Shown: one piece after another, positions 1-64,000 of the stretch
How positions within the stretch are numbered: the first letter of the stretch is position 1
How the letters are laid out: every line of letters starts with the position of its first letter
Assembly: GCA_002104905.1 (NCBI GenBank)
Contig: MCFE01000227.1
Span: forward strand, 1 to 64,000
DNA length: 64,000 nucleotides
From: Basidiobolus meristosporus CBS 931.73
Taxonomy: Eukaryota > Fungi > Basidiobolomycota
Direction of reading: 5' to 3'
Notes under the pieces: model-generated
Databases searched by the model: none
The model's input: the letters and a program-made list of their open reading frames with translations, nothing else
What the model was told of the DNA's origin: nothing
Made by a program: the position numbers and the translations under genes

Positions 1-857
1 TTATCCACATATAGAGCTAATAGAACTGGACTTGCTCTATCTGGCTTATAGTATATACTATAGTCAGCATTATTCCTTTTGAAACTCAAAGATTCCAAAT
101 AAGAATCTATCTTGCAATTCCAGGCTCTTGGTGATCATATAAGACCATATAGAGACTTTTTAAGTTTGCACACCAAATGGGGGTTATCTTGGTCAACAAA
201 CCCATCAGGTTGGTCTATATACACGTCCTCATCAAATTCTCCATTCAAAAATGCAGCTTTTACATCCATTTGATGAATAAAAAACTTATATTTGGCTGCA
301 ATAGCCAATATTAATCTGATGGAATTAAACTTGGCTACCGGTGCAAAGGTCTCAGTATAGTCAAGTCCTTTTGTTTGAGAGTATCTTTTGGCTACAAGTC
401 TTGCTTTGTATCTGTCAATTGTACCATCAGCCATGTATTTTGTCTTGAAGACCCATCTACATCCAATTGTTTTTTGGTTGATTAGTAATTTGACTAAGTC
501 CCAAGTTTGATTTTCCATCAGGGCCTCATATTCCTCAGTCATTGCAGATCTCCAAAACTTTGTCTGAGGGCTACTTAGGGCCTCTTTTACAGTCAGAGGC
601 TCATCAATATGGACAGAATAGGCATAGGCTAAGATTGTACCCTCATTGAAATAGTAATTTGGGCTATTTCTTGTCCAATTGGATCTCTGGGCATTTGATA
701 CTGGAATAATTGCTTCTGGGATATTCCTGGGCACTGATTCTGGCTGAACCACAGCTATAGAGTCCTCTGGAGTGAAAAAATTTTCACTGTTATGCTCTGA
801 TTCAATCCTGATAATTGGTGGACTTGAGAGCAGATTTTTGTCATCATCTGATGCCAT
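1..857 (-). pseudogene. Copia reverse transcriptase (RVT_2-type), disrupted
   Basis: ORF 135-857 has AMTEEYEAL..NQTW, GCRWVFKTK, RYKARLVAK, TFAPVA, HQMDVKAAFLNG, CKLKKSLYGL. The same frame continues past the stop at 135-137 as SPRAWN...LALYVD; the codon for the second catalytic Asp begins AA at the window edge. Confidence 0.93.
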
Positions 858-929
858 TTTTTGTGAAAATTATGAGTTTTCATCAAACAACACATCCCTG
901 GATTTGATTAGCTTCTTTGCTTTGGTATT

Positions 930-1973
930 TTAGATTCTGTATGCTTTACTCTCATTGCAGTAACCCAAAAATATGCATTTTACATGCTTTGGCTCAAATT
1001 TTGACCAATTTCCGGTCAGTTTCTTGGCATATGCTGTACACCCAAATATTCTTAGATGTTCTGCACTTGGTCTGTGCCCATACCATGCTTCAAATGGAGT
1101 AGAATTACAAAGTATTCTGTTATAACTCCTATTTTTAAGGTATACAGCAGTGGCAACTGATTCTGCCCAAAGACCATAGGATAATTTTTGATCATGGATC
1201 ATAGATCTTGCCATATTTATTATTGATCTATTAGCACGTTTTGCTACTCCATTTTGCTGTGGGGAGTATGGTACAGCAGTCTCATGTTTTATCCCATGAA
1301 TCTTGCAGAAGTGGATGAAGAGTTTTGAGGTATTTTTTCCACCATTGTCAGAGTGTATTTTCTTGATTTCTTCATCAGTGTCTCTCACCACCATGGCTTT
1401 AAGCTCCCTGAGCTTAGACAGAGCTTCTTTCGTTCTCTCCATGAAGTAGACCCATGTGTATCTTGTATAATCATCAATAAAAGTGATTAAATACTTCATC
1501 CCACTCAAGGATAAATATTGCATAGGTCCACACAGATCTGAGTGAATTAGATCTAGTTTTTTCTTAGTTTTGATTATCCCAGAGCTCTTCAACAATTGTC
1601 TGGCTTGTTTCCCATATATGCAGGCTTCACAGTGCTTCAAACTAGCTGCAGGATCAATTTTTACTCCAGAAATTAGCTGATCTTTGATAATTTTGCACAA
1701 ATAATTAAAATTGATGTGCGCAAATCTCCTGTGCCAAAGCATTGGTGTTTCTTCATTTAAGTTACTTATATTGGCTTCCAAATATGATGGAATATGAGTC
1801 AACTTGCACAGATTCAGATCTCTGATACCCAAAGCAATATGGGCACCATTTTGATCAGTAATCTTGCTTCCAGAATTGTTAAAGCTGAAACTGAGTCCTT
1901 CTGTGGCAACCTTGCTTACAGAAAGTAGGCTCTTGGCCATTTCTGGTACATAAAGTACTTCTTTAAAGGTCAT
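930..1973 (-). pseudogene. Copia GAG-pre-integrase plus integrase core
   Basis: WHRRFAH, CEACIYGKQ, IHSDLCGPM, FIDDYTR, HSDNGG, PQQNGVAKR (catalytic E replaced by K), CIFLGY. Confidence 0.93.
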
Positions 1974-2640
1974 TGTATGGCTCCCCTTGCTGCTTCTTAG
2001 GCTTACTTGGATGTTCCTTCTCCCACTGCATCAAGTGTTCTATTGTCACCTATGAAAACCTTCTTGATTGGAATTTCTTGATATTGGGTAAAAAGTTCTT
2101 CTTAGTGTGTAAAGTTTTGAGATGCTCCAGAGTCAATGTACCACATCTGAGAATCCTTGTTTGTGGTCATATTTAGTGCAGATATGAATAGTCTATCTTC
2201 AGTTGTTGCAGCATTTCCATATTCAGGCTTCTTTTGATGATTATCTCCCTTTTTGAGACACTGGTCTGATGTGTGTCCCTTCCTTTTGCAGTAGTTGCAA
2301 AATAGGTTGCTGTTGCCTTTGTAGGGTCTTGGGTACCTCCTTTGTTGGTTATCACTGCTTATTAAAGCATTTTCTTCTTCCTTCTTATTGGTGCTTGATT
2401 TTCTTAATTCTTCATCCAGGAGCCTTCAATATACATAATTTAAGGTCAAATCTTCAGTTCTGGACTCTTGGGCTAATACAAGGCCCTGAAACTTGTTTGT
2501 CAGGCTATTCAGGATGGTACTATCACATCCTCATCAGTAGTTAGTATACCCACAGATTCCATCTCATCTACCAGCAGGGTAAATCTGTTAATTAGATTTT
2601 TCATTTCTTCTCCTGGCGGCATCTTTGTAGTAAAGAATTT

Positions 2641-3069
2641 TCATCCCAGATACATTTTCTTAGCAGCTGAGCATGACTGGTAGGTGTCTTCTAATGACTT
2701 CCAGGAATTCTTTGCTGTTTTTGCTCTTGAGTAATGAATTAGCATTTTGTCTTTAATATTAAGGCAAATGCAGTTAAAGGCACTTTGTTCTTTCTTCTGG
2801 TACATTGAGGCTTCCTCTCCCACATATTTAGGTGGGCATTCTTCTCCCATGACAATATTCCAAAGGCCTCTTTCTTGTAGTAGCATCTTCATCTTCACCT
2901 TCCACACCTGGTAGTTAGATCCATCCAACTTTTCAGCAGAGGGAAAAATTCCAGTAGTAGCTGTTTTAGACATTGCAGAGAGTGACAGCTTGGGGCTCAT
3001 AACCTGTTGTAAGAGTCTTGGAGATATTGGAAGTGATTTGGGAGAACAAGTAGAATATGCGGTTCTCAC
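2641..3069 (-). pseudogene. Copia gag N-terminal (UBN2-type) fragment
   Basis: KLDGSNYQVWKVKMKMLLQERGLWNIV...AKTAKNSWKSLEDTY; a homologous copy lies at ~58.9-59.5 kb. Confidence 0.85.
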
Positions 3070-3074
3070 TTAAT

Positions 3075-3285
3075 AGACTTGTTCCATTGTGCCATTGATC
3101 ATAGTGCCAGAAAGTGCTGTATATTTTGTTGTTAATTTGATATTCAAGGGTCATATGCATGTCAATTTTGATCCCAAATTGGCACTGTATGGCATCATCT
3201 GGCACTCTGTGGCATGATCAGGCACCATCTGACATGCTATGGCACTATTGGGCACTATGATCAGCTGGAATGATGGAACAAGTCT
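3075..3285. mobile_element. 211-bp MITE, AGACTTGTTCC terminal family (PIF/Harbinger-like by inference)
   Basis: TIR AGACTTGTTCCAT / ATGGAACAAGTCT; TSD AAT at 3072-3074 and 3286-3288. The homologous copia leader near 59.1 kb shows the empty site. Confidence 0.9.
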
Positions 3286-3599
3286 AATGATTTATTGAAT
3301 GTAAAAGTAGTATTTATACTTATACATTGTCTTGGCATTACAAACAGGTAGAATAGGTTGAGAAAGGTCTCATGAACATGTGTGCAAGGTTTGGGGCTGT
3401 TTGGACAACTTTGAGAATTTTCATGTTCTGGGTACCTGGTATTTTGGTGAAAATATTCTAAGTAAGTCCCAACACAGAATTTGGTCAGTATTCTCTAGGA
3501 TTTGGAGGTAATGATATAAGTGACTAAGTCTGGTGAATATTTAGGTGGAATTACAAACTTTCTACAACAATATTTTAGCATTCTAGGAATATTCATCCA

Positions 3600-4200
3600 G
3601 AAGCAGATCACAAATGCCAATTTGGCACATCTACAGCTTTTATACAAGGAGTTTGTGATGGGATTTGAGTGGTAATACTACAAGCATAAAGCTGAGTGTG
3701 TATATCTCTGCTGCTACTGTTTCCATTCTGTACTTCATCTTGCTTGGTGCATAGAGATCATTGGACCTTGCCTCACCTTTTGGGAGCTGCCTATGGAGTG
3801 GATGCTTGGCATAATAGAGAGACAAGTCAAGTTACAACTACTACTATATCCCAATCTTATCAAGAATATAACCCGCAAGGTTAGGTTGGATGCAACAAGC
3901 AACTAATTGTATTGGGACAATCATATCAAGGTGTGCCAGGTTTCTCTTGTGTACAAGACAATTTCTACACCTTACAATTTGGAATTCACACAAACAAGAC
4001 CCAGAGGGCACCTATAAGGGGACTAGAATCCAGCAGGGAGAAGGAGTAAATTGCCTAAGTACCAGAAAGTATTTTGCAGATATTCACAGTGTATTCATGG
4101 CAAAAGTGGCCCAGCAGTTTCAATACCACTTGGGCTTAGAATTACAATCTTGATGGCCATTTAATGAGATCATCACTGTTATTTTCTGTTGGGATGCTTG
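3600..4200 (+). pseudogene. En/Spm transposase C-terminal relic
   Basis: Homologous to 25.92-26.6 kb. One frame reads ...LHLAWCIEIIGPCLTFWELPME-like, matching the En/Spm DUF4218-type segment. Confidence 0.65.
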
Positions 4201-6401
4201 TAATGAGGAGTTTACATCTAAGATGCATTTTGATAGCATTAGGGTATGTTACACTTAGTAGAATTCTAAGAAAATGTGCACAAAGCTTGAGGCTGCTAGA
4301 GCATTTTTGACTTTTTATGACCTGGGTACCAGTTACTGAGGTGAAATAGTCTAATTACCAACAAAGAGTTTGTGCAGAATTCTCTGAAGTTTGTAGATTA
4401 TGATCCAAGTGAATAAATCAAGTTAATATTTAGGTGTAATTGCAAGATTCACAATATTCCCACCCAACTAACTATTCATATTAACTTTGTCCCAAGTGTG
4501 ATCTATGTTATACAGTTTGTCTCTATCTAATGGTTATTTGAATATATCTGCAGTCCTTTCATCTGCAGGACAGTAAACCAAGTTATCTAAGTAATTCTCT
4601 ACACAGCATCCATTCAGACATTCTAGCTACTGTTTACCCATTAGCATGCAAAAGAAATGCGCTTAAAGTACCTGTAAAAAGCCAAGCTCTTTGCGACCAG
4701 TATTTACCAGGTTCAAGTAAACACCATCAGATCTACATGAAGGCCGATCTGATATCATGCGGTAAATTGCATTTAAGGAAGTAATCAATGTTCTGGCCAC
4801 AAACAGGCCGTTTTCAAACCCCACCCGGAATGGAAATCAGATGATGCGGTGTAACCATGGACCATAGAAAAGGGTACGAGTATTGATGGAGGAGTTCGAC
4901 CAAAGATATAGGACTTGGCCGCATTCAACACGACACAACAAATTTGCACAATAAATGCTCTCGGTGCTGGATTCAAGTCCGAAGAACCGAGACACGAGTT
5001 CCAACAAACTGCACGGTGCGCCAGTACGTTGCAAATCATCCCCCGTGTCCCATCCCCCTTCCAAAAAATGGCCGAGAAACAGGTATGGTTCCCTTCTCCT
5101 GACGATTGACTAAAAGATCACATTTGTGACCGCACCGCAGCCAACCGATTTAGAACTTCTCCCATTCCGCCAGTGTAGTATCGCCGGAGTTTCGTCCCAC
5201 CGGCACGATCTGCATATTTCATTAGGAGCAACAGTGGTTCGCCATAAAAGGAAACCCACTTCCTATCCAGGGGGCGGTCAAGGGCCGATTCTTAGTCATC
5301 CACCGATTATCAACAATCAATGCATGAGGAGCGGGGCGAGCCATCTGAGGTGAAGCACCGTGAGCCTTGTTGCCACAGGAATCGCGAGTGCATCCGACAC
5401 TGGACTGGGCTATGAGTGAGCTGACACAAGGCAGCAGGGTCGAGGAGGGATCGACTGGAGATGTTCAGGACTCATCGGAGATGCGCTGGATAGGGCTATC
5501 GTCGCTGGGTGCTGGGGCGTGGCTCTACCGGGGTTGTCCGGAGGGCAGCGGCGGCCGGGCTTTGGGCTCAGGTGCTTCGTGGTGGCAAATGATCGAATTG
5601 TGCGATGTGGGCGGGGACTAAGGACTGAGATCCTGAGAATGAATTAGCCGGGTCTCCATCCGCATCGGTTGGGTGATACACCGCCTTGTCAGGTACTCCA
5701 TACATGTCCAGATAGGAAACCACCTCTTGGCCGCCAGATCTTCATCAAGCACCTCTCCCCTTGGAAAAGGGTGGGGTGGCTGAACGTGCTACAGGCGACT
5801 TTTGAGATCACGGCCAGTGCCAGGCCAATGGAGACTGGCTCCTCGTAATGCTTCATGCATGAGCACACAATCACCGTTGCGGAGCAACCCGCCGGCGCGA
5901 GCCCTTTGACTGCCATGCAGCCGCATTGCCGTGGTGTTTTGCCTGTTTCGAAGCGTGTTCTGACCTGTGCCCCTGCGAAGCCAATCACTTTGCCCCTCCC
6001 GCTGCTCTTTCGCTCCACACCACCAGGCAAGTTGCTCGTCATTCGGTAAGCCCGACATGTGACCCAGGTGATATACAATGATGAGACAAATTGATGGCAT
6101 CCCTTCCGTGATAGGCTGGGCAAATGAAATTTTCTTCAGCAATTGGCTCCAGTGCGTCATCTTTTTTCATGAGCTACATCGTCACAATCGAGGGTGGATT
6201 TATCCCTGGCATCCACCGGCGGTGAATCTCACCTGGTTAGCGCTATTTAATCTAGTGTTGACAGCTTGACTGGGAACCTAATATATCCATCATACAAGTC
6301 ACCTAAACCCTTTTTGTCTAACCTACTCTCCTTTGCCTCAAGCCCCCCTACTCCTACTTCCCCTTCCCCTTCCCCCACGAAAGCCTGTGAATTCCCACTG
6401 C

Positions 6402-7687
6402 ATGTTTGACCTAGAGCCGCAGTACTGCCAACCCTCCCATGGTATTGTGAACGTTCTTCTGGCAGTGTTCGTTGTCGTCGGACTTTTCGCTTCTTACGTT
6501 CCCCAGGCATGTGGACCACCCGCATTTCTCTAGTGCTCTGTTTCAGAAAGAGAGCTGACGAACCCTTAATTCCAACAGCAGGTTAAGATCCTCAGGAACA
6601 AAACCAGCGAGGGTTTTAGCCCGTGGTTCCTGTTGCTAGGCTCTTTGGCGTGTTTGTCGAGTTTACTCAACGTGCTGGTACTCCAGTGGCCAGTTCTGCA
6701 GTGCTGTAGGTTTTCGGTAAGCCATTTTCCCGGAGATTGGATGGTCGCTGGGCACTCAGACTAAGGTGCGCTTTTTAAGACGCCGGGGAGGTGTTTTCTG
6801 AATCTTTTAGGGATCCTCCAAGTGTCCGTTCAGTGGGTTTTGCTCGTCGCGGTGTAAGCTTGCTTCTCTGGTGTTACCTCCCCAGCTCTATCTAACCTTT
6901 TTGCCCAGCCTGGTCTTGTTCATCGTGTATTTTCCTGCTCATCGAAAGATGATCTACTTCTCTGACGCTACGGTGCCACATGCGGTGCCTTCATACGAGT
7001 GGAGATTGTCCAAAGCAATTGCTCTGGTCGTTGCCTCTCACCTTTTGGTCTTTGTTGGGGTGAGTGTGTATCTGCTTTTGATGGTTGGGGGGCCGCAGCA
7101 TACCGCAACCAAATGGTGGGCGGGAGCCTTAGGAGTGCTTGGCATGATCATGTCCATCCTACAGTATATCCCCCCGATCCGCCGAACCTGGAAGCGAAAG
7201 GTTAGTTCCAAGCGATGATTTCTAGATAATGCTTCACCTCGCTAAAGTGATTTCTAGTCTGTTGGTGCGTTGAGTATACCAATGATGCTGACACAAACCC
7301 CAGGTATGTGACTAGACTCCCATGCCCATCCTTGGAGCATCTACTAACTGAACATCAGCCACTTTCTTGCTGGCCTATTCACTTTTCCTGCAGCCGGGAA
7401 CCAACTGGTCTTCCTGGGTCGGGCTGCTAGTGTCTGGGGTTTTACAGAGCGTGTTGTTGATCCTGTCTATCGCGTGGTATCAGCGAGCCAGGAGGCTGAG
7501 AATGTACGCGCCGATCCTCATCACTGACGACGAGGATGAGGAGGAGCATCTAAATCACTCACATCCTTACCAACGCAACGAACGAGAGCCGTTAATCAGA
7601 GCCTCCAGCCCGGAGTCCGCGCGAGGCAGTTCAAATTCGCGACGTAACAATTACTGGAAGCCTAGTCCCGCAAGGGAGTTGAGCTAG
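6402..7687 (+). CDS. PQ-loop repeat membrane protein (cystinosin/PQLC-like transporter), 6 exons
   Basis: Exons 6402-6506, 6579-6716, 6780-6853, 6909-7200, 7258-7303, 7359-7687 splice in frame. Protein reads ...SYVPQQVKILRNKTSEGFSPWFLLLGS...QCC...ILQVSVQW...LQYIPPIRRTWKRKSVGALSIPMMLTQTP...PGTNWSSW..., with multiple hydrophobic helices. Introns have branch motifs; intron 1 is GC-AG. Confidence 0.88.
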
Positions 7688-8338
7688 CCAAGCACCAGCA
7701 TGGGGCCGCCGACAACCGGCAAACCGAATGTAATATAGTACAACTGGAAGCACCTCTTTAAGAAATTTCATCTATTCCTAACCTCATCCTTAACTACACT
7801 TACTCTCACCGTCACCACCCCTCCCCTTCTACGCCGCCCTCATACTTCCCACCCCACCCCTCCGCTTCGATACGAGTTGCCTCTGCCTCTGTTGCTGTGA
7901 GCAGTCGATTGACAGTCTTGCTTCTCGGGTGCATCCATTCGCCTGACATTTTGTCCCAGGGAAGCATTGGAATGCTCGTGGTCTTCACTATCCCATCCAT
8001 GTCCATCAACTCCTCCCTGAATACGCCCCCCTCATTCCCATGACGCCCAACCCGATCATCTATCCTCGTAATCCCGTCGATGTATTCTACGACCCAACGA
8101 ATACTTCTTACATAAAGACGTATATATGTATGTGATGGTATAATGATGGCTGAGCTACAGCCTCGTCTCCTTTTTACGGCCCCGACTAGGCATGAGGTAG
8201 GTTTATGATGGATGTCAACCTTTCCCGCGGCATCTGAAGCGCTCTAGTTTGAGAACTCCTGGTGTTTAGATTGTATCCGGAAGAGTATTTAATCTTTGAT
8301 GTCTAACCTACGGGTTTCTATTACGAAATATGGTATCA

Positions 8339-8361
8339 GGGGGGAGGGGGAGGGGGAGGGG
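8339..8361 (+). repeat. (GGGGGA)n G-quadruplex-capable motif
   Basis: G6-A-G5-A-G5-A-G4 between the convergent 3' ends of the two genes. Confidence 0.6.
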
Positions 8362-8598
8362 AAGTGGGATTCTACAGGCTCATTAAATCTACAGGTATTA
8401 ATCTGCACGGTGATTAAATAATCAACAAAATTCAGCAAAACGAGACCAGGTTGCACTGAGTGGTGAACAGGGACGAGCAGCAAGCCAACTCCGGGTATTA
8501 GGGATGGGATGTACATTAGGTTGGGCGTTGTAGGGAACATCGGTTTTCGTGTCGCTAACCGGGTTTATCCGGGAGGTCTGGGGAGTGCGTTGTTCATT

Positions 8599-11500
8599 TC
8601 AGCCCTTCAAGGATGTTTTTTTGGCCGAGAATGGCCGACTCAACTGGTCAGGCTTGTGGAGTAATGCTTGGTGGGCATCCGCTTCGCACAACCTGCGTCC
8701 GTCGTGGGTATAGTAAACCTCCAGCGTCTGCTCACATACCTAGGGAATATCCGTCGATGTTAGCGATGGGCCCCTGCAAACCGATTCTCACACCTCGACA
8801 GTTCCTTACCGAGCAAACAAAGCACTCCGAATGGAACCTTCCCTCAGCGGTTTCCATGCATAGCCCTTCGATTGGCTGGGAGCATTCGACGCACAACGAA
8901 TGGTTCACCTCATGATAGTGCTGACAGCAATACGGGGTATTCTGGTGGATGTAGAATCTCCGATCCGGGAAGGGCTTTCGGCAAGTCTACGAAAGAAGCG
9001 GGATCCCCGTGTTAGCGCAAGGCAACATTGCAGACTTCTCTAGCCGCACCCCAATGAATCCATTGATATGTCCCACTTCTTACCTGGCATCCGAAGCATT
9101 GCGGGTGCCATTGGGCTCCGAGCGCCTTGATCGTCTTTTTCCCAATGGGTTTGGCACAGCCATGGCATTTCGGAAGTATCAGCAGGGCGTAGTCCATAGA
9201 GCAGTACACCTTCCCTTGATGCTCGACGAAGCCTGCCTCTGGCCTGACTGGCTCCTTGCAGTGGAAGCAACACAGGTGCCCGGGATGCCAAAGGGAGTCT
9301 AGGGCGGAGAAGCACTCACCGAGTATGGCAGAATCGCTTTGAGGCCGGATTAGTGGTTGTGCTTATCAAGCGGAGGGAGGGTTTACGCTGAGAGGACAGG
9401 CGTCGGGGCGTGGGGAAGGGCTGAAGTCACTTACCAGCCTGGGCAGATCGGAGCGCTTGCGGCCTTGTAATCCGCATCACAGTACAGGCCATTTCCGTCG
9501 AACCGGGCACTGGCCAGATCCAAGGGCTCGGAGCATACCAAACATTTGAAACAAACCTGGTGGAATGACTAGGTCGGTTGAAAAAGAAAAAGAAAAGAGA
9601 ATTGCTTTAGGTTTCTAACAAAATCCCAATTAACTTTCGTTGGATGACGAATCCACGGGGATTCCCCCTGTTTTCTGCGTGCTTACCTTGCCATCTAGTT
9701 CCACGCTCGCCTCATGCCCCGACACCCGCTTGGCGCACCTCTCGCACTCCCTGGATGCCTGATCCACCGCTTCGAACTCGAACAGCTCCGGCTTGATGGA
9801 TGGTTTGGCTTCGTTTCGATCGCGGCCATGTGGCTTGGCTTGCATTTGGTATTGATCGTATTTCGCTCGGTGTTGCTCCATGGTCCGGTGACTCGTCGAC
9901 TGGGATCTCTCCTGCGAATGCTTCGTGGTTGGGATCGGGTCTCTGTCGCTCGATACCGCATCTGGGCCACTCTCATCACCACCACGGCCACCCCGGATGA
10001 TGATCGGTTTGTTGGACAGAGCGATACCGGAGGGCTTGGGGCTACATTGGGGGGAGGAGAGGACAGACCTCGGCTGTACCTCGCGGGTATTGATGGCTTT
10101 CTGGGGGGCGTTTTGCGTTGTTTGGCTGTCTTGATGAGCTGGGCCATGCGGTGGGCTCGTCCTCGGCGATGTCTCTTCTGGCTTTCTCACAACGCTCGGG
10201 TACGGGATGGTCGGCTTGGTGGGTACTGGGTGTGGGCCACCGCCGCGCTTAACGCCGCCCCCTCCCCCGGTGATGGTCTTCTTCGTTGGAAGCGGGTCCA
10301 AGACGTGTCCACCTGCGAGCGCGCTCGGGTTTCCAACTGGATTTCCGCTCTTTTGCACGGGCGATGGGCCTTTCCCGCCCAGCGGCCGAGATGGTGGTTT
10401 AAGCATGGATTTAGGTGGTTCGGTGGTAGATCTGCTTGGCGGAGAGGTGGGCTTACCCCTCTCTACTGGCTTGGGCAACTGAGACTCCTTGCTCATGGCA
10501 GGTATGGTCGTCACTTGCGATAGCTTCGACTGGGGGATCTGAGTGGGGCGAGGTAAGCCGGAGCCACCTTTGGGGCCGGATGATTTCTGCGGTGCCATCG
10601 ATTTATTGCCTAGGCTGGGTCTCAACAACCGAGAGTTGCCGGGTGTCGCGGGCTTCCGGGATGCGTCCGGCCTGGTGGAAATGGTTGGTTCCTCTCCAGG
10701 TTTGCCGCTCGAATGGACCAGGGCGCTCAGTGGCAAAGAGTCTTTGTCGTTAAACAGCGATTCCGGCGCTTTGGTATTGAACACCGATCCAGGTGGTGGT
10801 AGACCTCTCGCGGAGGCACTGGGCCTGGGGGCATCCTGCTTGCTTCGCATGTCTTTCGCGTTGCCGTTACCGTTTGGGATCGGCATAGGCCTATTCGACT
10901 CGGCCAGGGATCTGATGGCCCCTTCTTTCTGGTTGGCAGTGGGGGCCCTGATCTTCGTTGGGGGCTGGAGGATTTTGGTGGGTGGCTTGGGCTTCAAATG
11001 GCTGGTGAGGCTGGGCTCGGCCTTGGTTTTGACTGGATGGGCGACTTTCGCCTCGTCCGTCATGGGCTTCGATTTTCTGGGCGTTGCCGCGGGCTGTCCA
11101 CGATCAGCATCGGGCCTGTGTGGAGCGCAGTTTTAGCGATGGTTGGGTGCGGGCGCTAGTACATTAACCAACTTACCCAGCGGTCGTTGGACGTCGAAAG
11201 CCAGCGTCTGTTGGGACGCTTTTTTTGACCGTATCCCGCTCCACCCGCTCCCTCGTGTCGGCCTGGTCCTTGGTCAGGAGGTCGTTATAGATGTTGAGGA
11301 AATCCAATGGGTTCTTCATCCCATTCTCGATGAACTCCTCTCCGTTCGTTGCTGGCGAGCTGGGCTGACTCTCTGGCTCGTCGTAATCATCCGAGTCGAT
11401 CGAGTATATGCTTGACTTACGAAATTGAAACGTTGGGAACTTCTCTATGGGTGCACGATTGGAAATGTTAGCAAACGAGACGAGGAAGTGCGCAGGACGG

Positions 11501-11840
11501 GCAGTAGCCCCGACCGGTTCTATGCAAGAATCATCAGTGGCTACCTGAGAATATGTCCTGCTCCGCGGAACTCTCTTTCAGTAGCAGAAGGGATTCTAGT
11601 TGTCCAAGACAAGGGAATGGATCCAAAGTTAGTGAGGGAACTAGCAACATCCACCACCGAATATTCCCGAATGGTGGTTGGATGCAGAAGAGGTGGAGAC
11701 GGTCTGCCTTTACCCTGGTCTATGGAGCTTCTCGGGGAACACTTGTGCTCTTCTAGGAATAGCAAATCCACCTCCTGTCCACAGTCGGTGCATTTGATGG
11801 TAGGCAAAACGTCTCGAATATGGATATCTTCTACATTCAT
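8599..11840 (-). CDS. Paxillin-like LIM-domain protein, 859 aa, 8 exons
   Basis: Exons 11714-11840, 11545-11595, 11177-11444, 9687-11115, 9435-9568, 9084-9336, 8810-8986, 8599-8739 (2580 nt, phases consistent, GT-AG). N-terminal CxxC..HxC motif, long Pro/Ser/Lys-rich region, four C-terminal LIMs (CERC..FHQVCFKCLVC; CPGC..WHPGHLCCFHC; CHGC..WHPQCFGCQTC; CVEC..FHSECFVCSVC). Confidence 0.9.
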
Positions 11841-14159
11841 GGCGCTACTTGGGTGACAGTCTGACAGTACCCACACAAATTCTCACGGGACTGTTCCACG
11901 GTTCGAACGACGGAGCAGAAGAGCAAGGAAAATCGGAGGGAAGGGAGGCTGGATGGTCACAACTAATGGGATTCGGGTTGTTCAGGAAGTTTCAGCTGGG
12001 ATGGAAGTTAAGGAGCAAAAGAAGTAAGGAGGGGATGCATCAACAAATAAATCTCTCATGGATGCGCGCTTGTCAGCCATCTATACATCTATACGGCCGC
12101 TTGCAAACTGGAACTAACTTGAGTGACCGGGCATCAACCCAATCGAATTCGCCCCCTTGATTCGCATCCAAATAATTTCCCTTGGCCGCAGTTTCATCCG
12201 GTCGAATTCGATCATGTCCCCCCTGCCCATCCGCCTCCCATTTACGCCCTTCGGTCCTCGAATGCTGTGGCGGGGGTCGTTTGGGGTGCGCGGTGGAGAG
12301 GAGGCAGACGCGAGCTGAGCCGCATCCTATGCCTTCCCGGCGCTTCCGAGGGAAGGCATGGGGCAACCGATAATATACATCCGTACATGCGGGTGCAGGG
12401 AATCCACCTGGACGGGGTCCCAGTTGCATGGCAGTATCGAGACCCACTGCAGTGTGCTGTATCCCATCAACACTGGATTCATTCACCCCGTAAACAAGCA
12501 GTAGGCCGCCTTTTGGAGTTGCTGGCCGGCCATTGCACATGCCCACTCTGACCGATGCTGGAGTGTCAGTGTAAGTGTAAGTATCGGCGTAAGCGTAAGC
12601 GAAGTGAATCCATGAAATTGCTGGCCAGGAGCTTTGCATACGGCCTAACCTCCGGTGGCTTATCCTAGCAACCATGTGATCCCCCTGGCCACTCTGATCG
12701 AATGTTCCTGAGGTTTCATATCCTCCGCTGTGACATCCGGTGACGCTGACCGAACTAGCTCCTAACGGAGGTTAAATACCCATGTTGATCACTCAGTCCT
12801 GAGTCCAAGTTGACTTCATCGACCATATACTCCCCAGGGGAGATGGCTATATTGGATAGCCTATCTGGCCACCATCATTCCTGATACACCACCCGTCTCC
12901 CATGCCCAGCTGCAGGCCTCAATTCTCGGGCCAGCCATGTCTGGCTTGCGTCCCTATCGCTGCACTTCATCTGCCATATAGTCCTTCGTTCGCAATTCGC
13001 CTGGTCTACCGGGGATTTCGGTCGCATATACCCGGCTCATTGGACTTCAAGTGGCTGCCAGCTGTCCCTGCCAAGTCAGAATAACTCCGCTGGTCGGGTG
13101 GACGAAGCCACGATATTCCCGGGTGGAGGAGAATCCCAAATGCTCTAAGCCATATGACCGGTTCGGCTATTTTTCCATCTGACCAGTGTCTCTTGACTAG
13201 TCGTGGGGCTAGGTACATCTCCGATTATCCTGCGCCTCCTTTATAGCCAGCTTCGAAATGTTACGGTGCCCCAGGTGCGTGTCAATGGTGGAATCGCCAA
13301 CGCCAGCCCACTCAAGATATCAATCCGGATCCATCATCTGGCGCAGCTTGGATTGCTCCTACTTCACAATATAATAGGTTCCAGTCATGGAACCCCATTG
13401 ACCGACCATCTTCCCGGCAAGGTCCCTCCTTAACAAACCAGCCGCGCAGGGCTTCATTTCGCACAAGGGAAGTACAATGGACCAAAGATTCCCTGCAGTA
13501 GAACATCACCCACGTTTCCAGTGACAGCCGGTTTTTCGCTTACTCTTATCACCATAACCACCAAATCACTGGGGCCGTTCCCATGACCAAGCCAAAATGA
13601 CACCCTGTGGCAGAGATTGAATCGATGAGATACACTTATTCAGTGGAGTAAAGCATAGAATTTGGGGATCCTAAAGGTTGCTCTCCAGGAACGTGAGTTT
13701 AATCATCATGATCACCAAGGTTTATGAGTATTTCTTACTAATGCAAGTCACTACACATACTACAGAGTCTTTTCTTCCGCTGCCTATGCATTCAAACAAT
13801 GCGTTTTAGCCTACACACAAGCACCTGAGAGGCGTCAGATGTTTCTCCCCTCTTGACTTGAGCACCACATGGTCACTTAGATTATAGTCCACATATTGTA
13901 GTGAGCTCTGCCATAATATCTCACCAGGACATACATGGAATATTTCACCAAAATACTGGACGCCTGCCACTTCAGATTTTATGGCTTTGAACTAAGTGCC
14001 CCAGACTTTGCACATTTGTTGTTGGAACCTTTTTACCCATGCTGTGCTCTAAGAGTTTTTGAGCTATTGGAGGTATTTGGGAAAACCAGTAGAGTATATG
14101 GTTCCCATTTGGTGGTTTATCAAATGTGAAAGTATCATTTGTACTTTTACATGATCAGA

Positions 14160-15420
14160 GAAAAACAAGCACTCAGAATCTGCTCACAAAGGTACCAAGC
14201 ACCTGTGAGTATAGTACTGAGATCTGTGAGGTTGCAGGTATCTGACACTATGATGAAATAATTGGAGTTTCAATAATGAATTTGCACTGAGTTCTTTGAC
14301 ATTTGCGCAGCATGATGTTAGTAACTTTTCAGGTGTAGTGTAATGATCCCAAACACTCCCACTCAACTAGGTTTTCAGATAAACCAGGCTCAACAGAGAT
14401 CTACAGTACTCAAAGTTGTCTCTTGCCATCAATTTTGTGAATATATATTTGATCATTTTGTTGCTAGGACAGTGTGTTAGGTTGGCTGGGCTATTCTCTC
14501 TAGCTCCGTGGATGAAATGCTGTTGGACACTGATGCTCCAAGTTCTAGGTTAATAGGTAGATTTTCTACTGTAATTCAAGTACCTTAACTCCTTGTGAAA
14601 TAAATATGTAAATTGCTTTTGTCCAATAAATAAGTTGTTAAGAGCTAACATAGCCATATTGCTTTGATTGCAGCCTTACTGACTGCCACTGGCTCTGACT
14701 TGGGGATGGAAAGTACCACATTTGGTTGCTTTCCTGAAATCCAGGAGATTGCTTCTTTCCAGGAAAGAAAGGTGTGCCATGATACATCTACTGCTTTCTA
14801 AGCTTTGGGCACTAGGGTATCTTGAAAGGTCCTATTCTGAAATGTTGACATTAAGCCCAATACAGTTAAAGCCACTTTGCTCTTTCTTCTGCTACTCCAA
14901 AACCACTTCCCCTTTGCCTTTAGGACAGTATTCTTCTGCCATGACAATGCCCTAGAGACCTTGTTTTTGTATCAGCATCTACATATTTGCCTTCCAGACT
15001 TGGTAGACACATACATCCAGCTATTGAGCCAGGAGAAAAAATACAGTGACTGCAGTAGTACCCATTCCAGCAAGTTGTGACTTGGGGCTTGTACCCATTT
15101 GTAAGTATCTGAGAGCACAAGTAGTGTTTGTGGCTTTCACTTAGCAGTATATCAAAAGTTGGAGTAGTATCTATACTGCTACATGCTGGTAGCCAAAAAA
15201 GTTCCTGTTGACTTTTTTGAGAGGTCTGCAGAGCATACACGCAAAGTTTGGGTTAGCTTCAACAACCTTGAGAAATGGCTTGATCTGAATACCGGAGATT
15301 GCGGCGCAAATATTCCAAATAAATACCAACAACAAATTTGAGCAAATTCTCTGCAGTTTTTAGGCAATGATATTAGTGGCTAAGTTAGGTGAATGTATAG
15401 CTCAATGCCAAAATTTTCAT
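14160..15420 (-). mobile_element. Internally deleted Copia relic (leader + gag N-terminus joined to RNase H); boundaries approximate
   Basis: Minus frames read QVWKANM*MLIQKQGL*GIVM (gag), AISWISGKQPNVVLS...AIKAIWL and HCPSNKMIKYIFTKLMARDNFEYC (RNase H). PPT-like GAGTGGGAG at ~14356-14364 is followed by TGTTTGGG. Confidence 0.7.
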
Positions 15421-15879
15421 CAAAAGTTGCCATTATGAAATGCCTGGCAGACAGGCTTATTGGCCTTATATCAGTCCTAGAGTTTAGGACTTAAGATACG
15501 ACTACAGATTATATATGTGTAAGGCTTTCAGATCAAGAGTCAAGAGTATCAAAGACCAAAAAACTGTAAGAGGAATGTGACATAATAAGCAATGGTGAAA
15601 ATGAAATGTTATTACAGAAATGATGTTGGATGATGAAAAGACTCAGCTTCAAGGCCACCACTGGTTTAGGCTGGACTAGGACTTAGTAATGACTATTTAC
15701 ACACTCCAGGAGACTCTTGGGCCATCAGTCAGCCTGAATTAGTGCACAAGAATACTCCAGAAATGTTAATTCCATTATTACAAGGCAGAAGATCCAACCA
15801 GATTAGAAATGGCAAATAGCACTAAAAAAATGATAGCAAAACATAGTCTTTACCTACTCAGGCTGTACCAGCAAGCCCC

Positions 15880-16600
15880 CAGCAGTGAAGGAGGTTCCAA
15901 ATAGTCCCCAGGCAATTTTTTAAAGTGCTGCAATGACTGGGGAACATCAGCACTGATGGAATGCTTTCACTTAGTCCAGCTATCAATCAGCCTTCAACTA
16001 ATTGGATGTTGAGGAGTCTTCAAGAAAAATTATATCACTTTTGGTACAGCTCAAGGATACCAAGAAAGCCTTGCTGCCAAAGAGTACTCCTAAATGCAAG
16101 GACTGAGCCACACCAAAATCTCTCACTGATAAGTAAGTCTCATGTAATAATATTATATCTGGCTCTTGCTACAAACATGAGATTCCATTGACCAAAGGGG
16201 TATAAAAGTGGCATTATTGATAGGGAGATTCATGAGGATGTTCATACATGCTGCCTGGCAGTTTTGCTGACCTAGACCACCCCACTTGATCTGCAGACTT
16301 GAAATATCTCTTTATATTATTGAGCAATCACCAAGAGCCTAAAATTGGGTCTCAGATCTTGATTTAGAATCTCTGTATTTGCAAATGATACAATAATGAC
16401 TCCAGTTTCAACTAAAAGCTAGGTGCTAAAAATCCAGGCTCATTAGCACTATATCATGATGACCTTACTACTGCAGCCAAAAGTTGGAATATTTTGGAAT
16501 AATCCAATGCCAGTCTGTCTTAGAAGTCTAACAAACTTGAGAAAGGAGAGCTCAGTGACCACTTTGGAATACTATTCTTCACCACTCAGAGTGTCTAAAT
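15880..16600 (+). pseudogene. Heavily decayed Copia RT
   Basis: Colinear DNA similarity to the reverse complement of 135-620 (e.g. ctgcaatgactg, aattggatgt, gtcttcaaga); no intact ORF. Confidence 0.6.
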
Positions 16601-17069
16601 CTGGTATCCAGCTACTCTTTTCTGGTATTCAGCTACTCTTTACTTCTATCAAACTGCAAATATTGAAAATATGAGGCTAAAACACCAGCAAAATGCTATT
16701 AAAGTGCCCCCAGCTTTTAAATCAATAAAATTCAAACCTGAGGTTTGCAAAGAAGCCAGTAAAATATCATTGTAATACTGTTGAAATGCCAGTTGTGGGT
16801 CAACATAAGTTCTATATATGCAGCTTTTCATATAGTGCCCAGGAATCCCTATACTCAGGACACATGCACCTGGGACCTTCCTAGCCATATTCTACAGACA
16901 TGTTCTGGTAAGATCATATTGGATTGTTGAAGCAGCCTTTACATCAAATAAATTAATAGGTGAAAGATGGACAATCTAATAACATTCCTGCCAAAATCTC
17001 ACAATATCATCTTAGCCTCAACTGTTACATTGAGTGCTTATTGGAAAGTAGTTACATTACTGCCTGAGG

Positions 17070-19293
17070 CTGTGTTTCCAACTCTTGAGAAACAGCTTTT
17101 GTCTTGTTAGTAATTCTTCTTGGCTATGATGGGATTCAGTCTGTTCTGGAATGACAGCATTAATTGGTAAGAGCTGCAGCATCTGTCTCACACTTCCCTG
17201 TCTCTGGCGTTAGTGAACTTTTTTCTCATTGCCTTTACCTCTCTCACTGCCAAATATTTCACTGTTACTTTCACTGAGAGCTTCTTGTTTCACACTACAC
17301 TTTTTCTTTGATAAATGCTGCACTGATGCATCTGTTTCTGCCTGCTTCTCCTGTGTCAGCACTCTTCCGGCACCTTGATGTTTCTTTGCCACTTGCTTGA
17401 AACTTTCAGCCTTGCTTGGGAGATGTTCCTGAGGGAGCTGCCTCTGTATAGTAATTGCAACCATATTCTACTGCATTTTATGGTTTCTGCTATACTTGAG
17501 GCACTTTCTTAGCATACAAATGTGGGCACAAGATCTATTACTTACTGGAATCCAGGATATTGTACATGGAGCATATTAAGCACATATTGCTTAGCCTTGA
17601 ATTCCTTATGGTCATATGATATACTGGCCTTAAGGTGAAGCTATGCTTGACTACTAACTGCCTCTGAAACATTATCCCACTCTTAATTATTGGACTCAAT
17701 TGTATCATGGATCTTCAATGTTGTTTGACCTCAAGGCTGGGTTATTAAAATCACAGTCTCTCCCTTTCATGCTGTCTTAGATTTTTCTGTGTGCTTGATC
17801 TCTGAGTGCTGCTAGTGTGTATTAAGGACTTTTTGGTGTTCTCCTGCTTTTGCATTGGGAAATTACTTGGTTATTGGCTATGACATTAATCCACTTGAGT
17901 TCCTTCTTTGCAGCCTATGTATGGTGTTCTCTATCTGGGATATTGGCTGCTCTACACATATTATCCACTCATCCTGCCTCAGGATCATTTTCTGATTTCT
18001 CTAGCCCATTACTTCAATCCTATTTGCCACTTCACCTAACTGCTTCATTTATGCTTTTGTATGTACTGGTATCATACTTGCTAATAATAGTGGTAGTGAT
18101 GTTACAATGGTCATTAGACTTGTTCCATTGGATAGTGCCACATTGAGCCGTGAGTGCCAATTGCAATGGAATGCTTGTAATAGTCTAGAGGTTTTCTCCT
18201 TCAAGGTTGGAAATTCTTGATCTTTCAAATGTGTATAACAGTAGCAATAGCAATATAAAGAAATCAGTATAATATTGGCTTTGTGATATTTTAGTGATGG
18301 AATACTCTTCATCACCATAGCTCCTCAAGTTCTCAGTCAAATAGGCAATTGAGAAAATCTGTGGAGCAGCAAGCTGACCATAGTTTTTAGGCAGATGAGA
18401 ATGTAGCATGTGCAGTACCTCTGGTAAAACACCAGCAAATGGACTTGTTCCGTTAGATAGTGCCACATTGAGCCGTGAGTGCCAAATGATGCCATAGTGT
18501 GCCAGAGAGGTAAAGTGAGCCTATACTTGGCCACAGAGTGTGAAACATAGCTCTGCATTGTCATGTAAAGCAGCCCCTGTGTTTAAGCCATTGCGCAGGA
18601 GAAAATCCATTTTTTGACCTTTTTTTGTGGATCAATGTAGCTCAGGATGTTGAGAGTACAGGAGAACAGAAGATATGTGTCTGGTACTCAATACCCATGG
18701 CACTCTGAATCTAGCTCCTGTAGCTTGTATCATGTCACAAAAATGAATGGCACTATCTTGGTCCACTGGTACTATCTGGCACTATAAGTGCTTTGTATAG
18801 ATCTTACTTTAGGGCTAATATTTAAATATAGTGCCAGATAGTACCAGTGGACCAAGATAGTGCCATTCATTTTTGTGACATGATACAAGCTACAAGAGCT
18901 AGATTCAGAGTGCCATGGGTATTGAGTACCAGATGCATATCTTCAATCTGTTTGTGCTCTAACACATCCTGCACAACATTGATCCAAAAAAAAAGGTCAA
19001 AAAGTGATTTTCTCCAACACAATGGGTGAAACACAGGGGCTGCTTTGCATGAAGATGCAGAGCTATGTTTCACACTTTGTGGCCAGGTAGAGGCTCACTT
19101 TACCTCTCTGGCACACTATGGCATCATTTGGCACTCACGGCTCAATGTGGCACTATCTGACGGAACAAGTCCATTTGCTGGTGTTTTACCAGAGGTACTG
19201 CACATGCTACATTCTCATCTGCCTAAAAACTATGGTCAGCTTGCTGCTCCACAGATTTTCTCAATTGCCTATTTGACTGAGAACTTGAGGAGC
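17070..19293 (+). mobile_element. En/Spm-family relic (second-gene region), host of foldback copy A
   Basis: Colinear with 21.95-23.3 kb in the same orientation; interrupted at 18116-19172. Confidence 0.7.
18116..19172. mobile_element. Foldback element copy A (core 18441-19172) with a residual 45-bp left terminus and a captured inverted flank
   Basis: TSD ATT at 18113-18115 and 19173-19175; original terminus 18116-18160; 18166-18440 is the reverse complement of 19173-19447; 40-bp central spacer. Confidence 0.92.
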
Positions 19294-19509
19294 TATGGTG
19301 ATGAAGAGTATTCCATCACTACAATATCACAAAGCCAATATTATACTGATTTCTTTATATTGCTATTGCTACTGTTATACACATTTGAAAGATCAAGAAT
19401 TTCCAACCTTGAAGGAGAAAACCTCTAGACTATTACAAGCATTCCATCCAGAATATTATGCAACACAGAACATGCAGTAGTGAACACATGTCTGAAGTTA
19501 CAGCTCATT
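19294..19509 (+). mobile_element. Truncated copy of the TG..CA-bounded element at 43134-44364
   Basis: Colinear with 43134-43350; cut exactly where a CCCTATG terminus begins at 19510. Confidence 0.6.
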
Positions 19510-20250
19510 CCCTATGGAAGATAACTTGGTCCAGCAGGTGGATCTAATCCAGATCAGCCATATAAATACCATCAGGAGGCATCTATAATACAAGCAACTT
19601 GGAATTAATGACCCTTTATGCAATCTCAAGACAAAATCACAACAGCATTTGACTAACTTTACAGCCAAAAAGAGTTAAAATCGTGACAGTGTTTGGGCAG
19701 TGTTTTGTCAAGAGCTGCATAGCATTGTTGTAGTCTTAGTGCTCCCTTCAACTATCTGAGTAGATCTGACCAGCCAGTACATCCAACTGCCTTATATGGG
19801 CAAAAACCTGACAGTGCTTTGACAGCCTTATTGCAAGCCTCTGATGGCATTATAATGCCAGTATGGTGGCCTACAGCTAATTCTGTATAGTGCTACCACA
19901 CCGGCTTACCAAATGGTACTTCCTTTTTATACCTCCCCTTGCGTAATTCAAATATTCCACTGTAGAATCACCCTCTTTATTTGCTTACCCACTACTTCCT
20001 TGGGCATTCCACTTATTATTTAAGTCAAAAAATCCCATGGCCTCCTGCTCACCAACCTCTAGAAACATGCACAGCTGCCGCAATTGATATACTTCTATCA
20101 CCTCAACTTAACGGCTTTTTAGTGTGATATTTGCAAAGTTGTCATAAGCCATGTGCAGCCGGTAACATATACAACTTGCAAACATATGTTTGGTTGCCAC
20201 TGCTTCTGCCATGAATACTGCCTGAATACTCACAAATAACTCTTTAGTAG

Positions 20251-20757
20251 GGTCATGATCACATGACAACCATGGACACCCATGTCAAGTTTCAGCTTCC
20301 TAGCTCAATTTCCAAGAGATTCCTTCTGGAGCCTTCTACCACCTTCCAGAAAGTTCTTGACCATTCCAAACCATTGTTACACAATGGAACATTCCATGGA
20401 AGCTTCCAATTGTATTTCCATAGTCCAGTACCATATACGGAACTACCAGGTCACATGATCAGGTGACCCAATCCATTTCCCCATCTTGTCTCAGTGCCTT
20501 GCCTTCTATATTATTATCCCCAGCACTGCTGTTGTGCCTCACCTCACAACCCCATTAGTATTGGCTAATATCTCTTGGCATCAGTATAGCCAAAAAGTAT
20601 ATATAGTCCTATCCCCCCTTAAGTATTTCTCAGTCTGATAAACACTGGTCTTGAATAAACAGCCTTGCCTTGAATCCTGTCTTGCCTTGATGGTCCACAC
20701 CTAAGTCCTTTCCTGCCATGCCTAGCTTTTCCTCCTGCCTTGTTTCTATTTATAACA
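20251..20757. mobile_element. Solo LTR, 507 bp
   Basis: (G/T)GTCA...TAACA ends; 5-bp TSD AGTAG/GGTAG; empty site visible in the paralog near 56.19 kb; TATATA and AATAAA motifs inside. Confidence 0.7.
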
Positions 20758-23700
20758 GGTAGTTAGCCAGTATATTTCATCTTCCTGCTGGATCCTAGTC
20801 CCCATGTAGCTGCACTTATGCACTTGTTTGTGTGAATTCCATATTGAATGGTGTAGAAGTTGGCTTGTGACTAAGAGAAATCTGTCATACCTTGGTAGAG
20901 TTTTCCACAACAAAATTGCTGCTTTTTGCACCCAACCCAACTTTGCACTACTTAACTGCTAACCCACACATTGGGGCTGCTTAGCTTCATAATGGTTGGT
21001 TGGCTCTGCTTCTGCCATGAATGCCTCCTGAATATCTGCAAAGAACTTTTTGATATATTGTTGGTATATTCCATCTCCGTGCTGGATCCTAGTTGCCCTT
21101 ATAGGTGCTCTTTGGCTCCTGTTTGTGTGAGTTCCTTATGGAATGATGAAGAAATTGGCTTGTACCACGGAGATACCTGACATACTTGGTTAAAGTTGTC
21201 CTCACAAGATTTAGTAGCTTGTTGAGTTCAGCACACCTTTCCATTACTTAACTAACCCTATGAAAAATTATTGTAATGATCCTGTCAAAAGGCTATCACA
21301 AAGTTAAAGTCCCATGACTAAGAGGTACTGATCCCATCAGGACACCATCCAGAGACCATAAAAAAATAATTGCATCCCAGATTTCATAAAAAATTAGTTA
21401 AAATTTTTCACCACAACAACGTATAAGTGGCTTTTGATTGTTTCCCTGCCAGTTTGCTCACTCTCTGATCCTGGACACTCTATCACCTCCTATATTTGTG
21501 TGCATTGATTGGCTATTGCCTCTTTTTCACACTCCTTACTTCCTGACTCAGCTGTTTCTCTTACTTTGCATTTGTATAAATTAATTTATTTCCATTGGAA
21601 CTTCTGTTGCACCTCAATTGCCAATTGTATTGACCTATGCAAGTCCCTATACCCTACACCAACATTAAGCCCAACCCCACACTCAACAAGAAATGCCATT
21701 AAAATCCTCCACTCAATAAGTGTTTCTGCTATAACCTTCAGGTTCCTCAACTTTGTCAGGAACCCAACAGCTTTATGCCACTGTTCATTCACTGGTTCCC
21801 ACCTGTCCTGGTCTTCAGCTAGCACTGCAATTTATAGCACCTCATCTGCCAGTATTTGCAATAAATCCTTGCAATATTCAAGTGTGTTTTCTTGAGCACT
21901 GCTCTTAAAGAAGTGCTGCAACCTCTTGGTGTGCCTATTAATGTTCCAAAACTCTCCCAACACTTGTGAAAACAGCTGTTTTCTTGTTGGTAATTCTTCT
22001 TAGCTATGATGGGATTCAGTCTGCTCAGGGCTTGCTGCATTAATTTGTGAGAACTGCAGTATTTTGGATGCCTCCCTGTCTCAGGCTTGGGTAGACATTT
22101 TCCCTTTAACTTTCCCTTTATCACTGCTGCTTTGTCTGAGTGCTTCCTGTAATGACCTACATTTTCTCCTTAATAAATTCTGCACTGACTCATCTGTTCT
22201 GGCCTGCTTGTGCCTTACTGGCACTCCTCAGGCAGCCTGACATCTCTTTTCTGCTTGTTTTCAGCTCTCAACCATAGTTGGGATGGGCTCCTGTAAAAGC
22301 CCCTTGTTTAATCATTGACAGGTCCTTCACTGCTACTTTAACTGAACAATTCTGAGTAGTACTATGCAGTTTCTTAAATAAGTGTTGTGCTGGTGCATCT
22401 AAGTTGGCCTGCTTGTCCCTAATTGGCACTCTTCCAGCTACCTGACAACTCTTTGACACTAGTCTGGCACTTTTGGCCCTGCTTATAACAGGCTATTGAG
22501 AGAGCCACTGGTTTTTAGCCATGAGATCCTTGCTCTTCTGCCTTTGATAGTTTCTGCTACTCTTAAGATGCTTTCTTAGCATACCATTGATGGCCCAAAA
22601 TCTGTTTGCCTGTTTGAATCCAGGACAATACTCATGGAACAAGTCAAGTGCATTCTGCTTGGCCTTGAGTTCCTAATGGTCTAATGGTATGCTGGCCTTA
22701 AGGTTATGGCATGCTAGACTTCAGACAGCCTCTTGAATATTAGGCCACTCTGCATTACTGCACTCAACAGGTTCCTAGATATTGAATGTCTTTTGATTTT
22801 TAGGCTTTTGTATAAACATCACATTGTCTCTCTCTCATGCTATGATAGGTTTTTCTGTGGGCTTTATCTTTGGAGACTGTTGTTGTGCTTCAAAGACTGT
22901 ACAGTGTTCCTCTGCTGTTACATTAGGAAATGGCTCAATTCTTGGCTGTGACATTGAGCTACTTGAGTTCCTTTGTTGCAGTAAAAATACTGCTTTCTGT
23001 ACCTGGGATATTGATTGCTCTACACATATCATCTCCTCATCCTGCTTCCAGACTATTTCCTGATTTCTCTGGGCCAATGCATCTATCCTATCAGCCACTG
23101 CACCTAATTGCTTTGTTACTTCTTTGGTATGAGCTGAAAACATACTTATTAATATGGGTGGTGGTGATATATGATGGCCACTTGCTGGTCTTCAATTGAC
23201 GGTACTGCATTTGCTACATTCTCATCTGCCTTAGTATAATGGTCAGCTTGTGGCTCTGCAGAGGTCATCATTGCCTACTTGACTGAGAGCCTGAGGAGTC
23301 CGCATTATCACTTTCAGTGGGCACACTACTAACAAGGCCTTTTTTAGATGTAGCCCCACTTGTTGCACTGAATGTTGAAGCAAGGTGTTGTTGAACTGTT
23401 CTTGTGTTGCCATCAGTGGTGGGGTACAGTTGGGAACCAGACAACTTTGCTTTTTTTTTTGGCAGCATATATATGGATGTAAGTCAAACCAAAGGAGAAA
23501 TAGTGTTAGATACACATGTGTATGTGGTGTCACAACATCATTTATAATGCTTACAATGGTAGGTCACCATTGATCATTACATTCATGTAGGTGTGATGCC
23601 TCAAATACAAGACTGTCTTGAATTCACATGATTATAGACCAAAAAATGATATAATGGAGTGACATTGCTGAAGGTCAAACTGTTTTCCCCATGGAAAAGA

Positions 23701-23871
23701 CTACTTTGACTCGACACTGTAAGAGAAGAGAAAAAGACCATGTGGCTATTGTAGCAAGCCTCTCCGCCATGAAACACACAGACAGTATAGGAAGTATTAT
23801 AAGAATCATGGCCAGTGTGTTGCATCACAAGTAATATTTGACCATTCATTGGTCACTGCTGTACCAACATT

Positions 23872-24605
23872 AGACTTGTTCCCTTGGATAGTGCCACATT
23901 GAGCCATGAGTGCCAAATGATGCCATAGTGTGCCAGAGAGGCCAAGTGAGCCCATATTTGGCCACAGAGTGTGAAACATAGCTCTGCATCTTCATGCAAA
24001 GCAGCCCCTGTGTTTCACCCATTGTGCAGGAGAAAATCCATTTTTTGACCTTTTTTTGTGGATCAATGTAGCTCAGGATGTGTAAGAGCACAGGAGAACT
24101 GAAGACATGCTTCTAGTACTCAATACCCATGGCACTCTGAATCTAGCTCCTGTAGCTTGTATCATGTCACAAAAATGAATGGCACTATCTTGGTCCACTG
24201 GTACTATCTGGCACTATAAGTGCTTTGTATAGATCTTACTTTAGGGCTAATATTTAAATATAGTGCCAGATAGTACCAGTGGACCAAGATAGTGCCATTC
24301 ATTTTTGTGACATGATACAAGCTACAGGAGCTAGATTCAGAGTGCCATGGGTATTGAGTACTAGAAGCATGTCTTCAGTTCTCCTGTGCTCTTACACATC
24401 CTGAGCTACATTGATCCACAAAAAAAGGTCAAAAAGTGGATTTTCTCCAACACAATGGGTGAAACACAGGGGCTGCTTTGTATAAAGATGCAGAGCTATG
24501 TTTCACACTCTGTGGCCAGGTAGTGGCTCACTTGGCCTCTCTGGCACACTATGGCATCATTTGGCACCCATGGCTCAATGTGGCACTATCCAACGGAACA
24601 AGTCT
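23872..24605. mobile_element. Foldback element copy B, 734 bp
   Basis: 347-bp inverted arms, 40-bp spacer, termini AGACTTG/CAAGTCT, TSD ATT; empty site ccaaca(c/t)tatcttg in the paralog at ~47.26 kb. Confidence 0.95.
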
Positions 24606-24609
24606 ATTA

Positions 24610-26750
24610 TCTTGCTGGCTGGTTGATACTTCTATATTGGCACCTGTCTGTCTTTGTCACCTTGAGAAAACTGAGTCATGTGAGTTTGTGATACCTTTAA
24701 GCTCACCTCAGCCTTCTGAATATGGCATGCAGAGTGATAGCTGTATGATCCAGAGACTGTCCTGATTCAAACATGTGTCAATAGTTACATGGAATTCACA
24801 TCCAAATGCTACCATTGCAACATCTCCAAATCATCAGGAATTCACCACCATTGAAGGAAAACACCATTGACACTCAGGATATATTCCAGCAATACCCTGT
24901 CTGAGGAAGCTGATGCGGTCCCACAAATATTGCAAAGCTATACAGTACCACACACAGTATCAATCAAGCACAAACATATCTAAATATTCAATGGCACACA
25001 TTACAAACAGTCAAGAAGCAAGGGCTACTTTGAAGGTATGTATGACAATGCCTTTGCCTTAGCACTTGATGGATTCTCATTAAACAAGCACTTTACCAGC
25101 AAATCCTGCTGGTCACTGACTTTTACTAATCTGAATCTGCTGCCCATCTTATGGCATCAGAGCTATAATCTGATGGTAGTCACACTGGTATCTGGGCCTA
25201 AATCACCATTCAACCTGGACAGCTACCTGAATCCATTACTGGATGAATCTTGTATGCTTTCCCATGGGATAACAGTAAATGTCCATCATGCAAAAGCACA
25301 TATTATTATCTGAGTTGGAGATGCCCCAGCCATCAGCAAGATTGCAGGTTTTCTAGGTGCAATGGATAGTATTGCTGTCAAATATGTGAGATCTAGGGAA
25401 TATACTTCATCACTCCCACACATTATTATTACCCAAAGACCTGCACTAAAAGCATCATCTTTCCATAGAGAGAACATACAGAAGTCAGCATGTAATTGCA
25501 GCAAAGTTGGCAAGCTATAAGCAATTGGCCAGAATATGGAATTAATTGGAAGCTGAAGATACTTAAGATAGACTGTATCTGTTGGAGAAAAAGCTTTCCA
25601 CTGAGAGCAATGCATTTGCTTTTCAACAATATCCCTATACTGATGACCAAGTTGTACATGGGGCATTTCAAGCTATATGAGCCCTTTGCAATACCAGAGA
25701 AATTTGAAAGAATTAGCAAGATATTACAGAGTATCTGCCATCCTAAGAACTTCTCACAGGCTCCAATAAATATTCATATGCATATGCACCAATACAAGTA
25801 CAAAGACTGGATACACTTCATATGTATTTATTCAAGTGGCCTTCTGAAGCCATTCCTACCAAGTGTACATTGGAGGCATTAGGAGTCATATGTAGACATT
25901 GTAGGAATATTTATCTGTAAGCAGATCACCAATGCAAACTTGATGCATCTGCAGCTGTTGTGCAAGGGGTTTATGATAGGATTTCAGTTGCTAAACTACA
26001 AACATAAAGCTCAATGTGTACATCTCTGCTACTACTGTATCCATTCTCTACTTCAACATGCATGGTGTGTGGAGAATATTGGGCTGTGCTTCACCTTTTG
26101 GGAGTTTCCTAAGTTACAGATGTGTGGAGAGATAGAAAGATGAGTCAAATTGCAAGTACTACCTTATCCCAATCTCATCAAGAATATTACTTTCAAGTCA
26201 ATCATGGATGTGAAGAGTTGACACATGGAAAACAGTCAAGAAGAGTTGGAAAATGCTGGGGACCTATGTGCACATGGAGTCACCTATGCCTATGACATCA
26301 AGAAGCTAAGCAGCCCCAATGCTTGGGTAATCTGTTAAGTAATGCAACATTGGGATGGGTGTAACAAGTAACTAATTTCTATTAGGAAAACTCTACCAAG
26401 GTATGCCAGATTTCCCATGGTCACAGTCCAACTTCTACACCATTAAATACAGATTTTGCACAAACAAGTGCCAGAGCACACTTATAAGGGGAACCAGAAT
26501 TGAGTAGGGAGAAGGATTACATATTGGCTAAGTACCAAAAGGCTCTTTGCAGATATTGAGGAGGTACTCATGGCAGAAGTGGCAACAACTAAACATATGT
26601 TTGCAAGTTGTATATGCTACCGGCAGTACAAGGTATGTGGCAATTTTGCAAGTATTACACCCAAACGCCGCAAAGTTGAGGTGAAAAAAGTGTGTCAATT
26701 GCAGCAGGTGTGTGCATTTGTAGAGGTTAATAAGCAGGAGGCCATGGTAT
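24610..26750 (+). pseudogene. En/Spm (Tnp2/Transposase_21-like) transposase, multiply disrupted; boundaries approximate
   Basis: Motifs across frames and copies: ACVNS.MAFT..ARCP.CQE, FALALDGFSLNK, SCWPLIL.N.NLPP, GPKSP..LDSYL.PLLDE, IGDTPAI.KIAGF.GHN.RYCCQIC, AMHLLFKNIP, IHSLL..GPC.TFWE.P. This is the established En/Spm motif order. Confidence 0.85.
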
Positions 26751-27142
26751 TTTTTGATTTAAAGTGTATGTGGAATGCCCAAGGTAGTAATGGGTAGCTA
26801 ATAAAGAGAGGTGATTCTACAGTGGAATATATGAATTGCACAAAGGGAGGTAGAAAAAGGAATTACTTTTTGTTAAATTGGTACAGTAGCTTTATACAGA
26901 GCCAGCTGTAGGCCCCCATACTGCCAATATAATGCCATCACAGTCTTGCTGTGAGGCAGTTGAAATTCTGGCAAGTTTCTTGTCAAGTTTTATCACTCTA
27001 TTTGGTAGTAGAGTTAGCAAAGCACCATTGTGATCCCATTATAAGATTGCTAAGCTGCTGATATTATTATGGTCACTTAATGGGATTCTGACAGCTGATC
27101 TGGACTCAATCCACCTAAAGGACCAGACTATTTTCCATAGGG

Positions 27143-28960
27143 TGACTACCCACAATTCTGGGCTGCTTAGCTTCTTTATGCCATAGGCATAGGCAACTCC
27201 ATGTGCACATCTTTCCTAAGAATTTTCCAACTCTTCCTGGCTGTCCTCCATATGACAACTCATCACATCCAATACAGACTTGAAAGGAATAGTCTTGGTG
27301 AGACTGGAATATGGCAGTACCTACAACTTGACTTGTCTTCCTATCTCCCCACACATCCGCTACATAGGAAACTTCCAAAAGGTCACGCAATGCTACCAGT
27401 GTACTCCTGGTGGGAATTACTTCAGAAGGCCACTTGAATAAATAAATATCAAGTTTATCCAGTCTTTGTACTTGTATTGTTGCATATGCATATGAATATT
27501 GATTGGAGCCTGTGAGAAGTTCTTAGGATGGCAGATACTCTGTAATATCTTGCCAATTCTTTCAAACTTCACTGCTATCTTGACAGTCTCATATAGCCTG
27601 AAATGCCCCTTGTGCAACTTGGTCCTCAGTATAGGGATATTCTTGAAAAGCAAATGCATTGCTCCCAGTGGAAAGCTTTTGCTCCAACAGATACAGTCTA
27701 TCTTAAGTATCTTCAGCTTTCAATTGAATCCATATTCTGGACAATTACTTATAGCTTGCCAACTTTACTGCGATTACATGCTGACTTCTGTATGTTCTCT
27801 CTGTGGAAAGATGATGTTCTTATTGCAGGTCTTTGGGTAATAATAATGTGTGTAAGTAATGGAGTATATCACTTTGATCTGACATATTTGACAGCAATAC
27901 CATCTATTGTGCCCAGAAAAGCCAGCTATCTTGTTGATGGCTGGTGTATCACCTATGCAGATGATAATATGTGCATTTACATGACAGCCATTCACTGTTA
28001 TCCTTGTTGAAAGGATATAAAATTAAACCAGCAATGGATACAGGTAGCTATCAAGGTTGCACAGTGATTTTAGCTTAGATACCCTTATGACTACCATCAG
28101 AATTTGGCTCTGATACTATAGATGGGGCAGCAGATTCAGGTTGAAGAGAATCAGGGACTGTCAGGATTTGCTGGTGGTGTACTTACTAAATCAGAATCAA
28201 TCAAGTGCCAAATCAAGACATAGTTATACATACCTACAGAGTAGCCCTTCAATCTAAATTGTTTGCAATGTTTGCCATCCAATATATCAGATATGTCTGT
28301 ACTTGATTGATACTGAGTGCAGTACATCATAGCTTCACTATATTCATTAGACTGTATGAGCTTCTTCAGATGGGGTATTACCAGAAACTATCTAGAATGG
28401 GAACAGTGTTTTCCCTGACAGTGGTGGATTCCTGACAAGTTGGTCACCTTGCAATAGTGGCATATTTAGATGCCAATGTCAAGTAACTGTTAACACAAGC
28501 AGGTATCAGGATGGTTTCTGGCTCATATGCTGCCAGTAACATAATGGTTGTTCATGTATACCAAGTACATGGTAAGTTGCCTCCTAGGATGACATTGACA
28601 AGAAGTAGTGGTAAACCCTCAAAGCCCTCATTACTAGTACTAGTAGAAATGCACTACTTCTCTGGCAACAACTTCACATCATTCACCAGTAGATGGATTA
28701 TTAGGCTGACTTGACTCCATGAAATATCCTTGACATTTTTTTCCACTGGTGTTGTTTCATTGCATTTTGGGGTTTTACCTGGCTCACACAGGGTATTGTA
28801 GTTTGGGGAGATTGGCCCACAGTCCATCAGTGAGCCTGCTTCATCAGAGCTATCACTTGGCATACCATATTTAGAAGGTTGGGGTAAGCCTAAAGGTGTC
28901 ATATACTCACCTGACTCAGTTTCCACAAGGTGACAAGTACTGCTAGGTGCCATCATCAAA
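27143..28960 (-). pseudogene. En/Spm transposase relic
   Basis: ORFs 27417-27659 and 27774-27995 give MHLLFKNIPIL and HIIICIGDTPAINKIAGFSGHNRWYCCQIC. Confidence 0.82.
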
Positions 28961-29528
28961 GCATCAAGTGGCCTGCAAGATACTGCTGGTACAGCAGTGA
29001 CTGAGGTATGGTCAAATGTGACTTGTGTAGCAAAACAATGGCCACAATCTTTGTAAAACTTTCAATGCTGTTTGTATGCTTCATGGTCAAGAGGATTGCT
29101 ACAAAAGCCACCTGGTCTTTTTTTGCTTCTCTTACAGTGTTGAGTCAAAGTAGTATTGTCCATAAGGCAAACAGTTTGACACTTAACACTGCAACACTGC
29201 CATATTGTATTTTTGTCAATACTCATGTGAATTCAAGACAGTTTTCCAATCGAAACATTACACCTACATGAATGTAAGATGAAATGTTGATCTGTCATAG
29301 TAAGCATTACAAGTAATGTTGTGGCACCACTTACACATATACATATTACACCATTTTCCCTTTGGTATGACTCACTTTGATGTATATGCTGCCAAGAAAT
29401 AATGCATAATCATCTGGTTCCCAACTAAACCCCCTGCTGACAGCAGCAGAAGAATGGTTGGACAACAGCTTGCTTTGATATTCAGTACAATATGCAGGGC
29501 TACAACCAAAAAAAGCCCTGTGGACATA

Positions 29529-30262
29529 AGACTTGTTCTGTTGGATAGTCCCACATTGAGCCATGAGTGCCAAATGATGCCATAGTGTGCCAGAGAGGTC
29601 AAGTGAGCCTATACTTGGCCACAGAGTGTGAAACATAGCTCTGCATCTTCATGTAAAGCAGCCCCTGTATTTCACCCATTGCACAGGAGAAAATCCATTT
29701 TTTGACCTTTTTTTGTGGATCAATGTAGCTCAGGATGTGTAAGAGCACAGTAGAACTGACAATATGCATCTGGTACTCAATACCCATGGCACTCTGAATC
29801 TAGCTCCTGTAGCTTGTATCATGTCACAAAAATGAATGGCACTATCTTGGTCCACTGGTACTATCTGGCACTATAAGTGCTTTGTATAGATCTTACTTTA
29901 GGGCTAATATTTAAATATAGTGCCAGATAGTACCAGTGGACCAAGATAGTGCCATTCATTTTTGTGACATGATACAAGCTACAGGAGCTAGATTCAGAGT
30001 GCCAAGGGTATTGAGTACCAGATGCATATCTTCAATCTGCTGGTGCTCTAATACATCCTGCACAATATTGATCCAAAAAAAAAGGTCAAAAAATGGATTT
30101 TCTCCAACACAATGGGTGAAACACAGGGGCTGCTTTGCATGAGGATGCAGAGCTATGTTTCACACTCTGTGGCCAGGTGGAGGCTATATTGGCCTCTCTG
30201 GCACACTATGGCATCATTTGGTACTCATGGCTCAATGTGGCACTATCCAACGGAACAAGTCT
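29529..30262. mobile_element. Foldback element copy C, 734 bp
   Basis: Same termini and spacer; TSD ATA at 29526-29528 and 30263-30265. Confidence 0.95.
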
Positions 30263-30334
30263 ATAGTGCCCACTAAAGGTAATAATACAACACCTCAGGC
30301 TCTCAGTCAAGTAGGCAGTTGAAAATCATTGCGG

Positions 30335-31412
30335 TGTGGTGGTGTATAAGTCCAAAGGGCAAAATACAACCAACACTTCTCAAGTGTGAATGTGTGTGGG
30401 GTGTTCACTGGGTGCGATAACCTCTGGCAAAAGCTTGCTAGGAATACTGGGTCTTTTATCTAATCTAATGTGATGGGGGATAAAGCCTCAAGCTTGTCAA
30501 GGGAAAACTATTGAACTACAATCCCCAACTTAGTTGGCGTCTTAACAAAAGTTTATAATGGCTTTGACGTCCTTTGAGATGACAATGTACTAAAGCTTCC
30601 AAAGTCAAAACAACTGTAAACTCCACCAACAGGGACTTGATAAGAATGCAGCTTTGACCAATAGTTACAAAGACTGAAAAGTATCTTTGCCTGTACAAGA
30701 ACAAACTTGGGAAAACAAACAATATAATAAAATATACCTACTCTGAGTATTCCTCACAAGTAGTGCCTCCAAGGTCAGTTGGCTGTCAGCGCGGTTTCCT
30801 GGGAGTATTGTCAGGTCTGAGTCAGAAAATAGTGGTAATAGGTAGCGGTGATCTCACTAATCAATAAGTTGGAATATTGGAAGAGGGATGATTTATTTTA
30901 AGGGATAGCCTCCCTTATATACTTTTTTGCTGCTCAATTTCTTGCTAGAAAATACTTTCCCGAAGTTTCCAGAAGGTAGTAGACAACCAATCATGTCTTT
31001 GTGTACTAAAAATAGCGCAAATTCTTGGCGGATTGTTCCATGAGACATAGTAGTACCTAGCCAATCAGGTAGTGGTAACATGAAACCTCTGTGTCATGTG
31101 GTTGCCTCTTATGGTAGTGAGATGGGGGATTATGAGACCAAGATGGTCACGTGACATGGGCACTGTTGGGGTACTTGCCATATAAGGTAACTATCTTATC
31201 TTGGCATCTCGGCAAGGAATAAGAATAGCTTGTGCAATGGGTTAATAGTGACAAATAGTTTGTCAGGTTGCATAGTAATAATCACATAGACAAAAATAGG
31301 AAATATTGCAAATTTGGGATGATAATAATATAGGCGGGGTAATCCTTTTTAGGGAAGTGAACGCATAAGAATGAGCACATCTGCCTGTGGGTGTCACTGT
31401 GACCCCACTACA
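30335..31412 (-). repeat. 3' LTR of the Ty3 element
   Basis: Direct repeat of 36447-37524; plus strand reads TGTGGTGG...CCCCACTACA. Confidence 0.96.
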
Positions 31413-31426
31413 TCCACCCCCCTCTC
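31413..31426 (-). other. Polypurine tract
   Basis: GAGAGGGGGG(TGGA) directly upstream of the 3' LTR. Confidence 0.85.
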
Positions 31427-31451
31427 AGCTTTGAACTCAGGTCAAAGCAAA

Positions 31452-33974
31452 CTAAATGTGATGTGCGAAATTCCGGTGCTTGAATAGCTTAAGTTGGTTT
31501 CCTGCCACAGGTGCTCTTAGCGGTGTTCCATCAAGTTCAGACAGGTAGTAGCTTCCATTTCCAATCACCTTAGAGACAATATATGGGCCAGACCACTTAT
31601 TGTCAAATTTGCGACTCCACTGCTTGTCTAAAGTGGAATCATAGAGCAGTACTGGATCTCCTTGCAGTAATGGCTTTGGTCTAAGGCTATGTGACTTGTC
31701 AAATGGTTCCCTGTTCTGAAGTCTTGTCTCTTTGAGTTTAGCAGCTGCTTGGGTAATATCAAGTTCATGGTGATCAAGCTGTTTGATGCGTGTAGTCAGT
31801 AGTTCTTCTGTACTCATTGTAGTTCTCCACTCTAGCATGTTCCAGGATATTGAGTCAAGCTCTATGGGAAGAACGCAATCATGTCCGTAAAGCAATTTGA
31901 ATGGAGATAGACCTGTGCTGCACTTTGTAGTGATTCTATCTGCCCAGAGTGCTAGATGAAGCTGTGTAGGCCACTGTAGTGTCATGTTGTTGCAGCTCTT
32001 GACCAGGGAGTTAACTAGCGGGCCATGGCCTCTTTCAACCATTCCATTGGCCTGTGGGTGATAAGCGGTAGTGAAAGCAATATGTATCTTGTATTGTGAG
32101 CAGAGTTCCTGGATCAAATTTGAGGTCATTTCTCCTCGGTCAGCAACAAACTGGCTGATGCAGCCAAATCTGCATATTATATCTTCAAGAATAAATCTCC
32201 ATATGGTGTGGCTTTTGTTATTGGGTAGGGCTCGAGCTTCTACCCACCCACTCAGATCATCTCTGGCAACAACAAGGTACTTCTTGGTTCCAGCAGTTGG
32301 CATGTGGACCAGGTCAATGCCAACCTTCTGCCATAGACAAGGTGTGTAGGTTGGATGGAGTGGCTCCTCATATCTCTTGGTTGACCTTCTTTGGCAAATG
32401 TCACAAGATTCAACAAAGTGTTGGACATCATGATACATATGCTCCCAGTAGTATCTACTGGAAACAACATTGTAAGTGGCATCTCTGCCTCTATGACCAC
32501 CGGGTCTTCCTTCATGAAGGCTTGACATAATAGTCAGTTGTTCTTGGAGCTCAACTATAACTCTTCTTGGTGTCTGTCCAGGCTTTACTCGTTTGAAGAG
32601 GAGGCCGTCTTTTATGTAGAAATGATGGGCCTTCTTCCTGAGCTTTCTGAAATCATGTGGGCTCATTTCTGGTGGCTTCTCTAAGGTTCTCAGATAGTCT
32701 TGAATGGTGTTCCACGTAGAGTTGCTGGGCTTCTTCACGTGTAGTTGTCGGATTTCTGCATCAATTATGTCATCAAAGTCAGGGTCCATATCTTCAGACA
32801 ACTGTGGTCCCTTCCTGGAGAGTGCATCAGCCACAACATTTGTCTTGCCAGGGATATGTCTGACCTCAAAGTCAAACATTTTCAGCCATGCCATCCACCA
32901 ATTTGTGGCATCATCAGGTAGATCAGGCTTGTTGATCATTCCTATAAGTGGCTTAGCATCTGTCTCCAGGATGAAATGTGTCATGTAGAGTTGTGACTTC
33001 AGCTTTCTCAGCATCTTCACAACTCCTAGTAGCTCTCTCTTAATCTGTGAGTATCTTTGTTCTCTAGGAGAGAAGAGGCAGCTCTCATATCTGCAGGTAT
33101 AGCGGTTACCATCTTCATCATCTTGGCCAAGTAGTGCTCCAGCTCCTACAGGGCTTGCATCCACCGTCAAGATAGGTGGGCATTCAGTGTTCTGATAGTC
33201 AAGAGGTCTCAGAACTGGTGGAGATACTAAGGCCTCTTTTAGTAATTGCATGGCTTCTTCTTGCTCTTCTCCCCAGTTAAATGGGGCATTCTTTCTCTGT
33301 AGTCGGTAGATTGGTTCTGCTATCTCAGAAAATCTTGGGATCCAGATCCTAAAGAACCCACAAGCTGCCACAAAGCCACGAGCTTGTGTTAGATTTGTGG
33401 GGGTAGGCCAGTTGCATATCTTTTGTGTCTTGGAGTCTCCGGGTGAACGGCCAAATGTGTTGCATTTTTGTCCAACAATGGATATCTCTGATACACCAAA
33501 GCTGCTTTTCTCACCACTGATGGTGAGTCCAGCTTCTTCAATGGCTCCTAATATGACATCATTGTCTGAAATATGGTCATAGACAAACTTTCTTACTCCA
33601 GGCATAACTTCAGTTGTGTCCTGGAGTTTTGGTCCTTTGATGCCTAAGTCATCAACAAAGACAGCAAGTTTCTCAGGTATAAACTGGTAGAGCACATTTA
33701 CCATGCACCTCTGGAACTGAGCCACGGAGTTTGTTGCCCCTTGGCTAAGTCTTGTCATTCTTAACAGTCCAAATGGTGTCTGGAGTGCAAACATATCTCT
33801 TGATGTCTCATCTAGGGGAATCTGGTCGTATCCTGAGTAGAGATCATATGTTGAGTAGATAGGAGTGACCACTAAAGCTTTCTGCAAAGTCATCAATAGA
33901 CGGAGGTATTGCGGCATCTCTGATAGTGACAGCATTTGCAGGTTGCATGTCTTGAATGAATCGGAGCTTCCCAT
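31452..33974 (-). CDS. Ty3 pol, C-terminal part: RT, RNase H, integrase
   Basis: YSTYDLYSGYDQ, LSQGATNS, VFVDD, DASPVG, YSQIKRE, NVVADALSR, H..GH..CDIC zinc finger, IDLV..DRG..YHPQANGMVER. The true reading frame starts near 33863. Confidence 0.93.
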   Translation of the reverse strand: MGSSDSFKTCNLQMLSLSEMPQYLRLLMTLQKALVVTPIYSTYDLYSGYDQIPLDETSRDMFALQTPFGLLRMTRLSQGATNSVAQFQRCMVNVLYQFIPEKLAVFVDDLGIKGPKLQDTTEVMPGVRKFVYDHISDNDVILGAIEEAGLTISGEKSSFGVSEISIVGQKCNTFGRSPGDSKTQKICNWPTPTNLTQARGFVAACGFFRIWIPRFSEIAEPIYRLQRKNAPFNWGEEQEEAMQLLKEALVSPPVLRPLDYQNTECPPILTVDASPVGAGALLGQDDEDGNRYTCRYESCLFSPREQRYSQIKRELLGVVKMLRKLKSQLYMTHFILETDAKPLIGMINKPDLPDDATNWWMAWLKMFDFEVRHIPGKTNVVADALSRKGPQLSEDMDPDFDDIIDAEIRQLHVKKPSNSTWNTIQDYLRTLEKPPEMSPHDFRKLRKKAHHFYIKDGLLFKRVKPGQTPRRVIVELQEQLTIMSSLHEGRPGGHRGRDATYNVVSSRYYWEHMYHDVQHFVESCDICQRRSTKRYEEPLHPTYTPCLWQKVGIDLVHMPTAGTKKYLVVARDDLSGWVEARALPNNKSHTIWRFILEDIICRFGCISQFVADRGEMTSNLIQELCSQYKIHIAFTTAYHPQANGMVERGHGPLVNSLVKSCNNMTLQWPTQLHLALWADRITTKCSTGLSPFKLLYGHDCVLPIELDSISWNMLEWRTTMSTEELLTTRIKQLDHHELDITQAAAKLKETRLQNREPFDKSHSLRPKPLLQGDPVLLYDSTLDKQWSRKFDNKWSGPYIVSKVIGNGSYYLSELDGTPLRAPVAGNQLKLFKHRNFAHHI

Positions 33975-36306
33975 TCTTCTTTTTGGTCACAAACCATCTG
34001 TTAGCATAAGGTCCATGGCAAGGTTCTAGGATACCAGCTTCAATCTTCTTCTTAAGTAGGTCATGCACATCAGCTTGGAGTCCTCTAGGCAGTGGGTAAG
34101 GTTTAAATGACCAGGGTGTGTGGGGCACTGTATGAATTTTGATAGGTTTTTCAACTGATGTCTTTAAGAGTCCCATCTCCTTGTCGTTATATGAGAAAAC
34201 CTTATCATGCCTTTTCAGGGTTTCTTCAAATAGTAAGATCTCCTCCGGTGTTAGGTTTCCATCACCAATGATAAGTTGCTTAAGTCTCTCAGGTGTAAGT
34301 CGTATATCTTCTGGTGTTCCTTCTGGTGGTCTGATGTAATCAGCAGGTCGAGACCCATCAGTTAAAGGTGTAAGTGATGGTCTAATCTTCTGTTCCACTG
34401 TCTTGTATTTTGTGCAAACCATAGCTGACTGCTCCTGTATACCTAATGAGCAGCTCCAACTGTTAGGGTGTATACTGTCAGGCTCCTCATCTTCTTCTAT
34501 AACAAGATGTGTCTTCTGGCAAGCGGTATGTGTCCTCTTATTGTTGGGTGTTACCCCACAGAATGTTGACTGTAGTCCTGGGTTGGATCCTTGTATAGTG
34601 TACCACACTGACCCATCAGAATAGTTGGTAGTTGTAGCCTTAGTACTGGTCTCCCATGGTCTGCCTAACAGAAGGTCAAAGTTTGCCTTCTGGCAGATAA
34701 AGAGGGGAAGCCAGACCTTGATTCCTTGTACCTCAATAGGGAACTTGTGCACTACACCATAGAGTGGGCTAGACCCTGAGTTTGCATCAGTCATGTTCCA
34801 TCCAATATCTCTATCAACAGGCAGTAGCTCCTTGCTTCTAAGTGTCTTCCAGAAGTCTAGCGGCATAACACAAATCTCTGAACCACTGTCAATATGGCAG
34901 TCAACAGGGTCATCATGTATATACCCTTTCACCACAGCAGTTGCAACTGAGTAAAAGGTCTTATATTTGGTAGCGTTGTCATCCTTTTTGTGGTCTTCAT
35001 GGTTTGTCTGGATTATATGGGTGTCCATATGTTCAACAGCTTGTCTTCTTGTTCTAAGCTGCTCATCAAAGGTCTTCCTAACAGACGGTGATACACTCAT
35101 GATTTCTCCAACTGACAAAGTGAGGTTCTGCTTCAGTAGTTTCTCAGTAATCAATTGGGGGCTTGAGTAGCCTGCTATCTTTGAGGTCATCTGAAAGTGA
35201 GGTAATGGGTCTTGGGTAGGCAGTGTTCCAGGCCTCTTGTCAATAATAACCTCAGGCTCTTCAAATCGTGGTCTTCTAAGGATGGGTTTGACAGGTTCTT
35301 CAGGAAGGTGTCTCTTAGTAGCAAAGGTGTCTACTTCGTATTTTCTGTTGTCAGGGCTGTTTGGACTCACTGTATGAGTCTCAATAGGGGCATCAACAGT
35401 AATCTTTCTAGTTGCTGAGTCAGACTTCTGGAAAAGGGCTCTCATTCCGCCTCTTCGGAAATTAGTGGGAATCCTTTTTCCTTCCTTATCAGCAAGCATT
35501 CCATCAGCATCAAACTGTACTGTTCCTTCTCTAAGTAGCTGGCTAAGCTCTGAGCATTCACGTCTGGCATGCTGAGTAGAGTCACACCAAATGCAGTGTC
35601 TAGGCAAAGCTCTTTGGCCCTCAGTAGCTACCTCAGCTGAGCCGTTAACCTTGAGGGCTAGCTTTTGTAGCTGTTCAGCAAGTTGGTCAATTCTGTCGGT
35701 AGTGTAGGTCTGATTGTCAGCAACAGCACTCTTTAGCTCCTTGGTTGGCTGGTCTGGCAGATTAGATGTCAGGAGTCTCATAAAGGTAGAAGTTTGCTTT
35801 GCCTCTAGGAGTACACGTTTCATCTCTGCAAAGCAAGGAATGCCAGACTTGTCATCCTTGGCTGCATGTAGGTCAACTTTCCTTGCCAACTCCTGGGGAA
35901 GCCCTTGTGCAAGGTAAAGTGTCATGGTAAACTCAGTTATTGCCTGGGACTCTAGGAGTGGCTTGGCCATATCTTCATATTGTTGAATGAACTCTTCAAT
36001 TGGTAGCTTGGAGAGTCCCATCCTCCCAAAGTGTCTGAGGTCTTCAATTCCATAGTATATCTGGGGTCTGCCATACTCGGCCTGTAGGTAGGTCTTCATT
36101 AAGGTCCAGTCAGTCAGAATGTCTCCTTGTCTGAGAAGCTTGGTAGTAATATCATCAGTGCAGTAGTAGGGGAAGTCTTCAGCCATTTCTTGTTCAGATA
36201 GGCTGCACATCTTGCAGAGCTTCTCCCATTTGAATATGAAGCTCTCCACATTCTTTCCATCGAACTGTGGGGCTCCATGTGAGAGTGGTAACGGCATAGA
36301 GTTCAT
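33844..36306 (-). CDS. Ty3 gag-protease-RT N-terminus (gag-pol, frameshifted)
   Basis: APQFDGKNV gag start, CCHC knuckle CIWCDSTQHARREC, protease IDSGSEI, PWSFKPYP, GPYANRWF, KKKNGKLRFIQD. Confidence 0.93.
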   Translation of the reverse strand: MNSMPLPLSHGAPQFDGKNVESFIFKWEKLCKMCSLSEQEMAEDFPYYCTDDITTKLLRQGDILTDWTLMKTYLQAEYGRPQIYYGIEDLRHFGRMGLSKLPIEEFIQQYEDMAKPLLESQAITEFTMTLYLAQGLPQELARKVDLHAAKDDKSGIPCFAEMKRVLLEAKQTSTFMRLLTSNLPDQPTKELKSAVADNQTYTTDRIDQLAEQLQKLALKVNGSAEVATEGQRALPRHCIWCDSTQHARRECSELSQLLREGTVQFDADGMLADKEGKRIPTNFRRGGMRALFQKSDSATRKITVDAPIETHTVSPNSPDNRKYEVDTFATKRHLPEEPVKPILRRPRFEEPEVIIDKRPGTLPTQDPLPHFQMTSKIAGYSSPQLITEKLLKQNLTLSVGEIMSVSPSVRKTFDEQLRTRRQAVEHMDTHIIQTNHEDHKKDDNATKYKTFYSVATAVVKGYIHDDPVDCHIDSGSEICVMPLDFWKTLRSKELLPVDRDIGWNMTDANSGSSPLYGVVHKFPIEVQGIKVWLPLFICQKANFDLLLGRPWETSTKATTTNYSDGSVWYTIQGSNPGLQSTFCGVTPNNKRTHTACQKTHLVIEEDEEPDSIHPNSWSCSLGIQEQSAMVCTKYKTVEQKIRPSLTPLTDGSRPADYIRPPEGTPEDIRLTPERLKQLIIGDGNLTPEEILLFEETLKRHDKVFSYNDKEMGLLKTSVEKPIKIHTVPHTPWSFKPYPLPRGLQADVHDLLKKKIEAGILEPCHGPYANRWFVTKKKNGKLRFIQDMQPANAVTIRDAAIPPSIDDFAESFSGHSYLLNI

Positions 36307-36424
36307 TTTGGGTACGTAGGTTGGTGTTATAGTCTTGATAATATCGGTAGTCTTGTTTCAATAAATGGGTGACGGCTCAAATCTTCAGGTAAATCTTGTT
36401 GGGTCCTAGGGAGCTTGTATGAAC

Positions 36425-36442
36425 CCCCCACGTTGGGTGCCA
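36425..36442 (-). other. Primer binding site, tRNA-Lys(CUU)-type
   Basis: TGGCACCCAACGTGGGGG, 4 nt from the 5' LTR, compared with the known Lys1,2 PBS TGGCGCCCAACGTGGGGC. Confidence 0.8.
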
Positions 36443-36446
36443 AATA

Positions 36447-37524
36447 TGTGGTGGTGTATAAGTCCAAAGGGCAAAATACGGCCAACACTTCTCAAGTGTG
36501 AATGTGTGTGGGGTGTTCACTGGGTGCGATAACCTCTGGCAAAAGCTTGCTAGGAATACTGGGTCTTTTATCTAATCTAATGTGATGGGGGATAAAGCCT
36601 CAAGCTTGTCAAGGGAAAACTATTGAACTACAATCCCCAACTTAGTTGGCGTCTTAACAAAAGTTTATAATGGCTTCGACGTCCTTTGAGATGACAATGT
36701 ACTAAAGCTTCCAAAGTCAAAACAACTGTAAACTCCACCAACAGGGACTTGATAAGAATGCAGCTTTGACCAATAGTTACAAAGACTGAAAAGTATCTTT
36801 GCCTGTACAAGAACAAACTTGGGAAAACAAACAATATAATAAAATATACCTACTCTGAGTATTCCTCACAAGTAGTGCCTCCAAGGTCAGTTGGCTGTCA
36901 GCGCGGTTTCCTGGGAGTATCGTCAGGTCTGAGTCAGAAAATAGTGGTAATAGGTAGCGGTGATCTCACTAATCAATAAGTTGGAATATTGGAAGAGGGA
37001 TGATTTATTTTAAGGGATAGCCTCCCTTATATACTTTTTTGCTGCTCAATTTCTTGCTAGAAAATACTTTCCGGAAGTTTCCAGAAGGTAGTAGACAACC
37101 AATCATGTCTTTGTGTACTAAAAATAGCGCAAATTCTTGGCGGATTGTTCCATGAGACATAGTAGCACCTAGCCAATCAGGTAGTGGTAACATGAAACCT
37201 CTGCGTCATGTGGTTGCCTCTTATGGTAGTGAGATGGGGGATTATGAAACCAAGATGGTCACGTGACATGGGCACTGTTGGGGTACTTGCCTTATAAGGT
37301 AACTATCTTATCTTGGCATCTCGGCAAGGAATAAGAATAGCTTGTGCAATGGGTTAATAGGGACAAATAGTTTGTCAGGTTGCATAGTAATAATCACATA
37401 GACAAAAATAGGAAATATTGCAAATTTGGGATGATAATAATATAGGCGGGGTAATCCTTTTTAGGGAAGTGAATGCATAAGAATGAGCACATCTGCCTGT
37501 GGGTGTCACTGTGACCCCACTACA
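36447..37524 (-). repeat. 5' LTR of the Ty3 element
   Basis: Direct repeat of 30335-31412, adjacent to the PBS. Confidence 0.96.
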
Positions 37525-40500
37525 ACGGCATGAGCTTCTTTACATGGAGTATTGCTAGAATACATCTGGAGTGTGGATAATGTTTTCCTCCTGAGGTGGT
37601 TGAATACTGGCAGGTTTAACAGCTTACAACAGTGGTATTTTCTACTATGAAAGCAGTGGAATTATTAACACATCCTGGTATCAGACCCTGCACTGGGTTG
37701 TATATTGACAGCTCCATGATGGTTTTCCATTTCTACAATGCACATGGTAAGTTGCATCTTGCAGTGATTTTGGCAAGTAGTAGTGGCAGATCCTCAATGC
37801 CCTCATTGCTGATATCAATGAAAACATGCCACTTCTCTAGCTGCAACATTGCATCATTCACCAGTAAGTAGATCAATGGGCTCACTTGGCTCCATAAAGC
37901 ATCCTTGGCATTTTCTTCCACAAATTTTCTCTCACTGCATATTAGGATCTTGCCATACTGAAGCAGGGTACAGCTGTGAGGAGAGATAGACTTACAATCC
38001 ATTATTGTGCCTTATTCATCAGAGCTTCACTCTGCATGCCACATTTACAAAGCCAAGGTGTGCCAAAATATATCACAAACTCACCCAAAATGATTTGTGC
38101 AAGGTGACCAAATTGGCTAGGTGCCAATATAGATGCAACAGGAGCCTGGCAAGACATTGCTGGTACAATAGTGTTTGGTGAATGCAAAAATATGACTTGT
38201 ATGGCAGAAAACTGGCTGTGATTCTTGAAACACTTCCTTTGCCATCTGCATACTTCATGATTGAGAGGCTTGTTACCATAGCCACATGGGTGTTTTTCCA
38301 TTTTCTTATGTTGTTGAGTCAACATTCTCTTCTCTGTGGGATAACAAGCTTAGTAAGCAATAACAATACACTTTTGATAACTCTTTTGTCTGTACTCTTA
38401 TGTTTTTAAGTCAATATTGTATGTGAGACATTGCTCCTACTAGAATGTAAGACTCAACAATCACCTACAATAGTAAGCATTATAAATAATGCTGCATAAC
38501 CACATTCACATGTGCATGTAATCCTATATCCCATTTGGTTTTGTTCATTTATACATGTATGCAACCAAAAAATAAAGTAGAGTTATCTGGTTGAGAACCA
38601 AACTACACTGATGAGAGCAGCAGAAGAATGATTGGACAACTGCTTGCTCTGACATACAGGGCAACAAGCCAGGCTACATACAAAAAGGGCATGCTGACAG
38701 TGTGCCCATTGAAGGTAATAATGTTTACTCCTCAAGCTCTTGGTCAAGTATGTAACTGAGAGTATCTGCAAAGCTGCAAGCTGATCTTAATGCTTTGGCA
38801 GATAAGAATGTAGTAAATACAGTGCCTCTGGCAGAAGACCAGTAGATGATTGTCATAACATCAACACCATTAATACTAGCTAATATATTGTCAGTATATA
38901 CCAAAGCATTAATGAGGTTATTTGGTGCATTTGCTAATGATATGGTTAAGATAGCTCAGAGAAACTCAAAAACTGTCTTGAGGCAGAAAAAATAAATGAT
39001 ACATGTCGAGAAAGCAATATCCAGTGTTGAGAGTGCAGTATGAAGGCTGCAATGTACACACTCAAGTAACACAATATCTCAGCCAAGAATTGAACCATAT
39101 ACTCAATGTGATAGCAAAGGAACCCTTTTTAGTCTTTGAAGCACAACAACAGAACAAAAAGATAGAGCCAACAGAAAAAGCTACTGCAGCTTAGGTGGGA
39201 GGTATTATGAAATCAATACCCAGCCTAAAAAGCAAAAGATATTTAAGATCCAGGAGGTCATTGAGTGAAATGACAAACAGTGGTCAAGTATAAAGAGACT
39301 GCCAGAAGACTAGGATAGCATCACTTAAGGTTGGCATAACAAGGGACAATCAGAAACTCAAGGCCAAGCAGAATATACTTGATCTGTTACATCAACATCA
39401 ACCAGGGATTCTAACTGACAAACAGACTTTTGGCCAGCATTGACATGCTAAGAAAGGGTCTCATGAATTGCTGAAACTGTCAAAGATGGAAGAACAAGGT
39501 TGTCAGGGCTAAAAATCTGCATGCTCCTTAAGAATTAACTGCAAGCAGAGCAGAAAGCTCTTAACAAATGGCAAAGATATGGCAGGTAGCCAAAAGAGTG
39601 CTGGTGAGGGACAGGTAGGCAGCAACAGATGTAGCAGTAGAGCATTTATTAAGGAAAAGCACACAGTCATGAGAGCAATGAAGGACTTGACAGTGATAAA
39701 ATCTCCAGCTTTCTCAGGCACCAGTCACAAGAAGAGCCAAAAACTCAGACAAGTGACAAAAGAGCCTCAGGTTTTCAGGAGAGTGCTATTAAGGGACAAG
39801 CAGGTAAAAACAAGTGCACCAATGCAGCTTTTATCAAGGAGAATGTAGTACATAACATGAGCACTCAATCAAAGTAGCAGTTAAAAACTCTGCAGTGGCA
39901 AAGATAAAGGTAAGGAGAAGAAAGTCTACTCTTACCAGTGATAGGGAAGTATAACAAAAAGCTGCAGTTCTCATAAATTAATGCTATCAGCCCAGAAATG
40001 GCTGAATCCCACTAAACTCAAGAATAATTAATAACAAGAAAACAGCTGCTTTCATCAGAGCTGGAAGCACAGCCAGTTCAGCTATACTCAAGTGAGGTAG
40101 ATGAGCATGCAGAGAAGGGCAATTTGTTCTCCAATGCCTCCACATCCTCCATGGTGGACAGGGTGTAAGTCCCACTGGTAGACAATACAAAATTGTTAAA
40201 AACTCAAAGGACTATCTCAATGCCAATATTGCAGTTTTGGAACACTGATAGGCACACCAAGAGGTTACAACATGTGAAGTGTAGTGCCCAAGAAAGCTCA
40301 CTTGAATATTGTAAGAGCTTTTTGCAAAAACTGGCAGATGAATTGCTAGACCTTGCAGTGCTGGCTGAAGACCAGGATATGAAGGAACCAGTTAACGGAC
40401 ATTAGCATAAAGCCATGAAGTTTCAAAACTCACAAAGTCACAAAAATTAGTGTTGCAGATGAAATACTTATGAATTATGGACTTAAATGGAATTGCTTGT

Positions 40501-40929
40501 TCAGTATGGGGCTGGGCTCATTGTTAGCTTTGGATTGGGGGACATTTAGAGATTGGTACAGTTGGTATTTGTACAACTGAAGTTGCAATAGAAGTAAACT
40601 GATTTGCATGCATCAAAAGTAAGTGCTTTGGTTGAGCAAAGAAGCAAGGAGTGTGAAAAGAGATAATAGCCAATCAATGTACCCAGTAATAGCAGGTGAT
40701 TGAGTTTGCCAGATGAAAAACTGAGAGAATAGGCAGGGAACCAATTGTAGCCACTTGTAGATTGTTGTGGTGTAAAATTAAGACCAAGTTGTTTGTGAAA
40801 TCTGGGGTACCCTTTTTTGGCAACAGTCTTGGCTCAGTGTCTTGATGGGATCAATACCTTTTAGTCATGGAATTTAAATTTTTTTGTGATGGCCTTTTCA
40901 CAAAAGCATCACATTTATTTTTCATTAGG
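37525..40929 (-). mobile_element. En/Spm relic: transposase N-terminus, second gene and left terminus
   Basis: Colinear with 28.35-30.33 kb and with the reverse complement of 21.26-23.5 kb; degenerate TTTCATTAGG terminus. Confidence 0.72.
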
Positions 40930-40959
40930 AATCCTCACCCAGCTGCAACAGTTACTCCA

Positions 40960-42945
40960 GTTCCTCAGCCAGGAGCAACAAAGAATGACTACCATGGCTC
41001 AAACTAGCAAAGCCATCTCAAGAGTACCTTTGGTGTCAGGGTCAGCAGGTAACATGGCAGTCAACAAAGACCTAGGAGATTGGCTCTTCCATAGTGAAGA
41101 AGCTTTTAAGGGTAAAGGAACTGCCAAGAAAGCAAGTTGAATTATGCAGTTTCTTACTTGGCATTTGCATCTTTACAGTGATGGCATAACAAGATAATGT
41201 CAGCCAATATGATGGATGCACTGCTATCTGTACCTGCGATGAGTTTGTGTTGGAAATTCAGAATACTTTTGAACCTCTGCATCAATTGACTCTACTAAGA
41301 AGGCAGCTGAAGACATTCAGACAGAAAGTATTATTTCAAGAATGCAGCTATGAGTATAGATGTCTACTTGAAAAGATTGAAGGAAGGGACCTCATTGATT
41401 AAGTTGTATGTATTATTGATGCACTGAAAGAAACAACTTACAATGGAATGACTTATCAAAGACCTCAGACCATTGAAGAAGCCATCAAGATTATCATGCA
41501 CTATGACTTGGCTATGTCTGGAGTTGGAAAGCCCAAAGTGATTAATCTCAATGGCTACACTGACTTTGAGAGAAGACCATCAGAAGCAGTGCAATTAGGA
41601 TAGATGCCCTGCAGATGAGCCGCATCTTAGAAGAATGTAGAAGAAAGGATTTTGTTCATATTGCCACCAGCATGGGTACTTCTCAGGGTACTGCCCTCAA
41701 AGAAGAAATGGATACCATTCAGAAAACAATTTTTGGCCATATTGAAGCCCAAGAATATAGTAATGTGGCAGATGAACTTGAAGAAGACTCAGAACTTACC
41801 TTCCATATGACAGAAAAACACTTTTCTCAAATGAACTTGAGCTCAGGAAAACTGTCATTTTTGAACAATCAATGGAGTACCAGCCAAGTGCATGATTGAC
41901 TAAGTAGACTCCCACTAGTGTATGTCAGACCAAGTTGCCTTGAGAGCTGGAATTTACTCAGAACCCACCAAATCCACTTTAATCTCAATAGCTAATGGGA
42001 ACTCTCATATATTTGATGGTATCACTTGGCCAATGAAAATAAAGATCAATAACTATAGCAACAACCTACAGACCAGCATATTTGGGTATCTGCAAAATCA
42101 ATGAGGTACATACAAAAACATTACTATTCCATTGTCATCATTCCATTGACTGGGAAACTCAGCTTAGGTAATGCCAGTATGCATGGCACATGCAAACTCA
42201 ACAAGACTCAGCTCTGCAGAGAAATATAATGAAGTACCAAGATGTTACTTATAGCTGTTATACAAGGGGATTCCTCTTCTCCAGCTCATTTGAGGATCCA
42301 AACTATATTGAGGGAATATTCAGACATGTTTTTAGATGTGCTTGTGAGCCAACCACCAGGCAGAGATGTTGATCATATCATTGGCACTGGGATAGCCCTT
42401 CTGAGAGTAACACACCTTACAGAATGAGTCCATTGGAGTTAGGAGAGAAGACAAGGCAAGTTGATCAGTTATTGGAGTATGTATATTTCAGATCCAGCAA
42501 GTTGCCATGTGGGCACCAATGCTTTTTGTGAAGATGTAAGATGGAACATTTGGCGTGTGTACTGACCAGAGTGCCCATTACTCAGTTACTGAAATGAATG
42601 TATACCCCACACTTTTGATTGGTGAGCTTTTGGATTTACTTTATTGAGCCACCATTTTGAGTAACATTGACTTCGTGCCTGAATATAATTGTATTAGGGT
42701 GAAACATGAAGATATCCTCAAGACAGCATTCAGGACCAGATTTAGACAATACTAGCACTTAGTGATGTGTTTGGCATCACAGAAGCCCCTGCAACATTCA
42801 TCAACCAGATGAAAACTATCTTCTAGGGGTACCTAGGTACTTTTGCGGTAATCTATCAAGGTGTCATATTAGTATACAGCAAGAGAGGAGACAGCTTCTA
42901 GGTGCACATTGAAATAGTCTTGAAGCAGCTAACAGAGAACAAGCT
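40960..42945 (+). pseudogene. Old Ty3/Gypsy gag-PR-RT relic of a different family, cut by the En/Spm at 42946
   Basis: EFVLEIQNTFEP..LRRQLKTFRQ (gag-like); QPPGRDVDHII, PYRMSPLEL, RVKHEDILKTAFRTR, APATF, LKQLTENKL (RT). Confidence 0.78.
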
Positions 42946-43133
42946 CCCAATGAGAAATTGCTCCAATGATCCCATCAAAAGGCTGTCATAAGTTTAAAGT
43001 CTCATGACTAAGAGGTATGATCACCTCCCAATATTGTGCAAAACCATCAAAAAATAATTGCACCCCAGATTTCACCAAAACCTTAGCCAAAGTTCTTCAT
43101 CACAACAATTCAAGGGTGGCTTTTGATTGGTTC

Positions 43134-44364
43134 TGTGGTAATGGAAAGTATTCCATTACTACAATATCTCTAAACTAATATTGCACTCATTTCTTTATTT
43201 TGCTTTTTGCTATTGTAACACACATGTGAAAGATCAAGAATTTCCAACTTTGAAGAGCAAGTGCTCCAGACCCCGACAAGCAATCCACCCAAGAATATTA
43301 TGTCATACAGAACACATAGTAGCCAACACATGTTTCAAATTACAGCTCATTTGAAGCAGTACTTAAGGAGTTATGACCAAAAGAGTCCAACTATTATATA
43401 TACTATGCCTTATTGCTAGGATTACTATGGTGACTTTGATCGCATGTACCTTTTGAACCAGCTAATCAAATCATGTGAAATTTTCACAGGTGCTGCGCCT
43501 ATGTCCGATCTGCGGCACTGCAAAATTTTAGCTTTGTATCACGTGTATTGCTTGCACAATTGCCCAAAAACTTTGATCCATCAAGATTTTCATATATATG
43601 ACTTCCCCAGCTGAAAAATAAAGAGAGAGCCTCTCTTTCCAAAATCTCCACACTACAATTACAAGTTTAAAGGTTATAAGACTTCCCCTGCATCACTTGC
43701 ACTGTTGAGTATTCTGACTTTGCTTGGTACTACATCAGTAAAGAGACTGCAAAGCCCACAAGAATCCAATCTAGGTTCTACAAGAAACTACCACTTTTCT
43801 GTTGGAAAAGTCCCCTCCAAGAAGCCCCTTTACTCTAAAGACACCCCTTTAGTCTAAAGACCCCTTTAGAGACCCCTTTAAGAAACCCCTTTACTCTAAA
43901 GAAGCCCCTTTAGGCACCCCTTTAGTGTAAAGTCCACTTTAGAGACCACTACAAGAAGCCCCTTTACTCCAAAGACACCCCTTTAGACACCCCTTTAGGT
44001 CTAAAGACCCCTTTAGAGACTTCTACAACACACCCCTTTAGGTTAAAGGGGAGTTCAGAATTTCCATATTAGGAAATATTTTCTCAGAAAGGAAAGTGAT
44101 TTGCAAATAAGGAAAAGTTACTATAAAAGTAAATAAGCCCATTAGTTGACAGAAGGTCAGAACACTGCTGTAGAAGTGATAAACACTGCCTACAGTATAT
44201 TTTGAGCCTAAGATTGAGGAAATTAGTGAAAGTTATATCTTCTATTGGTATATCAAACTCCCAATAAACTATTTCAGTATTAGCATACTGGAAGTTGTTG
44301 TATATTGTTGATTAGCCTCTACATTGTAGAACAAGCCTCAAACTAATCATAATACAAAACAACA
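43134..44364. mobile_element. 1231-bp TG..CA insertion (probable solo LTR) with 4-bp TSD GTTC
   Basis: Host reads ttttgattgGTTC|insert|GTTCcctgcc; empty site gattggttcc in the paralog at ~59.77 kb. Confidence 0.72.
43820..44052. repeat. Degenerate array of CCCCTTTA units
   Basis: 12 perfect CCCCTTTA plus variants, with a higher-order unit aagaagcccctttactc.aaagac; closes with an inverted unit (CCCCTTTA-GGT-TAAAGGGG). Confidence 0.9.
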
Positions 44365-46017
44365 GTTCCCTGCCAATTTTCTCACTTTCTGATCTTGGCC
44401 ACTCTTTCACCTCCTACATTTGTGTGCATTGATTGGCTATTGCCTCTTTTTCACAGTCCTTACTTTCTGACTCAACCATTTCTCTAACTTTCAAACACAT
44501 ACAAGTAGATTTGTTTCTGTTGAAACTTCTGTTATACCTCAGTTGCCAATTGTATTGGCAAATATAAGTCTCTATACCCTACACTAATATTAAGTCCAAC
44601 CCCACACTTTACATGTAACTTTGCTATAATCTATTGCTCAATGAGTATTTTAGATATAATGCCCTGTTTCCATGACTTTGGTAGGAACCCTATAGCTTTA
44701 TGCTACTTTTCATTTACTGAATCCCACACATCCTGGTCTTCAGCTAGCACTGCAACTGAAGAAGTGCTGCAACTTCTTGGTGTGCCTATTAATACTTCAA
44801 AATTCCACTGAAGGTATTGAGAAAACCTTTTGAGTTCTTGGCATCATTACTGTATGTTGGTTGAATCTCCACTTGGTCAGCAATGGAGGATGTGGAGGCC
44901 ATGGTAGATGAGTTGCCTTTCTCTGCACACTCATCTACATCACTGGAGTGTAGCTCAACAGACTGCACTTCCAACTCTTGTGAGAGCAGCTGCTTTCTTT
45001 GAAGTAATTCTTCTTGGCTATGATGGAATTCAGTCTGCTGTAGGAATACAGCATTAAATAGTAGGAACTGAGGATTTTTCCCATACCTCCCTGTCTCTGG
45101 CCTGGGTACACTTTTCTCCTAACTTTTTCCTTCATCACTGCCAGGTCTTTCACAGCTATTTTGTTGGAGCTCCTGTTGCTTTGAACTACATTTTCTACCT
45201 GGGAAATGCCACTCTGATGCATCTGTTTTGGCCTGCCTGTCCCTTGCTGGCACTCTGCAGGCAACCTGATGCTTCTTCCGCTCTTGTTTTGAGCTCTCAG
45301 CCCATGCTGTGATGGGCTCCTGAGGCAGTTGCTGGCTTTTATCACTGCCAGGTCCTTCACTGCTACTTTGACTGAGAGCTTCTTGAGTAGAGCTGTGTTT
45401 TTTCTATGATAAATGTTATGCTGGTGCATCTGTGTCTGCCTGCTTTTCTGTTATTAGTACTCTTCCGGCTAGCTGAAGCCTCTTTGATACTTGTTTGGAG
45501 CTTTTAGCCCTGCTTGTGACAGGCTCTTGAGGAAGCCACCAGTTTTTAGCTATTGCACCATGGTTCTTCTGCCTTTAATAGTTTCTGCTATTCTTGAGAT
45601 ACCTTTTAGCATACCAATGCTGGCCCAAAATCTGTCTGCTTATTTGCGTTCAGGACAATGCTCACAGGACAATTCAAGCGCATTTTGTATTTCATTGAGT
45701 CCCTGATGGTCACATGGTATGCCAGCCTCAAGGTGTTGGCTTGTTGGCTCCTAAGCACCTTTTGAATGTTAGATCACACTTCATCACTGCACTCAATAAC
45801 TCCACATATCCTCAGTGTCCATTGACATTTAGACTTTGGTATAATCTCTACATTATTTTGCTCCGATGCTGCGATAGGTTTATCTGTAGGATTTATATTT
45901 GGGCAATATTGTTGTGCTTCACAACTGTATGCAGTTCCTCTACAGCAACATCAGAAGATGGCTCAATTCTTAGCTGTATATTGAAATAACTGAATTCCTG
46001 CTTTGCAGCCTAGCTAC

Positions 46018-46386
46018 TGTTGAAATATTGGACTATTTGGTATCATTCTGCAGCTAAAAATTTACTTAACAATTCTGGACTAGTCTTGGTCACTGTGGGA
46101 CTAATTTACAGCTCTTACTTTGCCATTTTCTTCAGATCTATGTTCTTATGATTATTCCCCTATAGTCAGGATAAAATTAGCACTAATACTAACTATTATG
46201 TACTAACCCTGAAACTGTTACACAATGCTCCTAAATATTGAGAAACCCTCCTTACTTAGTACTACAGATGTATTACTTCTACAAAGGTATAAATACTGAG
46301 ATTCTTTGTTAATAAACAACAGTTCAACTATTATCACTATTTCTTGAGAAGCTCCTTATATCCAAATCACTTCTTAAATTGCAACA
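46018..46386. mobile_element. Solo LTR, 369 bp, Copia-type termini
   Basis: TGTTG...CAACA with perfect 5-bp TSD GCTAC (46013-46017, 46387-46391). Confidence 0.88.
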
Positions 46387-48361
46387 GCTACTGCTTTCTC
46401 TGCCTTGGATATTATTGCACTACACCTTTATTTGCTTATCCTGTCTCTGGACTATTTATGATTTCTCTGGTACATTGCATCAATCCTATCAGCTACTGCA
46501 TCTAATTGCATCATTAATGCTTTGGCATGAGCTGCCAACATACTTGTTAATGCAGGTGGTGATGACGTTATGAAGGCCATTTGCTGGTCTTCAACTGAAG
46601 GTACTGCTTTTGCAACATTCTCATCTACCTCAGCATTATGGGCAGCTTGGGGCTCTGCTCAGATTCCCATTTGCCAGCTTGACTGAGGGCCTGAGGAGTC
46701 TGCATTATTACTTTCAGTGGGCACACCGTCCCCAGAGCCTTTTATAGTTGTAGCCCTGCTTGTTGCACTGAATGTCAAAGCAAGCAGTTGTCCAACTTTT
46801 CTTCTGCTGCAGTCAGCAGTGAGACTTGGTTGGGAACCACACAACTTTGCTTTTTTTTGGCATCATACCTAAGGAAGCAAGTCAAACCAGAGGGGAAATG
46901 GTGTTACATATACATGTGTAAAAGGTGCCACAGCTTTATTTGTAATATTTACTATGTCAGGTCATCATTGAATCTTACATCCATGTAAGTATGATGTCTT
47001 AAATTCAGGACTGTCTTGAATACACATGAGTTTTGACAAAAAATGGATATAATAGCTTTACATTGTTGAGTGTCAAGCTGCTATCTCAATAGACAAGACT
47101 AAATTAATTCACATCCATGAGAGAAGAGAAAAAAGACCTTGTGGCTATTGTAGCAAGCCTTTCAGCCATGAAGCATGCAGACAGCATAGGAAGTATTACA
47201 AGAATCATGGCCAGTGCTTTGCCACACAGGCTGTCTTTGTCCATTCACCAGTTGCAACTGTGCCAACACTATCTTGCCAGCCACTTGACACTTCTATCAT
47301 AGTACCTGGCCATACTTGTCACCCTGCATAAACTGAGTTGGAAGAGTTGGTGACACCTTTAGGCTTGCCCCAGCCATTTGAATATGGCACACAGAGTGAT
47401 AGCTCTGAAGAAGCAGGCCCACTGACAAATTGAAAATATATCTACCCTCACAACAGTACCCTGCATGAGCCCTGCACAATCCCATTATGCAATGAGAGGA
47501 CCTCCATAGACAAGAATGTTGAGGATGTTTTATATATTCAAGTGAGACCAGTACTTTGTTTACTGGTGAAGGATGTGATGTTATGGCTAGAGAAGTGGCA
47601 TGTTTACACTGATATCAGTAATTGGGGCTGAGAGGATGTAATACTACTCCTTGTCAAAATCATTCTGGGATGCAACTTGCCATGTACATAGTATAAATCA
47701 ACAACTGTCATGCAGCTGTCAAGATACAACTCAGAGGCCCTTCTGATACATGCATATGTTGACAGTTGCATTGCATCTACATCAGAGAATGTCACCATTG
47801 CAAGATGTCCAACTTGTCAGCAATCTAACACCACTGGGGGAAAGCATTGTCCACACTCCAGATATATTCCAGCAATAGGCCATCTAAAGATGCTCATGCA
47901 ATCCAACAAGTACTGTGAGCCCATATAGTTTTTCACTCAGTGTCAATTAGGCACAAATATATTGAATGTATTCAATGGCAAACATTATAAACAGCTAAGA
48001 AGAAAGGGCTACTTTGAAGGTATGTATGACCATGCCTTTACTTTTGCACTTGATGGATTTTCATTAAACAAGTACTCTGGCAGCAAATCCTGCTGGCCAC
48101 CAATTCTCATAAACTGGAATCTGCCACCTATCTTATGGTATCAGAGCAAATATCTAATAGCAGTCTCACTAGTACCTTTGCCTAACTCACCATCCAGCCT
48201 AGATAGCTACCTTTACCCATTATCAGATGAATTTAGTATGTTTGCCATTTGGATAATGGCAAATGGCTATCATGTCAACGTGCATGCTGGTATCTGCATG
48301 TGAGATACCCAGCCATCAGCAAGTTAGCCAGCTTTTCTAGTCACAATGGTAGAAATATAAT

Positions 48362-49095
48362 AGACTTGTTCCGTTGGATAGTGCCACATTGAGCCATGAG
48401 TGCCAAATGATGCCATAGTGTGCCAGAGAGGCCAAATGCGCCTATACTGGGTCACAGAGTGTGAAACATAGATCTGCATCTTCATGCAAAGCAGCCCCTG
48501 TGTTTCACCTATGATGCAGGAGAAAATCCATTTTTTGATGTTTTTTTGTGGATCAATGTTGTGCAGGATGTGTAAGAACACAGAAGAACTGAAGACATGC
48601 ATCAGGTTCTCAATACCCATGGCACACTGAATCTAGCTCCTGTGGCTTGTAGCATGTCACAACAATGCATGGCACTATCTTGGTCCACTGGTACTATCTA
48701 GCACTATAAGTGCTTTGTATTGATCTTACTTTAGGGCTAATATTTAAATATAGTGCCAGATAGTACCAGTGGACCAAGATAGTGCCATGCATTGTTGTGA
48801 CATGTTACAAGCCACAGGAGCTAGATTCAGAGTGCCATGGGTATTGAGTACCAAATGCATATTTTCAATCCTTTTGTGCTCTTACACATCCTGCACAACA
48901 TTGACGTAAAAAAAAAGGTCAAAAAATGGATTTTCTGCAACACCATTGGTGAAACACTGGGGCTGCTTTGCATGAAGATGCAGATCTATGTTTCACACTC
49001 TGTGGCCAAGTATAGGTTCACTTAGCCTCCTTGGCACACTATGGCATCATTTGGCACTCATGGCTCAGTGTGGCACTATCCAATGGAACAAGTCT
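48362..49095. mobile_element. Foldback element copy D, 734 bp, inside an En/Spm transposase
   Basis: Same termini and spacer; TSD AAT at 48359-48361 and 49096-49098. Confidence 0.95.
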
Positions 49096-49799
49096 AATAG
49101 CTCACACACATTATTATTACCCAAATACCAACACCAAGAATATCATCTTCCTACAGGGAGAATAAGCCAAAGTCAGCATACAATTGCAGCTAAGATGTAA
49201 GCCATAAGCCATATGCCAGATTATTGAAATAATTGTAAACTCAAGATACTTAAGATAGAGGGTATCTGTTAGCACAAAAGCTTTCCATTGGGAGCAATGC
49301 ATTTGCTTTTCAACAATATCCCTTTACTAATGACCAAGTTGTACATGGTGTATGTAAGGCTAAATGGGCCCATAATGATACAAGAGAAAATTAAAAAGAA
49401 TTGCTGTAGGCTGCTGTACTGCTGAAATGATGCCAGCAAAGGTTTGCAATGAGGTGGCCAGAACAGCAACAGGTGTCTGGCCATATAAGGGAAATTGATG
49501 TATTGACTGGTTAAATGTGCCCTGATCAATGCGGAGGGCATTAAGACTGTTAGAATGCCATGCAATTCTTGTCAAATGCATGCTTATACACTGTCAGACT
49601 TTATACTTTAATTGGCAGTCAAATCAACACAAAGCTGTCACAATTCTCTCATAAGATTATGTGGAGGATTAATAATTCCAAGCTGCTTGCATTATGATGG
49701 GCTCATCATGGGATTGTGATAGTGGTTCTGGATAGGAGCAACCTGCAGGACCAAATTATTTCTTATAGCGGAGGCTTTGACACACAGTGAGCACCCCAA

Positions 49800-52330
49800 A
49801 TAGAAATACTTAAGATGTCTTGGGCATATTTCTCCTTTGGACTTACAAACCATCATAGCTTAAGAAAATACTGCAGTTCTTGTTAATTAATGCTTTAACC
49901 CAAGAAAAGGCTGAATCCCATCATATCCAAGAAGAATTCAAAACAAGACAAAAGATGTTTCTCAAGAGCTTAGAGTGGACTTGAATACTGCAAGGACTTA
50001 TTGCAAAGACTGGCAGACAAGGTGCTACACCTTGCAGTGCTAGCTGAAGACCAGGATGTATGAGAACCACTGAATGAATAAGGACATAAAGCTGCAGGGT
50101 ACTTTGGCTGAAACAATTATTGAAGGGTGGACTTCAATGTAGTTACATGTTGAGTGTGGGATTAGGCTTAATGCCAATCTACAGTATAGGACTTGGCAAT
50201 TGGGGTACTGCTGAAGATAGAATGGAAACAAACCATATATGCACAAAAGGTAAGAGCACTATCTGAGTCAGGAAGTAAGAAGTGCAAAAAACATGAAATA
50301 GCCAATCAATGTACAGAAGATAGGAGGTGACTGAGTTTCAGGGATCATAATGTGAAGGAATTGGCAGAGAACCAATTGAAAGTAACTTTTGTATTGCTGT
50401 GATCAAAAATCTTGATCATGTTTTTGGGAACACTGAGGTATAATTTTTCAAGATGGTCTTTGTAAGAAGTCCTAATGGCATCATTACCTCCAAGTAACAG
50501 AATATAAATAGCAAGAACTTAAATGACTTTTGCAATGCCTACAGTGCAGTTTTGGTGCAATAACAGATGCAGCAAAAGATTACAGCACCTATTTAAAAGC
50601 AGCACTCCTGAGATTGTGACACCTTGAGGCTCACCTCCACCTTGTGAATAAAGGATGCAGAGTGATAGCTCTGAAGCAGCAGGATCACTGCTGGATTGCA
50701 AGCCTATCTCTTTGAACAACAGTATGCTGCATGAGCCTGCAAAATCCCATTATATAATGAGAAAACACATGTGAGAGAAAGTACTGAAGATACTCTATGT
50801 GGTTAAGTGATACCAGTAATACATCCAGTGGTGAATAATGTGATGTTGTGGCTAGAGTAGTAGCACATTTCTACTAATATGAGTAATGGGGGCTTTGAGG
50901 ATTTACCAACAACTCTTGCCAAGATCATCCCAATATGCAGCTTACCATGTATATGGTACAAGTGGACAACCATTATGCAGCTGGCAACATATGACCTAGA
51001 CCTTGCCCTGATTACAGCATGTGTTAACAGTAACATGGCATTCACATCTGAAAATGCCACCATTGCAAGGTGTCCCACTAGTCAGGAATCCACCAATATT
51101 GGGGGAAAATATTGTTTGCACTCCAGATATATTCTAGTAATGCCCTGTCTATAGAAGATCATGCTGTCCAAAAAATATTGTGAAGTTATGAAGTACCACA
51201 CTCACTATCAATTAGGTGCAATCCTTTCCAATATACTCAATGGCAAGCATTGCAAACAGCCAAGAAGCAATGGCTACTTTGAAGGTATGCATGACCATGC
51301 CTTTGCCTTGTCACTTGATGGATTCACATTAAATTGACACACTACCAGCAAATCCCACTTACTAATGATTCTCATCAACCTGTATCTGCTGCCTATCTTA
51401 TAGTGTCTGAGTGGAGATCTGATGGTGATCTCACAGATATCAGGGCCAAAATTACCATCCAACCTAGATAGCTACCTGTAACCATTGCTGGAAGAATTTT
51501 GTATGCTCTCCAGTAGGATAACAGTAAATGGCTATTATGTGAAAGCTCATATTATCATCTGCATTGGATATACCCTGGCCATCAGCAAGATAGTAGGTTT
51601 TTCTGGGCCCAAGGTAAGGGATTACCTTCAAATATGTAAAATCCAGGGGACTAAATACATAATTCACATACATTACTATTACCAAAACACCAGCACTAAG
51701 AGCATCATCTTCCCACAGATAGAACATACAGAAGTCAGCATGCCATTGCGGCAAAGTTGGAAGCTATAAGTCATTTGTTGGAATACAAAATTAATTGGAG
51801 CCCAGAGATAAGATAGTGGGTATCTGTTGGAACAAAAGCTTTCTACTGGGAGCAATACATTTGCTTTTCAACAATATCCTTATACTAGTGACCAAGTTGC
51901 ACAAGAGGAGGTAGAAAAAGCAAATATAATTTGGTAAATTGATATGGTAGCATTATGCAAAACTACTGTAGGCCACCATACTGCCATAATAGTGTCCTCA
52001 GTTACTTGCTATGAGGCTATCAAGACACCACCAAGTTTGTTGCCATTTAAGGCAATTGGATGTATTGGCCAGTTAGATCAACTCAAATGGTTGCAGAACA
52101 CTCCAAGACTGCAACAATGTCATGCCACCTCTAGCTAAGCACCACTAAACACTGTCAAGTTTTAACTTTATTTGGCAGTAAAAATAGCTAAATGCTGTTA
52201 TGATTCTGTCATAATACTGCATAAAGGGTCTTTAATTCCATGCTGATGGTTTTATAATGGTCCCCTGATGAAAATCTGACAGCTGATATGGATTGGGTCT
52301 GCCTGCAGGACCAAATTTTTCTTCATAGGA
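49800..52330. mobile_element. Two fused En/Spm fragments (minus-oriented second-gene end, then plus-oriented transposase with right terminus)
   Basis: Homology to 21.3-21.9 kb (inverted) and to 24.6-25.7 kb; TTCATAGGA terminus near 52330. Confidence 0.62.
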
Positions 52331-52339
52331 GCACGGTCA

Positions 52340-55300
52340 TGCATATCTTTGAAGTAGCTGTTGCTTCATGGTTGCTTTTATTGTTTGCCTTCAAACATAT
52401 TGGAAATATTTGTACTTGATTGATAATGAGTACAGTACTTTGTAGCTTTACAATACTTGTTGAACTGCATGAGCTTCTTTAGACAGGGCATTACTGGAGT
52501 ATACCCAGAGTGTGAACAATGTTTTCCTCCCATGGTGGTTGGTTCCTGACAACCTGGGCACCTTTCAATGGTGGCATTTTCTGATGTGACTGCCATATAA
52601 CTGCTAACATACCCTGGTATAAGGATGGTCTCTGGGTCACATGTTGCCAGCAGCTTGAAGGTTTACTTCTTGTACCAAGTACATGTTAAGTTACATCCTG
52701 GAATGATTTTGGCAAGAAGTAGTGGTAAAAACTCAAAGCCCCATTATTGATATTGGTGGAAATACACCACTTCTCTAGCCATATTATTGCATCATTAACC
52801 AATAAGTGAACTACAGAGTCCACTTTGCCCCATAAAGTGTTGTTGCATTTTTTTCACAGGTATTGTTACATTGCACACTGAGATTTTGCTGGGCTCATTC
52901 ACAGTACTGTTATCAGGGGAGATAGACTCACAATCCATCAGTGAGCCTTTTTCTTCAATGCCAAGACTCTGAAAACCATATTCAGGAGGCCAAGGTGAGA
53001 CTAAAGACATTGCACACACACCTGAATCAGCGTGCACAAGGTGACAAGTATTGCCACATGCCTTTATAAAATACTAAGTGGCCAGCATGAAATTTTGGGC
53101 ACAATAGTGACTGATCAATGCTCAAATATGGCTTGTGGGGGAAACACTGGCCATGATCCTTGAAAGACTTCCTATGCTGTCTGAATGCTTCATGGCTGAG
53201 AAACTTGTTAATATGGCCACATGGTTGTTTTTCCCATTTACAATGTTGCTGCCCATAAGTCAAACAGATTGACACTCAACAAGATAATGTTATTATATCA
53301 CTTTTTTGTCTATATTCCTATGATCTTAAGACAGTTTTGTAGTCAAGACTTTGTACCTTCATGAATGTAAGGTTCAACAATGACCCACCATAGTAAGTAT
53401 TATGTGTATAAGTATGACACCTCATACATTTGTATATGTAACACTATTTACATTTGGTTTGACTTACTTGCACTTATATGCTTCAAGAAAATAAAGCAAA
53501 CCTCTCTGGTTCCATACTAAATTCTAAATTAAGTTATAGCAGAAAAACAGTTGGACAACATATTGCTCTGACCTTCAGTGCAACATGCAGGGATACATTC
53601 ATAAAATGTCATGTTGACAGTGTGCCCATTGTGTGTAATAATTCATGCTCCTCAGACTTGCAGTCTAGCAAGTAACTCAGAATCTCTACAGAGTCTCAAG
53701 CCAACGATAATGCTCCAGCAGATGAGAGTGTAGCAAACTCAATACCTCAATCAGAAGTCCAACAAATGACCATCATAATATCACCACCACTGATATCAAC
53801 AGGTATTTGTCACTTACACCAAGTATAAATCAGGCAGTTAGGTGTAGTGGCTAACAGGATAGATGCAATGGCCTAGCAAAATTATGAAATAGTCTGGAGA
53901 CAGGATGAGTGGACAATAAGTGTAGGGCAATCAATATTGTAGGTAGAGTGTGCAGTATCTAGGCTGCAAAGAAGGAATTAAATTAGCTTGATGTCACAGC
54001 CAAGAATTGTGCTGCTTCCCCATGTAGCAGTAGAGGAACACTGTACAGTTTTTGAAGCACAGCAATATTGCCCAAAGACAATCACAGTAACACCAGTCAC
54101 AGCATACAAGGGGGATACTGTGATATACATACACAAGTCTAAAAATCAATAGACATCAAATATCCATGAAGCTGTTGAGTGCAATGAAGAAGAGTTGGCT
54201 AATATTCAAGAAGCTGTAAGAAGTCTAGCACTGCATTATCTCTAGGCTGGCATACTATGGGACCATGAGGAACCTAAGGTCAGGCAGAATGCACTTGACC
54301 TGTTCCAGGATCACCATCCTGGACTCAAGCAAGCAAATGGAATTTGGGCACCCATTGGTATATTAGGAAAGTATCTGAAGAACAGCAGAATCTTCAAAGG
54401 CCAAAAACCAGGGGTGCCTTGACTAAGAGCTGTCTGGTTGCCAGAGGAGTGCCAGTAATAAGCAAGAAGGCAAAAATGGATGCATCAATATGGCAATTAT
54501 CAGGACCTGTCAGTGATATAAATCTGCAGCTTTTTCTGGATCTTGTCACAAGCAGGACTGAATGATCCAAACAAGCAGTAAAGAAACATCAGCTTGCCAG
54601 GAGAGTACAGGTAAAGTACAAGCAGGCAGAAGTAAATGCATCAGTGCCACACTAATCAAGGAGAAAATATGGTTCAATAGAAGAAACACTCAATCACAGT
54701 AGCAGTCATGAACCTGACAAGGATTAAACCTATGTCTTTCTCAAAAGCCTGTCATGAGCATGGCTCAAAGCTCCAAAGAAGTGGCAAAGAAATATCAGGC
54801 TGCTGGGAGAGTGCCAGCAAGGGACAAGCAGGAGAAAGCAGATTCACCAGTGCAGCATTCATCATGGAGAGAATGTAGTACAATACAAGAAACACTCAGT
54901 GAAAGTAGCAGTGAAAGCTTTAGCAGTGTCACAGGTAAAGATAAAGAGTGAAAAGTCTACCCCAGCCCAATAGAGGCAAGCCTGAGAAACAAGCTACAGT
55001 TATCATCAATCAATGCTGCTAGCCCAGAACAGGCTGAATCCCTTAATAGCCAAGGAGAATTATCATCGGCAAAAAGGCTGTTTTCTCAAGAGTTGAAGGT
55101 GAAGTCAGTTGAGCTGCACTCCACAGAGGTAGATGAGCTTACAGAGAGAGACAATTTATTGATCAATACCTCCATGCTGTCCATTGTTCATAGAGTGGAG
55201 AGTCTACTGACAGACAAAGCAACAATGTCCAGAGCTCTAAAGACTATCACAATGCCTATGATGGAATTTTGGAATATTACTAGACACACTAAGAGGTTGC

Positions 55301-58300
55301 AGCACTTCTTCAAGAAAAGTGCTTAAGAAAACACACTAAGAAATTGCAAGGATTTATTGCAACAGCTAGTAGATAAGGTGCCAGATCTTGAATTGCTTGC
55401 TGAAGACCTGGATGTATGGGAGCCAGTGAATTCAATTTAGCACAAAGCAGTAGGCCCTATGAAAAAAGATTTGGTCCCACTGGTGGATCCAATCCAGATC
55501 AGCCATCAGGATCCTGCTTGGAGACCAACATAATACCAGCAGTTTGGAATTACTGACCCTCTTGACAATCTTATGGCTGGATCATAATGGCGCATTGCTG
55601 ATTTTATGACCAAATAAAGTTATAAAACTTGATGGGGTTTGAATGGTGCTGTGAGAATAATTGGATGGCATTGTAGCGGTCTTGTGGCACACTACAACAA
55701 TTTCAAATGGATCTAACTGACCAGGACATCCAATTGCCTTATATGGTAAAAAACCTGACAGTTTATCATCAGCCTCACTGCAAGAATCTGAAGCTATTAT
55801 TAAGGCAGTATGGCAGCTTACAGTTGGTTCTGTATAATGCTAGTGTTGCAATTTACCAAATGGTATTTCCTTTCTCTACCTCTGCTTTTGCAACTCATTT
55901 ACTCCACTGTAGAGTTCCCCTCATTATTTGCTTACCCACTGCTATCTTGGCTATTCCACATATAGATTGAATTAAAAAAAAATATGACCTCCTGCTAACT
56001 AACCTCTACCAATGTTCACACCTGGCACAATTGACATACTTCCATCACCTCAGCTTTATGGCTTTTTAGTGTGATACTTGCAAAGATACCATATATCTTG
56101 TACTGCTGGTAACATACATATCTTGCAAACATATTCTTTGTTGATGCCACTTCTGCCCGGAATACCTTCTGAATATCTGCAAAGAACTTCTTGGTAGTTA
56201 GGAAATGTATTCCATCTCCCTGCTGGATTCTAGTCCCCCTCAAAGGTGCACTCTGGCTTTTGTTTGTGTTCATTCTGTGTTGAATGGTGCACAACAGCTG
56301 TAGATGAGTCAAGTTGGCATTGGTAATCCACTTATGGATAAAGATTCCTCCAATGTCCACATATGACTCCTAGTGCTTCCAATGTACTCTTGGTAGGAAT
56401 GGCCTCAGAACACCACTTGAATAAATACATATCCAGTTCATTCAATCTAGGCATTTGAATTGTTGCATATGTGTATGAATATTGATTTGAGCCTGTGAGA
56501 GGTACTTAGGGTAGTGGATACTCTGTGATATTTTGCCAATCCTTTCAAATATCTCCAGTATTGCAAAGGGCTCATTTAACTTAGAATGCCCCATGTACAA
56601 CTTGGTCATCAGCATACAAATATGCATTGAATAAGCATTGCTCCTAGTGGAAAGCTCTTGCTCCAACAGATACCATCTATTTTAAGTATCTCCAGTTTCC
56701 AATTGATTCTATATTATGGCCAATGGCTTATAGCTTGTCAACTTTGCTGCAATTGCATGCTGACTTCTGTATGTTCTCTTTGCGGGAAGATAATGTTCTC
56801 AGTGTTGGCATTTGGGTAATACCAATGTGTGTGAGTTATAGTGCAAGTCCCCTGGATCTCACACATTTGACAGCAATGCCATCCATTTTACCCAGAAAAA
56901 TCTGCTATCTTAGTGATGGCTGGGGTGTCACTAATGCAAATAATAATATGCACTTTGACATGATGGCCATTTACTCCTATGCCACTGGAAAGCATACAAA
57001 ACATATCCAGTAATGGATACAGGTAGCTATCCAGGCTGGACAGTGATTCAGGCCCCAATACCAGTGAGACTACCATTAGATTTTTACTCTGATACTATTA
57101 GATGGGCAACAGATTCAGATTGGTGAGAGTCAGTGGCCAGCAGCATTTTTTAGTAGAGTACTTGCTTAATTGGAATCCATCAAGTGCTAAGGCCAAGGCA
57201 TGGTCATACATATTTTCAAGGTAGCCTTTGCTTCTTAGCTGTTGGTAATATTTGCCATCAAATATATTGGATATGTTTGCACCTGATTGATATTGAGGCG
57301 GTAGTGTATAGCTTTCCAATATTTGTCAAGCTGCATTAGCTTCTTTTGACAGGGTCTTACTGGAATGTATCCAGAGTGGGATCAATGTTTTCCCTCAATG
57401 TTGGTGGATTCCTGACAGCTTGGACACATTGCAATGGTGGCATTTTTGGATGTGAAGGCCATGCAACTGTTAACACATGCTGGAATCAGGGCAGTCTCTG
57501 GGTCATATCTTGCCAGCCACATGATGGTTGTCCACTTGTAATATGTAGATGGTATGTTGCATCCTGAAATGATTTTGGCAAGAAGTCATATTAAGTCCTC
57601 AAAGCCCCCATTACTGATATTAGTGGATATGGGCTACTTTTCAAGCCACAGCATCACATCCTTTGCCAGTTGATGGACTACTGGGCTAGATCTTGCAGTG
57701 CCAGCCAAAGACCAGGGCATGTGGGAGCCATGAATGAATAGTGACATTAAGCTGTAGGGTTCCTCCCAAAGTAGTGGAACAAGAGTGTTACAGCAGAAAT
57801 ACTTATTGAGTGGTGGATTTTAATGGAGTTGCTTGTTGAATGTGGGGTTGAGCTTAATGTTAGTGTATGGTATAAGGACTTATATAGGTCACTACAATTG
57901 GCAATTGAGGCCCAACTGAAGCTTCAACAGAAACAAATCAATTTGTACACATGAAAAGTAAGAGAAATGGTTGAGTCAGGAAGCAAGGAATGTGAAAAAG
58001 AGGCAAAAGCTAATCAATGAACACAAATGAAGGAGGTGATAGAGTGTTGGGGATCAGAAAGTGAGAAAATCAGTAGGGAACCAATCAAAAACAAATTATA
58101 TATTGTTGTGATGAGAAATTTTGACTGACTTTTTTGTGAAATCTGGGGTCCAATTGTTGTTCAATGATCTCTGGACAGTGTCCTGATGTGATCAGTACCT
58201 CTTAGTCATGGGACTTTAAATTTGTGATGGCCTTTTGATGGGATCATTACAATAATTTCTCATAGGGAGGGTTCCCACCAAAGACACAGATATAAGGTGT

Positions 58301-58775
58301 AATGGCAGAAGCTCATACTGGATGGTGGGTCTTAATGGAGTCACTGGCTCACTGTGAGACTGGGCTAAATGCTAGTGTTTGGTATGAGGACCTATATAGG
58401 TTAGCATAGTTGGCTATTGGCCTATAGCTGTATATTCTACAGAGTTATTCTAACTTGTATGCATGACTAGTACAGGTGTTTTTTGAGTCAGGAAGGAAGG
58501 AGTCTGAAAAAGAGGCAATAGTCAATCAATGTACACAAGTGCAGGAGGTAATTTAGTGTTGGGGATCAGAAAGTGAGCAAACTAGCAGAGAACTAATCAA
58601 GAGCCCCCATGTATTGTTGTGATAAATATTTTGCCCAAGCTTTTTGTCAAATCTGGGGTGCTATTCTTCCAAATGGCCTTTTGTGGTGTCCTAATGGCAT
58701 TGATACCTCTTAGTCACTGAATTTAAATTTTGTGATGGCCTTTTGTCAGGATCATCACAATTGCTTTTCATAAGG
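52340..58775 (-). mobile_element. En/Spm relic, host of the nested 55455-58267 copy
   Basis: Transposase N-terminus 52.4-53.0 kb; second gene 53.5-55.45 kb, resuming at 58268; CATAAGG terminus at 58769-58775. Confidence 0.68.
55455..58267 (-). mobile_element. Internally deleted En/Spm element, 2813 bp, perfect 3-bp TSD
   Basis: CCCTATGAAAAA...TTTCTCATAGGG; TSD AGG (55452-55454, 58268-58270); deletion junction near 57690. Confidence 0.88.
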
Positions 58776-58799
58776 TAGGTTCCCTTCAATATTAAGCAG

Positions 58800-59585
58800 T
58801 CATGGCTCAGCTACAAACTGTTGTCAAAATCTGTAATTCTACCTTAATACTCACCTGACTTAGTCACTTAGATCATTACCTTGAAATCCTAGAGAATACT
58901 GACCAAATTCCTTAGTTGGATCTGCTTGGAGTATGTTTACCAAAAAATCAGATGCCCAGAGCAGGAGAATTCCCAAAGGTGTCCCAGCAGCCTCAAAGTT
59001 TGCACACATGTTCTTGGGACCTTCCTCAACCTATTCTATGTGTTTGCTATGTCAAGACCAAGTAAAAGTATAAATACTTCTTTTGCATTCAATATATCAT
59101 TAAGTAGAAAATACAATATCTACTTGTTCTCCCAATCACTTCCAGTATCTCCAAGACTCTTACAACAGTCTATGAGCCTCAAGCTGACACTATCTGCAAT
59201 ATCTACCACTGCTATTACTGATATTTCTCCTTCTGCTGAAAAGTTGGATGGATCTAACAACCAAATGAGGAAGGTGAAGATTGAGATTCTGCTACAAGAA
59301 AGAGGCCTTTGTGATATTGTCATGGGAGAAGAATGCCCTCCTAAAAACATGGGAGATGAGTCGTTAAAGTACCAGAAGAAAGAACAAAGTGCCTTTGACT
59401 ACACTTGCCTTAATGTCAAAGACAAACTGTTAATTCAATGCTCAAGAGCAAAAGCTGCAAAGAATACCTTGTAGCCATTAGAAGACACCTACCATTCATG
59501 TTCAGCTGCCAAGAAAGTGTACCTTAGACAATAATTCTCTACTACAAAGATGCTGCCAGAAGAAGAAAAAAATATAATTAACAGC
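58800..59585 (+). pseudogene. Copia leader + gag relic, cut by the En/Spm at 59586
   Basis: SAEKLDGSNNQMRKVKIEILLQERGL; homologous to 2.6-3.55 kb. Confidence 0.8.
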
Positions 59586-61657
59586 CCCTATGAGTAATTA
59601 TTATGATTATCCCATCAAAAGGCTATCACAAATTGAAAGTTCTGTGACTAAGAGGTACTGATCCCATCACAACACCATGCCAAGATTGTTGGAAAATAAT
59701 TGCATCCCAGATTTCACAAAAAACTTAGTCAACATTTTTCACCACAACATCATATAAGTGGCTTTTGATTGGTTCCTTCCAACTTGCTTACTCTCTGATC
59801 CCAGACCCTTGATCACCTCCTATGTTTGTTTACATTGATTTGCTGTTGCATCTTTTTTGCACTCCTTACTTCCTGACTCAACTGTTTCTAAACTTTTTAC
59901 AGGAAAAAATTGATATATTTCTATTGAAACTTCAGTTGTATGTCAATTGCCAACTTTATTGACCTATACAAGTCCCTATACCCTACAATAACATTAAGCC
60001 CAACTCTGCACCCAGCAAATAACTCCATTAAAATCCACCACTCAATAAGTATTTCTGCTGTAACACTCTGTTTCCATATCTCCTGTGGGAACTCAATGGC
60101 TTTATGCCACTATTCATTTGCTGGTTTGTACACATCCTGGTCTTCAGCCAGCACTGCAAGGTCAAGCACCTCATCTGCCAGTCTTTGCAATAAATCCTTG
60201 CAATAGTCAAGTGTGTTTTCTTGAGCACTGCTCTTGAAGAAGTGCGGCAACCTCTTAGTGTGCCTATTAGTGTTCCAACATTCCACTGAAGGCATTATGA
60301 TATTCTTTCAAGTTCTTCACATTGTAGCCTTGTCTGTAAATCAGATCATCATTCTGTCAGCAATGGAGGATGTGGAAGCTGTGGTAGACAAATTGCCATT
60401 CTATGCAAATGCATCTACCTTGCTGGAGTATAGCTCAACTGGTGGCACTTCTAACTGTTGTGAAAACAGCTGTTTTTTGTTGGTAAATCTTCTGGGCTAT
60501 AGTGAGACTCAGTCTGTTCTGGGCTTACAGCATTAGTTGGCAAGAACTGTAGTTTTTTTTTGTATGCTTCCCTGTCTCAGGCTTAGGTAGACATTATTCC
60601 CTTTACCTTTGCCTTTATCACTGCCAGGTCTTTCATTGCTAATTTGTCTGAGTACCTCATGTAAAGAACTACATTTTCTCCTGGACAAAGTGGAAATAGT
60701 GTTACAGATACATGTGTATGTGGTGCCACAATTTTATTTATTATGCTCACTATGGCAGGTCATCACTGAATCTTACATTCATCTAGGTGCAATGTCTCAA
60801 ATACACAACTGACTTAAATTTACATGAGTATTGACCAAAAACTGCTGTAATAGTGTTATGTTGCTGAAGGCTAAGCTGTTTCTCCCATAGACAAGAATAC
60901 TTTGCTTCAACATTGTAAGAGAAGAGAAAAAAGACCATGCAGCTGTTGTAGCAAGCCTGTCAGCAATGAAGTATGCATATATCATAGGAAGTATTACTAG
61001 GATCATGGCCAGTGTTTTGCCACACAAGTCATAATTGACCATTCAGTAGTCACTGCTGTACCAGCATTTTCTTGGCAGCCAGTTGATACTCCTATATTGG
61101 GAGCTAGCCATCCTTGTAACCTTGTGCAAACTGAGTCAGGAGAGTTTGTGATGCCTTTAGGCTCACCTCAGCCTTCTGAATATGGCATGTAGAGTGATAG
61201 CTCTATTAGAGAAGGCTTGCTGATGAATTGTGAGCCAACCTCCCCTAACAGCAGCACCACACATGAGCCTGGTCAAGTCCCAGTATGTAATGAGAGAGCA
61301 CTTGTTGAAGCAAATACCAAGGATACTTTATGGAGCCAAGTGAGCCCTGTAATCCATGTACTTGTGTGTAATGGAATGTTGTGGCTAGAGAAGTGTCATG
61401 TTTCCACTAATATCAGTATTGGGGCTTTGAGGATTTACTACTACTTCCTGCCAAAATCATCCCAGGATGCAACTTAACATGTACTTGGTACAAGAGGTAA
61501 ACCTTCAAGCTGCTGGCAACATGTAACCCAGATACTGTCCTGATTCCAGCATGTGTAAACAGTTGCATGGTATTCACATCCAAAAATACCACCATTGCAA
61601 CGTGTCCAAATTGCCAAGAATCCACCACCATTGAGGGAAAACATTTCCACACTCTGG

Positions 61658-63584
61658 AGTAGTAAGGTCACTGTGACACCCACTGACAGATGTGCTCATT
61701 CCCATATTATCTACTTCCCTATTTTTTCACTACCCTTATATTGGTTTTATCCTATTTGTCTTACTTGATCAGTACTATTCCTTAAGCCACTGACTATCAC
61801 TCCTGCTTACCTTATTGCCTAAGCTATCTCTCACTTTATGTACAATTACTTGATGTCAGTGCTTCTATGTTAGGCAGATACTCAAACCTGTATCTGTAGC
61901 ACTTGATCAAACCACATCACTATCCCTACCACTTTTGTACCATATATGGTATGCATTTGTTCCACAGGTTTCAGAATACTGATCCCTGATTGGTTGGGCC
62001 TGCTGTGCCTCTTAGAACCTTCCAGCAGCTACTTAAAATATGCTTAGCTCATTCTGATGTCATTGATGCTCCCTATCTGACCACTGAAACCTTCTGGAAC
62101 ACCATGATTAGTAATCACTTAGCCAGCAAGAAAGGTATATAAGGGGGGCAATCCCTCAACAATACATCATTATCCCTTTTATTAATATACCAACTTGTTG
62201 ATTAGTGTGATCACTGCTACCTGCTGTTACCTGAACTTTCAAACCCAGACCACAGGACACTCCCAGGAAGCCATGTTGAGAGCCAACTGACCTTGGAGGC
62301 ACTACTTGTGAGGAATATTTAGAATATGTATCTTTTATTATATTTGATTCTTTGCCAAGTATGTTCTTGTACAGGCAAAGATACTTATTGGTCTTTGTAA
62401 CTATTGGCCACAGCTGCATTCTTATAAAGTCCCTGCTGGTGGAGTTTACAGTTGTCTTGACTTTGGAAGCTTTAGTATATTGTCATCTCAAAGGACGCTG
62501 TAGTGGGGTGAAAGTGACACCCACTGACAGATGTGCTCATTCCCTTATTTTCTACTTCCCTATATCCCTACTACACTCATTTTAGTTTTATCCCATTTGT
62601 CTTACCCAATCAGTACTATCCCATAAGCCGGTTGACTATCACACCTGCTTACCTTATTGCATAAGTTACCCCTCACTTGATGAAAGATTACTAGTTACAA
62701 GTGCTTCTATATTAGGCAAGTACCCGCGCCAGTACCCGTGACACATGATCAACCCGTGACACCATCCCCACCATTTCCATACCATATATGGTATCCCCAT
62801 GTTACACAGGTTTCAGAATACTGATTCCTGATTGGTTGGATGTGCTGTGCCTCTTAGAACCTTCCGGCACCTACTTAGAACATTCTTAGGTCATTCTGAT
62901 GTCATTAAGATTTCTATTGATATCCGGAACCTTCTGGAACACCATGATTAGTAATCACTTAGCCAGTAAGAAAAGTATATAAGGGAGGCTATCCCTCAAC
63001 AATAAATCATCATCCCTTTTATCAATATACCAACTTGTTGATTAGTGTGATCACTGCTACCTGCTGCTACCTGAACTTCCAATCCTAGGCCACAGGACAC
63101 TCCCAGGAAACCGCGCTGACAGCAACTGACCTTGGAGGCACTACTTGTGAGGAATACTCAGAGTAGGTATCTTTTATTATATTTGATTCTTTCCCAAGTT
63201 TGTTCTTGTACAGGCAAAGATACTTTTCTGTCTTTGTAACTATTGACCAAAGCTGCATTCTTATCAAGTCCCTGATGGTGGAGTTTACAGTTGTTTTGAC
63301 TTTGGAAGCTTTAGTACATTGTCATCTCAAAGGACGCTGAACCTAGCACATACTTTTGTTAAGACGCCAACTAAGTTGGGAATTGTAGCTCAATAGTTTT
63401 CCCTTGACAAGCTTGTGGCTTTATTCCCCTTCACATTAGATTAGAGACAGAACCCAAGTATTCCTAGCAAGCTTTTGCCAGAGGTTATTGCACCCAGTGA
63501 ACACCCCACACACAAAACACTTGAGAAGTGTTGGACGTATCTCTCCCTTGGACTTATACACCACCACAACGCTGAACCACCACA
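61658..63584 (+). mobile_element. Older solo LTR of the Ty3 family in the 30-37 kb element (outer LTR)
   Basis: (A)GTAGTAAGGTCACTGTGACACC start and CCACCACA end; flanks CTGG / CCAG; split by the inner LTR. Confidence 0.8.
62499..63568 (+). mobile_element. Younger solo LTR (1070 bp) inserted into the older LTR
   Basis: TGTAGTGGGG...CCACCACA with perfect 4-bp TSD ACGC (62495-62498, 63569-63572). Confidence 0.93.
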
Positions 63585-64000
63585 CCAGATATGTTCTGGT
63601 AATATCATGTCAAAAGAAGCTCAAGCAGTCCAAAAAATATTGCAAAGCTACAAAGTACCACACTCAGTATCAATTAAGCGCAAACATACCCAATGTACTT
63701 TATGGCAAATATTACAAACAGCTAAGATGTAAAGGCAACTTTGAAGGTATGTATGACCATGGCTTTGCTCTAGCACTTGATATATTCTCATTAAACAAGT
63801 ACTCTACCAGCAAATCCTGCTGGCCACTGATTCTTGTCAACCCAAATCTGCTGCCTATCTTACGGCATTAGAGCCAAAATCTGATGGTAGTGTCACTGGT
63901 ATTGGGGCCTAAATCACTGTCCAGCCTGGATAGCTACCTGTATCCATTGCTGGATAAGTTTGGTATGCTTTCCAGCAGGATAACAGTAAATGGCCATCAT

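Follow-up and report, generated by a model that had tools for sequence, protein, structure and literature searches.

Mirrored variants and occasional arm-to-arm copying in a foldback element family of Basidiobolus meristosporus

Four foldback elements lie in a 64,000-nucleotide stretch of the Basidiobolus meristosporus genome (contig MCFE01000227.1, positions 1 to 64,000; hereafter the window), and at the locus of one of them, copy A, templated break repair or fold-back priming has left a direct record. The family as a whole shows a mosaic made up of a few discrete transfers, in which arm-to-arm copying is occasional, and in two of the four copies there is no overall homogenisation. The most probable account, in our view, is one of four independent foldback-MITE insertions with an inherited left/right asymmetry, occasional non-reciprocal copying between arms, and ends and target sites that fit mobilisation of the Pangu type.

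The initial annotation had placed four copies of the element at 18441-19172, 23872-24605, 29529-30262 and 48362-49095, and copies A, B, C and D, respectively, were indeed found there, each 732-734 bp long (Table 1). The arms occupy 347 alignment columns (346 nt in both arms of copy A) and enclose a 40-nt spacer that is identical in A, B and C, differs by one base in D, and lies in the same orientation in all four copies. Long inverted arms, a short loop and a total length below ~800 bp are the size and shape of a foldback-type MITE, and the elements share the absence of coding capacity that marks such MITEs: no open reading frame of at least 80 aa lies entirely within an element, and the few that overlap one cross the element borders or the loop. 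Each arm carries six copies of a GTGCCA-type motif, three forward in the outer 60 nt and three reversed in the inner 90 nt (3 + 3 per arm against 0.13 expected), and the segments bearing these repeats, a putative binding-site-like motif, are the best conserved between copies. The idea that each arm is itself a complete MITE, the foldback being a head-to-head dimer, was rejected, as the inner end has just the GTGCCA-type motif in common with the outer end and is without the terminal sequence. No additional matches to the element termini, and no transposase or autonomous partner, were found within the window. An exact scan of metagenome contigs for a 29-nt motif conserved in all eight arms gave no match, Rfam and tRNA scans over the window gave no hits, and the neighbouring gypsy pol ORF had no record with an exactly matching product; in a word-based protein search the best matches to this ORF were only 46% identical. 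The elements A-D fit the description of a non-coding foldback MITE.

Table 1. Coordinates of the four foldback copies and of the sequences associated with copy A (positions within the window).
Feature	Position	Strand	Remarks
Copy A TSD, left copy (ATT)	18113..18115	.	Matches 19173-19175; paralogous empty sites have a single ACT or ATT
Stump of original left end of A	18116..18163	+	Arm of 45-48 nt, matching arm positions 1-45/48, then 2-5 nt filler up to 18165
X, inverted copy of right flank 19173-19447	18166..18440	-	Made with the new outer left arm; 1 mismatch in 275
Copy A left arm	18441..18786	+	Right-to-left transfer received at arm positions 1-82 (18441-18522)
Copy A spacer	18787..18826	+	40 nt
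Copy A right arm	18827..19172	-	Donor of the outer tract
X', native host flank of A	19173..19447	+	Source of the captured 275 bp; right TSD copy in its first 3 nt
Copy B left arm	23872..24218	+	Left-to-right tract donated from arm positions 171-347 (24042-24218)
Copy B spacer	24219..24258	+	
Copy B right arm	24259..24605	-	24259-24435 (arm positions 171-347) converted to left-type; 83-170 still right-type
Copy C	29529..30262	+	Left arm 29529-29875, spacer 29876-29915, right arm 29916-30262; TSD ATA
Copy D	48362..49095	+	Left arm 48362-48708, spacer 48709-48748, right arm 48749-49095; TSD AAT

A 3-bp target-site duplication accompanies all four copies (A, ATT; B, ATT; C, ATA; D, AAT). At A, the bases directly beside 18441-19172 do not form a direct repeat, and the true duplication is the ATT found at 18113-18115 and 19173-19175, reckoned from the old left end at 18116. 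The reconstructed empty sites of all four copies align across the junction to paralogs of a host repeat, which at the corresponding positions read ACT/ATT, ATT/AGT/ACT and AGT/GGT. The family thus shows both the target duplication and the empty sites elsewhere that are expected of a foldback-type MITE, and the copies are four independent insertions into copies of an older repeat, as the paralogous empty sites confirm. Ten ORFs of this host repeat were compared with Pfam and matched no family.

Every mirrored variant listed in the initial annotation was recovered in the eight-arm alignment, where 'private' means private among these four copies. Such sites fall at arm positions 71-72, and also 1, 15 and 35, in A; at 240 and 244 in B; and at 111, 283, 302 and 307, and also 152, in D. 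The mirrored bases include 1G, 15A and 72A in A, and are 240T and 244A in B and 111A, 152G, 283G, 302C and 307C in D. The alignment contains no mirrored variants in copy C. At 199/201/202, both arms of B have the left-type tract, and both arms of D the right-type one. At position 213, where the two arms of A carry different bases, that of the right arm is common to the right arm of C. Mirroring exceeds chance. At 11 sites both arms of a single copy have a state found on no other arm; 0.54 such sites would be expected (P = 2e-11), or 1.7 under the fitted rate heterogeneity (P = 2e-6), and these same-copy sites make up 11 of the 18 such doubletons where a share of 4/28 is expected (P = 6e-6).

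The initial annotation had gone further, proposing that the two arms evolve in concert within each copy through recurrent arm-to-arm conversion, and had suggested that a tree of separated arms should group them by copy. The mirroring is real, but as a description of whole arms this is too strong. In the whole-arm tree of the eight arms, the right arms of A and C group together (support 93/89), as do their left arms (87/82), such that both copies show the refuting by-side pattern; constraining the two arms of A to form a clade was rejected by the AU test (p-AU 0.021), as was the same constraint for C (p-AU 0.007). B alone clusters by copy (73/86), and the arms of D as a clade gave a p value of 0.44. 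Arms kept near-identical by frequent conversion are likewise not what is seen: within-copy differences number 31, 11, 34 and 34 per 347 columns in A, B, C and D, respectively, which corresponds to 90-97% identity, and the two arms of a copy are each other's closest relatives over their full length in B, with A and C rejected. What does stand is the non-reciprocal transfer itself, which is evident as a tract of positions 1-82 plus flank, from a local event, in A and as a tract of positions 171-347 in B. The family probably retains an old, inherited left/right asymmetry in mid-arm, which would explain why most arm segments group by side.

In copy B, the tract beside the loop (positions 171-347) was copied from the left arm to the right arm. 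The two arms show no differences in this interval (runs test, p 0.009), and the right arm is left-type at all the right-diagnostic sites 187, 199, 201, 202, 213 and 222-228, bearing out the earlier view that a left-type tract has overwritten a right-type one. The same arm keeps right-type states at 83, 87, 156, 157 and 170. Analysed by segment, the arms of B are identical and left-type in 171-245 and group by side in 83-170.

Copy A preserves a more complete record. A single difference separates its two arms over positions 1-82, compared with 29 over positions 83-245 (runs test, p 0.010); in the outer segment every other arm is at least six sites away. Outside the present left arm lies a 275-bp sequence that matches the reverse complement of the right flank with a single mismatch. 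In this flank the host repeat runs on, in register with its paralogs at 23174-23299 and 46573-46698, and because the host-repeat paralogs are only 70-80% identical, the donor of the inverted copy is the adjacent flank. Beyond the inverted copy lies the stump of the original left end, such that the intact old left tip and the intact right end of A now bracket 275 bp of captured host sequence. The locus displays the features of an inverted duplication by templated break repair or fold-back priming: adjacent unique DNA in inverted orientation, contiguous with the arm, near-identical to its source, and ending at a non-homologous far junction. The stump also dates individual variants. It has the family consensus at positions 1 (A) and 15 (G), where both present arms of A have G and A, respectively; these two mirrored variants were therefore made symmetric by the flank-capture event. 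At position 35, however, the old stump has G like both present arms, so this site was symmetric before the capture, and at least some of the mirroring in A predates the local event.

Copies C and D lack comparable tracts. With its 34 arm differences, no mirrored private sites and the rejection of its arms as a clade, C shows no sign of arm-to-arm transfer. In D, five mirrored private sites are strewn among 28 single-arm changes, and the runs test is not significant; the mirrored points fit inheritance from a symmetric source as well as they fit short-patch conversion at the locus. The right-type tract reported on the left arm of D is present, but conversion is not needed to account for it. Conversion in D at 199-202 was rejected, as an ancestral symmetric state requires fewer events; more simply, the right-type state would be ancestral and symmetric, and the left-type state would have arisen later in the lineage of A, B and C.

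It could be argued that the mirrored variants of B and D, and some of those in A, were already present on both arms of the source elements, having been made symmetric in master copies or during transposition, and that they serve as lineage markers. That G35 is already present in the stump of A favours such subfamily inheritance, as does D, whose scattered mirrored sites without a tract signal are what old inherited states would look like. It should be emphasized, however, that positions 1 and 15 of A and the captured flank arose locally and are left unexplained, and that arm-to-arm copying would still be required somewhere in the lineage; the timing changes, and the mechanism is the same. For these four copies, the mirrored point variants of B and D are compatible with an origin either at the locus or in a source copy. 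As a general account, inheritance from symmetric sources is thus a possibility to be taken seriously, albeit one that we rate as somewhat doubtful.

The other explanations fare worse. An assembly or polishing artefact, in which misplaced reads homogenise the consensus of the two arms, must be considered for palindromes, which are hard to assemble. Each copy, however, retains 11 to 34 arm differences, including inherited left/right-diagnostic sites, which speaks against arm collapse; one long read could span the whole element, and the junction in A, consisting of stump, filler and inverted flank, is specific. We consider such an artefact very unlikely. Parallel mutation of the same position on both arms, at sites made hypermutable by CpG deamination or a RIP-like C>T process, is less probable still. 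Two of the 11 mirrored changes (15 G>A and 244 G>A) do correspond to C>T at CpA on the other strand, and at four sites (B 82, D 149, D 291 and A 213) both arms of one copy have mutated, to different bases; but transversions account for six of the 11 mirrored changes and CpG C>T transitions for none, the 11 sites stand against the 1.7 expected under rate heterogeneity, and the 12 cross-side pairs of arms from different copies yield only 1 such site in total. Tracts and the flank copy are, in addition, beyond the reach of point mutation. Selection to keep the stem paired through compensatory changes, without any copying, is the most remote of these alternatives. The near-perfect 347-bp stem has a computed folding energy of -677 kcal/mol for the RNA of copy B, a value that also agrees with the earlier prediction that a read-through transcript would give dsRNA. 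At least 30 mismatches are nevertheless tolerated in each of A, C and D, a single mismatch is energetically negligible in a stem of this size, and such selection cannot duplicate 275 bp of flank.

The copying that we favour as the source of the transfers would likely begin with a break in or near one arm, followed by resection. The 3' end would then pair with the other arm, probably through strand invasion or intrastrand fold-back, and templated synthesis on that arm would follow. In copy A, synthesis ran outward from about arm position 82, through the end of the arm, and continued for 275 bp in the right flank; the 2-5 nt filler joins the product to what was left of the old left arm, the 45-48-nt stump. 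What caused the break, and whether pairing took place within one chromatid or between sisters, can only be inferred. A bolder proposal is that fold-back priming is a regular step of the life cycle, renewing the arms and at times extending them into host DNA. This we think unlikely. If true, regular fold-back priming could yield mobilisable palindromes of greater length with host DNA inside them; a one-armed precursor could have become the 734-bp foldback by this route as well.

These data indicate that whole arms of a foldback element need not evolve in concert even where mirrored variants are present. A tree of separated arms may show by-side grouping although single segments cluster by copy, which matters for dating such elements by arm divergence. 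Within 1.3 kb, copy A presents the pre-event state (the stump), the donor (the right arm and its flank) and the product (the outer left arm and the inverted flank), a record that fixes the direction of the event, the type of junction and a minimum tract of ~355 bp for break repair inside a transposon palindrome.

With respect to known elements, the Pangu group of the PHIS superfamily has ANT target duplications, termini starting AG or GG, and TIRs of 11-40 bp (PMC4482050). Of the 3-bp duplications described here, ATT, ATT and AAT fit the ANT form, as do ACT, AGT and ATT at paralogous empty sites, and the ATA of C does not. The termini are alike: seven element ends start with AG (the stump of A and the two ends of each of B, C and D) and both present ends of A with GG. 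The family differs in that the whole 347-bp arm is inverted and in the lack of a transposase in the window. As judged from ends and target, the elements fit mobilisation by a Pangu-type (PHIS) transposase.

Copying between arms has already been described for Mutator elements, insertion sequences and genomic palindromes, and is a known behaviour of long inverted repeats. In the maize Mutator (Mu) elements it has been proposed that a break in one TIR is repaired from the other, which regenerates symmetry and may extend the inverted repeat far inwards (PMC10401008). There, as here, the two ends of an element resemble each other more closely than expected; the elements in the window are, in contrast, non-coding full-length palindromes of another superfamily with patchy transfer, which in copy A proceeded out of the element into host DNA. 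A Wolbachia insertion sequence similarly loses a mismatch between its two ends through conversion from one TIR to the other within a single element (PMC3004938), whereas that case is prokaryotic, concerns short TIRs and couples conversion with inversion of the interior, the spacer orientation being unchanged in the elements studied here. The report on Galileo describes chimeric copies and one inward TIR extension, without discussion of TIR-TIR conversion (PMC3573991). Y-chromosome palindromes, to which the family had been likened, undergo non-reciprocal arm exchange and have arms more than 99.9% identical throughout, according to the account of Rozen et al. 2003 cited in PMC1803023. Non-reciprocal exchange between the arms of an inverted repeat is common to both, but the closer likeness does not hold: the arms here are 90-97% identical, by-side grouping is seen in two of the four copies, and one lacks any event. 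The main value of the present family lies in the clean natural record in copy A. Mu killer in maize represents a comparable inverted-duplication case. In yeast, foldback inversions and inverted duplications arise through single-stranded DNA hairpins (PMC7467729). Copy A has the product structure of such cases: an inverted duplicate of neighbouring unique DNA, linked by an inverted repeat that was there beforehand, with a non-homologous far junction; the event in copy A was instead resolved locally, by joining to the other broken end, with no chromosome-scale rearrangement.

Four full foldback copies (A to D), with the arms, spacers and coordinates described in the initial annotation, and one 48-nt terminal fragment were recovered by a repeat search and by searching the window with copy B in BLAST (Table). 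In each copy two arms, each spanning 347 alignment columns, enclose a 40-nt spacer; A, B and C have the same spacer sequence and D departs from it by one base. GTGCCA occurs in each arm three times forward within the outermost 60 nt and three times reversed within the innermost 90 nt (0.13 expected), and segment distances show that the outer and inner stretches bearing the motif are the best conserved between copies. These motifs would fit putative protein-binding sites required for mobilisation. When all eight arms were aligned, the four right ones as reverse complements and with positions numbered from outer tip to loop, a minority state was common to exactly two arms at 18 sites. At 11 of these the two arms belong to one copy (A: 1, 15, 35 and 72; B: 240 and 244; D: 111, 152, 283, 302 and 307; C: none), while six sites join the same side of different copies (126, 154, 170, 213, 224 and 225) and one joins opposite sides of different copies (233). 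Independent mutation would yield 0.54 same-copy sites (P 2e-11), or 1.7 under the gamma shape that the tree program estimated (P 2e-6). All the mirrored variants quoted initially are among the same-copy sites, and that observation is confirmed. Both arms are off consensus with different bases at 82 (B) and at 149 and 291 (D), which could reflect a mirrored change and then a second hit; three of the seven sites with two singleton states pair arms of one copy, compared with about one expected.

Features of the window, with coordinates on the forward strand
Feature	Position	Strand	Remarks
Copia-type integrase and reverse-transcriptase ORFs	135-1973	minus	truncated by window start
High-G+C block	6000-13000		G+C 51-57%
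477-aa ORF in high-G+C block	9630-11063	minus	no Pfam match
200-aa ORF in high-G+C block	12073-12675	minus	no Pfam match
Host-repeat copies	17000-19500, 21250-30300, 37500-39000, 44500-49400, 50600-54000, 56600-57500, 60700-64000		
Tail-to-tail host-repeat pair	25349-25880 / 27389-27920		89%
Terminal fragment (stump)	18116-18163		first 45-48 nt of left arm of A (18116-18160/63)
Filler	between stump and X		2-5 nt
Inverted flank copy (X)	18166-18440		275 bp; reverse complement of native right flank 19173-19447, single mismatch
Copy A	18441-19172		directly after X; target duplication ATT (18113-18115 and 19173-19175)
Copy B	23872-24605		target duplication ATT
Copy C	29529-30262		target duplication ATA
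Gypsy-type LTR retrotransposon	about 30335-36746	minus	
Copy D	48362-49095		target duplication AAT

The initial annotation had the two arms of each copy evolving in concert, and as a statement about whole arms this does not hold. Left and right arms differ at 31 (A), 11 (B), 34 (C) and 34 (D) of 347 columns, and between copies there are 21 differences between the left arms of A and C, 21 between their right arms and 16 between the left arms of B and C. The maximum-likelihood tree of separated arms joins the right arms of A and C (AR and CR; 93/89), their left arms (AL and CL; 87/82) and the two arms of B (73/86), and AU tests reject trees joining both arms of A (p 0.021) or of C (p 0.007); joining those of D gives p 0.44. 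Grouping by side, the outcome that the initial annotation had set against its own reading, is seen in two of the four copies, A and C, and grouping by copy only in B. The A and C arms cluster by side because of an inherited left/right asymmetry in the mid-arm. Left differs from right at 156 and 157 in all four copies; 83 and 87 are diagnostic of the right arms of A, B and C, as are 187, 222, 226 and 228 of those of A, C and D, and 199, 201 and 202 separate AL, BL, BR and CL from AR, CR, DL and DR.

The conflict between the tree and the mirrored sites is resolved when distances are taken segment by segment. In segment 1-82 the A arms show one difference and all other arms are at least six away; in 83-170 every copy goes by side (AR-BR 4, AL-CL 6, BL-BR 8); in 171-245 no difference separates the two B arms, which are left-type (with left-arm states at the side-specific sites), and AR and CR differ at four; in 246-347 there is hardly any variation in A, B and C, and three private states are common to the D arms. 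What emerges is a mosaic of a few discrete transfers. The longest run of polymorphic sites at which the two arms agree was significant by permutation in A (p 0.010) and in B (p 0.009) and was not in C or D (p 0.66 each). The proposal of recurrent arm-to-arm conversion is partly supported, with transfer tracts in A and B. The right arm of B is right-type at 83, 87, 156, 157 and 170 and left-type at all diagnostic sites from 187 inwards, as expected if, as first suggested, a left-type tract had overwritten a right-type one, and this indicates a single left-to-right tract (24259-24435) whose one breakpoint falls between 171 and 186. A right-type tract is likewise present on the left arm of D, both arms of which are right-type at 199-202, but conversion is not required and was not counted here, since an ancestral symmetric state needs two events rather than three. 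Most simply, right-type at 199-202 is ancestral and symmetric, and left-type arose later, in the A/B/C lineage.

Copy A retains in situ the record of one event. The host repeat, the older repeat into which the foldbacks inserted, ends at 18115 and restarts at 19173, and between these points lie a remnant of A's old left end (the stump), the filler, X and the present copy. X was copied from the adjacent flank, since host-repeat paralogs are just 70-80% identical to the right flank of A. At positions 1 and 15 the stump has the consensus bases of the family, A and G, where both present arms have G and A; at position 35 the A-specific G is present in the stump already. The simplest account is that the original left arm was broken and resected to about position 82, that pairing of the 3' end with the right arm followed, by invasion or intrastrand fold-back, and that synthesis ran outward past the arm end, 275 bp into the flank, before end-joining linked its product to the stump. 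Positions 1 and 15 became symmetric at the locus through this event, which also explains why the A arms are near-identical just in 1-82, with the diagnostic sites from 83 inwards untouched. A template switch during replication would lead to the same product and is not separable from break repair. With two differences gained in a tract of about 355 bp, the event is recent relative to the 5-10% divergence among copies. The main value of the foldback set lies in copy A, a clean natural record of the repair event. All ten single-arm changes of its left arm fall in positions 119-240 (18559-18680), often as close pairs (119/120, 145/147, 211/213/218 and 239/240), and the right arm has one single-arm change there. 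This stretch would be single-stranded in the proposed repair, so that damage or error-prone synthesis may have produced the cluster, as may chance.

It might be supposed that the mirrored variants arose by parallel mutation at hot spots or through a RIP-like process. This explanation fails against the excess of same-copy sites, and six transversions and no CpG C>T change among the eleven make such mutation insufficient. Compensatory selection on the stem also fails, as the hairpin, with a stem energy of -677 kcal/mol, tolerates at least 30 mismatches, while an assembly artefact is unlikely given that every copy retains diagnostic left/right differences and that the junction in A is specific. 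In B and D the mirrored point variants may, alternatively, have been inherited from symmetric source copies, as the variant at position 35 of A is shown to have been; inheritance, however, alters the timing of arm-to-arm copying and not its occurrence.

The four foldbacks are independent insertions, as their target duplications and empty sites in host-repeat paralogs demonstrate. The 3-bp duplications reported initially were found at every copy, although that of A is counted from the 48-nt fragment at 18116 and not from 18441. Empty sites, reconstructed from 250 bp of each flank with a single duplication copy kept, align across the junction to host-repeat paralogs in all four cases; in close-up alignments the paralogs have a single ACT or ATT at the A site, ATT, AGT or ACT at the B site and AGT or GGT at the C site. 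ANT-like targets are the mark of the Pangu group, within the PHIS superfamily (PMC4482050); the ATT and AAT duplications of A, B and D fit that form and the ATA of C does not. The termini begin with AG (GG in copy A), and a search for further terminus matches found no coding partner within the window, which is a nest of transposons. The host repeat, within copies of which all four foldbacks lie, is present at least eight times across the window, in both orientations and at 70-82% identity, with a Pfam match in none of ten ORFs examined. Over at least 300 nt the terminal repeats of the gypsy-type element are 99% identical, and it has ORFs of 840 aa (RT/RNase H/integrase) and 820 aa (DUF4100 match); the nearest proteins in a word-based search of a large collection with the pol ORF are just 46% identical. 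Outside the high-G+C block the window has about 40% G+C.

The foldbacks work like several known systems. For Mutator elements, repair of a broken terminal inverted repeat (TIR) from the opposite one has been proposed to restore TIR symmetry and, at times, to lengthen the repeat (PMC10401008), and conversion between the two TIRs of an insertion sequence is documented (PMC3004938). Similarly, the formation of inverted duplications via single-stranded hairpins after a break has been dissected in yeast (PMC7467729), and for genomic palindromes a passage of PMC1803023, citing Rozen et al. 2003, gives arm-to-arm conversion as the accepted explanation. Although likened initially to Y-chromosome palindromes, the foldbacks are not a system of that type: arm identity is 90-97%, and in half the copies the whole arms cluster by side.

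Follow-up and report, generated by a model that had tools for sequence, protein, structure and literature searches.

The foldback family and its surroundings

The window analyzed here is the whole 64-kb stretch of DNA from Basidiobolus meristosporus CBS 931.73 (contig MCFE01000227.1, positions 1–64,000). It contains four copies of a foldback element, 732–734 bp long, with arms of about 347 nt and a loop of 40 nt. All have the ends AGACTTGTTCC...GGAACAAGTCT, and each carries a 3-bp target duplication:

18441–19172: copy A, 732 bp, target duplication ATT
23872–24605: copy B, target duplication ATT
29529–30262: copy C, target duplication ATA
48362–49095: copy D, target duplication AAT

The loop has the same orientation in all four copies. 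A 29-nt pattern of the terminus matches nine times in the sequence observed, while none of 100 shuffled sequences gave even one match. No open frame of at least 95 aa lies entirely inside copies A–D; a few overlapping frames run from a flank across the end of a copy. The family is a non-coding, MITE-type element, with long inverted arms, conserved termini and a target duplication of fixed length at independent sites. The window holds no transposase-coding partner with foldback ends.

Several further observations concern the same family. A 212-bp miniature element at 3075–3286 has foldback-family termini (AGACTTGTTCCATTG...GGAACAAGTCT), internal GGCAC motifs and a 3-bp duplication AAT. Since it shares the foldback ends, the family includes short non-foldback members that keep little beyond those ends. 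The right arm of copy B shows left-arm states at about columns 187–228 of the arm alignment, and the left arm of copy D shows right-arm states at columns 199–202. These conversion patches indicate that the arms template each other within one copy. A 25-nt stretch invariant in all eight arms returned no hits in a metagenome scan. The window has 54 occurrences of the motif AGTGCCA, where about 8 would be expected, and the hits are concentrated in the foldback copies.

From 13000 to 64000, the window consists mostly of nested, decayed fragments and copies (70–85% identical) of a single En/Spm-family element whose termini read CCCTATG. Just one clear transposase remnant lies in this nest, a Pfam Transposase_21 match at 47929–48300. 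All four foldback copies are inserted in members of this En/Spm family, at different sites. Empty-site paralogues were found for the insertion sites of copies A and D; those of copy D, at 25369–25413 and 27856–27906, are located in the two arms of an inverted arrangement, 3 kb long, of En/Spm-family sequence (25054–28216).

Other features of the window include Ty1/copia-type integrase and reverse-transcriptase open frames at its start (135–1973, minus strand) and a young Ty3/gypsy-type LTR retrotransposon at 30335–37524. The LTRs of the latter are 1,078 bp long (30335–31412 and 36447–37524) and 99.0% identical, and between them lie two long open frames, one of 820 aa that includes a gag-like DUF4100 part and one of 840 aa with reverse transcriptase, RNase H and integrase. 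Among Atlas clusters with DUF4100, Streptophyta or Basidiomycota are the commonest source. At 8000–12000 lies a GC-rich island, with 54.5% GC where the rest has about 40%, and both of its strands have long open frames that overlap; one of these, a 477-aa frame at 9630–11063 on the minus strand, has no Pfam match and only sub-threshold Atlas leads.

Layout of the copy A locus

From left to right, the locus reads target duplication ATT, a 45-bp orphan left end, the filler TTGCA, a mirrored flank and a complete 732-bp foldback element. Its features are:

18113–18115 (+): left target duplication ATT; a second ATT lies at 19173–19175, and the paralogue has a single ACT at the site
18116–18160 (+): orphan original left end, element positions 1–45, beginning AGACTTGTTCCATTGG...; it can be aligned to the corresponding ends of B, C and D
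18161–18165 (+): filler TTGCA, 5 nt, at the putative end-joining junction; unlike the element consensus and unlike the mirrored flank
18166–18440 (−): newly made inverted copy of the right flank, 275 bp, including AAT (the target duplication reverse-complemented) at 18438–18440
18441–18485 (+): re-copied left terminus, positions 1–45 and possibly to 82, with the right arm as its template; private G1 and A15, one mismatch to the right arm (18454)
18486–18786 (+): original inner left arm, with left-type states at 12 of 13 diagnostic columns
18787–18826 (+): central loop, 40 nt, between the inner arms
18827–19172 (+): right arm and right terminus (...GGAACAAGTCC), the template of the re-copied terminus; right-type at 13 of 13 columns, with a terminal C where the family has T
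19173–19292 (+): original right flank, part 1, decayed En/Spm-family internal sequence, starting with the right target duplication ATT
19293–19447 (+): second part of the original right flank, a repeat of no assigned class; copying ended at 19447, within this repeat and at no pre-existing boundary

The palindrome at copy A spans 1,282 bp and is near-perfect, with the orphan left end standing before it. Its outermost parts, 18166–18440 and 19173–19447, are reverse-complementary at 274 of 275 positions, the sole mismatch being T at 18291 against C at 19322, and the mirror symmetry breaks off sharply at 18165/19448. An earlier note on this DNA had described the mirrored 275 bp with one mismatch, and both its coordinates and its description are correct. 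The ATT duplication, the 45-bp original left end and the TTGCA filler that it reported also lie exactly where it placed them.

The orphan end carries the family-consensus bases A1 and G15 and, at 18134 and 18153, two subterminal AGTGCCA motifs. Compared with the right end of copy A, it has other bases at positions 1, 12, 14 and 15. For the filler, we considered a templated origin: by eye, the 7 nt CAATTGC at the junction match 19262–19268. This match was discounted, as it is within chance expectation.

The earlier note had suggested surveying other copies for mirrored flanks. Copies B, C and D have none, with a mirror identity of just 16–19 of 60 positions, and copy A is alone among the four foldback copies of the window in this respect. 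We also rejected the reading that the 1.28-kb palindrome represents a longer variant of the family. In copies B, C and D, the same termini are bordered by direct 3-bp duplications and then by unrelated flanks, and the paralogue of the insertion site identifies the right flank as host sequence.

A single insertion and the direction of copying

Both flanks of copy A belong to one old repeat family, of which an uninterrupted paralogue lies at 23010–23340 (also given as 22534–23298). The paralogue is collinear with the left flank up to 18115 and continues directly into the right flank from 19176, the gap amounting to one target triplet only. Because it crosses the insertion site uninterrupted, the orphan end (18116) and the right end (19172) delimit one insertion. 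The alternative that the orphan end stems from a second insertion was rejected, since this end has the matching ATT duplication at the exact site set by the paralogue.

The paralogue also gives the direction of copying. The right 275 bp are collinear and co-oriented with it, so the right copy is the original and the left 275 bp are the copy. The left 275 bp are inverted relative to the family sequence that spans both flanks. We tried the opposite assignment, with the left copy as the original, and rejected it because collinearity and shared orientation with the left flank in the paralogue hold for the right copy only. At the one mismatch, the right copy (19322) and a paralogue outside the locus (43133–43351) both have C, which places the derived base (18291) in the left copy. 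The repeat at the far end of the tract runs unbroken to 19509, past the tract end at 19447; this position is therefore where copying stopped and no older junction.

The duplication is recent. The duplicated material differs at 2 of 320 positions (18291 and 18454), with 1 of 275 in the mirrored tract and 1 of 45 in the re-copied terminus. By blastn, the foldback copies diverge by about 5.5–15% and the copies of the host element by about 19–27%. Since the divergence within the duplication is far below both, the event is recent relative to both the foldback copies and the host family.

What was replaced inside the element

We aligned the eight arms of the four copies together with the orphan end. 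Left and right arms differ consistently at 13 columns, all within positions 83–348. The left arm of copy A is left-type at 12 of these 13 columns and its right arm is right-type at all 13; between positions 83 and 240, an alignment of the two arms contains 27 mismatches and 2 gaps. The terminus behaves differently: G1 and A15 are found in the right end and the new left end of copy A only, and occur neither in the orphan end nor in the six arms of B, C and D. Position 35 is G in the orphan, re-copied and right ends alike.

Private G1 and A15 at the new left terminus, combined with a left-type inner arm, mean that the outer left arm was templated by the right arm while the inner part is original. 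The earlier note had reached the same view, that the inner left arm keeps its left-type signature and only the outer part was re-copied, and the 12 of 13 diagnostic columns and the private terminal variants bear it out. The duplicated right terminus with the private GGACTT variant, also claimed there, is present: the inner left terminus reads GGACTT...CCGTTAG and the right end, reverse-complemented, reads GGACTT...CCGTCAG.

The switch from re-copied to original sequence lies between positions 16 and 82, as positions 1–82 have no column that is diagnostic of left or right arms. Given the 45-bp stub, a break point at 45/46 would be the simplest choice and is favored on the sequence, since it would require no loss of sequence. 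The break point so placed lies directly 3′ of the second AGTGCCA motif (18153–18160), which may be coincidence.

The captured flank

The captured flank combines two repeat families, which the earlier note had given as 121 bp of the second gene of an En/Spm element and 154 bp of an LTR-like family. The division into two families stands, with the change at 19292/19293 and lengths of 120 and 155 bp.

The first part (19173–19292) is 74–81% identical to 23201–23298 and 46579–46698. In other copies, this family lies about 1.5 kb from sequence with a Transposase_21 (En/Spm/tnp2) remnant, the match at 47929–48300 (E-value 1.5e-8, above the Pfam cut-off). The 120-bp family is thus physically part of elements that bear Transposase_21, which supports its description as En/Spm-family internal sequence. 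The attribution to a second gene has no Pfam support, as Pfam scans of open frames in both flanks and in the paralogues came back empty.

The second part (19293–19447) has one further copy in the window, at 43133–43351, with 80% identity and an alignment that continues through 19447 to 19509. No evidence of an LTR identity for this repeat was found in the window, and the LTR-like label is unsupported. At 19510, the CCCTATGG terminus of another En/Spm-family copy starts.

Proposed mechanism

The structure is probably the product of a break or gap at position 45/46 of the left arm, followed by intrastrand snap-back of the arms, synthesis of about 320 nt and end joining to the remaining stub. A 734-bp foldback element would first have inserted into an old En/Spm-family fragment, generating the 3-bp duplication ATT. 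A later break or repair gap would have fallen at left-arm position 45/46. On the right-hand fragment, resection would have made the 3′-ending strand single-stranded across the element, allowing its left-arm portion to snap back onto the right arm of the same strand. A DNA polymerase could then extend the paired 3′ end with the same strand as template, first across the outer 45 nt of the right arm and next across 275 nt of the right flank. After about 320 nt, the new strand would be displaced and unfold. It would finally be joined to the left fragment, which had retained element positions 1–45, with 5 nt of filler added, and fill-in would complete the duplex. The initiating lesion may have been a break at random, the cutting of an extruded hairpin by a nuclease, or excision by transposase with interrupted copying from the sister chromatid, in which the nascent strand would have snapped back.

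The geometry that these steps call for is present in a predicted fold. The bottom strand of 18486–19250, folded as single-stranded DNA, has a predicted free energy of −312 kcal/mol (z −39.6). In this fold, the 3′ end is fully paired to the right arm, and the outer right arm and the flank are left as a 5′ template. The stop of the copied tract inside a repeat that runs unbroken to 19509 is expected of aborted synthesis, and a 5-nt filler without microhomology fits end joining. The earlier note had proposed that the right terminus and 275 bp of flank were re-copied by fold-back-primed synthesis; this is now supported by the empty-site paralogue, by the private variants and arm types, by the predicted primer–template hairpin and by the filler junction.

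The main alternative dispenses with a double-strand break. During replication, the nascent strand would snap back at the arms, copy the right terminus and 275 nt of flank, and return at left-arm position 45. The same hairpin geometry would drive this template switch and give the same product, so that sequence alone cannot tell it from break repair, and the arm-to-arm patches in copies B and D point to common templating within elements of this family. Nevertheless, the junction of return has 5 nt of filler and lacks microhomology, as would be expected of end joining more than of a switch back guided by homology, and the retained 45-bp stub follows automatically from a break. We therefore regard a replication template switch as unlikely.

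An error of sequencing or assembly is another candidate. Palindromes and dense repeats are prone to misassembly, and a fold-back chimeric long read or a mis-join at palindromic repeats could in principle simulate the locus, the real genome then having a plain foldback insertion. However, a simple fold-back chimera makes one turn-around, whereas here two specific junctions are needed, and the sequence leads back into the correct left flank by way of an orphan end that has the matching target duplication. The duplicated parts differ from each other at 18291 and 18454. Three differences separate the orphan end from the re-copied one, of which it is thus not a second copy. An artefact on these grounds is very unlikely.

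Silencing and function

The earlier note had likened the locus to Mu killer and suggested a possible route to trans-silencing loci. If transcribed, the copy A locus would yield a long hairpin RNA, as would any foldback copy. On a functional reading, the palindrome would be a selected hairpin of the Mu killer type, whose read-through double-stranded RNA would be processed to small RNAs that silence the En/Spm family and other repeats in trans. In favor of this reading, the locus is an inverted duplication of transposon-derived DNA, as is Mu killer (PMC3440606), and composite insertions of Ac/Ds likewise trigger siRNA silencing (bioRxiv 10.1101/2020.01.07.897926).

The captured DNA has little in the window to act on. 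Exact matches of its 275 bp to the rest of the window amount to two overlapping 21-mers, which form one 22-nt run, and include no 24-mer, and this despite at least four related stretches of the two captured families there. The window contains no near-identical, active target: the relatives are 74–81% identical and share no 24-mer with it. For the foldback arm, in contrast, 143 of 278 24-mers recur in its sister copies in the window. At 74–81% identity, the elements from which the captured DNA derives are old and decayed and leave little to silence, and every ordinary foldback copy is already a hairpin with 347-bp arms. The likeness to Mu killer is an analogy only and is unsupported; selection for such a role is highly improbable, and the locus most likely has no function.

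Mobilization and significance

The 275-bp copy is enclosed by two intact ends, the orphan left one at 18116 and the right one at 19172, a layout of the Pack type. The 212-bp element at 3075–3286 keeps little beyond short ends, which suggests that short ends may suffice for movement and that the composite could be mobilized. Further copies of the composite with their own target duplications were not found in the window, which has one orphan end and one mirrored tract. It is quite unlikely that hairpin-shaped DNA transposons generally acquire neighboring DNA through snap-back repair and that the 1,057-bp composite could move as a unit, with its passenger inside a longer hairpin. If it were true, copy A would document in sequence a mechanism of flank acquisition, a poorly explained step for Pack-type elements, and such repair would be a possible source of new hairpin-RNA loci from arbitrary flanking DNA, genes included.

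Copy A is an unusually legible natural fossil of fold-back-primed repair: its sequence preserves every intermediate, from the stub and the filler through the copied tract to the re-copied terminus and the inner arm that was kept. The locus shows that, in a wild genome, inverted duplication of neighboring DNA can be primed from the long arms of foldback transposons. If events of this kind recur, they would extend the arms of the elements, place flanking DNA inside mobilizable ends and create long hairpins from any neighboring sequence. As a single event in decayed repeats, this one has no demonstrated consequence.

Comparison with known systems

Fold-back-primed repair has so far been characterized mainly at induced breaks in yeast and has been inferred in cancer genomes. 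A second point of reference is abortive gap repair, in which templated synthesis breaks off early and filler is added as the ends are joined, most often leaving an internal deletion. Interrupted gap repair after transposon excision has reportedly been described by Rubin and Levy in 1997 and by Hsia and Schnable in 1996, and filler joins are also reported from rice. The early stop and the filler join are alike at copy A, but here the nascent strand would have used itself as template, so that the outcome is a gain of inverted flank.

Mu killer (PMC3440606) silences an active family whose transposase gene and terminal repeat it carries in duplicate, and its transcription comes from a flanking gene. 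Both loci are transposon-associated inverted duplications able to form a long hairpin RNA. Copy A, by comparison, duplicates unrelated, decayed flank, and its match to copies in the window is too low for 24-nt guides. Alternative-transposition composites of Ac/Ds (bioRxiv 10.1101/2020.01.07.897926) are also aberrant DNA-transposon events that produce inverted duplications including flank. These arise when transposase acts on the ends of two elements, with re-replication, whereas copy A has a probable break 45 bp inside one element and a filler join.

Foldback inversions that proceed through hairpin-capped or dicentric chromosomes (PMC10622511, PMC7467729) similarly begin with intrastrand annealing at inverted repeats exposed by resection, followed by fill-in. 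In those events, the other chromosome fragment is lost and the duplication extends to the chromosome end; at copy A, it stops after 275 bp and the left fragment was rejoined. Because the duplication is short and the left fragment was recaptured, the hairpin-capped or dicentric route fits poorly, and no capped intermediate is needed.

The closest match is with local foldback inversions in yeast, where a hairpin anneals near a break, Pol delta carries out synthesis, the nascent strand is displaced and the opposite end is captured through NHEJ or Alt-EJ (PMC11724301, Yu et al. 2024). Under the proposed mechanism, the shared features are an inverted repeat beside a break, intrastrand annealing and an inverted copy of adjacent sequence inserted at the break. 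Copy A has an inverted copy next to a re-copied terminus, pairing of the 3′ end in the predicted fold and a filler junction. The proposed mechanism has good support and agrees with this known repair pathway, with the caveat that its tract, at about 320 nt, exceeds the yeast range of 5 to 150-odd bp (PMC11724301). The yeast inversions are primed by microhomology of 10 bp, have tracts of mostly 5–34 bp and are captured by end joining with 0–5 bp of microhomology (PMC11724301). Copy A is a new natural example of an already known kind of repair event, and differs from those in yeast (PMC11724301) in that its primer is a transposon arm of about 300 nt, its tract is about 320 nt long, and the event is natural and fixed and does not stem from an induced break.
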